DNA of 64,000 nucleotides. Source: Auanema rhodensis. Taxonomy: Eukaryota; Animalia; Nematoda. Location: contig OZ059898.1 of the NCBI GenBank assembly GCA_964057225.1, positions 9,734,001 through 9,798,000 of the forward strand, given 5' to 3'. Shown here one piece after another: positions 1 through 64,000 of this stretch (its first letter is position 1; each line of letters opens with the position of its first letter). The position numbers were made by a program, and so were the translations under genes. The notes under the pieces are model-generated. The model was not told the origin of the DNA. It was given only the letters and a program-made list of their open reading frames with translations, and searched no databases.

Positions 1-3000
1 GTTTACTTATTTGATTATAATACTTGAAATTCCAAAAACAGTAGAATAAAATTGAGAAAGCGACAAAAACAGTTGAACGATTTGAAGAGAATTGTAAGTT
101 TTAGAAAATAATTAAAAATTAGTTCTCTCTACTATTAACTGATTGTCGGCTAAAATATGGTAACAGTTTTTATAAAAAGTTTCCATGATTAGGATTAAAC
201 AAAAAAAAGAATTAAAGAGAAACACTTTTTGTTTACTTATTTGATTATAATACTTGAAATTCCAAAAACAGTAGAATAAAATTGAGAAAGCGACAAAAAC
301 AGTTGAACGATTTGAAGAGAATTGTAAGTTTTAGAAAATAATTAAAAATTAGTTCTCTCTACTATTAACTGATTGTCGGCTAAAATATGGTAACAGTTTT
401 TATAAAAAGGTTCCATGATTAGGACTAAACAAAAAAAAGAATCAAAAAGAAACACTTCTTGTTTACTTACTTGATTATAATACTTGAAATTCCAAAAACA
501 GTAAAATAAAATTGAGAAAGCGACAAAAACAGTTGAACGATTTGAAGACAATTGTAAGTTTTAGAAAAGAATTAAAGTTCAGCTATCTCTACTATTAACT
601 GACTATCGGCTAAAATAAGGTAACAGTTTTTATTGAAAGTTTCCATGATTAAGATTAAACAAAGAAAAAAATCAGAGAGAAACACTTCTTGTTTACTTAC
701 TTGATTATAATACTTGAAATGCCAACAAAAGTAAAGTAAAACTGTTAAAGCGAGTAAAACTGTTGAACAATTTGAAGACAATTGTAAGTTTAAGAAAAGA
801 ATTAAAGTTTAGCTTTGTCTACTATTAACTGAATGTCGGCTAAAATATGGTAACAGTTTTTATCAAAAGTTTCCATGATTAAGATTAAACAAAGAAAAAA
901 AATCAAAAAGAAACACTTCTTGTTTACTTACTTGATTATAATACTTGAAATTCCAAAAACAGTAGAATAAAATTGAGAAAGCGACAAAAACAGTTGAACG
1001 ATTTGAAGAGAATTGTAAGTTGAAGAAAAAATTAAAGTTTAGCTCTCTCTACTATTAACTGAATGTCGGCTAAAATATAGTAACAGTTTTTATTAAAAGT
1101 TTCCATGATTAAGATTAAACAAAGAAAAAAAATCAAAGAAAAACACTTCTTGTTTACTAATTTGATCATAACACTTGAAATGCCAACAAAAGTAAAGTAA
1201 AACTGTTAAAGCGAGTAAAACTGTTGAACAATTTGAAGACAATTGTAAGTTGAAGAAAAAAATTAAAGTTTAGCTCTCTCTACTATTAACTGAATGTCGG
1301 CTAAAATATGGTAACAGTTTTTATCAAAAGTTTCCATGATTAAGATTGAACAAAGAAAAAAAATCAAAAAGAAACACTTCTTGTTTACTTACTTGATTAT
1401 AATACTTGAAATTCCAAAAACAGTAGAATAAAATAGAGAAAACGACAAAAACAGTTGAACGATTTGAAGACAATTGTAAGTTTTAGAAAATAATTAAAAA
1501 TTAGTTCTCTCTACTATTAACTGATTGTCGGCTAAAATATGGTAACAGTTTTTATAAAAAGGTTCCATGATTAGGACTAAACAAAAAAAAGAATCAAAAA
1601 GAAACACTTCTTGTTTACTTACTTGATTATAATACTTGAAATTCAAAAAAAAGTAAAAAACAATTGAGAAAGCGACATAAACAGTTGAAAGATTTGAAGA
1701 GAATTGTAAGTTTCAGAAAAGAATTAAAGTTCAGCTATCTCTACTTTTAACTGATTAACGGCTAAAATAAGGTAACAGTTTTTATTGAAAGTTTCCGTGA
1801 TTGAGATTAAACAAAAAAAAAAATCAAAGAGAAACACTTCTTGTTTACTTACTTGATTATAATACTTGAAATTCCAAAAACAGTAGAATAAAATAGAGAA
1901 AACGACAAAAACAGTTGAACGATTTGAAGACAATTGTAAGTTTTAGAAAATAATTAAAAATTAGTTCTCTCTACTATTAACTGATTGTCGGCTAAAATAT
2001 GGTAACAGTTTTTATAAAAAGTTTCCATGATTAGGATTAAACAAAAAAAAGAATTAAAGAGAAACACTTTTTGTTTACTTATTTGATTATAATACTTGAA
2101 TTTCCAAAAACAGTAGAATAAAATTGAGAAAGCGACAAAAACAGTTGAACGATTTGAAGAGAATTGTAAGTTTTAGAAAAGAATTAAAGTTCAGCTATCT
2201 CTACTATTAACTGATTAACGGCTAAAATAAGGTAACAGTTTTTATTGAAAGTTTCCGTGATTGAGATAACACAAAGAAAAAAAAATCAAAGAGAAACACT
2301 TCCTTCTTGTTTACTTATTTGATTATAACACTTGAAATTCCAACAAAAGTAAAGTAAAACTGTTAAAGCGAGTAAAACTGTTGAACGATTTGAAGACAAT
2401 TGTAAGTTTAAGAAAAGAATTAAAGTTTAGCTTTGTCTACTATTAACTGATTATCGGCTGAAATATGGTGACAGTTTTTTTTTAAAAGTTTTCATGATTA
2501 GGATTAAACAAAAAAAAGAATCAAAAAGAAACACTTCTTGTTTACTTATTTGATTATAATACTTGAAATTCCAAAAACAGTAGAATAAAATTGAGAAAGC
2601 GACAAAAACAGTTGAACGATTTGAAGAGAATTGTAAGTTTTAGAAAATAATTAAAAATTAGTTCTCTCTACTATTAACTGATTGTCGGCTAAAATATGGT
2701 AACAGTTTTTATAAAAAGTTTCCATGATTAGGATTAAACAAAAAAAGAATTAAAGAGAAACACTTTTTGTTTACTTATTTGATTATAATACTTGAAATTC
2801 CAAAAACAGTAGAATAAAATTGAGAAAGCGACAAAAACAGTTGAACGATTTGAAGAGAATTGTAAGTTTTAGAAAAGAATTAAAGTTCAGCTTTCTCTAC
2901 TATTAACTGATTATCGGCTAAAATAAGGTAACAGTTTTTATTGAAAGTTTCCATGATTAAGATTAAACAAAAAAAAAAATCAAAGAGAAACACTTCTTGT

Positions 3001-3116
3001 TTACTAATTTGATTATAACACTTGAAAATCCAACAAAAGTAAAAAAAAAACTGTGAAAGCGGGTAAAACTGTTGAACTATAACAGTCTTTATAAAATATA
3101 AATGATATTTTTTTAT

Positions 3117-3120
3117 AAAA
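3117..3120 (-). terminator. Pol III oligo-dT terminator (T4), representative of the tRNA copies
   Basis: Minus strand reads ...GATGCA-ACTTCAC-TTTT, so TTTT begins 7 nt after the discriminator base. A second TTTT lies at 3093-3096. Confidence 0.75.
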
Positions 3121-3127
3121 GTGAAGT

Positions 3128-3198
3128 TGCATCGGCCGGGAATCGAACCCGGGTCGCCCGCGTGGCAGGCGAGCATTCTACCACTGAACCACCGATGC
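3128..3198 (-). tRNA. trnG: tRNA-Gly(GCC)
   Basis: Minus strand GCATCGGTGGTTCAGTGGTAGAATGCTCGCCTGCCACGCGGGCGACCCGGGTTCGATTCCCGGCCGATGCA: 71 nt, full cloverleaf, anticodon GCC, A and B boxes, no encoded CCA. This is the array consensus. Confidence 0.97.
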
Positions 3199-3249
3199 TT
3201 CGAAAATGTTAGATTGTTTCCGAAAAATTATGAAAAGTCAAGTTCTACT
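3199..3249 (-). promoter_or_regulatory. Conserved 51-bp 5' flank of the tRNA gene with an AT-rich block near -25 to -38 (putative TFIIIB loading region); representative copy
   Basis: Minus strand AGTAGAACTTGACTTTTCATAATTTTTCGGAAACAATCTAACATTTTCGAA directly precedes G1 and is near-invariant across copies. Function is inferred from position only. Confidence 0.4.
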
Positions 3250-5605
3250 GATTTGAAGAGAATTGTAAGTTTTAGAAAATAATTAAAAATTAGTTCTCTC
3301 TACTATTAACTGATTGTCGGCTAAAATATGGTAACAGTTTTAATAAAAAGTTTCCATGATTAGGATTAAACAAAAAAAAAGAATTAAAGAGAAACACTTT
3401 TTGTTTACTTACTTGATTATAATACTTGAAATTCAAAAAAAAGTAAAAAACAATTGAGAAAGCGACATAAACAGTTGAACGATTTGAAGAGAATTGTAAG
3501 TTTCAGAAAAGAATTAAAGTTCAGCTATCTCTACTATTAACTGATTATCGGCTAAAATAAGGTAACAGTTTTTATTGAAAGTTTCCATGATTGAGATTAA
3601 ACAAAGAAAAAAATCAAAGAGAAACACTTCTTGTTTACTAATTTGATCATAACACTTGAAATGCCAACAAAAGTAAAGTAAAACTGTTAAAGCGAGTAAA
3701 ACTGTTGAACGATTTGAAGACAATTGTAAGTTGAAGAAAAAAATTAAAGTTTAGCTCTCTCTACTATTAACTGATTATCGGCTAAAATATAGTAACAGTT
3801 TTTATTAAAAGTTTCCATGATTAAGATTAAACAAAGAAAAAAAATCAAAGAAAAACACTTCTTGTTTACTAATTTGATCATAACACTTGAAATGCCAACA
3901 AAAGTAAAGTAAAACTGTTAAAGCGAGTAAAACTGTTGAACAATTTGAAGACAATTGTAAGTTGAAGAAAAAAATTAAAGTTTAGCTCTCTCTACTATTA
4001 ACTGAATGTCGGCTAAAATATGGTAACAGTTTTTATCAAAAGTTTCCATGATTAAGATTAAACAAAGAAAAAAAATCAAAAACAAACACTTCTTGTTTAC
4101 TTACTTGATTATAATACTTGAAATTCCAAAAACAGTAAAATAAAATTGAGAAAGCGACAAAAACAGTTGAACGATTTGAAGACAATTGTAAGTTTAAGAA
4201 AAGAATTAAAGTTTAGCTTTGTCTACTATTAACTGATTATCGGCTGAAATATGGTGACAGTTTTTTTTTAAAAGTTTTCATGATTAGGATTAAACAAAAA
4301 AAAGAATCAAAAAGAAACACTTCTTGTTTACTTATTTGATTATAACACTTGAAATTCCAACAAAAGTAAAGTAAAACTGTTAAAGCGAGTAAAACTGTTG
4401 AACGATTTGAAGACAATTGTAAGTTGAAGAAAAAAATTAAAGTTTAGCTCTCTCTACTATTAACTGATTATCGGCTAAAATATAGTAACAGTTTTTATTA
4501 AAAGTTTCCATGATTAAGATTAAACAAAGAAAAAAAATCAAAGAAAAACACTTCTTGTTTACTAATTTGATCATAACACTTGAAATGCCAACAAAAGTAA
4601 AGTAAAACTGTTAAAGCGAGTAAAACTGTTGAACAATTTGAAGACAATTGTAAGTTGAAGAAAAAAATTAAAGTTTAGCTCTCTCTACTATTAACTGAAT
4701 GTCGGCTAAAATATGGTAACAGTTTTAATAAAAAGTTTCCATGATTAGGATTAAACAAAAAAAAGAATTAAAGAGAAACACTTTTTGTTTACTTATTTGA
4801 TTATAATACTTGAAATTCCAAAAACAGTAAAATAAAATTGAGAAAGCGACAAAAACAGTTGAACGATTTGAAGACAATTGTAAGTTTAAGAAAAGAATTA
4901 AAGTTTAGCTTTGTCTACTATTAACTGATTATCGGCTGAAATATGGTGACAGTTTTTTTTTAAAAGTTTTCATGATTAGGATTAAACAAAAAAAAGAATC
5001 AAAAAGAAACACTTCTTGTTTACTTATTTGATTATAATACTTGAAATTTCAAAAACAGTAGAATAAAATTGAGAAAGCGACAAAAACAGTTGAACGATTT
5101 GAAGAGAATTGTAAGTTTTAGAAAATAATTAAAAATTAGTTCTCTCTACTATTAACTGATTGTCGGCTAAAATATGGTAACAGTTTTTATAAAAAGTTTC
5201 CATGATTAGGATTAAACAAAAAAAGAATTAAAGAGAAACACTTTTTGTTTACTTATTTGATTATAATACTTGAAATTCCAAAAACAGTAGAATAAAATTG
5301 AGAAAGCGACAAAAACAGTTGAACGATTTGAAGAGAATTGTAAGTTTTAGAAAAGAATTAAAGTTCAGCTTTCTCTACTATTAACTGATTATCGGCTAAA
5401 ATAAGGTAACAGTTTTTATTGAAAGTTTCCATGATTAAGATTAAACAAAAAAAAAAATCAAAGAGAAACACTTCTTGTTTACTAATTTGATTATAACACT
5501 TGAAAATCCAACAAAAGTAAAAAAAAAACTGTGAAAGCGGGTAAAACTGTTGAACTATAACAGTCTTTATAAAATATAAATGATATTTTTTTATAAAAGT
5601 GAAGT

Positions 5606-5676
5606 TGCATCGGCCGGGAATCGAACCCGGGTCGCCCGCGTGGCAGGCGAGCATTCTACCACTGAACCACCGATGC
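5606..5676 (-). tRNA. trnG: tRNA-Gly(GCC)
   Basis: Identical to consensus 71-mer. Confidence 0.97.
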
Positions 5677-8600
5677 TTCGAAAATGTTAGATTGTTTCCG
5701 AAAAATTATGAAAAGTCAAGTTCTACTGATTTGAAGAGAATTGTAAGTTTTAGAAAATAATTAAAAATTAGTTCTCTCTACTATTAACTGATTGTCGGCT
5801 AAAATATGGTAACAGTTTTAATAAAAAGTTTCCATGATTAGGATTAAACAAAAAAAAAGAATTAAAGAGAAACACTTTTTGTTTACTTACTTGATTATAA
5901 TACTTGAAATTCAAAAAAAAGTAAAAAACAATTGAGAAAGCGACATAAACAGTTGAACGATTTGAAGAGAATTGTAAGTTTCAGAAAAGAATTAAAGTTC
6001 AGCTATCTCTACTATTAACTGATTATCGGCTAAAATAAGGTAACAGTTTTTATTGAAAGTTTCCATGATTGAGATTAAACAAAGAAAAAAATCAAAGAGA
6101 AACACTTCTTGTTTACTAATTTGATCATAACACTTGAAATGCCAACAAAAGTAAAGTAAAACTGTTAAAGCGAGTAAAACTGTTGAACGATTTGAAGACA
6201 ATTGTAAGTTGAAGAAAAAAATTAAAGTTTAGCTCTCTCTACTATTAACTGATTATCGGCTAAAATATAGTAACAGTTTTTATTAAAAGTTTCCATGATT
6301 AAGATTAAACAAAGAAAAAAAATCAAAGAAAAACACTTCTTGTTTACTAATTTGATCATAACACTTGAAATGCCAACAAAAGTAAAGTAAAACTGTTAAA
6401 GCGAGTAAAACTGTTGAACAATTTGAAGACAATTGTAAGTTGAAGAAAAAAATTAAAGTTTAGCTCTCTCTACTATTAACTGAATGTCGGCTAAAATATG
6501 GTAACAGTTTTTATCAAAAGTTTCCATGATTAAGATTAAACAAAGAAAAAAAATCAAAAAGAAACACTTCTTGTTTACTTACTTGATTATAATACTTGAA
6601 ATTCCAAAAACAGTAAAATAAAATTGAGAAAGCGACAAAAACAGTTGAACGATTTGAAGACAATTGTAAGTTTAAGAAAAGAATTAAAGTTTAGCTTTGT
6701 CTACTATTAACTGATTATCGGCTGAAATATGGTGACAGTTTTTTTTTAAAAGTTTTCATGATTAGGATTAAACAAAAAAAAGAATCAAAAAGAAACACTT
6801 CTTGTTTACTTATTTGATTATAACACTTGAAATTCCAACAAAAGTAAAGTAAAACTGTTAAAGCGAGTAAAACTGTTGAACGATTTGAAGACAATTGTAA
6901 GTTGAAGAAAAAAATTAAAGTTTAGCTCTCTCTACTATTAACTGATTATCGGCTAAAATATAGTAACAGTTTTTATTAAAAGTTTCCATGATTAAGATTA
7001 AACAAAGAAAAAAAATCAAAGAAAAACACTTCTTGTTTACTAATTTGATCATAACACTTGAAATGCCAACAAAAGTAAAGTAAAACTGTTAAAGCGAGTA
7101 AAACTGTTGAACAATTTGAAGACAATTGTAAGTTGAAGAAAAAAATTAAAGTTTAGCTCTCTCTACTATTAACTGAATGTCGGCTAAAATATGGTAACAG
7201 TTTTGATAAAAAGTTTCCATGATTAGGATTAAACAAAAAAAAGAATTAAAGAGAAACACTTTTTGTTTACTTATTTGATTATAATACTTGAAATTCCAAA
7301 AACAGTAAAATAAAATTGAGAAAGCGACAAAAACAGTTGAACGATTTGAAGACAATTGTAAGTTTAAGAAAAGAATTAAAGTTTAGCTTTGTCTACTATT
7401 AACTGATTATCGGCTGAAATATGGTGACAGTTTTTTTTTAAAAGTTTTCATGATTAGGATTAAACAAAAAAAAGAATCAAAAAGAAACACTTCTTGTTTA
7501 CTTATTTGATTATAATACTTGAAATTTCAAAAACAGTAGAATAAAATTGAGAAAGCGACAAAAACAGTTGAACGATTTGAAGAGAATTGTAAGTTTTAGA
7601 AAAGAATTAAAGTTTAGCTCTCTCTACTATTAACTGACTATCGGCTAAAATAAGGTAACAGTTTTTATTGAAAGTTTCCATGATTGAGATTAAACAAAGA
7701 AAAAAATCAAAGAGAAACACTTCTTGTTTACTAATTTGATCATAACACTTGAAATGCCAACAAAAGTAAAGTAAAACTGTTAAAGCGAGTAAAACTGTTG
7801 AACGATTTGAAGACAATTGTAAGTTGAAGAAAAAAATTAAAGTTTAGCTCTCTCTACTATTAACTGATTATCGGCTAAAATATAGTAACAGTTTTTATTA
7901 AAAGTTTCCATGATTAAGATTAAACAAAGAAAAAAAATCAAAGAAAAACACTTCTTGTTTACTAATTTGATCATAACACTTGAAATGCCAACAAAAGTAA
8001 AGTAAAACTGTTAAAGCGAGTAAAACTGTTGAACAATTTGAAGACAATTGTAAGTTGAAGAAAAAAATTAAAGTTTAGCTCTCTCTACTATTAACTGAAT
8101 GTCGGCTAAAATATGGTAACAGTTTTTATCAAAAGTTTCCATGATTAAGATTAAACAAAGAAAAAAAATCAAAAAGAAACACTTCTTGTTTACTTACTTG
8201 ATTATAATACTTGAAATTCCAAAAACAGTAAAATAAAATTGAGAAAGCGACAAAAACAGTTGAACGATTTGAAGACAATTGTAAGTTTAAGAAAAGAATT
8301 AAAGTTTAGCTTTGTCTACTATTAACTGATTATCGGCTGAAATATGGTGACAGTTTTTTTTTAAAAGTTTTCATGATTAGGATTAAACAAAAAAAAGAAT
8401 CAAAAAGAAACACTTCTTGTTTACTTATTTGATTATAACACTTGAAATTCCAACAAAAGTAAAGTAAAACTGTTAAAGCGAGTAAAACTGTTGAACGATT
8501 TGAAGACAATTGTCAGTTGAAGAAAAAAATTAAAGTTTAGCTCTCTCTACTATTAACTGATTATCGGCTAAAATATAGTAACAGTTTTTATTAAAAGTTT

Positions 8601-10162
8601 CCATGATTAAGATTAAACAAGGAAAAAAAATCAAAGAAAAACACTTCTTGTTTACTAATTTGATCATAACACTTGAAATGCCAACAAAAGTAAAGTAAAA
8701 CTGTTAAAGCGAGTAAAACTGTTGAACAATTTGAAGACAATTGTAAGTTGAAGAAAAAAATTAAAGTTTAGCTCTCTCTACTATTACCTGAATGTCGGCT
8801 AAAATATGGTAACAGTTTTAATAAAAAGTTTCCATGATTAGGATTAAACAAAAAAAAGAATTAAAGAGAAACACTTTTTGTTTACTTATTTGATTATAAT
8901 ACTTGAAATTCCAAAAACAGTAAAATAAAATTGAGAAAGCGACAAAAACAGTTGAACGATTTGAAGACAATTGTAAGTTTAAGAAAAGAATTAAAGTTTA
9001 GCTTTGTCTACTATTAACTGATTATCGGCTGAAATATGGTGACAGTTTTTTTTTAAAAGTTTTCATGATTAGGATTAAACAAAAAAAAGAATCAAAAAGA
9101 AACACTTCTTGTTTACTTATTTGATTATAATACTTGAAATTTCAAAAACAGTAGAATAAAATTGAGAAAGCGACAAAAACAGTTGAACGATTTGAAGAGA
9201 ATTGTAAGTTTTAGAAAAGAATTAAAGTTTAGCTCTCTCTACTATTAACTGATTATCGGCTAAAATATAGTAACAGTTTTTATTAAAAGTTTCCATGATT
9301 AAGATTAAACAAAGAAAAAAAATCAAAGAAAAACACTTCTTGTTTACTAATTTGATCATAACACTTGAAATGCCAACAAAAGTAAAGTAAAACTGTTAAA
9401 GCGAGTAAAACTGTTGAACAATTTGAAGACAATTGTAAGTTGAAGAAAAAAATTAAAGTTTAGCTCTCTCTACTATTAACTGAATGTCGGCTAAAATATG
9501 GTAACAGTTTTTATCAAAAGTTTCCATGATTAAGATTAAACAAAGAAAAAAAATCAAAAAGAAACACTTCTTGTTTACTTACTTGATTATAATACTTGAA
9601 ATTCCAAAAACAGTAGAATAAAATAGAGAAAACGACAAAAACAGTTGAACGATTTGAAGACAATTGTAAGTTTTAGAAAATAATTAAAAATTAGTTCTCT
9701 CTACTATTAACTGATTGTCGGCTAAAATATGGTAACAGTTTTTATAAAAAGGTTCCATGATTAGGACTAAACAAAAAAAAGAATCAAAAAGAAACACTTC
9801 TTGTTTACTTACTTGATTATAATACTTGAAATTCAAAAAAAAGTAAAAAACAATTGAGAAAGCGACATAAACAGTTGAACGATTTGAAGAGAATTGTAAG
9901 TTTCAGAAAAGAATTAAAGTTCAGCTATCTCTACTTTTAACTGATTAACGGCTAAAATAAGGTAACAGTTTTTATTGAAAGTTTCCGTGATTGAGATTAA
10001 ACAAAGAAAAAAAAATCAAAGAGAAACACTTCTTGTTTACTTATTTGATTATAACACTTGAAAATCCAACAAAAGTAAAATAAAACTGTGAAAGCGGGTA
10101 AAACTGTTGAACTAAAACAGTCTTTATAAAATATAAATGATATATTTTTATAAAAGTGAAGT

Positions 10163-10233
10163 TGCATCGGCCGGGAATCGAACCCGGGTCACCCGCGTGG
10201 CAGGCGAGCATTCTACCACTGAACCACCGATGC
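10163..10233 (-). tRNA. trnG: tRNA-Gly(GCC), C44U variable-loop variant
   Basis: Consensus except gtcAccc (10191); all stems intact. Confidence 0.95.
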
Positions 10234-11261
10234 TTCGAAAATGTTAGATTGTTTCCGAAAAATTATGAAAAGTCAAGTTCTACTGATTTGAAGAGAATTG
10301 TAAGTTTTAGAAAATAATTAAAAATTAGTTCTCTCTACTATTAACTGATTAACGGCTAAAATAAGGTAACAGTTTTTATTGAAAGTTTCCGTGATTGAGA
10401 TAACACAAAGAAAAAAAAATCAAAGAGAAACACTTCCTTCTTGTTTACTTATTTGATTATAACACTTGAAATTCCAACAAAAGTAAAGTAAAACTGTTAA
10501 AGCGAGTAAAACTGTTGAACGATTTGAAGAGAATTGTAAGTTTTAGAAAAGAATTAAAGTTTAGCTTTGTCTACTATTAACTGATTATCGGCTGAAATAT
10601 GGTGACAGTTTTTTTTTAAAAGTTTTCATGATTAGGATTAAACAAAAAAAAGAATCAAAAAGAAACACTTCTTGTTTACTTATTTGATTATAATACTTGA
10701 AATTCCAAAAACAGTAGAATAAAATTGAGAAAGCGACAAAAACAGTTGAACGATTTGAAGAGAATTGTAAGTTTTAGAAAATAATTAAAAATTAGTTCTC
10801 TCTACTACTAACTGATTGTCGGCTAAAATATGGTAACAGTTTTTATAAAAAGTTTCCATGATTAGGATTAAACAAAAAAAGAATTAAAGAGAAACACTTT
10901 TTGTTTACTTATTTGATTATAATACTTGAAATTCCAAAAACAGTAGAATAAAATTGAGAAAGCGACAAAAACAGTTGAACGATTTGAAGAGAATTGTAAG
11001 TTTTAGAAAAGAATTAAAGTTCAGCTTTCTCTACTATTAACTGATTATCGGCTAAAATAAGGTAACAGTTTTTATTGAAAGTTTCCATGATTAAGATTAA
11101 ACAAAGAAAAAAATCAAAGAGAAACACTTCTTGTTTACTAATTTGATTATAACACTTGAAAATCCAACAAAAGTAAAAAAAAAACTGTGAAAGCGGGTAA
11201 AACTGTTGAACTATAACAGTCTTTATAAAATATAAATGATATTTTTTTATAAAAGTGAAGT

Positions 11262-11332
11262 TGCATCGGCCGGGAATCGAACCCGGGTCGCCCGCGTGGC
11301 AGGCGAGCATTCTACCACTGAACCACCGATGC
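11262..11332 (-). tRNA. trnG: tRNA-Gly(GCC)
   Basis: Identical to consensus. Confidence 0.97.
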
Positions 11333-11895
11333 TTCGAAAATGTTAGATTGTTTCCGAAAAATTATGAAAAGTCAAGTTCTACTGATTTGAAGAGAATTGT
11401 AAGTTTTAGAAAATAATTAAAAATTAGTTCTCTCTACTATTAACTGATTGTCGGCTAAAATATGGTAACAGTTTTTATAAAAAGGTTCCATGATTAGGAC
11501 TAAACAAAAAAAAGAATCAAAAAGAAACACTTCTTGTTTACTTACTTGATTATAATACTTGAAATTCAAAAAAAAGTAAAAAACAATTGAGAAAGCGACA
11601 TAAACAGTTGAACGATTTGAAGAGAATTGTAAGTTTCAGAAAAGAATTAAAGTTCAGCTATCTCTACTTTTAACTGATTAACGGCTAAAATAAGGTAACA
11701 GTTTTTATTGAAAGTTTCCGTGATTGAGATTAAACAAAGAAAAAAAAATCAAAGAGAAACACTTCTTGTTTACTTATTTGATTATAACACTTGAAAATCC
11801 AACAAAAGTAAAATAAAACTGTGAAAGCGGGTAAAACTGTTGAACTAAAACAGTCTTTATAAAATATAAATGATATATTTTTATAAAAGTGAAGT

Positions 11896-11966
11896 TGCAT
11901 CGGCCGGGAATCGAACCCGGGTCACCCGCGTGGCAGGCGAGCATTCTACCACTGAACCACCGATGC
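11896..11966 (-). tRNA. trnG: tRNA-Gly(GCC), C44U variant
   Basis: Consensus except gtcAccc. Confidence 0.95.
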
Positions 11967-12994
11967 TTCGAAAATGTTAGATTGTTTCCGAAAAATTATG
12001 AAAAGTCAAGTTCTACTGATTTGAAGAGAATTGTAAGTTTTAGAAAATAATTAAAAATTAGTTCTCTCTACTATTAACTGATTAACGGCTAAAATAAGGT
12101 AACAGTTTTTATTGAAAGTTTCCGTGATTGAGATAACACAAAGAAAAAAAAATCAAAGAGAAACACTTCCTTCTTGTTTACTTATTTGATTATAACACTT
12201 GAAATTCCAACAAAAGTAAAGTAAAACTGTTAAAGCGAGTAAAACTGTTGAACGATTTGAAGAGAATTGTAAGTTTTAGAAAAGAATTAAAGTTTAGCTT
12301 TGTCTACTATTAACTGATTATCGGCTGAAATATGGTGACAGTTTTTTTTTAAAAGTTTTCATGATTAGGATTAAACAAAAAAAAGAATCAAAAAGAAACA
12401 CTTCTTGTTTACTTATTTGATTATAATACTTGAAATTCCAAAAACAGTAGAATAAAATTGAGAAAGCGACAAAAACAGTTGAACGATTTGAAGAGAATTG
12501 TAAGTTTTAGAAAATAATTAAAAATTAGTTCTCTCTACTACTAACTGATTGTCGGCTAAAATATGGTAACAGTTTTTATAAAAAGTTTCCATGATTAGGA
12601 TTAAACAAAAAAAGAATTAAAGAGAAACACTTTTTGTTTACTTATTTGATTATAATACTTGAAATTCCAAAAACAGTAGAATAAAATTGAGAAAGCGACA
12701 AAAACAGTTGAACGATTTGAAGAGAATTGTAAGTTTTAGAAAAGAATTAAAGTTCAGCTTTCTCTACTATTAACTGATTATCGGCTAAAATAAGGTAACA
12801 GTTTTTATTGAAAGTTTCCATGATTAAGATTAAACAAAGAAAAAAATCAAAGAGAAACACTTCTTGTTTACTAATTTGATTATAACACTTGAAAATCCAA
12901 CAAAAGTAAAAAAAAAACTGTGAAAGCGGGTAAAACTGTTGAACTATAACAGTCTTTATAAAATATAAATGATATTTTTTTATAAAAGTGAAGT

Positions 12995-13065
12995 TGCATC
13001 GGCCGGGAATCGAACCCGGGTCGCCCGCGTGGCAGGCGAGCATTCTACCACTGAACCACCGATGC
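12995..13065 (-). tRNA. trnG: tRNA-Gly(GCC)
   Basis: Identical to consensus. Confidence 0.97.
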
Positions 13066-13629
13066 TTCGAAAATGTTAGATTGTTTCCGAAAAATTATGA
13101 AAAGTCAAGTTCTACTGATTTGAAGAGAATTGTAAGTTTTAGAAAATAATTAAAAATTAGTTCTCTCTACTATTAACTGATTGTCGGCTAAAATATGGTA
13201 ACAGTTTTAATAAAAAGTTTCCATGATTAGGATTAAACAAAAAAAAAGAATTAAAGAGAAACACTTTTTGTTTACTTACTTGATTATAATACTTGAAATT
13301 CAAAAAAAAGTAAAAAACAATTGAGAAAGCGACATAAACAGTTGAACGATTTGAAGAGAATTGTAAGTTTCAGAAAAGAATTAAAGTTCAGCTATCTCTA
13401 CTTTTAACTGATTAACGGCTAAAATAAGGTAACAGTTTTTATTGAAAGTTTCCGTGATTGAGATTAAACAAAGAAAAAAAAATCAAAGAGAAACACTTCT
13501 TGTTTACTTATTTGATTATAACACTTGAAAATCCAACAAAAGTAAAATAAAACTGTGAAAGCGGGTAAAACTGTTGAACTAAAACAGTCTTTATAAAATA
13601 TAAATGATATATTTTTATAAAAGTGAAGT

Positions 13630-13700
13630 TGCATCGGCCGGGAATCGAACCCGGGTCGCCCGCGTGGCAGGCGAGCATTCTACCACTGAACCACCGATGC
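13630..13700 (-). tRNA. trnG: tRNA-Gly(GCC)
   Basis: Identical to consensus. Confidence 0.97.
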
Positions 13701-14958
13701 TTCGAAAATGTTAGATTGTTTCCGAAAAATTATGAAAAGTCAAGTTCTACTGATTTGAAGAGAATTGTAAGTTTTAGAAAATAATTAAAAATTAGTTCTC
13801 TCTACTATTTACTGATTGTCAGCTATAATATGGTAACAGTTTTTATAAAAAGTTTCCATGATTAGGATTAAACAAAAAAAAGAATTAAAGAGAAACACTT
13901 TTTGTTTACTTATTTGATTATAATACTTGAATTTCCAAAAACAGTAGAATAAAATTGAGAAAGCGACAAAAACAGTTGAACGATTTGAAGAGAATTGTAA
14001 GTTTTAGAAAAGAATTAAAGTTCAGCTATCTCTACTATTAACTGATTAACGGCTAAAATAAGGTAACAGTTTTTATTGAAAGTTTCCGTGATTGAGATAA
14101 CACAAAGAAAAAAAAATCAAAGAGAAACACTTCCTTCTTGTTTACTTATTTGATTATAACACTTGAAATTCCAACAAAAGTAAAGTAAAACTGTTAAAGC
14201 GAGTAAAACTGTTGAACGATTTGAAGAGAATTGTAAGTTTTAGAAAAGAATTAAAGTTTAGCTTTGTCTACTATTAACTGATTATCGGCTGAAATATGGT
14301 GACAGTTTTTTTTTAAAAGTTTTCATGATTAGGATTAAACAAAAAAAAGAATCAAAAAGAAACACTTCTTGTTTACTTATTTGATTATAATACTTGAAAT
14401 TCCAAAAACAGTAGAATAAAATTGAGAAAGCGACAAAAACAGTTGAACGATTTGAAGAGAATTGTAAGTTTTAGAAAATAATTAAAAATTAGTTCTCTCT
14501 ACTATTAACTGATTGTCGGCTAAAATATGGTAACAGTTTTTATAAAAAGTTTCCATGATTAGGATTAAACAAAAAAAGAATTAAAGAGAAACACTTTTTG
14601 TTTACTTATTTGATTATAATACTTGAAATTCCAAAAACAGTAGAATAAAATTGAGAAAGCGACAAAAACAGTTGAACGATTTGAAGAGAATTGTAAGTTT
14701 TAGAAAAGAATTAAAGTTCAGCTTTCTCTACTATTAACTGATTATCGGCTAAAATAAGGTAACAGTTTTTATTGAAAGTTTCCATGATTAAGATTAAACA
14801 AAGAAAAAAATCAAAGAGAAACACTTCTTGTTTACTAATTTGATTATAACACTTGAAAATCCAACAAAAGTAAAAAAAAAACTGTGAAAGCGGGTAAAAC
14901 TGTTGAACTATAACAGTCTTTATAAAATATAAATGATATTTTTTTATAAAAGTGAAGT

Positions 14959-15029
14959 TGCATCGGCCGGGAATCGAACCCGGGTCGCCCGCGTGGCAGG
15001 CGAGCATTCTACCACTGAACCACCGATGC
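14959..15029 (-). tRNA. trnG: tRNA-Gly(GCC)
   Basis: Identical to consensus. Confidence 0.97.
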
Positions 15030-15593
15030 TTCGAAAATGTTAGATTGTTTCCGAAAAATTATGAAAAGTCAAGTTCTACTGATTTGAAGAGAATTGTAAG
15101 TTTTAGAAAATAATTAAAAATTAGTTCTCTCTACTATTAACTGATTGTCGGCTAAAATATGGTAACAGTTTTAATAAAAAGTTTCCATGATTAGGATTAA
15201 ACAAAAAAAAAGAATTAAAGAGAAACACTTTTTGTTTACTTACTTGATTATAATACTTGAAATTCAAAAAAAAGTAAAAAACAATTGAGAAAGCGACATA
15301 AACAGTTGAACGATTTGAAGAGAATTGTAAGTTTCAGAAAAGAATTAAAGTTCAGCTATCTCTACTTTTAACTGATTAACGGCTAAAATAAGGTAACAGT
15401 TTTTATTGAAAGTTTCCGTGATTGAGATTAAACAAAGAAAAAAAAATCAAAGAGAAACACTTCTTGTTTACTTATTTGATTATAACACTTGAAAATCCAA
15501 CAAAAGTAAAATAAAACTGTGAAAGCGGGTAAAACTGTTGAACTAAAACAGTCTTTATAAAATATAAATGATATATTTTTATAAAAGTGAAGT

Positions 15594-15664
15594 TGCATCG
15601 GCCGGGAATCGAACCCGGGTCGCCCGCGTGGCAGGCGAGCATTCTACCACTGAACCACCGATGC
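15594..15664 (-). tRNA. trnG: tRNA-Gly(GCC)
   Basis: Identical to consensus. Confidence 0.97.
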
Positions 15665-16922
15665 TTCGAAAATGTTAGATTGTTTCCGAAAAATTATGAA
15701 AAGTCAAGTTCTACTGATTTGAAGAGAATTGTAAGTTTTAGAAAATAATTAAAAATTAGTTCTCTCTACTATTTACTGATTGTCAGCTATAATATGGTAA
15801 CAGTTTTTATAAAAAGTTTCCATGATTAGGATTAAACAAAAAAAAGAATTAAAGAGAAACACTTTTTGTTTACTTATTTGATTATAATACTTGAATTTCC
15901 AAAAACAGTAGAATAAAATTGAGAAAGCGACAAAAACAGTTGAACGATTTGAAGAGAATTGTAAGTTTTAGAAAAGAATTAAAGTTCAGCTATCTCTACT
16001 ATTAACTGATTAACGGCTAAAATAAGGTAACAGTTTTTATTGAAAGTTTCCGTGATTGAGATAACACAAAGAAAAAAAAATCAAAGAGAAACACTTCCTT
16101 CTTGTTTACTTATTTGATTATAACACTTGAAATTCCAACAAAAGTAAAGTAAAACTGTTAAAGCGAGTAAAACTGTTGAACGATTTGAAGACAATTGTAA
16201 GTTTAAGAAAAGAATTAAAGTTTAGCTTTGTCTACTATTAACTGATTATCGGCTGAAATATGGTGACAGTTTTTTTTTAAAAGTTTTCATGATTAGGATT
16301 AAACAAAAAAAAGAATCAAAAAGAAACACTTCTTGTTTACTTATTTGATTATAATACTTGAAATTCCAAAAACAGTAGAATAAAATTGAGAAAGCGACAA
16401 AAACAGTTGAACGATTTGAAGAGAATTGTAAGTTTTAGAAAATAATTAAAAATTAGTTCTCTCTACTATTAACTGATTGTCGGCTAAAATATGGTAACAG
16501 TTTTTATAAAAAGTTTCCATGATTAGGATTAAACAAAAAAAGAATTAAAGAGAAACACTTTTTGTTTACTTATTTGATTATAATACTTGAAATTCCAAAA
16601 ACAGTAGAATAAAATTGAGAAAGCGACAAAAACAGTTGAACGATTTGAAGAGAATTGTAAGTTTTAGAAAAGAATTAAAGTTCAGCTTTCTCTACTATTA
16701 ACTGATTATCGGCTAAAATAAGGTAACAGTTTTTATTGAAAGTTTCCATGATTAAGATTAAACAAAGAAAAAAATCAAAGAGAAACACTTCTTGTTTACT
16801 AATTTGATTATAACACTTGAAAATCCAACAAAAGTAAAAAAAAAACTGTGAAAGCGGGTAAAACTGTTGAACTATAACAGTCTTTATAAAATATAAATGA
16901 TATTTTTTTATAAAAGTGAAGT

Positions 16923-16993
16923 TGCATCGGCCGGGAATCGAACCCGGGTCGCCCGCGTGGCAGGCGAGCATTCTACCACTGAACCACCGATGC
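16923..16993 (-). tRNA. trnG: tRNA-Gly(GCC)
   Basis: Identical to consensus. Confidence 0.97.
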
Positions 16994-19170
16994 TTCGAAA
17001 ATGTTAGATTGTTTCCGAAAAATTATGAAAAGTCAAGTTCTACTGATTTGAAGAGAATTGTAAGTTTTAGAAAATAATTAAAAATTAGTTCTCTCTACTA
17101 TTAACTGATTGTCGGCTAAAATATGGTAACAGTTTTAATAAAAAGTTTCCATGATTAGGATTAAACAAAAAAAAAGAATTAAAGAGAAACACTTTTTGTT
17201 TACTTACTTGATTATAATACTTGAAATTCAAAAAAAAGTAAAAAACAATTGAGAAAGCGACATAAACAGTTGAACGATTTGAAGAGAATTGTAAGTTTCA
17301 GAAAAGAATTAAAGTTCAGCTATCTCTACTATTAACTGATTATCGGCTAAAATAAGGTAACAGTTTTTATTGAAAGTTTCCATGATTGAGATTAAACAAA
17401 GAAAAAAATCAAAGAGAAACACTTCTTGTTTACTAATTTGATCATAACACTTGAAATGCCAACAAAAGTAAAGTAAAACTGTTAAAGCGAGTAAAACTGT
17501 TGAACGATTTGAAGACAATTGTAAGTTGAAGAAAAAAATTAAAGTTTAGCTCTCTCTACTATTAACTGATTATCGGCTAAAATATAGTAACAGTTTTTAT
17601 TAAAAGTTTCCATGATTAAGATTAAACAAAGAAAAAAAATCAAAGAAAAACACTTCTTGTTTACTAATTTGATCATAACACTTGAAATGCCAACAAAAGT
17701 AAAGTAAAACTGTTAAAGCGAGTAAAACTGTTGAACAATTTGAAGACAATTGTAAGTTGAAGAAAAAAATTAAAGTTTAGCTCTCTCTACTATTAACTGA
17801 ATGTCGGCTAAAATATGGTAACAGTTTTAATAAAAAGTTTCCATGATTAGGATTAAACAAAAAAAAGAATTAAAGAGAAACACTTTTTGTTTACTTATTT
17901 GATTATAATACTTGAAATTCCAAAAACAGTAAAATAAAATTGAGAAAGCGACAAAAACAGTTGAACGATTTGAAGACAATTGTAAGTTTAAGAAAAGAAT
18001 TAAAGTTTAGCTTTGTCTACTATTAACTGATTATCGGCTGAAATATGGTGACAGTTTTTTTTTAAAAGTTTTCATGATTAGGATTAAACAAAAAAAAGAA
18101 TCAAAAAGAAACACTTCTTGTTTACTTATTTGATTATAATACTTGAAATTTCAAAAACAGTAGAATAAAATTGAGAAAGCGACAAAAACAGTTGAACGAT
18201 TTGAAGAGAATTGTAAGTTTTAGAAAAGAATTAAAGTTTAGCTCTCTCTACTATTAACTGATTATCGGCTAAAATATAGTAACAGTTTTTATTAAAAGTT
18301 TCCATGATTAAGATTAAACAAAGAAAAAAAATCAAAGAAAAACACTTCTTGTTTACTAATTTGATCATAACACTTGAAATGCCAACAAAAGTAAAGTAAA
18401 ACTGTTAAAGCGAGTAAAACTGTTGAACAATTTGAAGACAATTGTAAGTTGAAGAAAAAAATTAAAGTTTAGCTCTCTCTACTATTAACTGAATGTCGGC
18501 TAAAATATGGTAACAGTTTTTATCAAAAGTTTCCATGATTAAGATTAAACAAAGAAAAAAAATCAAAAAGAAACACTTCTTGTTTACTTACTTGATTATA
18601 ATACTTGAAATTCCAAAAACAGTAGAATAAAATAGAGAAAACGACAAAAACAGTTGAACGATTTGAAGACAATTGTAAGTTTTAGAAAATAATTAAAAAT
18701 TAGTTCTCTCTACTATTAACTGATTGTCGGCTAAAATATGGTAACAGTTTTTATAAAAAGGTTCCATGATTAGGACTAAACAAAAAAAAAATCAAAAAGA
18801 AACACTTCTTGTTTACTTACTTGATTATAATACTTGAAATTCAAAAAAAAGTAAAAAACAATTGAGAAAGCGACATAAACAGTTGAACGATTTGAAGAGA
18901 ATTGTAAGTTTCAGAAAAGAATTAAAGTTCAGCTATCTCTACTTTTAACTGATTAACGGCTAAAATAAGGTAACAGTTTTTATTGAAAGTTTCCGTGATT
19001 GAGATTAAACAAAGAAAAAATAATCAAAGAGAAACACTTCTTGTTTACTTATTTGATTATAACACTTGAAAATCCAACAAAAGTAAAATAAAACTGTGAA
19101 AGCGGGTAAAACTGTTGAACTAAAACAGTCTTTATAAAATATAAATGATATATTTTTATAAAAGTGAAGT

Positions 19171-19241
19171 TGCATCGGCCGGGAATCGAACCCGGGTCAC
19201 CCGCGTGGCAGGCGAGCATTCTACCACTGAACCACCGATGC
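19171..19241 (-). tRNA. trnG: tRNA-Gly(GCC), C44U variant
   Basis: Consensus except gtcAccc. Confidence 0.95.
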
Positions 19242-20268
19242 TTCGAAAATGTTAGATTGTTTCCGAAAAATTATGAAAAGTCAAGTTCTACTGATTTGAA
19301 GAGAATTGTAAGTTTTAGAAAATAATTAAAAATTAGTTCTCTCTACTATTAACTGATTAACGGCTAAAATAAGGTAACAGTTTTTATTGAAAGTTTCCGT
19401 GATTGAGATAACACAAAGAAAAAAAAATCAAAGAGAAACACTTCCTTCTTGTTTACTTATTTGATTATAACACTTGAAATTCCAACAAAAGTAAAGTAAA
19501 ACTGTTAAAGCGAGTAAAACTGTTGAACGATTTGAAGAGAATTGTAAGTTTTAGAAAAGAATTAAAGTTTAGCTTTGTCTACTATTAACTGATTATCGGC
19601 TGAAATATGGTGACAGTTTTTTTTTAAAAGTTTTCATGATTAGGATTAAACAAAAAAAAGAATCAAAAAGAAACACTTCTTGTTTACTTATTTGATTATA
19701 ATACTTGAAATTCCAAAAACAGTAGAATAAAATTGAGAAAGCGACAAAAACAGTTGAACGATTTGAAGAGAATTGTAAGTTTTAGAAAATAATTAAAAAT
19801 TAGTTCTCTCTACTATTAACTGATTGTCGGCTAAAATATGGTAACAGTTTTTATAAAAAGTTTCCATGATTAGGATTAAACAAAAAAAGAATTAAAGAGA
19901 AACACTTTTTGTTTACTTATTTGATTATAATACTTGAAATTCCAAAAACAGTAGAATAAAATTGAGAAAGCGACAAAAACAGTTGAACGATTTGAAGAGA
20001 ATTGTAAGTTTTAGAAAAGAATTAAAGTTCAGCTTTCTCTACTATTAACTGATTATCGGCTAAAATAAGGTAACAGTTTTTATTGAAAGTTTCCATGATT
20101 AAGATTAAACAAAGAAAAAAATCAAAGAGAAACACTTCTTGTTTACTAATTTGATTATAACACTTGAAAATCCAACAAAAGTAAAAAAAAACTGTGAAAG
20201 CGGGTAAAACTGTTGAACTATAACAGTCTTTATAAAATATAAATGATATTTTTTTATAAAAGTGAAGT

Positions 20269-20339
20269 TGCATCGGCCGGGAATCGAACCCGGGTCGCCC
20301 GCGTGGCAGGCGAGCATTCTACCACTGAACCACCGATGC
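20269..20339 (-). tRNA. trnG: tRNA-Gly(GCC)
   Basis: Identical to consensus. Confidence 0.97.
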
Positions 20340-20903
20340 TTCGAAAATGTTAGATTGTTTCCGAAAAATTATGAAAAGTCAAGTTCTACTGATTTGAAGA
20401 GAATTGTAAGTTTTAGAAAATAATTAAAAATTAGTTCTCTCTACTATTAACTGATTGTCGGCTAAAATATGGTAACAGTTTTAATAAAAAGTTTCCATGA
20501 TTAGGATTAAACAAAAAAAAAGAATTAAAGAGAAACACTTTTTGTTTACTTACTTGATTATAATACTTGAAATTCAAAAAAAAGTAAAAAACAATTGAGA
20601 AAGCGACATAAACAGTTGAACGATTTGAAGAGAATTGTAAGTTTCAGAAAAGAATTAAAGTTCAGCTATCTCTACTTTTAACTGATTAACGGCTAAAATA
20701 AGGTAACAGTTTTTATTGAAAGTTTCCGTGATTGAGATTAAACAAAGAAAAAAAAATCAAAGAGAAACACTTCTTGTTTACTTATTTGATTATAACACTT
20801 GAAAATCCAACAAAAGTAAAATAAAACTGTGAAAGCGGGTAAAACTGTTGAACTAAAACAGTCTTTATAAAATATAAATGATATATTTTTATAAAAGTGA
20901 AGT

Positions 20904-20974
20904 TGCATCGGCCGGGAATCGAACCCGGGTCGCCCGCGTGGCAGGCGAGCATTCTACCACTGAACCACCGATGC
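20904..20974 (-). tRNA. trnG: tRNA-Gly(GCC)
   Basis: Identical to consensus. Confidence 0.97.
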
Positions 20975-22232
20975 TTCGAAAATGTTAGATTGTTTCCGAA
21001 AAATTATGAAAAGTCAAGTTCTACTGATTTGAAGAGAATTGTAAGTTTTAGAAAATAATTAAAAATTAGTTCTCTCTACTATTTACTGATTGTCAGCTAT
21101 AATATGGTAACAGTTTTTATAAAAAGTTTCCATGATTAGGATTAAACAAAAAAAAGAATTAAAGAGAAACACTTTTTGTTTACTTATTTGATTATAATAC
21201 TTGAATTTCCAAAAACAGTAGAATAAAATTGAGAAAGCGACAAAAACAGTTGAACGATTTGAAGAGAATTGTAAGTTTTAGAAAAGAATTAAAGTTCAGC
21301 TATCTCTACTATTAACTGATTAACGGCTAAAATAAGGTAACAGTTTTTATTGAAAGTTTCCGTGATTGAGATAACACAAAGAAAAAAAAATCAAAGAGAA
21401 ACACTTCCTTCTTGTTTACTTATTTGATTATAACACTTGAAATTCCAACAAAAGTAAAGTAAAACTGTTAAAGCGAGTAAAACTGTTGAACGATTTGAAG
21501 ACAATTGTAAGTTTAAGAAAAGAATTAAAGTTTAGCTTTGTCTACTATTAACTGATTATCGGCTGAAATATGGTGACAGTTTTTTTTTAAAAGTTTTCAT
21601 GATTAGGATTAAACAAAAAAAAGAATCAAAAAGAAACACTTCTTGTTTACTTATTTGATTATAATACTTGAAATTCCAAAAACAGTAGAATAAAATTGAG
21701 AAAGCGACAAAAACAGTTGAACGATTTGAAGAGAATTGTAAGTTTTAGAAAATAATTAAAAATTAGTTCTCTCTACTATTAACTGATTGTCGGCTAAAAT
21801 ATGGTAACAGTTTTTATAAAAAGTTTCCATGATTAGGATTAAACAAAAAAAGAATTAAAGAGAAACACTTTTTGTTTACTTATTTGATTATAATACTTGA
21901 AATTCCAAAAACAGTAGAATAAAATTGAGAAAGCGACAAAAACAGTTGAACGATTTGAAGAGAATTGTAAGTTTTAGAAAAGAATTAAAGTTCAGCTTTC
22001 TCTACTATTAACTGATTATCGGCTAAAATAAGGTAACAGTTTTTATTGAAAGTTTCCATGATTAAGATTAAACAAAGAAAAAAATCAAAGAGAAACACTT
22101 CTTGTTTACTAATTTGATTATAACACTTGAAAATCCAACAAAAGTAAAAAAAAAACTGTGAAAGCGGGTAAAACTGTTGAACTATAACAGTCTTTATAAA
22201 ATATAAATGATATTTATTTATAAAAGTGAAGT

Positions 22233-22303
22233 TGCATCGGCCGGGAATCGAACCCGGGTCGCCCGCGTGGCAGGCGAGCATTCTACCACTGAACCACCGA
22301 TGC
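22233..22303 (-). tRNA. trnG: tRNA-Gly(GCC)
   Basis: Identical to consensus. Confidence 0.97.
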
Positions 22304-24709
22304 TTCGAAAATGTTAGATTGTTTCCGAAAAATTATGAAAAGTCAAGTTCTACTGATTTGAAGAGAATTGTAAGTTTTAGAAAATAATTAAAAATTAGTT
22401 CTCTCTACTATTAACTGATTGTCGGCTAAAATATGGTAACAGTTTTAATAAAAAGTTTCCATGATTAGGATTAAACAAAAAAAAAGAATTAAAGAGAAAC
22501 ACTTTTTGTTTACTTACTTGATTATAATACTTGAAATTCAAAAAAAAGTAAAAAACAATTGAGAAAGCGACATAAACAGTTGAACGATTTGAAGAGAATT
22601 GTAAGTTTCAGAAAAGAATTAAAGTTCAGCTATCTCTACTATTAACTGTTTATCGGCTAAAATAAGGTAACAGTTTTCATTGAAAGTTTCCATGATTGAG
22701 ATTAAACAAAGAAAAAAATCAAAGAGAAACACTTCTTGTTTACTAATTTGATCATAACACTTGAAATGCCAACAAAAGTAAAGTAAAACTGTTAAAGCGA
22801 GTAAAACTGTTGAACGATTTGAAGACAATTGTAAGTTGAAGAAAAAAATTAAAGTTTAGCTCTCTCTACTATTAACTGATTATCGGCTAAAATATAGTAA
22901 CAGTTTTTATTAAAAGTTTCCATGATTAAGATTAAACAAAGAAAAAAAATCAAAGAAAAACACTTCTTGTTTACTAATTTGATCATAACACTTGAAATGC
23001 CAACAAAAGTAAAGTAAAACTGTTAAAGCGAGTAAAACTGTTGAACAATTTGAAGACAATTGTAAGTTGAAGAAAAAAATTAAAGTTTAGCTCTCTCTAC
23101 TATTAACTGAATGTCGGCTAAAATATGGTAACAGTTTTAATAAAAAGTTTCCATGATTAGGATTAAACAAAAAAAAGAATTAAAGAGAAACACTTTTTGT
23201 TTACTTATTTGATTATAATACTTGAAATTCCAAAAACAGTAAAATAAAATTGAGAAAGCGACAAAAACAGTTGAACGATTTGAAGACAATTGTAAGTTTA
23301 AGAAAAAAATTAAAGTTTAGCTTTGTCTACTATTAACTGATTATCGGCTGAAATATGGTGACAGTTTTTTTTTAAAAGTTTTCATGATTAGGATTAAACA
23401 AAAAAAAGAATCAAAAAGAAACACTTCTTGTTTACTTATTTGATTATAACACTTGAAGTTCCAACAAAAGTAAAGTAAAACTGTTAAAGCGAGTAAAACT
23501 GTTGAACGATTTGAAGACAATTGTAAGTTGAAGAAAAAAATTAAAGTTTAGCTCTCTCTACTATTAACTGATTATCGGCTAAAATATAGTAACAGTTTTT
23601 ATTAAAAGTTTCCATGATTAAGATTAAACAAAGAAAAAAAATCAAAGAAAAACACTTCTTGTTTACTAATTTGATCATAACACTTGAAATGCCAACAAAA
23701 GTAAAGTAAAACTGTTAAAGCGAGTAAAACTGTTGAACAATTTGAAGACAATTGTAAGTTGAAGAAAAAAATTAAAGTTTAGCTCTCTCTACTATTAACT
23801 GAATGTCGGCTAAAATATGGTAACAGTTTTTATCAAAAGTTTCCATGATTAAGATTAAACAAAGAAAAAAAATCAAAAAGAAACACTTCTTGTTTACTTA
23901 CTTGATTATAATACTTGAAATTCCAAAAACAGTAGAATAAAATAGAGAAAACGACAAAAACAGTTGAACGATTTGAAGACAATTGTAAGTTTTAGAAAAT
24001 AATTAAAAATTAGTTCTCTCTACTATTAACTGATTGTCGGCTAAAATATGGTAACAGTTTTTATAAAAAGGTTCCATGATTAGGACTAAACAAAAAAAAA
24101 TCAAAAAGAAACACTTCTTGTTTACTTACTTGATTATAATACTTGAAATTCAAAAAAAAGTAAAAAACAATTGAGAAAGCGACATAAACAGTTGAACGAT
24201 TTGAAGAGAATTGTAAGTTTCAGAAAAGAATTAAAGTTCAGCTATCTCTACTTTTAACTGATTACCGGCTAAAATAAGGTAACAGTTTTTATTGAAAGTT
24301 TCCGTGATTGAGATTAAACAAAGAAAAAAAAATCAAAGAGAAACACTTCTTGTTTACTTATTTAATTATAACACTTGAAATTCCAACAAAAGTAAAGTAA
24401 AACTGTTAAAGCGAGTAAAACTGTTGAACGATTTGAAGACAATTGTAAGTTGAAGAAAAAAATTAAAGTTCAGCTATCTCTACTTTCAACTGATTAACGG
24501 CTAAAATATAGTAACAGTTTTTATTAAAAGTTTCCATGATTAAGATTAAACAAAGAAAAAAATCAAAGAGAAACACTTCTTGTATACTAATTTGATTATA
24601 ACACTTGAAAATCCAACAAAAGTAAAATAAAACTGTGAAAGCGGGTAAAACTGTTGAACTAAAACAGTCTTTATAAAATATAAATGATATATTTTTATAA
24701 AAGTGAAGT

Positions 24710-24755
24710 TGCATCGGCGTGGCAGGCGAGCATTCTACCACTGAACCACCGATGC
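24710..24755 (-). pseudogene. tRNA-Gly(GCC) pseudogene, 25-bp internal deletion (3' anticodon stem, variable loop, T arm/B box)
   Basis: Reads tgcatcggc|gtggcagg; cgggaatcgaacccgggtcgcccgc is missing; 46 nt remain. Confidence 0.93.
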
Positions 24756-25776
24756 TTCGAAAATGTTAGATTGTTTCCGAAAAATTAGGAAAAGTCAAGT
24801 TCTACTGATTTGAAGAGAATTGTAAGTTTTAGAAAATAATTAAAAATTAGTTCTCTCTACTATTAACTGATTGTCGGCTAAAATATGGTAACAGTTTTTA
24901 TAAAAAGTTTCCATGATTAGGATTAAACAAAAAAAAGAATTAAAGAGAAACACTTTTTGTTTACTTATTTGATTATAATACTTGAAATTTCAAAAACAGT
25001 AGAATAAAATTGAGAAAGCGACAAAAACAGTTGAACGATTTGAAGAGAATTGTAAGTTTTAGAAAAGAATTAAGGTTCAGCTATCTCTACTTTTAACTGA
25101 TTGTCGGCTAAAATATGGTAACAGTTTTTATAAAAAGTTTCCATGATTAGGATTAAACAAAAAAAAGAATTAAAGAGAAACACTTTTTGTTTACTTATTT
25201 GATTATAATACTTGAAATTTCAAAAACAGTAGAATAAAATTGAGAAAGCGACAAAAACAGTTGAACGATTTGAAGAGAATTGTAAGTTTTAGAAAAGAAT
25301 TAAGGTTCAGCTATCTCTACTTTTAACTGATTGTCGGCTAAAATATGGTAACAGTTTTTATAAAAAGTTTCCATGATTAGGATTAAACAAAAAAAAGAAT
25401 TAAAGAGAAACACTTTTTGTTTACTTATTTGATTATAATACTTGAAATTTCAAAAACAATAGAATAAAATTGAGAAAGCGACAAAAACAGTTGAACGATT
25501 TGAAGACAATTGTAAGTTGAAGAAAAAAATTAAAGTTCAGCTATCTCTACTTTCAACTGATTAACGGCTAAAATATAGTAACAGTTTTTATTAAAAGTTT
25601 CCATGATTAAGATTAAACAAAGAAAAAAATCAAAGAGAAACACTTCTTGTATACTAATTTGATTATAACACTTGAAAATCCAACAAAAGTAAAATAAAAC
25701 TGTGAAAGCGGGTAAAACTGTTGAACTAAAACAGTCTTTATAAAATATAAATGATATATTTTTATAAAAGTGAAGT

Positions 25777-25822
25777 TGCATCGGCGTGGCAGGCGAGCAT
25801 TCTACCACTGAACCACCGATGC
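25777..25822 (-). pseudogene. tRNA-Gly(GCC) pseudogene, same 25-bp deletion
   Basis: Same junction, 1067 bp after the previous copy. Confidence 0.93.
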
Positions 25823-27076
25823 TTCGAAAATGTTAGATTGTTTCCGAAAAATTAGGAAAAGTCAAGTTCTACTGATTTGAAGAGAATTGTAAGTTTTAGA
25901 AAATAATTAAAAATTAGTTCTCTCTACTATTAACTGATTGTCGGCTAAAATATGGTAACAGTTTTTATAAAAAGTTTCCATGATTAGGATTAAACAAAAA
26001 AAAGAATTAAAGAGAAACACTTTTTGTTTACTTATTTGATTATAATACTTGAAATTTCAAAAACAGTAGAATAAAATTGAGAAAGCGACAAAAACAGTTG
26101 AACGATTTGAAGAGAATTGTAAGTTTTAGAAAAGAATTAAAGTTCAGCTATCTCTACTATTAACTGACTATCGGCTAAAATAAGGTAACAGTTTTTATTG
26201 AAAGTTTCCATGATTAAGATTAAACAAAGAAAAAAATCAGAGAGAAACACTTCTTGTTTACTTACTTGATTATAATACTTGAAATTCCAAAAACAGTAAA
26301 ATAAAATTGAGAAAGCGACAAAAACAGTTGAACGATTTGAAGACAATTGTAAGTTTAAGAAAAGAATTAAAGTTTAGCTTTGTCTACTATTAACTGAATG
26401 TCGGCTAAAATATGGTAACAGTTTTTATCAAAAGTTTCCATGATTAAGATTGAACAAAGAAAAAAAATCAAAAAGAAACACTTCTTGTTTACTTACTTGA
26501 TTATAATACTTGAAATTCCAAAAACAGTAGAATAAAATAGAGAAAACGACAAAAACAGTTGAACGATTTGAAGACAATTGTAAGTTTTAGAAAATAATTA
26601 AAAATTAGTTCTCTCTACTATTAACTGATTGTCGGCTAAAATATGGTAACAGTTTTTATAAAAAGGTTCCATGATTAGGACTAAACAAAAAAAAGATTCA
26701 AAAAGAAACACTTCTTGTTTACTTACTTGATTATAATACTTGAAATTCAAAAAAAAGTAAAAAACAATTGAGAAAGCGACATAAACAGTTGAACGATTTG
26801 AAGAGAATTGTAAGTTTCAGAAAAGAATTAAAGTTCAGCTATCTCTACTTTTAACTGATTAACGGCTAAAATAAGGTAACAGTTTTTATTGAAAGTTTCC
26901 GTGATTGAGATTAAACAAAGAAAAAAAAATCAAAGAGAAACACTTCTTGTTTACTTATTTGATTATAACACTTGAAAATCCAACAAAAGTAAAATAAAAC
27001 TGTGAAAGCGGGTAAAACTGTTGAACTAAAACAGTCTTTATAAAATATAAATGATATATTTTTATAAAAGTGAAGT

Positions 27077-27147
27077 TGCATCGGCCGGGAATCGAACCCG
27101 GGTCGCCCGCGTGGCAGGCGAGCATTCTACCACTGAACCACCGATGC
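27077..27147 (-). tRNA. trnG: tRNA-Gly(GCC)
   Basis: Identical to consensus. Confidence 0.97.
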
Positions 27148-28401
27148 TTCGAAAATGTTAGATTGTTTCCGAAAAATTATGAAAAGTCAAGTTCTACTGA
27201 TTTGAAGAGAATTGTAAGTTTTAGAAAATAATTAAAAATTAGTTCTCTCTACTATTTACTGATTGTCGGCTAAAATATGGTAACAGTTTTTATAAAAAGT
27301 TTCCATGATTAGGATTAAACAAAAAAAAGAATTAAAGAGAAACACTTTTTGTTTACTTATTTGATTATAATACTTGAAATTTCAAAAACAGTAGAATAAA
27401 ATTGAGAAAGCGACAAAAACAGTTGAACGATTTGAAGAGAATTGTAAGTTTTAGAAAAGAATTAAAGTTCAGCTATCTCTACTATTAACTGACTATCGGC
27501 TAAAATAAGGTAACAGTTTTTATTGAAAGTTTCCATGATTAAGATTAAACAAAGAAAAAAATCAGAGAGAAACACTTCTTGTTTACTTACTTGATTATAA
27601 TACTTGAAATTCCAAAAACAGTAAAATAAAATTGAGAAAGCGACAAAAACAGTTGAACGATTTGAAGACAATTGTAAGTTTAAGAAAAGAATTAAAGTTT
27701 AGCTTTGTCTACTATTAACTGAATGTCGGCTGAAATATGGTAACAGTTTTTATCAAAAGTTTCCATGATTAAGATTGAACAAAGAAAAAAAATCAAAAAG
27801 AAACACTTCTTGTTTACTTACTTGATTATAATACTTGAAATTCCAAAAACAGTAGAATAAAATAGAGAAAACGACAAAAACAGTTGAACGATTTGAAGAC
27901 AATTGTAAGTTTTAGAAAATAATTAAAAATTAGTTCTCTCTACTATTAACTGATTGTCGGCTAAAATATGGTAACAGTTTTTATAAAAAGGTTCCATGAT
28001 TAGGACTAAACAAAAAAAAGATTCAAAAAGAAACACTTCTTGTTTACTTACTTGATTATAATACTTGAAATTCAAAAAAAAGTAAAAAACAATTGAGAAA
28101 GCGACATAAACAGTTGAACGATTTGAAGAGAATTGTAAGTTTCAGAAAAGAATTAAAGTTCAGCTATCTCTACTTTAAACTGATTAACGGCTAAAATAAG
28201 GTAACAGTTTTTATTGAAAGTTTCCGTGATTGAGATTAAACAAAGAAAAAAAAATCAAAGAGAAACACTTCTTGTTTACTTATTTGATTATAACACTTGA
28301 AAATCCAACAAAAGTAAAATAAAACTGTGAAAGCGGGTAAAACTGTTGAACTAAAACAGTCTTTATAAAATATAAATGATATATTTTTATAAAAGTGAAG
28401 T

Positions 28402-28472
28402 TGCATCGGCCGGGTATCGAACCCGGGTCGCCCGCGTGGCAGGCGAGCATTCTACCACTGAACCACCGATGC
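28402..28472 (-). tRNA. trnG: tRNA-Gly(GCC), U60A T-loop variant
   Basis: cgggTatcga at 28415; T loop TTCGATA; stems intact. Confidence 0.9.
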
Positions 28473-29729
28473 TTCGAAAATGTTAGATTGTTTCCGAAAA
28501 ATTATGAAAAGTCAAGTTCTACTGATTTGAAGAGAATTGTAAGTTTTAGAAAATAATTAAAAATTAGTTCTCTCTACTATTTACTGATTGTCGGCTAAAA
28601 TATGGTAACAGTTTTTATAAAAAGTTTCCATGATTAGGATTAAACAAAAAAATGAATTAAAGAGAAACACTTTTTGTTTACTTATTTGATTATAATACTT
28701 GAAATTCCAAAAACAGTAGAATAAAATTGAGAAAGCGACAAAAACAGTTGAACGATTTGAAGAGAATTGTAAGTTTTAGAAAAGAATTAATGTTCAGCTA
28801 TCTCTACTATTAACTGATTAACGGTTAAAATAAGGTAACAGTTTTTATTGAAAGTTTCCGTGATTGAGATAACACAAAGAAAAAAAAATCAAAGAGAAAC
28901 ACTTCCTTCTTGTTTACTTATTTGATTATAACACTTGAAATTCCAACAAAAGTAAAGTAAAACTGTTAAAGCGAGTAAAACTGTTCAACGATTTGAAGAC
29001 AATTGTAAGTTTAAGAAAAGAATTAAAGTTTAGCTTTGTCTACTATTAACTGATTATCGGCTGAAATATGGTGACAGTTTTTATCAAAAGTTTCCATGAT
29101 TAGGATTAAACAAAAAAAAGAATCAAAAAGAAACACTTCTTGTTTACTTATTTGATTATAATACTTGAAATTCCAAAAACAGTAGAATAAAATTGAGAAA
29201 GCGACAAAAACAGTTGAACGATTTGAAGAGAATTGTAAGTTTTAGAAAATAATTAAAAATTAGTTCTCTCTACTATTAACTGATTGTCGGCTAAAATATG
29301 GTAACAGTTTTTATAAAAAGTTTCCATGATTAGGATTAAACAAAAAAAAGAATTAAAGAGAAACACTTTTTGTTTACTTATTTGATTATAATACTTGAAA
29401 TTCCAAAAACAGTAGAATAAAATTGAGAAAGCGACAAAAACAGTTGAACGATTTGAAGAGAATTGTAAGTTTTAGAAAAGAATTAAAGTTCAGCTTTCTC
29501 TACTATTAACTGATTATCGGCTAAAATAAGGTAACAGTTTTTATTGAAAGTTTCCATGATTAAGATTAAACAAAGAAAAAAATCAAAGAGAAACACTTCT
29601 TGTTTACTAATTTGATTATAACACTTGAAAATCCAACAAAAGTAAAAAAAAACTGTGAAATCGGGTAAAACTGTTGAACTATAACAGTCTTTATAAAATA
29701 TAAATGATATTTTTTTATAAAAGTGAAGT

Positions 29730-29800
29730 TGCATCGGCCGGGAATCGAACCCGGGTCGCCCGCGTGGCAGGCGAGCATTCTACCACTGAACCACTGATGC
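29730..29800 (-). tRNA. trnG: tRNA-Gly(GCC), G6A variant (A6-C67 acceptor-stem mismatch)
   Basis: ccacTgatgc at 29795. Confidence 0.88.
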
Positions 29801-32207
29801 TTCGAAAATGTTAGATTGTTTCCGAAAAATTATGAAAAGTCAAGTTCTACTGATTTGAAGAGAATTGTAAGTTTTAGAAAATAATTAAAAATTAGTTCTC
29901 TCTACTATTAACTGATTGTCGGCTAAAATATGGTAACAGTTTTAATAAAAAGTTTCCATGATTAGGATTAAACAAAAAAAAGAATTAAAGAGAAACACTT
30001 TTTGTTTACTTATTTGATTATAATACTTGAAATTCCAAAAACAGTAGAATAAAATTGAGAAAGCGACAAAAACAGTTGAACGATTTGAAGAGAATTGTAA
30101 GTTTTAGAAAAGAATTAAAGTTCAGCTATCTCTACTATTAACTGATTATCGGCTAAAATAAGGTAACAGTTTTTATTGAAAGTTTCCATGATTGAGATTA
30201 AACAAAGAAAAAAATCAAAGAGAAACACTTCTTGTTTACTAATTTGATCATAACACTTGAAATGCCAACAAAAGTAAAGTAAAACTGTTAAAGCGAGTAA
30301 AACTGTTGAACGATTTGAAGACAATTGTAAGTTGAAGAAAAAAATTGAAGTTTTGCTCTCTCTACTATTAACTGATTATCGGCTAAAATATAGTAACAGT
30401 TTTTATTAAAAGTTTCCATGATTAAGATTAAACAAAGAAAAAAAATCAAAGAAAAACACTTCTTGTTTACTAATTTGATCATAACACTTGAAATGCCAAC
30501 AAAAGTAAAGTAAAACTGTTCAAGCGAGTAAAACTGTTGAACAATTTGAAGATAATTGTAAGTTGAAGAAAAAAATTAAAGTTTAGCTCTCTCTACTATT
30601 AACTGAATGTCGGCTAAAATATGGTAACAGTTTTTATCAAAAGTTTCCATGATTAAGATTAAACAAAGAAAAAAAATCAAAAAGAAACACTTCTTGTTTA
30701 CTTACTTGATTATAATACTTGAAATTCCAAAAACAGTAAAATAAAATTGAGAAAGCGACAAAAACAGTTGAACGATTTGAAGACAATTGTAAGTTTAAGA
30801 AAAGAATTAAAGTTTAGCTTTGTCTACTATTAACTGATTATCGGCTGAAATATGGTGACAGTTTTTTTTAAAAGTTTTCATGATTAGGATTAAACAAAAA
30901 AAAGAATCAAAAAGAAACACTTCTTGTTTACTTATTTGATTATAACACTTGAAATTCCAACAAAAGTAAAGTAAAACTGTTAAAGCGAGTAAAACTGTTG
31001 AACGATTTGAAGACAATTGTAAGTTGAAGAAAAAAATTAAAGTTTAGCTCTCTCTACTATTAACTGATTATCGGCTAAAATATAGTAACAGTTTTTATTA
31101 AAAGTTTCCATGATTAAGATTAAACAAAGAAAAAAAATCAAAGAAAAACACTTCTTGTTTACTAATTCGATCATAACACTTGAAATGCCAACAAAAGTAA
31201 AGTAAAACTGTTAAAGCGAGTAAAACTGTTGAACAATTTGAAGACAATTGTAAGTTGAAGAAAAAAATTAAAGTTTAGCTCTCTCTACTATTAACTGAAT
31301 GTCGGCTAAAATATGGTAACAGTTTTAATAAAAAGTTTCCATGATTAGGATTAAACAAAAAAAAGAATTAAAGAGAAACACTTTTTGTTTACTTATTTGA
31401 TTATAATACTTGAAATTCCAAAAACAGTAAAATAAAATTGAGAAAGCGACAAAAACAGTTGAACGATTTGAAGACAATTGTAAGTTTAAGAAAAAAATTA
31501 AAGTTTAGCTTTGTCTACTATTAACTGAATGTCGGCTAAAATATGGTAACAGTTTTTATCAAAAGTTTCCATGATTAAGATTGAACAAAGAAAAAAAATC
31601 AAAAAGAAACACTTCTTGTTTACTTACTTGATTATAATACTTGAAATTCCAAAAACAGTAGAATAAAATAGAGAAAACGACAAAAACAGTTGAACGATTT
31701 GAAGACAATTGTAAGTTTTAGAAAATAATTAAAAATTAGTTCTCTCTACTATTAACTGATTGTCGGCTAAAATATGGTAACAGTTTTTATAAAAAGGTTC
31801 CATGATTAGGACTAAACAAAAAAAAGAATCAAAAAGAAACACTTCTTGTTTACTTACTTGATTATAATACTTGAAATTCAAAAAAAAGTAAAAAACAATT
31901 GAGAAAGCGACATAAACAGTTGAACGATTTGAAGAGAATTGTAAGTTTCAGAAAAGAATTAAAGTTCAGCTATCTCTACTTTTAACTGATTAACGGCTAA
32001 AATAAGGTAACAGTTTTTATTGAAAGTTTCCGTGATTGAGATTAAACAAAGAAAAAAAAATCAAAGAGAAACACTTCTTGTTTACTTATTTGATTATAAC
32101 ACTTGAAAATCCAACAAAAGTAAAATAAAACTGTGAAAGCGGGTAAAACTGTTGAACTAAAACAGTCTTTATAAAATATAAATGATATATTTTTATAAAA
32201 GTGAAGT

Positions 32208-32278
32208 TGCATCGGCCGGGAATCGAACCCGGGTCGCCCGCGTGGCAGGCGAGCATTCTACCACTGAACCACCGATGC
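32208..32278 (-). tRNA. trnG: tRNA-Gly(GCC)
   Basis: Identical to consensus. Confidence 0.97.
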
Positions 32279-33536
32279 TTCGAAAATGTTAGATTGTTTC
32301 CGAAAAATTATGAAAAGTCAAGTTCTACTGATTTGAAGAGAATTGTAAGTTTTAGAAAATAATTAAAAATTAGTTCTCTCTACTATTTACTGATTGTCGG
32401 CTAAAATATGGTAACAGTTTTTATAAAAAGTTTCCATGATTAGGATTAAACAAAAAAAAGAATTAAAGAGAAACACTTTTTGTTTACTTATTTGATTATA
32501 ATACTTGAAATTCCAAAAACAGTAGAATAAAATTGAGAAAGCGACAAAAACAGTTGAACGATTTGAAGAGAATTGTAAGTTTTAGAAAAGAATTAATGTT
32601 CAGCTATCTCTACTATTAACTGATTAACGGTTAAAATAAGGTAACAGTTTTTATTGAAAGTTTCCGTGATTGAGATAACACAAAGAAAAAAAAATCAAAG
32701 AGAAACACTTCCTTCTTGTTTACTTATTTGATTATAACACTTGAAATTCCAACAAAAGTAAAGTAAAACTGTTAAAGCGAGTAAAACTGTTCAACGATTT
32801 GAAGACAATTGTAAGTTTAAGAAAAGAATTAAAGTTTAGCTTTGTCTACTATTAACTGATTATCGGCTGAAATATGGTGACAGTTTTTTTTTAAAAGTTT
32901 TCATGATTAGGATTAAACAAAAAAAAGAATCAAAAAGAAACACTTCTTGTTTACTTATTTGATTATAATACTTGAAATTCCAAAAACAGTAGAATAAAAT
33001 TGAGAAAGCGACAAAAACAGTTGAACGATTTGAAGAGAATTGTAAGTTTTAGAAAATAATTAAAAATTAGTTCTCTCTACTATTAACTGATTGTCGGCTA
33101 AAATATGGTAACAGTTTTTATAAAAAGTTTCCATGATTAGGATTAAACAAAAAAAAGAATTAAAGAGAAACACTTTTTGTTTACTTATTTGATTATAATA
33201 CTTGAAATTCCAAAAACAGTAGAATAAAATTGAGAAAGCGACAAAAACAGTTGAACGATTTGAAGAGAATTGTAAGTTTTAGAAAAGAATTAAAGTTCAG
33301 CTTTCTCTACTATTAACTGATTATCGGCTAAAATAAGGTAACAGTTTTTATTGAAAGTTTCCATGTTTAAGATTAAACAAAGAAAAAAATCAAAGAGAAA
33401 CACTTCTTGTTTACTAATTTGATTATAACACTTGAAAATCCAACAAAAGTAAAAAAAAACTGTGAAATCGGGTAAAACTGTTGAACTATAACAGTCTTTA
33501 TAAAATATAAATGATATTTTTTTATAAAAGTGAAGT

Positions 33537-33607
33537 TGCATCGGCCGGGAATCGAACCCGGGTCGCCCGCGTGGCAGGCGAGCATTCTACCACTGAACCA
33601 CCGATGC
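33537..33607 (-). tRNA. trnG: tRNA-Gly(GCC)
   Basis: Identical to consensus. Confidence 0.97.
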
Positions 33608-34401
33608 TTCGAAAATGTTAGATTGTTTCCGAAAAATTATGAAAAGTCAAGTTCTACTGATTTGAAGAGAATTGTAAGTTTTAGAAAATAATTAAAAATT
33701 AGTTCTCTCTACTATTAACTGAATGTCGGCTAAAATATGGTAACAGTTTTTATCAAAAGTTTCCATGATTAAGATTAAACAAAGAAAAAAAATCAAAAAG
33801 AAACACTTCTTGTTTACTTACTTGATTATAATACTTGAAATTCCAAAAACAGTAGAATAAAATAGAGAAAACGACAAAAACAGTTGAACGATTTGAAGAC
33901 AATTGTAAGTTTTAGAAAATAATTAAAAATTAGTTCTCTCTACTATTAACTGATTGTCGGCTAAAATATGGTAACAGTTTTTATAAAAAGGTTCCATGAT
34001 TAGGACTAAACAAAAAAAAGAATCAAAAAGAAACACTTCTTGTTTACTTACTTGATTATAATACTTGAAATTCAAAAAAAAGTAAAAAACAATTGAGAAA
34101 GCGACATAAACAGTTGAACGATTTGAAGAGAATTGTAAGTTTCAGAAAAGAATTAAAGTTCAGCTATCTCTACTTTTAACTGATTAACGGCTAAAATAAG
34201 GTAACAGTTTTTATTGAAAGTTTCCGTGATTGAGATTAAACAAAGAAAAAAAAATCAAAGAGAAACACTTCTTGTTTACTTATTTGATTATAACACTTGA
34301 AAATCCAACAAAAGTAAAATAAAACTGTGAAAGCGGGTAAAACTGTTGAACTAAAACAGTCTTTATAAAATATAAATGATATATTTTTATAAAAGTGAAG
34401 T

Positions 34402-34472
34402 TGCATCGGCCGGGAATCGAACCCGGGTCGCCCGCGTGGCAGGCGAGCATTCTACCACTGAACCACCGATGC
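34402..34472 (-). tRNA. trnG: tRNA-Gly(GCC)
   Basis: Identical to consensus. Confidence 0.97.
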
Positions 34473-35730
34473 TTCGAAAATGTTAGATTGTTTCCGAAAA
34501 ATTATGAAAAGTCAAGTTCTACTGATTTGAAGAGAATTGTAAGTTTTAGAAAATAATTAAAAATTAGTTCTCTCTACTATTTACTGATTGTCGGCTAAAA
34601 TATGGTAACAGTTTTTATAAAAAGTTTCCATGATTAGGATTAAACAAAAAAAAGAATTAAAGAGAAACACTTTTTGTTTACTTATTTGATTATAATACTT
34701 GAAATTCCAAAAACAGTAGAATAAAATTGAGAAAGCGACAAAAACAGTTGAACGATTTGAAGAGAATTGTAAGTTTTAGAAAAGAATTAATGTTCAGCTA
34801 TCTCTACTATTAACTGATTAACGGTTAAAATAAGGTAACAGTTTTTATTGAAAGTTTCCGTGATTGAGATAACACAAAGAAAAAAAAATCAAAGAGAAAC
34901 ACTTCCTTCTTGTTTACTTATTTGATTATAACACTTGAAATTCCAACAAAAGTAAAGTAAAACTGTTAAAGCGAGTAAAACTGTTCAACGATTTGAAGAC
35001 AATTGTAAGTTTAAGAAAAGAATTAAAGTTTAGCTTTGTCTACTATTAACTGATTATCGGCTGAAATATGGTGACAGTTTTTTTTTAAAAGTTTTCATGA
35101 TTAGGATTAAACAAAAAAAAGAATCAAAAAGAAACACTTCTTGTTTACTTATTTGATTATAATACTTGAAATTCCAAAAACAGTAGAATAAAATTGAGAA
35201 AGCGACAAAAACAGTTGAACGATTTGAAGAGAATTGTAAGTTTTAGAAAATAATTAAAAATTAGTTCTCTCTACTATTAACTGATTGTCGGCTAAAATAT
35301 GGTAACAGTTTTTATAAAAAGTTTCCATGATTAGGATTAAACAAAAAAAAGAATTAAAGAGAAACACTTTTTGTTTACTTATTTGATTATAATACTTGAA
35401 ATTCCAAAAACAGTAGAATAAAATTGAGAAAGCGACAAAAACAGTTGAACGATTTGAAGAGAATTGTAAGTTTTAGAAAAGAATTAAAGTTCAGCTTTCT
35501 CTACTATTAACTGATTATCGGCTAAAATAAGGTAACAGTTTTTATTGAAAGTTTCCATGTTTAAGATTAAACAAAGAAAAAAATCAAAGAGAAACACTTC
35601 TTGTTTACTAATTTGATTATAACACTTGAAAATCCAACAAAAGTAAAAAAAAACTGTGAAATCGGGTAAAACTGTTGAACTATAACAGTCTTTATAAAAT
35701 ATAAATGATATTTTTTTATAAAAGTGAAGT

Positions 35731-35801
35731 TGCATCGGCCGGGAATCGAACCCGGGTCGCCCGCGTGGCAGGCGAGCATTCTACCACTGAACCACCGATG
35801 C
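35731..35801 (-). tRNA. trnG: tRNA-Gly(GCC)
   Basis: Identical to consensus. Confidence 0.97.
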
Positions 35802-36595
35802 TTCGAAAATGTTAGATTGTTTCCGAAAAATTATGAAAAGTCAAGTTCTACTGATTTGAAGAGAATTGTAAGTTTTAGAAAATAATTAAAAATTAGTTCT
35901 CTCTACTATTAACTGAATGTCGGCTAAAATATGGTAACAGTTTTTATCAAAAGTTTCCATGATTAAGATTAAACAAAGAAAAAAAATCAAAAAGAAACAC
36001 TTCTTGTTTACTTACTTGATTATAATACTTGAAATTCCAAAAACAGTAGAATAAAATAGAGAAAACGACAAAAACAGTTGAACGATTTGAAGACAATTGT
36101 AAGTTTTAGAAAATAATTAAAAATTAGTTCTCTCTACTATTAACTGATTGTCGGCTAAAATATGGTAACAGTTTTTATAAAAAGGTTCCATGATTAGGAC
36201 TAAACAAAAAAAAGAATCAAAAAGAAACACTTCTTGTTTACTTACTTGATTATAATACTTGAAATTCAAAAAAAAGTAAAAAACAATTGAGAAAGCGACA
36301 TAAACAGTTGAACGATTTGAAGAGAATTGTAAGTTTCAGAAAAGAATTAAAGTTCAGCTATCTCTACTTTTAACTGATTAACGGCTAAAATAAGGTAACA
36401 GTTTTTATTGAAAGTTTCCGTGATTGAGATTAAACAAAGAAAAAAAAATCAAAGAGAAACACTTCTTGTTTACTTATTTGATTATAACACTTGAAAATCC
36501 AACAAAAGTAAAATAAAACTGTGAAAGCGGGTAAAACTGTTGAACTAAAACAGTCTTTATAAAATATAAATGATATATTTTTATAAAAGTGAAGT

Positions 36596-36666
36596 TGCAT
36601 CGGCCGGGAATCGAACCCGGGTCGCCCGCGTGGCAGGCGAGCATTCTACCACTGAACCACCGATGC
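36596..36666 (-). tRNA. trnG: tRNA-Gly(GCC)
   Basis: Identical to consensus. Confidence 0.97.
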
Positions 36667-37924
36667 TTCGAAAATGTTAGATTGTTTCCGAAAAATTATG
36701 AAAAGTCAAGTTCTACTGATTTGAAGAGAATTGTAAGTTTTAGAAAATAATTAAAAATTAGTTCTCTCTACTATTTACTGATTGTCGGCTAAAATATGGT
36801 AACAGTTTTTATAAAAAGTTTCCATGATTAGGATTAAACAAAAAAAAGAATTAAAGAGAAACACTTTTTGTTTACTTATTTGATTATAATACTTGAAATT
36901 CCAAAAACAGTAGAATAAAATTGAGAAAGCGACAAAAACAGTTGAACGATTTGAAGAGAATTGTAAGTTTTAGAAAAGAATTAATGTTCAGCTATCTCTA
37001 CTATTAACTGATTAACGGTTAAAATAAGGTAACAGTTTTTATTGAAAGTTTCCGTGATTGAGATAACACAAAGAAATAAAAATCAAAGAGAAACACTTCC
37101 TTCTTGTTTACTTATTTGATTATAACACTTGAAATTCCAACAAAAGTAAAGTAAAACTGTTAAAGCGAGTAAAACTGTTCAACGATTTGAAGACAATTGT
37201 AAGTTTAAGAAAAGAATTAAAGTTTAGCTTTGTCTACTATTAACTGATTATCGGCTGAAATATGGTGACAGTTTTTTTTTAAAAGTTTTCATGATTAGGA
37301 TTAAACAAAAAAAAGAATCAAAAAGAAACACTTCTTGTTTACTTATTTGATTATAATACTTGAAATTCCAAAAACAGTAGAATAAAATTGAGAAAGCGAC
37401 AAAAACAGTTGAACGATTTGAAGAGAATTGTAAGTTTTAGAAAATAATTAAAAATTAGTTCTCTCTACTATTAACTGATTGTCGGCTAAAATATGGTAAC
37501 AGTTTTTATAAAAAGTTTCCATGATTAGGATTAAACAAAAAAAAGAATTAAAGAGAAACACTTTTTGTTTACTTATTTGATTATAATACTTGAAATTCCA
37601 AAAACAGTAGAATAAAATTGAGAAAGCGACAAAAACAGTTGAACGATTTGAAGAGAATTGTAAGTTTTAGAAAAGAATTAAAGTTCAGCTTTCTCTACTA
37701 TTAACTGATTATCGGCTAAAATAAGGTAACAGTTTTTATTGAAAGTTTCCATGTTTAAGATTAAACAAAGAAAAAAATCAAAGAGAAACACTTCTTGTTT
37801 ACTAATTTGATTATAACACTTGAAAATCCAACAAAAGTAAAAAAAAACTGTGAAATCGGGTAAAACTGTTGAACTATAACAGTCTTTATAAAATATAAAT
37901 GATATTTTTTTATAAAAGTGAAGT

Positions 37925-37995
37925 TGCATCGGCCGGGAATCGAACCCGGGTCGCCCGCGTGGCAGGCGAGCATTCTACCACTGAACCACCGATGC
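37925..37995 (-). tRNA. trnG: tRNA-Gly(GCC)
   Basis: Identical to consensus. Confidence 0.97.
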
Positions 37996-39710
37996 TTCGA
38001 AAATGTTAGATTGTTTCCGAAAAATTATGAAAAGTCAAGTTCTACTGATTTGAAGAGAATTGTAAGTTTTAGAAAATAATTAAAAATTAGTTCTCTCTAC
38101 TATTAACTGATTGTCGGCTAAAATATGGTAACAGTTTTAATAAAAAGTTTCCATGATTAGGATTAAACAAAAAAAAGAATTAAAGAGAAACACTTTTTGT
38201 TTACTTATTTGATTATAATACTTAAAATTCCAAAAACAGTAGAATAAAATTGAGAAAGCGACAAAAACAGTTGAACGATTTGAAGAGAATTGTAAGTTTT
38301 AGAAAAGAATTAAAGTTCAGCTATCTCTACTATTAACTGATTATCGGCTAAAATAAGGTAACAGTTTTTATTGAAAGTTTCCATGATTGAGATTAAACAA
38401 AGAAAAAAATCAAAGAGAAACACTTCTTGTTTACTAATTTGATCATAACACTTGAAATGCCAACAAAAGTAAAGTAAAACTGTTAAAGCGAGTAAAACTG
38501 TTGAACGATTTGAAGACAATTGTAAGTTGAAGAAAAAAATTAAAGTTTAGCTCTCTCTACTATTAACTGATTATCGGCTAAAATATAGTAATAGTTTTTA
38601 TTAAAAGTTTCCATGATTAAGATTAAACAAAGAAAAAAAATCAAAGAAAAACACTTCTTGTTTACTTATTTGATCATAACACTTGAAATGCCAACAAAAG
38701 TAAAGTAAAACTGTTAAAGCGAGTAAAACTGTTGAACAATTTGAAGATAATTGTAAGTTGAAGAAAAAAATTAAAGTTTAGCTCTCTCTACTATTAACTG
38801 AATGTCGGCTAAAATATGGTAACAGTTTTTATCAAAAGTTTCCATGATTAAGATTAAACAAAGAAAAAAAATCAAAAAGAAACACTTCTTGTTTACTTAC
38901 TTGATTATAATACTTGAAATTCCAAAAACAGTAAAATAAAATTGAGAAAGCGACAAAAACAGTTGAACGATTTGAAGACAATTGTAAGTTTAAGAAAAGA
39001 ATTAAAGTTTAGCTTTGTCTACTATTAACTGATTATCGGCTGAAATATGGTGACAGTTTTTTTTAAAAGTTTTCATGATTAGGATTAAACAAAAAAAAGA
39101 ATCAAAAAGAAACACTTCTTGTTTACTTACTTGATTATAATACTTGAAATTCCAAAAACAGTAGAATAAAATAGAGAAAACGACAAAAACAGTTGAACGA
39201 TTTGAAGACAATTGTAAGTTTTAGAAAATAATTAAAAATTAGTTCTCTCTACTATTAACTGATTGTCGGCTAAAATATGGTAACAGTTTTTATAAAAAGG
39301 TTCCATGATTAGGACTAAACAAAAAAAAGAATCAAAAAGAAACACTTCTTGTTTACTTACTTGATTATAATACTTGAAATTCAAAAAAAAGTAAAAAACA
39401 ATTGAGAAAGCGACATAAACAGTTGAACGATTTGAAGAGAATTGTAAGTTTCAGAAAAGAATTAAAGTTCAGCTATCTCTACTTTTAACTGATTAACGGC
39501 TAAAATAAGGTAACAGTTTTTATTGAAAGTTTCCGTGATTGAGATTAAACAAAGAAAAAAAAATCAAAGAGAAACACTTCTTGTTTACTTATTTGATTAT
39601 AACACTTGAAAATCCAACAAAAGTAAAATAAAACTGTGAAAGCGGGTAAAACTGTTGAACTAAAACAGTCTTTATAAAATATAAATGATATATTTTTATA
39701 AAAGTGAAGT

Positions 39711-39781
39711 TGCATCGGCCGGGAATCGAACCCGGGTCGCCCGCGTGGCAGGCGAGCATTCTACCACTGAACCACCGATGC
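39711..39781 (-). tRNA. trnG: tRNA-Gly(GCC)
   Basis: Identical to consensus. Confidence 0.97.
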
Positions 39782-41039
39782 TTCGAAAATGTTAGATTGT
39801 TTCCGAAAAATTATGAAAAGTCAAGTTCTACTGATTTGAAGAGAATTGTAAGTTTTAGAAAATAATTAAAAATTAGTTCTCTCTACTATTTACTGATTGT
39901 CGGCTAAAATATGGTAACAGTTTTTATAAAAAGTTTCCATGATTAGGATTAAACAAAAAAAAGAATTAAAGAGAAACACTTTTTGTTTACTTATTTGATT
40001 ATAATACTTGAAATTCCAAAAACAGTAGAATAAAATTGAGAAAGCGACAAAAACAGTTGAACGATTTGAAGAGAATTGTAAGTTTTAGAAAAGAATTAAT
40101 GTTCAGCTATCTCTACTATTAACTGATTAACGGTTAAAATAAGGTAACAGTTTTTATTGAAAGTTTCCGTGATTGAGATAACACAAAGAAAAAAAAATCA
40201 AAGAGAAACACTTCCTTCTTGTTTACTTATTTGATTATAACACTTGAAATTCCAACAAAAGTAAAGTAAAACTGTTAAAGCGAGTAAAACTGTTCAACGA
40301 TTTGAAGACAATTGTAAGTTTAAGAAAAGAATTAAAGTTTAGCTTTGTCTACTATTAACTGATTATCGGCTGAAATATGGTGACAGTTTTTTTTTAAAAG
40401 TTTTCATGATTAGGATTAAACAAAAAAAAGAATCAAAAAGAAACACTTCTTGTTTACTTATTTGATTATAATACTTGAAATTCCAAAAACAGTAGAATAA
40501 AATTGAGAAAGCGACAAAAACAGTTGAACGATTTGAAGAGAATTGTAAGTTTTAGAAAATAATTAAAAATTAGTTCTCTCTACTATTAACTGATTGTCGG
40601 CTAAAATATGGTAACAGTTTTTATAAAAAGTTTCCATGATTAGGATTAAACAAAAAAAAGAATTAAAGAGAAACACTTTTTGTTTACTTATTTGATTATA
40701 ATACTTGAAATTCCAAAAACAGTAGAATAAAATTGAGAAAGCGACAAAAACAGTTGAACGATTTGAAGAGAATTGTAAGTTTTAGAAAAGAATTAAAGTT
40801 CAGCTTTCTCTACTATTAACTGATTATCGGCTAAAATAAGGTAACAGTTTTTATTGAAAGTTTCCATGTTTAAGATTAAACAAAGAAAAAAATCAAAGAG
40901 AAACACTTCTTGTTTACTAATTTGATTATAACACTTGAAAATCCAACAAAAGTAAAAAAAAACTGTGAAATCGGGTAAAACTGTTGAACTATAACAGTCT
41001 TTATAAAATATAAATGATATTTTTTTATAAAAGTGAAGT

Positions 41040-41110
41040 TGCATCGGCCGGGAATCGAACCCGGGTCGCCCGCGTGGCAGGCGAGCATTCTACCACTGAA
41101 CCACCGATGC
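41040..41110 (-). tRNA. trnG: tRNA-Gly(GCC)
   Basis: Identical to consensus. Confidence 0.97.
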
Positions 41111-41904
41111 TTCGAAAATGTTAGATTGTTTCCGAAAAATTATGAAAAGTCAAGTTCTACTGATTTGAAGAGAATTGTAAGTTTTAGAAAATAATTAAAA
41201 ATTAGTTCTCTCTACTATTAACTGAATGTCGGCTAAAATATGGTAACAGTTTTTATCAAAAGTTTCCATGATTAAGATTAAACAAAGAAAAAAAATCAAA
41301 AAGAAACACTTCTTGTTTACTTACTTGATTATAATACTTGAAATTCCAAAAACAGTAGAATAAAATAGAGAAAACGACAAAAACAGTTGAACGATTTGAA
41401 GACAATTGTAAGTTTTAGAAAATAATTAAAAATTAGTTCTCTCTACTATTAACTGATTGTCGGCTAAAATATGGTAACAGTTTTTATAAAAAGGTTCCAT
41501 GATTAGGACTAAACAAAAAAAAGAATCAAAAAGAAACACTTCTTGTTTACTTACTTGATTATAATACTTGAAATTCAAAAAAAAGTAAAAAACAATTGAG
41601 AAAGCGACATAAACAGTTGAACGATTTGAAGAGAATTGTAAGTTTCAGAAAAGAATTAAAGTTCAGCTATCTCTACTTTTAACTGATTAACGGCTAAAAT
41701 AAGGTAACAGTTTTTATTGAAAGTTTCCGTGATTGAGATTAAACAAAGAAAAAAAAATCAAAGAGAAACACTTCTTGTTTACTTATTTGATTATAACACT
41801 TGAAAATCCAACAAAAGTAAAATAAAACTGTGAAAGCGGGTAAAACTGTTGAACTAAAACAGTCTTTATAAAATATAAATGATATATTTTTATAAAAGTG
41901 AAGT

Positions 41905-41975
41905 TGCATCGGCCGGGAATCGAACCCGGGTCGCCCGCGTGGCAGGCGAGCATTCTACCACTGAACCACCGATGC
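41905..41975 (-). tRNA. trnG: tRNA-Gly(GCC)
   Basis: Identical to consensus. Confidence 0.97.
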
Positions 41976-43233
41976 TTCGAAAATGTTAGATTGTTTCCGA
42001 AAAATTATGAAAAGTCAAGTTCTACTGATTTGAAGAGAATTGTAAGTTTTAGAAAATAATTAAAAATTAGTTCTCTCTACTATTTACTGATTGTCGGCTA
42101 AAATATGGTAACAGTTTTTATAAAAAGTTTCCATGATTAGGATTAAACAAAAAAAAGAATTAAAGAGAAACACTTTTTGTTTACTTATTTGATTATAATA
42201 CTTGAAATTCCAAAAACAGTAGAATAAAATTGAGAAAGCGACAAAAACAGTTGAACGATTTGAAGAGAATTGTAAGTTTTAGAAAAGAATTAATGTTCAG
42301 CTATCTCTACTATTAACTGATTAACGGTTAAAATAAGGTAACAGTTTTTATTGAAAGTTTCCGTGATTGAGATAACACAAAGAAAAAAAAATCAAAGAGA
42401 AACACTTCCTTCTTGTTTACTTATTTGATTATAACACTTGAAATTCCAACAAAAGTAAAGTAAAACTGTTAAAGCGAGTAAAACTGTTCAACGATTTGAA
42501 GACAATTGTAAGTTTAAGAAAAGAATTAAAGTTTAGCTTTGTCTACTATTAACTGATTATCGGCTGAAATATGGTGACAGTTTTTTTTTAAAAGTTTTCA
42601 TGATTAGGATTAAACAAAAAAAAGAATCAAAAAGAAACACTTCTTGTTTACTTATTTGATTATAATACTTGAAATTCCAAAAACAGTAGAATAAAATTGA
42701 GAAAGCGACAAAAACAGTTGAACGATTTGAAGAGAATTGTAAGTTTTAGAAAATAATTAAAAATTAGTTCTCTCTACTATTAACTGATTGTCGGCTAAAA
42801 TATGGTAACAGTTTTTATAAAAAGTTTCCATGATTAGGATTAAACAAAAAAAAGAATTAAAGAGAAACACTTTTTGTTTACTTATTTGATTATAATACTT
42901 GAAATTCCAAAAACAGTAGAATAAAATTGAGAAAGCGACAAAAACAGTTGAACGATTTGAAGAGAATTGTAAGTTTTAGAAAAGAATTAAAGTTCAGCTT
43001 TCTCTACTATTAACTGATTATCGGCTAAAATAAGGTAACAGTTTTTATTGAAAGTTTCCATGTTTAAGATTAAACAAAGAAAAAAATCAAAGAGAAACAC
43101 TTCTTGTTTACTAATTTGATTATAACACTTGAAAATCCAACAAAAGTAAAAAAAAACTGTGAAATCGGGTAAAACTGTTGAACTATAACAGTCTTTATAA
43201 AATATAAATGATATTTTTTTATAAAAGTGAAGT

Positions 43234-43304
43234 TGCATCGGCCGGGAATCGAACCCGGGTCGCCCGCGTGGCAGGCGAGCATTCTACCACTGAACCACCG
43301 ATGC
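43234..43304 (-). tRNA. trnG: tRNA-Gly(GCC)
   Basis: Identical to consensus. Confidence 0.97.
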
Positions 43305-46300
43305 TTCGAAAATGTTAGATTGTTTCCGAAAAATTATGAAAAGTCAAGTTCTACTGATTTGAAGAGAATTGTAAGTTTTAGAAAATAATTAAAAATTAGT
43401 TCTCTCTACTATTAACTGATTGTCGGCTAAAATATGGTAACAGTTTTAATAAAAAGTTTCCATGATTAGGATTAAACAAAAAAAAGAATTAAAGAGAAAC
43501 ACTTTTTGTTTACTTATTTGATTATAATACTTAAAATTCCAAAAACAGTAGAATAAAATTGAGAAAGCGACAAAAACAGTTGAACGATTTGAAGAGAATT
43601 GTAAGTTTTAGAAAAGAATTAAAGTTCAGCTATCTCTACTATTAACTGATTATCGGCTAAAATAAGGTAACAGTTTTTATTGAAAGTTTCCATGATTGAG
43701 ATTAAACAAAGAAAAAAATCAAAGAGAAACACTTCTTGTTTACTAATTTGATCATAACACTTGAAATGCCAACAAAAGTAAAGTAAAACTGTTAAAGCGA
43801 GTAAAACTGTTGAACGATTTGAAGACAATTGTAAGTTGAAGAAAAAAATTAAAGTTTAGCTCTCTCTACTATTAACTGATTATCGGCTAAAATATAGTAA
43901 TAGTTTTTATTAAAAGTTTCCATGATTAAGATTAAACAAAGAAAAAAAATCAAAGAAAAACACTTCTTGTTTACTTATTTGATCATAACACTTGAAATGC
44001 CAACAAAAGTAAAGTAAAACTGTTAAAGCGAGTAAAACTGTTGAACAATTTGAAGATAATTGTAAGTTGAAGAAAAAAATTAAAGTTTAGCTCTCTCTAC
44101 TATTAACTGAATGTCGGCTAAAATATGGTAACAGTTTTTATCAAAAGTTTCCATGATTAAGATTAAACAAAGAAAAAAAATCAAAAAGAAACACTTCTTG
44201 TTTACTTACTTGATTATAATACTTGAAATTCCAAAAACAGTAAAATAAAATTGAGAAAGCGACAAAAACAGTTGAACGATTTGAAGACAATTGTAAGTTT
44301 AAGAAAAGAATTAAAGTTTAGCTTTGTCTACTATTAACTGATTATCGGCTGAAATATGGTGACAGTTTTTTTTAAAAGTTTTCATGATTAGGATTAAACA
44401 AAAAAAAGAATCAAAAAGAAACACTTCTTGTTTACTTATTTGATTATAACACTTGAAATTCCAACAAAAGTAAAGTAAAACTGTTAAAGCGAGTAAAACT
44501 GTTGAACGATTTGAAGACAATTGTAAGTTGAAGAAAAAAATTAAAGTTTAGCTCTCTCTACTATTAACTGATTATCGGCTAAAATATAGTAACAGTTTTT
44601 ATTAAAATTTTCCATGATTAAGATTAAACAAAGAAAAAAAATCAAAGAAAAACACTTCTTGTTTACTAATTCGATCATAACACTTGAAATGCCAACAAAA
44701 GTAAAGTAAAACTGTTAAAGCGAGTAAAACTGTTGAACAATTTGAAGACAATTGTAAGTTGAAGAAAAAAATTAAAGTTTAGCTCTCTCTACTATTAACT
44801 GAATGTCGGCTAAAATATGGTAACAGTTTTAATAAAAAGTTTCCATGATTAGGATTAAACAAAAAAAAGAATTAAAGAGAAACACTTTTTGTTTACTTAT
44901 TTGATTATAATACTTAAAATTCCAAAAACAGTAAAATAAAATTGAGAAAGCGACAAAAACAGTTGAACGATTTGAAGACAATTGTAAGTTTAAGAAAAGA
45001 ATTAAAGTTTAGCTTTGTCTACTATTAACTGATTATCGGCTGAAATATGGTGACAGTTTTTTTTAAAAGTTTTCATGATTAGGATTAAACAAAAAAAAGA
45101 ATCAAAAAGAAACACTTCTTGTTTACTTATTTGATTATAACACTTGAAATTCCAACAAAAGTAAAGTAAAACTGTTAAAGCGAGTAAAACTGTTGAACGA
45201 TTTGAAGACAATTGTAAGTTGAAGAAAAAAATTAAAGTTTAGCTCTCTCTACTATTAACTGATTATCGGCTAAAATATAGTAACAGTTTTCATTAAAAGT
45301 TTCCATGATTAAGATTAAACAAAGAAAAAAAATCAAAGAAAAACACTTCTTGTTTACTAATTTGATCATAACACTTGAAATGCCAACAAAAGTAAAGTAA
45401 AACTGTTAAAGCGAGTAAAACTGTTGAACAATTTGAAGACAATTGTAAGTTGAAGAAAAAAATTAAAGTTTAGCTCTCTCTACTATTAACTGAATGTCGG
45501 CTAAAATATGGTAACAATTTTTATCAAAAGTTTCCATGATTAAGATTAAACAAAGAAAAAAATCAAAAAGAAACACTTCTTGTTTACTTACTTGATTATA
45601 ATACTTGAAATTCCAAAAACAGTAGAATAAAATAGAGAAAACGACAAAAACAGTTGAACGATTTGAAGACAATTGTAAGTTTTAGAAAATAATTAAAAAT
45701 TAGTTCTCTCTACTATTAACTGATTGTCGGCTAAAATATGGTAACAGTTTTTATAAAAAGGTTCCATGATTAGGACTAAACAAAAAAAAAATCAAAAAGA
45801 AACACTTCTTGTTCACTTACTTGATTATAATACTTGAAATTCAAAAAAAAGTAAAAAACAATTGAGAAAGCGACATAAACAGTTGAACGATTTGAAGAGA
45901 ATTGTAAGTTTCAGAAAAGAATTAAAGTTCAGCTATCTCTACTTTTAACTGATTACCGGCTAAAATAAGGTAACAGTTTTTATTGAAAGTTTCCGTGATT
46001 GAGATTAAACAAAGAAAAAAAATCAAAGAGAAACACTTCTTGTTTACTTATTTGATTATAACACTTGAAATTCCAACAAAAGTAAAGTAAAACTGTTAAA
46101 GCGAGTAAAACTGTTGAACGATTTGAAGACAATTGTAAGTTGAAGAAAAAAATTAAAGTTTAGCTCTCTCTACTATTAACTGATTATCGGCTAAAATATA
46201 GTAACAGTTTTCATTAAAAGTTTCCATGATTAAGATTAAACAAAGAAAAAAAATCAAACAAAAACACTTCTTGTTTACTAATTTGATCATAACACTTGAA

Positions 46301-47321
46301 ATGCCAACAAAAGTAAAGTAAAACTGTTAAAGCGAGTAAAACTGTTGAACAATTTGAAGACAATTGTAAGTTGAAGAAAAAAATTAAAGTTTAGCTCTCT
46401 CTACTATTAACTGAATGTCGGCTAAAATATGGTAACAGTTTTTATCAAAAGTTTCCATGATTAAGATTAAACAAAGAAAAAAAATCAAAAAGAAACACTT
46501 CTTGTTTACTTACTTGATTATAATACTTGAAATTCCAAAAACAGTAGAATAAAATAGAGAAAACGACAAAAACAGTTGAACGATTTGAAGACAATTGTAA
46601 GTTTTAGAAAATAATTAAAAATTAGTTCTCTCTACTATTAACTGATTGTCGGCTAAAATATGGTAACAGTTTTCATAAAAAGGTTCCATGATTAGGACTA
46701 AACAAAAAAAAATCAAAAAGAAACACTTCTTGTTCACTTACTTGATTATAATACTTGAAATTCAAAAAAAAGTAAAAAACAATTGAGAAAGCGACATAAA
46801 CAGTTGAACGATTTGAAGAGAATTGTAAGTTTCAGAAAAGAATTAAAGTTCAGCTATCTCTACTTTTAACTGATTACCGGCTAAAATAAGGTAACAGTTT
46901 TTATTGAAAGTTTCCGTGATTGAGATTAAACAAAGAAAAAAAAATCAAAGAGAAACAGTTCTTGTTTACTTATTTGATTATAACACTTGAAATTCCAACA
47001 AAAGTAAAGTAAAACTGTTAAAGCGAGTAAAACTGTTGAACGATTTGAAGACAATTGTAAGTTGAAGAAAAAAATTAAAGTTCAGCTATCTCTACTTTCA
47101 ACTGATTAACGGCTAAAATATAGTAACAGTTTTTATTAAAAGTTTCCATGATTAAGATTAAACAAAGAAAAAAATCAAAGAGAAACACTTCTTGTATACT
47201 AATTTGATTATAACACTTGAAAATCCAACAAAAGTAAAATAAAACTGTGAAAGCGGGTAAAACTGTTGAACTAAAACAGTCTTTATAAAATATAAATGAT
47301 ATATTTTTATAAAAGTGAAGT

Positions 47322-47367
47322 TGCATCGGCGTGGCAGGCGAGCATTCTACCACTGAACCACCGATGC
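47322..47367 (-). pseudogene. tRNA-Gly(GCC) pseudogene, same 25-bp deletion
   Basis: tgcatcggc|gtggcagg junction and the same flank variants as 24710 and 25777. Confidence 0.93.
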
Positions 47368-48160
47368 TTCGAAAATGTTAGATTGTTTCCGAAAAATTAG
47401 GAAAAGTCAAGTTCTACTGATTTGAAAAAAATTGTAAGTTTTAGAGAATAATTAAAAATTAGTTCTCTCTACTATTAACTGATTGTCGGCTAAAATATGG
47501 TAACAGTTTTTATAAAAAGTTTCCATGATTAGGATTAAACAAAAAAAAGAGTTAAAGAGAAACACTTTTTGTTTACTTATTTGATTATAATACTTGAAAT
47601 TCCAAAAACAGTAGAATAAAATTGAGAAAGCGACAAAAACTGTTGAACAATTTGAAGACAATTGTAAGTTGAAGAAAAAAATTAAAGTTTAGCTCTCTCT
47701 ACTATTAACTGAATGTCGGCTAAAATATGGTAACAGTTTTTATTAAAAGTTTCCATGATTAAGATTAAACAAAGAAAAAAAATCAAAGAGAAACACTTCT
47801 TGTTTACTAATTTGATTATAACACTTGAAATTCCAACAAAAGTAAAGTGAAACTGTTAAAGCGAGTAAAACTGTTGAACGATTTGAAGACAATTGTAAGT
47901 TGAAGAAAAAAATTAAAGTTTAGCTCTCTCTACTATTAACTGAATGTCGGCTAAACTGTAGTAACAGTTTTCATTAAAAGTTTCCATGATTAAGATTAAA
48001 CAAAGAAAAAAAATCAAAGAGAAACACTTCTTGTTTACTAATTTGATTATAACACTTGAAAATCCAACAAAAGTAAAATAAAACTGTGAAAGCGGGTAAA
48101 ACTGTTGAACTAAAACAGTCTTTATAAAATATAAATGATATATTTTTATAAAATTGAAGT

Positions 48161-48231
48161 TGCATCGGCCGGGAATCGAACCCGGGTCGGCCGCGTGGCA
48201 GGCGAGCATTCTACCACTGAACCACCGATGC
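48161..48231 (-). tRNA. trnG: tRNA-Gly(GCC), G43C variant (C27-C43 anticodon-stem mismatch)
   Basis: gggtcgGccgcg at 48190. Confidence 0.88.
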
Positions 48232-50409
48232 TTCGAAAATGTTAGATTGTTTCCGAAAAATTATGAAAAGTCAAGTTCTACTGATTTGAAGAGAATTGTA
48301 AGTTTTAGAAAATATTCAAAAATTAGTTCTCTCTACTATTAACTGATTGTCGGCTAAAATATGGTAACAGTTTTTATAAAAAGTTTCCATGATTAGGATT
48401 AAACAAAAAAAAGAATTAAAGAGAAACACTTTTTGTTTACTTATTTGATTATAATACTTGAAATTCCAAAAACAGTAGAATAAAATTGAGAAAGCGACAA
48501 AAACAGTTGAACGATTTGAAGAGAATTGTAAGTTTTAGAAAAGAATTAAAGTTCAGCTATCTCTACTATTAACTGACTATCGGCTAAAATAAGGTAACAG
48601 TTTTTATTGAAAGTTTCCATGATTAAGATTAAACAAAGAAAAAAATCAGAGAGAAACACTTCTTGTTTACTTACTTGATTATAATACTTGAAATTCCAAA
48701 AACAGTAAAATAAAATTGAGAAAGCGACAAAAACAGTTGAACGATTTGAAGACAATTGTAAGTTTAAGAAAAGAATTAAAGTTTAGCTTTGTCTACTATT
48801 AACTGATTATCGGCTGAAATATGGTGACAGTTTTTTTTTAAAAGTTTTCATGATTAGGATTAAACAAAAAAAAGAATCAAAAAGAAACACTTCTTGTTTA
48901 CTTATTTGATTATAACACTTGAAATTCCAACAAAAGTAAAGTAAAACTGTTAAAGCGAGTAAAACTGTTGAACGATTTGAAGACAATTGTAAGTTGAAGA
49001 AAAAAATTAAAGTTTAGCTCTCTCTACTATTAACTGAATGTCGGCTAAAATATAGTAACAGTTTTTATTAAAAGTTTCCATGATTAAGATTAAACAAAGA
49101 AAAAAAATCAAAGAAAAACACTTCTTGTTTACTAATTTGATCATAACACTTGAAATGCCAACAAAAGTAAAGTAAAACTGTTAAAGCGAGTAAAACTGTT
49201 GAACAATTTGAAGACAATTGTAAGTTGAAGAAAAAAATTAAAGTTTAGCTCTCTCTACTATTAACTGAATGTCGGCTAAAATATGGTAACAGTTTTTATT
49301 AAAAGTTTCCATGATTAAGATTAAACAAAGAAAAAAAATCAAAAAGAAACACTACTTGTTTACTTACTTGATTATAATACTTGAAATTCCAAAAACAGTA
49401 AAATAAAATAGAGAAAACGACAAAAACAGTTGAACGATTTGAAGACAATTGTAAGTTTTAGAAAATAATTAAAAATTAGTTCTCTCTACTATTAACTGAT
49501 TGTCGGCTAAAATATGGTAACAGTTTTTATAAAAAGGTTCCATGATTAGGATTAAACAGAAAAAAGAATCAAAAAGAAACACTTCTTGTTTACTTACTTG
49601 ATTATAATACTTGAAATTCAAAAAAAAGTAAAAAACAATTGAGAAAGCGACATAAACAGTTGAACGATTTGAAGAGAATTGTAAGTTTTAGAAAAGAATT
49701 AAAGTTCAGCTATCTCTACTTTTAACTGATTAACGGCTAAAATAAGGTAACAGTTTTTATTGAAAGTTTCCGTGATTGAGATTAAACAAAGAAAAAAAAA
49801 TCAAAGAGAAACACTTCTTGTTTACTTATTTGATTATAACACTTGAAATTCCAACAAAAGTAAAGTAAAACTGTTGAAGCGAGTAAAACTGTTGAACGAT
49901 TTGAAGACAATTGTAAGTTGAAGAAAAAAATTAAAGTTTAGCTCTCTCTACTATTAACTGAATGTCGGCTAAAATGTAGTAACAGTTTTTATTAAAAGTT
50001 TCCATGATTAAGATTAAACAAAGAAAAAAAATCAAAGAGAAACACTTCTTGTTTACTAATTTGATTATAACACTTGAAATTCCAACAAAAGTAAAGTGAA
50101 ACTGTTAAAGCGAGTAAAACTGTTGAACGATTTGAAGACAATTGTAAGTTGAAGAAAAAAATTAAAGTTTAGCTCTCTCTACTATTAACTGAATGTCGGC
50201 TAAAATGTAGTAACAGTTTTTATTAAAAGTTTCCATGATTAAGATTAAACAAAGAAAAAAAATCAAAGAGAAACACTTCTTGTTTACTAATTTGATTATA
50301 ACACTTGAAAATCCAACAAAAGTAAAATAAAACTGTGAAAGCGGGTAAAACTGTTGAACTAAAACAGTCTTTATAAAATATAAATGATATATTTTTATAA
50401 AAGTGAAGT

Positions 50410-50480
50410 TGCATCGGCCGGGAATCGAACCCGGGTCGCCCGCGTGGCAGGCGAGCATTCTACCACTGAACCACCGATGC
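50410..50480 (-). tRNA. trnG: tRNA-Gly(GCC)
   Basis: Gene identical to consensus; two substitutions in the 5' flank. Confidence 0.97.
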
Positions 50481-51968
50481 TTCGAAAATGTTAGATTGTT
50501 TCCGAAAAGTTATGAAAATTCAAGTTCTACTGATTTGAAGAAAATTGTAAGTTTTAGAAAATAATTAAAAATTAGTTCTCTCTACTATTAACTGATTGTC
50601 GGCTAAAATATGGTAACAGTTTTTATAAAAAGTTTCCATGATTAGGATTAAACAAAAAAAAGAATTAAAGAGAAACACTTTTTGTTTACTTATTTGATTA
50701 TAATACTTGAAATTCCAAAAACAGTAGAATAAAATTGAGAAAGCGACAAAAACAGTTGAACGATTTGAAGAGAATTGTAAGTTTTAGAAAAGAATTAAAG
50801 TTCAGCTATCTCTACTATTAACTGACTATCGGCTAAAATAATGTAACAGTTTTTATTGAAAGTTTCCGTGATTGAGATTAAACAAAGAAAAAAAAATCAA
50901 AGAGAAACAGTTCTTGTTTACTTACTTGATTATAATACTTGAAATTCCAAAAACAGTAAAATAAAATTGAGAAAGCGACAAAAACAGTTGAACGATTTGA
51001 AGACAATTGTAAGTTTAAGAAAAGAATTAAAGTTTAGCTTTGTCTACTATTAACTGATTATCGGCTGAAATATGGTGACAGTTTTTTTTTAAAAGTTTTC
51101 ATGATTAGGATTAAACAGAAAAAAGAATCAAAAAGAAACACTTCTTGTTTACTTACTTGATTATAATACTTGAAATTCAAAAAAAAGTAAAAAACAATTG
51201 AGAAAGCGACATAAACAGTTGAACGATTTGAAGAGAATTGTAAGTTTTAGAAAAGAATTAAAGTTCAGCTATCTCTACTTTTAACTGATTAACGGCTAAA
51301 ATAAGGTAACAGTTTTTATTGAAAGTTTCCGTGATTGAGATTAAACAAAGAAAAAAAAATCAAAGAGAAACACTTCTTGTTTACTTATTTGATTATAACA
51401 CTTGAAATTCCAACAAAAGTAAAGTAAAACTGTTGAAGCGAGTAAAACTGTTGAACGATTTGAAGACAATTGTAAGTTGAAGAAAAAAATTAAAGTTTAG
51501 CTCTCTCTACTATTAACTGAATGTCGGCTAAAATGTAGTAACAGTTTTTATTAAAAGTTTCCATGATTAAGATTAAACAAAGAAAAAAAATCAAAGAGAA
51601 ACACTTCTTGTTTACTAATTTGATTATAACACTTGAAATTCCAACAAAAGTAAAGTGAAACTGTTAAAGCGAGTAAAACTGTTGAACGATTTGAAGACAA
51701 TTGTAAGTTGAAGAAAAAAATTAAAGTTTAGCTCTCTCTACTATTAACTGAATGTCGGCTAAAATGTAGTAACAGTTTTTATTAAAAGTTTCCATGATTA
51801 AGATTAAACAAAGAAAAAAAATCAAAGAGAAACACTTCTTGTTTACTAATTTGATTATAACACTTGAAAATCCAACAAAAGTAAAATAAAACTGTGAAAG
51901 CGGGTAAAACTGTTGAACTAAAACAGTCTTTATAAAATATAAATGATATATTTTTATAAAAGTGAAGT

Positions 51969-52039
51969 TGCATCGGCCGGGAATCGAACCCGGGTCGCCC
52001 GCGTGGCAGGCGAGCATTCTACCACTGAACCACCGATGC
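51969..52039 (-). tRNA. trnG: tRNA-Gly(GCC)
   Basis: Gene identical to consensus; one substitution in the 5' flank. Confidence 0.97.
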
Positions 52040-53755
52040 TTCGAAAATGTTAGATTGTTTCCGAAAAATTATGAAAATTCAAGTTCTACTGATTTGAAGA
52101 GAATTGTAAGTTTTAGAAAATAATTAAAAATTAGTTCTCTCTACTATTAACTGATTGTCGGCTAAAATATGGTAACAGTTTTTATAAAAAGTTTCCATGA
52201 TTAGGATTAAACAAAAAAAAGAATTAAAGAGAAACACTTTTTGTTTACTTATTTGATTATAATACTTGAAATTCCAAAAACAGTAGAATAAAATTGAGAA
52301 AGCGACAAAAACAGTTGAACGATTTGAAGAGAATTGTAAGTTTTAGAAAAGAATTAAAGTTCAGCTATCTCTACTATTAACTGACTATCGGCTAAAATAA
52401 TGTAACAGTTTTTATTGAAAGTTTCCATGATTAAGATTAAACAAAGAAAAAAATCAGAGAGAAACACTTCTTGTTTACTTACTTGATTATAATACTTGAA
52501 ATTCCAAAAACAGTAAAATAAAATTGAGAAAGCGACAAAAACAGTTGAACGATTTGAAGACAATTGTAAGTTTAAGAAAAGAATTAAAGTTTAGCTTTGT
52601 CTACTATTAACTGATTATCGGCTGAAATATGGTGACAGTTTTTTTTTAAAAGTTTTCATGATTAGGATTAAACAAAAAAAAGAATCAAAAAGAAACACTT
52701 CTTGTTTACTTATTTGATTATAACACTTGAAATTCCAACAAAAGTAAAGTAAAACTGTTAAAGCGAGTAAAACTGTTGAACGATTTGAAGACAATTGTAA
52801 GTTGAAGAAAAAAATTAAAGTTTAGCTCTCTCTACTATTAACTGAATGTCGGCTAAAATATGGTAACAGTTTTTATTAAAAGTTTCCATGATTAAGATTA
52901 AACAAAGAAAAAAAATCAAAAAGAAACACTTCTTGTTTACTTACTTGATTATAATACTTGAAATTCCAAAAACAGTAAAATAAAATAGAGAAAACGACAA
53001 AAACAGTTGAACGATTTGAAGACAATTGTAAGTTTTAGAAAATAATTAAAAATTAGTTCTCTCTACTATTAACTGATTGTCGGCTAAAATATGGTAACAG
53101 TTTTTATAAAAAGGTTCCATGATTAGGATTAAACAAAAAAAAGAATCAAAAAGAAACACTTCTTGTTTACTTACTTGATTATAATACTGGAAATTCAAAA
53201 AAAAGTAAAAAACAATTGAGAAAGCGACATAAACAGTTGAACGATTTGAAGAGAATTGTAAGTTTTACAAAAGAATTAAAGTTCAGCTATCTCTACTTTT
53301 AACTGATTAACGGCTAAAATAAGATAGCAGTTTTTATTGAAAGTTTCCGTGATTGAGATTAAACAAAGAAAAAAAAATCAAAGAGAAACACTTCTTGTTT
53401 ACTTATTTGATTATAACACTTGAAATTCCAACAAAAGTAAAGTAAAACTGTTAAAGCGAGTAAAACTGTTGAACGATTTGAAGACAATTGTAAGTTGAAG
53501 AAAAAAATTAAAGTTTAGCTCTCTCTACTATTAACTGAATGTCGGCTAAAATGTAGTAACAGTTTTTATTAAAAGTTTCCATGATTAAGATTAAACAAAG
53601 AAAAAAAATCAAAGAGAAACACTTCTTGTTTACTAATTTGATTATAACACTTGAAAATCCAACAAAAGTAAAATAAAACTGTGAAAGCGGGTAAAACTGT
53701 TGAACTAAAACAGTCTTTATAAAATATAAATGATATATTTTTATAAAAGTGAAGT

Positions 53756-53826
53756 TGCATCGGCCGGGAATCGAACCCGGGTCGCCCGCGTGGCAGGCGA
53801 GCATTCTACCACTGAACCACCGATGC
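53756..53826 (-). tRNA. trnG: tRNA-Gly(GCC)
   Basis: Identical to consensus. Confidence 0.97.
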
Positions 53827-55540
53827 TTCGAAAATGTTAGATTGTTTCCGAAAAATTATGAAAAGTCAAGTTCTACTGATTTGAAGAGAATTGTAAGTTT
53901 TAGAAAATAATTAAAAATTAGTTCTCTCTACTATTAATTGATTGTCGGCTAAAATATGGTAACAGTTTTTATAAAAAGTTTCCATGATTAGGATTAAACA
54001 AAAAAAAGAATTAAAGAGAAACACTTTTTGTTTACTTATTTGATTATAATACTTGAAATTCCAAAAACAGTAGAATAAAATTGAGAAAGCGACAAAAACA
54101 GTTGAACGATTTGAAGAGAATTGTAAGTTTTAGAAAAGAATTAAAGTTCAGCTATCTCTACTATTAACTGACTATCGGCTAAAATAAGGTAACAGTTTTT
54201 ATTGAAAGTTTCCATGATTAAGATTAAACAAAGAAAAAAATCAGAGAGAAACACTTCTTGTTTACTAATTTGATCATAACACTTGAAATGCCAACAAAAG
54301 TAAAGTAAAACTGTTAAAGCGAGTAAAACTGTTGAACGATTTGAAGACAATTGTAAGTTGAAGAAAAAAATTAAAGTTTAGCTCTCTCTACTATTAACTG
54401 AATGTCGGCTAAAATATAGTAACAGTTTTTATTAAAAGTTTCCATGATTGAGATTAAACAAAGAAAAAAAATCAAAGAAAAACACTTCTTGTTTACTAAT
54501 TTGATCATAACACTTGAAATGCCAACAAAAGTAAAGTAAAACTGTTAAAGCGAGTGAAACTGTTGAACAATTTGAAGACAATTGTAAGTTGAAGAAAAAA
54601 ATTAAAGTTTAGCTCTCTCTACTATTAACTGAATGTCGGCTAAAATATGGTAACAGTTTTTATTAAAAGTTTCCATGATTAAGATTAAACAAAGAAAAAA
54701 AATCAAAAAGAAACACTTCTTGTTTACTTACTTGATTATAATACTTGAAATTCCAAAAACAGTAAAATAAAATAGAGAAAACGACAAAAACAGTTGAACG
54801 ATTTGAAGACAATTGTAAGTTTTAGAAAATAATTAAAAATTAGTTCTCTCTACTATTAACTGATTGTCGGCTAAAATATGGTAACAGTTTTTATAAAAAG
54901 GTTCCATGATTAGGATTAAACAAAGAAAAAAATCAGAGAGAAACACTTCTTGTTTACTTACTTGATTATAATACTTGAAATTCCGAAAACAGTAAAATAA
55001 AATTGAGAAAGCGACAAAAACAGTTGAACGATTTGAAGACAATTGTAAGTTTAAGAAAAGAATTAAAGTTTAGCTTTGTCTACTATTAACTGATTATCGG
55101 CTGAAATATGGTGACAGTTTTTTTTTTAAAGTTTCCATGATTAAGATTAAACAAAGAAAAAAAAATCAAAGAGAAACACTTCTTGTTTACTAATTTGATT
55201 ATAACACTTGAAATTCCAACAAAAGTAAAGTAAAACTGTTAAAGCGAGTAAAACTGTTGAACAATTTGAAGACAATTGTAAGTTGAAAAAAAAAATTAAA
55301 GTTTAGCTCTCTCTACTATTAACTGAATGTCGGCTAAAATATGATAACAATTTTTATTAAAAGTTTCCATGATTAAGATTAAACAAAAAAAAATCAAAGA
55401 GAAACACTTCTTGTTTACTAATTTGATTATAACACTTGAAATTCCAACAAAAGTAAAAAAAAACTGTGAAAGCGGGTAAAACTGTTGAACTAAAACAGTC
55501 TTTATAAAATATAAATGATATTTTTTTATAAAAGTGAAGT

Positions 55541-55611
55541 TGCATCGGCCGGGAATCGAACCCGGGTCGCCCGCGTGGCAGGCGAGCATTCTACCACTGA
55601 TCCACCGATGC
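55541..55611 (-). tRNA. trnG: tRNA-Gly(GCC), U11A variant (A11-A24 D-stem mismatch, within A box)
   Basis: ccactgaTccacc at 55601. Confidence 0.88.
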
Positions 55612-56189
55612 TTCGAAAATGTTAGATTGTTTCCGAAAAATTATGAAAAGTCAAGTTCTACTGATTTGAAGAGAATTGTAAGTTTTAGAAAAGAATTAAA
55701 GTTCAGCTATCTCTACTATTAACTGATTATCGGCTAAAATAAGGTAACAGTTTTTATTGAAAGTTTCCATGATTAAGATTAAACAAAGAAAAAGAATCAA
55801 AGAGAAACACTTCTTGTTTACTTATTTGATTATAATACTTGAAATTCCAAAAACAGTAGAATAAAATAGAGAAAGCGACGAAAAAAGTTGAACGATTTGA
55901 AGAGAATTGTAAGTTTTAGAGAAGAATTAAAGTTCAGCTATCTCTACTATTAACTGATTGTCGGCTAAAATAAGGTAACAGTTTTTATTGAAAGTTTCCA
56001 TGATTAAGATTAAACAAAGAAAAAAATCAAAGAGAAACACTTCTTGTTTACTTACTTGATTATAATACTTGAAATTCCGAAAACAGTAGAATAAAATCAA
56101 GAAAGCGACAAAAACAGTTGAACGATTAGAAGACGATTGTAAGTTTTAGAAAATAATAAAAGTTTAGCTATCTCTACTATTAACTGATT

Positions 56190-56317
56190 ATCAGCTAAAA
56201 TAAGGTAACAGTTTTTATTAAAGCGAGTAAAACTGTTGAACGATTTGAAGACAATCGGCTAAAATAAGGTAACAGTTTTTATTAAAGCGAGTAAAACTGT
56301 TGAACGATTTGAAGAAA
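56190..56317. repeat. 64-bp tandem duplication formed from an internally deleted monomer
   Basis: ATC(A/G)GCTAAAATAAGGTAACAGTTTTTATTAAAGCGAGTAAAACTGTTGAACGATTTGAAGA(C/A)A occurs twice in tandem. Confidence 0.88.
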
Positions 56318-56819
56318 ATTGTAAGTTCTAGAAAATAATTAAAAATAAGTTCTCTCTACTATTAACTGATTGTCGGCTAAATTATGGTAACAGTTTTTAT
56401 GAAAAGTTTCCATGATTAGGATTAAACAAAGAAAAAAGAATCAAAGAGAAACACTTCTTGTTTACTTATTTGATTATAATACTTGAAATTCCGAAAACAG
56501 TAGAATAAAATGAAGAAAGCGACAAAAACAGTTGAACGATTTGAAGACAATTGTAAGTTGAAGAAAAAAATTAAAGTTTAGCTCTCTCTACTATTTAATG
56601 ATTGTCGGCTAGAATATGGTAACAGTTTTTATTAAAAGTTTCCATGTTTAAGATTGAACAAAGAAAAAAAAATCCAAGAGAAACACTTCTTGTTTACTAA
56701 TTTGATTATAACACTTGAAAATCCAACAAAAGTAAAATAAAACTGTAAAAGCAAGTAAAACTGTTGAAATAAAACAGTTTTTATTAAATATAAATGATAT
56801 TTTTTTATAAAAATGAAGT

Positions 56820-56890
56820 TGCATCGGCCGGGAATCGAACCCGGGTCGCCCGCGTGGCAGGCGAGCATTCTACCACTGATCCACCGATGC
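56820..56890 (-). tRNA. trnG: tRNA-Gly(GCC), U11A variant with diverged 3' flank
   Basis: ccactgaTccacc; T5 rather than T4 downstream. Confidence 0.88.
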
Positions 56891-58147
56891 TTCGAAAATG
56901 TTAGATTGTTTCCGAAAAATTATGAAAAGTCAAGTTCTACTGATTTGAAGAGAATTGTAAGTTTTAGAAAAGAATTAAAGTTCAGCTATCTCTACTATTA
57001 ACTGATTATCGGCTAAAATAAGGTAACAGTTTTTATTGAAAGTTTCCATGATTAAGATTAAACAAAGAAAAAGAATCAAAGAGAAACACTTCTTGTTTAC
57101 TTATTTGATTATAATACTTGAAATTCCAAAAACAGTAGAATAAAATAGAGAAAGCGACGAAAAAAGTTGAACGATTTGAAGAGAATTGTAAGTTTTAGAG
57201 AAGAATTAAAGTTCAGCTATCTCTACTATTAACTGATTGTCGGCTAAAATAAGGTAACAGTTTTTATTGAAAGTTTCCATGATTAAGATTAAACAAAGAA
57301 AAAAATCAAAGAGAAACACTTCTTGTTTACTTACTTGATTATAATACTTGAAATTCCAAAAACAGTAAAATAAAATTGAAAAAGCGACAAAAACAGTTGA
57401 ACGATTTGAAGACAATTGTAAGTTGAAGAATAAAATTAAAGTTTAGCTCTCTCTACTATTAACTGAATGTCGGCTAAAATATGGTAACAGTTTTTATTAA
57501 AAGTTTCCATGATTAAGATTAAACAAAGAAAAAAAATCAAAGAGAAACACTTCTTGTTTACTTATTTGATTATAATACTTGAAATTCCAAAAACAGTAGA
57601 ATAAAATAGAGAAAGAGACGAAAAAAGTTGAACGATTTGAAGAGAATTGTAAGTTTTAGAGAAGAATTAAAGTTTAGCTTTGTCTACTATTTAATGATTA
57701 TCGGCTGAAATATGGTGACAGTTTTTTTTTAAAAGTTTCCATGATTAAGATTAATCAAAGAAAAAAAAATCAAAGAGAAACACTTCTTGTTTACTAATTT
57801 GATTATAACACTTGAAATTCCAACAAAAGTAAAGTAAAACTGTTAAAGCGAGTAAAACTGTTGAACAATTTGAAGACAATTGTAAGTTGAAGAATAAAAT
57901 TAAAGTTTAGCTCTCTCTACTATTAACTGAATGTCGGCTAAAATATGGTAACAGTTTTTATTAAAAGTTTCCATGATTAAGATTAAACAAAGAAAAAAAA
58001 TCAAAGAGAAACACTCCTTGTTTACTAATTTGATTATAACACTTGAAATTCCAACAAAAGTAAAATAAAACTGTGAAAGCGGGTAAAACTGTTGAACTAA
58101 AACAGTCTTTATAAAATATAAATGATATTTTTTTATAAAAGTGAAGT

Positions 58148-58218
58148 TGCATCGGCCGGGAATCGAACCCGGGTCGCCCGCGTGGCAGGCGAGCATTCTA
58201 CCACTGAACCACCGATGC
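58148..58218 (-). tRNA. trnG: tRNA-Gly(GCC)
   Basis: Identical to consensus. Confidence 0.97.
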
Positions 58219-59240
58219 TTCGAAAATGTTAGATTGTTTCCGAAAAATTATGAAAAGTCAAGTTCTACTGATTTGAAGAAAATTGTAAGTTTTAGAAAAT
58301 AATTAAAAATAAGTTCTCTCTACTATTAACTGATTGTCGGCTAAAATATGGTAACAGTTTTTATAAAAAGTTTCCATGATTAGGATTAAACAAAAAAAAG
58401 AATTAAAGAGAAACACTTTTTGTTTACTTATTTGATTATAATACTTGAAATTCCAAAAACAGTAGAATAAAATTGAGAAATCGACAAAAACAGTTGAACG
58501 ATTTGAAGAGAATTGTAAGTTTTAGAAAAGAATTAAAGTTCAGCTATCTCTACTATTAACTGACTATCGGCTAGAATAAGGTAACAGTTTTTATTGAAAG
58601 TTTCCATGATTAAGATTAAACAAAAAAAAAATCAGAGAGAAACACTTCTTGTTTACTTACTTGATTATAATACTTGAAATTCCAAAAACAGTAAAATAAA
58701 ATTGAGAAAGCGACAAAAACAGTTGAACGATTTGAAGACAATTGTAAGTTTAAGAAAAGAATTAAAGTTTAGCTTTGTCTACTATTAACTGATTATCGGC
58801 TGAAATATGGTGACAGTTTTTTTTTAAAAGTTTTCATGATTAGGATTAAACAAAAAAAAGAATCAAAAAGAAACACTTCTTGTTTACTTATTTGATTATA
58901 ACACTTGAAATTCCAACAAAAGTAAAGTAAAACTGTTAAAGCGAGTAAAACTGTTGAACGATTTGAAGACAATTGTAAGTTGAAGAAAAAAATTAAAGTT
59001 TAGCTCTCTCTACTATTAACTGAATGTCGGCTAAAATATGGTAACAGTTTTTATTAAAAGTTTCCATGATTAAGATTAAACAAAGAAAAAAAATCAAAGA
59101 GAAACACTCCTTGTTTACTAATTTGATTATAACACTTGAAATTCCAACAAAAGTAAAATAAAACTGTGAAAGCGGGTAAAACTGTTGAACTAAAACAGTC
59201 TTTATAAAATATAAATGATATTTTTTTATAAAAGTGAAGT

Positions 59241-59311
59241 TGCATCGGCCGGGAATCGAACCCGGGTCGCCCGCGTGGCAGGCGAGCATTCTACCACTGA
59301 ACCACCGATGC
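59241..59311 (-). tRNA. trnG: tRNA-Gly(GCC)
   Basis: Identical to consensus. Confidence 0.97.
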
Positions 59312-60580
59312 TTCGAAAATGTTAGATTGTTTCCGAAAAATTATGAAAAGTCAAGTTCTACTGATTTGAAGAGAATTGTAAGTTTTAGAAAAGAATTAAA
59401 GTTCAGCTATCTCTACTATTAACTGATTATCGGCTAAAATAAGGTAACAGTTTTTATTGAAAGTTTCCATGATTAAGATTAAACAAAGAAAAAGAATCAA
59501 AGAGAAACACTTCTTGTTTACTTATTTGATTATAATACTTGAAATTCCAAAAACAGTAGAATAAAATAGAGAAAGCGACGAAAAAAGTTGAACAATTTGA
59601 AGAGAATTGTAAGTTTTAGAGAAGAATTAAAGTTCAGCTATCTCTACTATTAACTGATTGTCGGCTAAAATAAGGTAACAGTTTTTATTGAAAGTTTCCA
59701 TGATTAAGATTAAACAAAGAAAAAAATCAAAGAGAAACACTTCTTGTTTACTTACTTGATTATAATACTTGAAATTCCAAAAACAGTAAAATAAAATTGA
59801 AAAAGCGACAAAAACAGTTGAACGATTTGAAGACAATTGTAAGTTGAAGAATAAAATTAAAGTTTAGCTCTCTCTACTATTAACTGAATGTCGGCTAAAA
59901 TATGGTAACAGTTTTTATTAAAAGTTTCCATGATTAAGATTAAACAAAGAAAAAAAATCAAAGAGAAACACTTCTTGTTTACTTATTTGATTATAATACT
60001 TGAAATTCCAAAAACAGTAGAATAAAATAGAGAAAGAGACGAAAAAAGTTGAACGATTTGAAGAGAATTGTAAGTTTTAGAAAAGAATTAAAGTTTAGCT
60101 TTGTCTACTATTTAATGATTATCGGCTGAAATATGGTGACAGTTTTTATTGAAAGTTCCATGATTAAGATTAAACAAAAAAAAAATCAGAGAGAAACACT
60201 TCTTGTTTATTTATTTGATTATAATACTTGAAATTCCAAGAACAGTAGAATAAAATAGAGAAAGCGACGAAAAAAGTTGAACGATTTGAAGAGAATTGTA
60301 AGTTTTAGAAAAGAATTACAGTTCAGCTATCTCTACTATTAACTGATTATCAGCTAAAATAAGGTAACAGTTTTTATTAAAAGTTTCCATGTTTAAGATT
60401 GAACAAAAAAAAAAAAATCCAAGAGAAACACTTCTTGTTTACTAATTTGATTATAATACTTGAAATTCCGAAAACAGTAGAATAAAATCAAGAAAGCGAC
60501 AAAAACAGTTGAACGATTAGAAGACGATTGTAAGTTTTAGAAAATAATAAAAGTTTAGCTATCTCTACTATTAACTGATT

Positions 60581-60708
60581 ATCAGCTAAAATAAGGTAAC
60601 AGTTTTTATTAAAGCGAGTAAAACTGTTGAACGATTTGAAGACAATCGGCTAAAATAAGGTAACAGTTTTTATTAAAGCGAGTAAAACTGTTGAACGATT
60701 TGAAGAAA
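60581..60708. repeat. Second occurrence of the 64-bp tandem duplication
   Basis: Same sequence as 56190-56317. Confidence 0.88.
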
Positions 60709-61210
60709 ATTGTAAGTTCTAGAAAATAATTAAAAATAAGTTCTCTCTACTATTAACTGATTGTCGGCTAAATTATGGTAACAGTTTTTATGAAAAGTTT
60801 CCATGATTAGGATTAAACAAAGAAAAAAGAATCAAAGAGAAACACTTCTTGTTTACTTATTTGATTATAATACTTGAAATTCCGAAAACAGTAGAATAAA
60901 ATGAAGAAAGCGACAAAAACAGTTGAACGATTTGAAGACAATTGTAAGTTGAAGAAAAAAATTAAAGTTTAGCTCTCTCTACTATTTAATGATTGTCGGC
61001 TAGAATATGGTAACAGTTTTTATTAAAAGTTTCCATGTTTAAGATTGAACAAAGAAAAAAAAATCCAAGAGAAACACTTCTTGTTTACTAATTTGATTAT
61101 AACACTTGAAAATCCAACAAAAGTAAAATAAAACTGTAAAAGCAAGTAAAACTGTTGAAATAAAACAGTTTTTATTAAATATAAATGATATTTTTTTATA
61201 AAAATGAAGT

Positions 61211-61281
61211 TGCATCGGCCGGGAATCGAACCCGGGTCGCCCGCGTGGCAGGCGAGCATTCTACCACTGATCCACCGATGC
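61211..61281 (-). tRNA. trnG: tRNA-Gly(GCC), U11A variant with diverged 3' flank
   Basis: Copy of the 56820 locus, 4391 bp downstream. Confidence 0.88.
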
Positions 61282-62538
61282 TTCGAAAATGTTAGATTGT
61301 TTCCGAAAAATTATGAAAAGTCAAGTTCTACTGATTTGAAGAGAATTGTAAGTTTTAGAAAAGAATTAAAGTTCAGCTATCTCTACTATTAACTGATTAT
61401 CGGCTAAAATAAGGTAACAGTTTTTATTGAAAGTTTCCATGATTAAGATTAAACAAAGAAAAAGAATCAAAGAGAAACACTTCTTGTTTACTTATTTGAT
61501 TATAATACTTGAAATTCCAAAAACAGTAGAATAAAATAGAGAAAGCGACGAAAAAAGTTGAACGATTTGAAGAGAATTGTAAGTTTTAGAGAAGAATTAA
61601 AGTTCAGCTATCTCTACTATTAACTGATTGTCGGCTAAAATAAGGTAACAGTTTTTATTGAAAGTTTCCATGATTAAGATTAAACAAAGAAAAAAATCAA
61701 AGAGAAACACTTCTTGTTTACTTACTTGATTATAATACTTGAAATTCCAAAAACAGTAAAATAAAATTGAAAAAGCGACAAAAACAGTTGAACGATTTGA
61801 AGACAATTGTAAGTTGAAGAATAAAATTAAAGTTTAGCTCTCTCTACTATTAACTGAATGTCGGCTAAAATATGGTAACAGTTTTTATTAAAAGTTTCCA
61901 TGATTAAGATTAAACAAAGAAAAAAAATCAAAGAGAAACACTTCTTGTTTACTTATTTGATTATAATACTTGAAATTCCAAAAACAGTAGAATAAAATAG
62001 AGAAAGAGACGAAAAAAGTTGAACGATTTGAAGAGAATTGTAAGTTTTAGAAAAGAATTAAAGTTTAGCTTTGTCTACTATTTAATGATTATCGGCTGAA
62101 ATATGGTGACAGTTTTTTTTTAAAAGTTTCCATGATTAAGATTAATCAAAGAAAAAAAAATCAAAGAGAAACACTTCTTGTTTACTAATTTGATTATAAC
62201 ACTTGAAATTCCAACAAAAGTAAAGTAAAACTGTTAAAGCGAGTAAAACTGTTGAACAATTTGAAGACAATTGTAAGTTGAAGAATAAAATTAAAGTTTA
62301 GCTCTCTCTACTATTAACTGAATGTCGGCTAAAATATGGTAACAGTTTTTATTAAAAGTTTCCATGATTAAGATTAAACAAAGAAAAAAAATCAAAGAGA
62401 AACACTCCTTGTTTACTAATTTGATTATAACACTTGAAATTCCAACAAAAGTAAAATAAAACTGTGAAAGCGGGTAAAACTGTTGAACTAAAACAGTCTT
62501 TATAAAATATAAATGATATTTTTTTATAAAAGTGAAGT

Positions 62539-62609
62539 TGCATCGGCCGGGAATCGAACCCGGGTTGCCCGCGTGGCAGGCGAGCATTCTACCACTGAAC
62601 CACCGATGC
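62539..62609 (-). tRNA. trnG: tRNA-Gly(GCC), G45A variable-loop variant
   Basis: cgggtTgccc at 62566; stems intact. Confidence 0.93.
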
Positions 62610-63631
62610 TTCGAAAATGTTAGATTGTTTCCGAAAAATTATGAAAAGTCAAGTTCTACTGATTTGAAGAAAATTGTAAGTTTTAGAAAATAATTAAAAA
62701 TAAGTTCTCTCTACTATTAACTGATTGTCGGCTAAAATATGGTAACAGTTTTTATAAAAAGTTTCCATGATTAGGATTAAACAAAAAAAAGAATTAAAGA
62801 GAAACACTTTTTGTTTACTTATTTGATTATAATACTTGAAATTCCAAAAACAGTAGAATAAAATTGAGAAATCGACAAAAACAGTTGAACGATTTGAAGA
62901 GAATTGTAAGTTTTAGAAAAGAATTAAAGTTCAGCTATCTCTACTATTAACTGACTATCGGCTAGAATAAGGTAACAGTTTTTATTGAAAGTTTCCATGA
63001 TTAAGATTAAACAAAAAAAAAATCAGAGAGAAACACTTCTTGTTTACTTAATTGATTATAATACTTGAAATTCCAAAAACAGTAAAATAAAATTGAGAAA
63101 GCGACAAAAACAGTTGAACGATTTGAAGACAATTGTAAGTTTAAGAAAAGAATTAAAGTTTAGCTTTGTCTACTATTAACTGATTATCGGCTGAAATATG
63201 GTGACAGTTTTTTTTTAAAAGTTTTCATGATTAGGATTAAACAAAAAAAAGAATCAAAAAGAAACACTTCTTGTTTACTTATTTGATTATAACACTTGAA
63301 ATTCCAACAAAAGTAAAGTAAAACTGTTAAAGCGAGTAAAACTGTTGAACGATTTGAAGACAATTGTAAGTTGAAGAAAAAAATTAAAGTTTAGCTCTCT
63401 CTACTATTAACTGAATGTCGGCTAAAATATGGTAACAGTTTTTATTAAAAGTTTCCATGATTAAGATTAAACAAAGAAAAAAAATCAAAGAGAAACACTC
63501 CTTGTTTACTAATTTGATTATAACACTTGAAATTCCAACAAAAGTAAAATAAAACTGTGAAAGCGGGTAAAACTGTTGAACTAAAACAGTCTTTATAAAA
63601 TATAAATGATATTTTTTTATAAAAGTGAAGT

Positions 63632-63702
63632 TGCATCGGCCGGGAATCGAACCCGGGTCGCCCGCGTGGCAGGCGAGCATTCTACCACTGAACCACCGAT
63701 GC
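63632..63702 (-). tRNA. trnG: tRNA-Gly(GCC)
   Basis: Identical to consensus. Confidence 0.97.
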
Positions 63703-64000
63703 TTCGAAAATGTTAGATTGTTTCCGAAAAATTATGAAAAGTCAAGTTCTACTGATTTGAAGAGAATTGTAAGTTTTAGAAAAGAATTAAAGTTCAGCTA
63801 TCTCTACTATTAACTGATTATCGGCTAAAATAAGGTAACAGTTTTTATTGAAAGTTTCCATGATTAAGATTAAACAAAGAAAAAGAATCAAAGAGAAACA
63901 CTTCTTGTTTACTTATTTGATTATAATACTTGAAATTCCAAAAACAGTAGAATAAAATAGAGAAAGCGACGAAAAAAGTTGAACAATTTGAAGAGAATTG

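What the first reader, a model, noticed from the sequence alone, without database searches (positions are those of the whole stretch)
1..64000. Satellite-tRNA hybrid array: a 231-bp satellite carrying 41 co-oriented tRNA-Gly(GCC) loci as an optional module
Seen: this is neither a plain satellite nor a plain tandem tRNA array. About 1 in 6 monomers holds the gene, always at the same site and strand, at irregular spacings of 634 to ~4550 bp that are mostly n x 231 + 172. Of 41 loci, 38 are full length and 28 are identical, while the surrounding monomers differ at many positions. Established: tRNA genes and TFIIIC sites act as heterochromatin barriers at S. pombe centromeres, and Entamoeba has tRNA-plus-short-tandem-repeat arrays. 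Inference: this could be a structural locus (centromeric, pericentromeric or subtelomeric) patterned by Pol III/TFIIIC sites, or a tRNA-dosage amplifier whose copy number changes with satellite turnover. I cannot tell from sequence alone whether it is already described.
Basis: partly seen in the sequence, partly recalled or inferred. Interest (0 to 1): 0.8.

Follow-up and report, generated by a model that had tools for sequence, protein, structure and literature searches.

The report
Glycine tRNA genes inside satellite DNA
A roundworm's 231-base satellite repeat carries a complete glycine-tRNA gene in about every seventh unit; the genes look intact but seem to have been multiplied passively along with the repeat, and this is one of many such arrays in a genome where they were already reported in outline.

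Summary
The window holds 245 full 231-bp monomers and 41 co-oriented 172-bp cassettes, each carrying tRNA-Gly(GCC). Of these, 38 are intact, 28 are identical, and 3 share a 25-nt deletion that removes the B box. Spacing is n x 231 + 172 bp.

The cassette has a single origin. Every cassette is followed by a private monomer 5' end that no gene-less unit has, and cassette haplotypes form a clean tree tied to the downstream monomer type. It multiplied with the satellite as higher-order blocks (periods 1733, 1964, 2194 and 4391 bp; block copies 99.2-99.5% identical).

The tRNA body varies as much as its flanks, and in young duplicates as much as the monomers. There is no flank mutation excess and no sign of homogenisation. 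About 8 of 41 copies look impaired.

The centromere or barrier reading has no support. Whether the cassette was inserted, or the satellite grew from a tRNA array's spacer, stays open.

The scan has already noted this same array in other windows of this chromosome piece, and arrays for at least nine other tRNA types in this genome. A 2026 preprint on the probable species (Auanema rhodense) reported tRNA arrays in outline. Interest is moderate to low.

The parts
1..64000 (-). Continuous tandem array of 245 full 231-bp monomers plus 41 tRNA-Gly cassettes. It runs off both ends of the window.
   Evidence: TRF and HMM decomposition. GC is 26-28% with constant strand skew.
3078..3249 (-). Representative 172-bp cassette: 5' flank 3199-3249 (51 nt), tRNA-Gly(GCC) 3128-3198 (71 nt), 3' flank 3078-3127 (50 nt) with a T4 Pol III terminator 8 nt after the gene.
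   Evidence: Cloverleaf and A/B boxes.
24660..24806 (-). 147-bp cassette with a 25-nt internal deletion that removes the variable loop and T arm (B box). It is a pseudogene. Identical copies lie at 25727-25873 and 47272-47418.
   Evidence: Not called by ARAGORN or Rfam.
31557..43500 (-). Higher-order repeat of period 2194 bp, built as cassette + 5 monomers + cassette + 3 monomers (type string [t]JAGKA[t]FED). It carries two tRNA genes per unit.
9768..17250 (-). Higher-order repeats of period 1733 and 1964 bp ([t]JAGK[t]FE and [t]JAGKA[t]FE). They belong to 3.5-5.1 kb blocks duplicated at 99.3-99.5% identity, up to about position 24400.
56110..64000 (-). Two copies of a 4391-bp block (99.2% identical) carrying three cassettes each. 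One of the three is the most diverged cassette lineage, with 4 private flank variants, a 173rd base, and the D-stem mismatch T11A.
43356..47271 (-). Longest gene-free run in this part of the array: 17 consecutive monomers without a cassette. No Rfam match at E <= 1.
56124..56319 (-). Partial monomers with a 64-bp internal duplication. The same structure recurs at 60515-60710.

Best explanation
This is a tandem-repeat locus in which one variant of a 231-bp satellite unit carries a complete tRNA-Gly(GCC) gene with 51 bp of upstream and 50 bp of downstream flank. That gene-bearing unit arose once. Unequal crossing-over and segmental duplication then copied blocks of monomers with their cassettes into higher-order repeats. 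Crossovers inside monomers reshuffled the sequence further from the cassette. This produced irregular spacing that is always a whole number of monomers. The same layout can be described as a tRNA gene array whose spacer is a variable number (2-19) of 231-bp subrepeats. Most copies keep what RNA polymerase III needs (A box, B box, T4 terminator), so they may be transcribed. Their number, however, is a by-product of satellite dynamics and not the result of selection on each copy. Shown here: anatomy, single origin, block duplication, recombination mosaics, and equal variation in gene, flanks and monomers. Inferred: the crossing-over mechanism and the passenger status. Not shown: expression, chromosomal fate, and whether the cassette entered a satellite or the satellite grew from the gene's spacer.
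For: Single origin: all 41 monomers directly after a cassette carry a private 5' end, and none of about 200 monomers that follow a monomer has it. Junctions are fixed to the base. Linkage decay: diversity is 0.013 in the cassette, 0.02-0.03 in the first 60 nt downstream, and rises to 0.08-0.10 at the far end. Monomer types are mosaics that share halves. Block duplication: periods of 1733, 1964, 2194 and 4391 bp, and 3.5-5.1 kb blocks at 99.2-99.5% identity. Cassette haplotypes form a tree with no four-gamete violation and are tied to the downstream monomer type. No per-copy selection: mutation events per site are 0.099 in the tRNA and 0.108 in the flanks. In 23 young pairs, differences are 38/21262 in monomers, 4/2323 in flanks and 4/1633 in the tRNA. 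In same-genealogy groups, events per column are 2/284 in the tRNA against 27/3241 in monomers. Three of six substitution types break a stem, with no compensating change, and 3 copies lack the B box, so about 8 of 41 look impaired. The copy was made at the DNA level: the cassette includes 51 nt upstream of the mature 5' end and 38 nt beyond the terminator, with no poly-A and no target-site duplication. Context: the genome has many tandem tRNA arrays. The probable species has 19,554 tRNA loci.
Against: 28 of 38 intact copies are identical and all 38 score well above the Rfam threshold, so a useful, expressed gene set is not excluded. The counts in the rate tests are small (1-4 events), so weak selection would go unseen. 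In older comparisons the cassette differs far less than the neighbouring monomers (4/890 against 203/5547). I attribute this to swapped monomer contexts, but gene conversion or selection acting on the whole cassette cannot be strictly ruled out. No read-level, expression or chromatin data could be obtained.
Confidence: 0.6

Rival explanations
1. Selected dosage reservoir. The array exists because the animal, most plausibly its germline or oocytes, needs a very large supply of tRNA-Gly(GCC). Satellite-style amplification is the means, as with the oocyte-type 5S and tDNA arrays of Xenopus. If the array lies in DNA that is eliminated from body cells, it would be a physically germline-limited gene set.
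For: 38 of 41 copies are intact with A box, B box and terminator. [quoted passage not shown] The same array recurs 680 and 742 kb away, so the copy number may be in the hundreds (notes not checked).
Against: There is no depletion of changes in the gene body relative to flanks or monomers. About 20% of copies are impaired. The flank mutation excess that marks heavily transcribed tRNA genes in other nematodes (PMC13010820) is absent: 1 event in 404 flank columns, and a two-fold excess is rejected at p = 0.009. Arrays exist for many isotypes in this genome, which suggests a general amplification process and not a glycine-specific need.
Confidence: 0.2
2. Origin rival; it concerns history, not present function, and it is compatible with the best explanation. 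The ancestral unit was a 403-bp tRNA-Gly repeat. The 231-bp satellite is its spacer, freed of the gene by one unequal exchange or deletion and then over-amplified. Earlier agents concluded this for the tRNA-Arg arrays of this genome.
For: The same filled/empty layout at a similar ratio was read as gene loss in the tRNA-Arg arrays, and the tRNA-Trp array has variable 60-bp spacer repeats (notes not checked). There is no target-site duplication or other insertion scar. The last 17 nt of the cassette resemble an internal monomer segment, 16 of 17 matches, shuffle p about 0.03.
Against: Gene-less monomers keep no remnant of the cassette, unlike the Arg case. Cassette-linked monomers nest with type 2 monomers: unique states are 11 for type 1, 2 for type 2 and 2 for the cassette-linked class. 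A single loss ancestral to all gene-less units is therefore not clock-like (p = 0.022). It needs a second exchange through the shared monomer start. Gene-less monomers are far more diverse than anything linked to the cassette.
Confidence: 0.45
3. Structural locus. The tRNA genes serve as TFIIIC/Pol III binding sites that pattern chromatin as barriers, as condensin or cohesin loading sites, or as marks for elimination, as tRNA genes do at fission-yeast centromeres.
For: There are 38 strict B boxes in one orientation across 64 kb. tRNA genes are known barrier elements in yeasts, and the human 1q23.3 tRNA repeat was proposed as a boundary (PMC4041453).
Against: Spacing is irregular (634-4557 bp) and fully explained by block duplication. 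The genes are scattered through the array and not at an edge. There are no B-box-like sites in the monomers. Copies without a B box persist and were duplicated three times. Nematodes are holocentric (my own knowledge), so the centromere analogy does not transfer.
Confidence: 0.08
4. Mobile cassette. The 172-bp unit is a site-specific mobile element that inserted repeatedly at one position of the monomer.
For: The same site and strand are used 41 times, and the monomer types upstream differ (5 types). This genome does have satellite-targeting LINE and DIRS elements (notes not checked).
Against: Every cassette drags the same private downstream haplotype with it. Cassette haplotypes are tied to the downstream monomer type. 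There are no terminal repeats, target-site duplication, poly-A or coding capacity. The boundaries exceed any Pol III transcript.
Confidence: 0.03
5. Assembly artefact. The array, or its copy number and order, was created by mis-assembly of repeats.
For: Long tandem repeats are error-prone in assemblies, and no reads could be laid.
Against: The satellite's words are present in 11 DNA runs from 3 studies. Monomers differ by about 10%, and blocks carry private variants in a consistent nested pattern, which a collapse or expansion artefact would not create. The preprint reports that most long reads map uniquely in such repeats.
Confidence: 0.03

Closest known systems
Tandem tRNA, 5S and U2 arrays in the germline-restricted DNA of Auanema rhodense (bioRxiv 10.64898/2026.08.27.747507)
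   Same: Probably the same genome. That paper reports 19,554 tRNA loci, tandem repeats with units of 167-504 bp, and 'several tRNA loci' arranged as tandem blocks, with RNA-gene density below 20% per 10 kb. Here tRNA occupancy is about 4.5%.
   Different: The text held here does not describe the 231-bp/172-bp architecture, the single origin or the evolutionary tests, and its tables are images. The four FISH probes it prints do not match this satellite. Species identity and elimination status of this window are therefore inferred and not shown.
Other tRNA arrays noted by this scan in the same genome: tRNA-Arg filled (607 bp) and empty (410 bp) units, and tRNA-Trp genes with variable 60-bp spacer repeats
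   Same: Gene-bearing and gene-less units are mixed at about 1:5-6, or genes are separated by a variable number of spacer subrepeats. All copies are co-oriented.
   Different: In the Arg arrays the empty units keep a stub of the gene, which proves deletion. Here the empty units keep nothing of the cassette, so polarity is open. In several other arrays the gene was said to be more conserved than the spacer. Here it is not.
Entamoeba tRNA gene arrays with short tandem repeats between genes (PMC2652664)
   Same: tRNA genes in long tandem arrays with repetitive, length-variable spacers. The function of the arrangement is unknown, and a structural role has been proposed.
   Different: In Entamoeba every unit holds 1-5 genes, almost all tRNA genes of the genome are in arrays, and the spacers are microsatellite-like. 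Here only about 1 unit in 7 holds a gene, and the spacer is a 231-bp satellite with its own higher-order repeats.
Plant tDNA clusters: the Arabidopsis Ser/Tyr cluster in heterochromatin (PMC12308677) and the tRNA-Cys 0.4-kb repeats (PMC10701932)
   Same: Tandemly repeated tRNA genes in repeat-rich chromatin. Copy number varies, and most copies are silent in most tissues.
   Different: Every unit there carries genes, there is no gene-less satellite partner, and expression data exist there but not here.
Xenopus oocyte-type 5S rRNA and tDNA arrays, and satellites derived from rDNA spacers (my own knowledge; the spacer-to-satellite route is also mentioned notes)
   Same: Pol III genes amplified in tandem with AT-rich, internally repetitive spacers. 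Spacer subrepeats expand and contract by unequal exchange.
   Different: In Xenopus the amplification is tied to a shown oocyte-specific demand. No such link is shown here, and the sequence tests argue against strong per-copy constraint.
Human tRNA variable-number tandem repeat at 1q23.3 (PMC4041453)
   Same: A copy-number-variable tandem repeat that carries tRNA genes. It was proposed as a boundary element.
   Different: Its units are 7.3 kb, GC-rich and bind CTCF, with 9-43 units per allele. It is not a short AT-rich satellite.

Membership tests
Eukaryotic nuclear tRNA gene (Pol III type 2 promoter) | Cloverleaf fold with an anticodon, detected by tRNA models | tested here: met
   ARAGORN finds 38 genes with anticodon GCC. 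Rfam RF00005 scores them 57-68 bits against a threshold of 29. The cloverleaf energy is -26.5 kcal/mol.
Eukaryotic nuclear tRNA gene (Pol III type 2 promoter) | Internal A box and B box, plus a downstream T-run terminator | tested here: met
   The B box matches the strict consensus in 38 cassettes. An A-box-like segment is present. A T4 run lies 8 nt after the gene. Three copies lack the B box.
Eukaryotic nuclear tRNA gene (Pol III type 2 promoter) | Transcription and processing into mature tRNA | not testable with these tools
Active tRNA gene as judged by its evolutionary signature (flank mutation excess, gene body depleted) | Flanks more variable than neutral DNA, and the gene body less variable than its flanks (PMC13010820) | tested here: not met
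   In same-genealogy groups, events per column are 1/404 in flanks, 2/284 in the tRNA and 27/3241 in monomers. A two-fold flank excess is rejected at p = 0.009, and events per site are 0.099 in the tRNA against 0.108 in the flanks. Counts are small.
Satellite DNA with higher-order repeats | Long head-to-tail array of a short non-coding monomer | tested here: met
   245 full monomers of 229-233 bp over 64 kb. There are no Rfam hits and no real ORFs.
Satellite DNA with higher-order repeats | Multi-monomer blocks much more alike than neighbouring monomers | tested here: met
   Blocks are 99.2-99.5% identical, against about 89.5% between monomers.
Classical tandem tRNA gene array (every unit carries the gene) | One or more genes in every repeat unit | tested here: not met
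   41 cassettes per 286 units. Gene-free runs reach 19 monomers.
tRNA-derived SINE or retroposed tRNA copy | Boundaries equal to a Pol III transcript, an A-rich or LINE-derived tail, and a target-site duplication | tested here: not met
   The cassette has 51 nt upstream of the mature 5' end and 38 nt beyond the terminator. There is no tail and no duplication at the junctions.
tDNA/TFIIIC chromatin barrier (fission-yeast centromere type) | tRNA genes placed at the border between two chromatin domains | tested here: inconclusive
   The genes are scattered through the whole window and no array edge lies in it. Chromatin state cannot be tested.
Germline-restricted (eliminated) ncRNA arrays of Auanema rhodense | The window belongs to that species and lies between elimination break sites | not testable with these tools
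   Species names of the runs are coded. The four published probes do not match. Other agents' notes name the species and place a candidate break motif 6.7 Mb away. There is no coverage data.

The most novel reading that the evidence does not exclude
The array is part of a germline-only set of Pol III genes. It would lie in DNA that the worm cuts out of all body cells, so that hundreds of tRNA-Gly genes (and the arrays of other isotypes) serve only the germline or early embryo, or so that their TFIIIC sites help organise chromatin destined for elimination. That would make programmed DNA elimination a way of switching a whole tRNA gene set off by removing it.
Probability: 0.12. Interest if true: 0.75.

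Novelty: new member of a known kind. Interest (0 to 1): 0.35.

Why it matters
The array gives a clean, base-level example of how a functional-looking gene can be carried to high copy number by satellite dynamics alone. It also shows that 'many identical copies among divergent repeats' can come from single origin plus recombination, without selection. If the array proves to be germline-restricted and transcribed, it would bear on why this nematode keeps about 19,500 tRNA loci and on what eliminated DNA does. The natural variants (a D-stem mismatch lineage, a variable-loop lineage and a B-box deletion lineage) are ready-made barcodes for asking which array copies are expressed.

Tried and rejected
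1. A fuzzy regex for the gene timed out, and a loose anchor motif gave spurious unit boundaries. An nhmmer decomposition replaced both.
After that, no letters of that stretch were sent to any search tool. For that reason the tRNA was not compared with other species, and the short ORFs that overlap it were not searched.
3. Two metagenome scans, one with a conserved monomer 21-mer and one with a 24-mer of the cassette's 5' flank, found nothing.
4. The four FISH probes of the A. rhodense preprint do not match the window even with 6 mismatches, and there are no telomere repeats.
5. The preprint's supplementary tables are not held as text.
6. I rejected a mobile, site-specific cassette and a retroposed copy.
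7. I considered gene conversion among cassettes as the cause of their uniformity. No four-gamete violation was found, and variants follow block duplication.
8. Cassette-to-monomer homology: none for the 5' flank, and only a weak 17-nt match for the 3' flank.
9. The relative-rate test does not settle insertion against deletion once later exchange through the shared monomer start is allowed.
10. The bacterial promoter and terminator scan is at chance level and irrelevant to a eukaryote.

Full report
**What is there.** The whole 64-kb window is one AT-rich tandem array with 26-28% GC and constant strand skew. TRF reports periods of 229-231 bp and 460-461 bp throughout. ARAGORN finds 38 tRNA-Gly(GCC) genes, all on the minus strand. 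Rfam finds the same 38 at 57-68 bits and nothing else. A BLAST of the gene against the window adds three truncated loci, giving 41; 28 of them are identical.

**Decomposition.** An nhmmer decomposition was phased at the cassette site. It gives 245 full monomers, five partial pieces and 41 blocks between monomers: 36 of 172 bp, 2 of 173 bp and 3 of 147 bp. Each block has 51 nt of 5' flank, the 71-nt gene, and 50 nt of 3' flank with a T4 run 8 nt after the gene. The three 147-bp blocks share a 25-nt deletion that removes the variable loop and T arm. Spacings are 634-4557 bp and equal n x 231 + 172 with n = 2-19. The few non-integer cases come from the short cassettes and two partial monomers.

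**Single origin.** Every monomer that directly follows a cassette has a private 5' end. None of about 200 monomers that follow another monomer has it. Diversity is lowest in the cassette (0.013). It stays low for about 60 nt downstream (0.02-0.03) and rises to 0.08-0.10 at the far end of that monomer. All monomers together have 0.095. The 19 monomer types are plain mosaics that share halves in different combinations. Cassette variants form a tree with no four-gamete violation, and each cassette haplogroup is tied to one downstream monomer type. One gene-bearing unit therefore arose once. Recombination inside monomers has since replaced the more distant flanks.

**How it multiplied.** The array is built of higher-order blocks. 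Examples are cassette + 5 monomers + cassette + 3 monomers (2194 bp, positions 31557-43500), shorter relatives of 1733 and 1964 bp (9768-17250), and a 4391-bp block (56110-64000). Blocks of 3.5-5.1 kb are duplicated at 99.2-99.5% identity. All shared tRNA variants are explained by these block duplications. The cassette extends 51 nt upstream of the mature 5' end and well beyond the terminator. It has no tail and no target-site duplication, so it was copied as DNA and not through RNA.

**Is the tRNA protected?** It is not, as far as the window can show.
- Mutation events per site are 0.099 in the gene (six substitutions and one deletion) and 0.108 in its flanks.
- In 23 young pairs of cassettes whose four neighbouring monomers differ by under 1%, differences are 38/21262 in monomers, 4/2323 in flanks and 4/1633 in the gene.
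- In groups of segments with the same monomer string, events per column are 1/404 in flanks, 2/284 in the gene and 27/3241 in monomers.
- Three of the six substitution types break a stem pair, with no compensating change. With the three B-box deletions, about 8 of 41 copies look impaired.
- In older comparisons the monomers differ far more than the cassette (203/5547 against 4/890). Those monomers are of different types, so this is context swapping and not slower change.

**Mutation signature of active genes.** Active tRNA genes in other nematodes show a strong excess of mutations in the flanks and a depleted gene body (PMC13010820). Neither is seen here, and a two-fold flank excess is rejected at p = 0.009. 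The counts are small, so weak effects remain possible.

**Insertion or loss?** Gene-less monomers fall into two classes that tend to alternate, which gives the 461-bp period. Fixed site patterns give 11 states unique to type 1, 2 unique to type 2, and 2 unique to the cassette-linked class. The cassette-linked unit is thus a close relative of type 2. A single loss ancestral to all gene-less units fits a clock poorly (p = 0.022). A loss followed by a later exchange through the identical first seven bases of the monomer fits as well as an insertion into a type 2 monomer. The junctions show no microhomology, duplication or gene stub. The 3' end of the cassette weakly resembles an internal monomer segment, 16 of 17 matches, p about 0.03. 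I leave polarity open, at roughly even odds.

**Context.** Earlier notes of this scan show that the genome is a nematode with programmed DNA elimination. They record tandem arrays for tRNA-Arg, Phe, Ala, Trp, Lys, Pro and Asp. They also record this same Gly/231-bp array in the preceding window and 680 kb and 742 kb further along the same piece. A BEL retroelement that uses tRNA-Gly as primer sits in the array about 6 kb beyond the window. These notes are unchecked leads.

**The preprint.** A preprint on Auanema rhodense reports 19,554 tRNA loci and elimination of 61% of the genome. It reports tandem repeats of 167-504 bp and tandem blocks of 5S, 'several tRNA loci' and U2 among germline-restricted repeats. 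Its four printed probes do not match this satellite and its tables are not readable here. The species, and whether this array is eliminated, therefore remain inferred.

**Outside support and limits.** The satellite's words occur in 11 DNA runs of 3 studies under three coded organism labels. This argues against an artefact at the sequence level. Two metagenome scans with monomer and 5'-flank words were blank.

**Other checks.** The monomer has no Rfam match at E <= 1. It has no strict or loose B-box-like site on either strand. Its only ORFs are short, periodic and mechanical.

**Verdict.** The best reading is a single-origin tRNA-Gly unit co-amplified passively with a 231-bp satellite by unequal exchange. 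Equivalently, it is a tRNA array whose spacer holds a variable number of 231-bp subrepeats. The centromere or barrier idea has no support. The closest precedents are the tRNA arrays already outlined for the probable species, the other arrays of this genome, the Entamoeba tRNA arrays (PMC2652664), plant tDNA clusters (PMC12308677, PMC10701932) and the human 1q23.3 tRNA repeat (PMC4041453). I rate it a new member of a known kind, of moderate to low interest. The open, more interesting possibility is a germline-only tRNA gene set removed from body cells.

Noticed in passing
window 56124-56319 and 60515-60710: Inside the 4391-bp duplicated block, two partial monomers form a 64-bp internal tandem duplication (TRF period 64, 96% match). 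It is a small rearrangement scar that was copied together with the block.
   Followed up: partly
window 3078-3096, the 3' end of each cassette, against monomer positions 131-148: The last 17 nt of the cassette match an internal segment of the monomer at 16 of 17 positions (shuffle p about 0.03). This could be a relic of shared ancestry between cassette flank and monomer, or chance in AT-rich DNA.
   Followed up: partly
window 55491-55662, 56769-56941, 61160-61332: The most diverged cassette lineage. All three copies carry a D-stem mismatch in the tRNA and have the lowest Rfam scores (57.4 bits). Two of them also carry 4 private 3'-flank changes, an extra 173rd base, and a different downstream monomer start.
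   Followed up: yes
window, e.g. 2880-3176 (-), 33290-33541 (-): There are 26 periodic ORFs of 83-98 aa. Each starts inside a cassette and runs into the next monomer. They look mechanical.
   Followed up: no
about 6-7 kb beyond the window's end (notes s1-397802, s1-397673): A BEL/Pao LTR retroelement whose primer-binding site matches tRNA-Gly(GCC) is reported inserted in this same array, 62 bp upstream of a tRNA gene. This may be targeting of Pol III genes by an element that uses their product as primer.
   Followed up: no
whole window: The satellite's 31-mers are held by runs under three different coded organism labels, at shares of 0.77 to 0.34. The repeat family is therefore shared by several strains or close species. 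Comparing them could date the cassette.
   Followed up: no
window, K-type monomers (13 copies, e.g. in the [t]JAGKA blocks): One monomer type carries a private 5-nt insertion near position 82 and is found almost only as the fourth monomer of the JAGKA block. It is a handy marker of that higher-order repeat.
   Followed up: no
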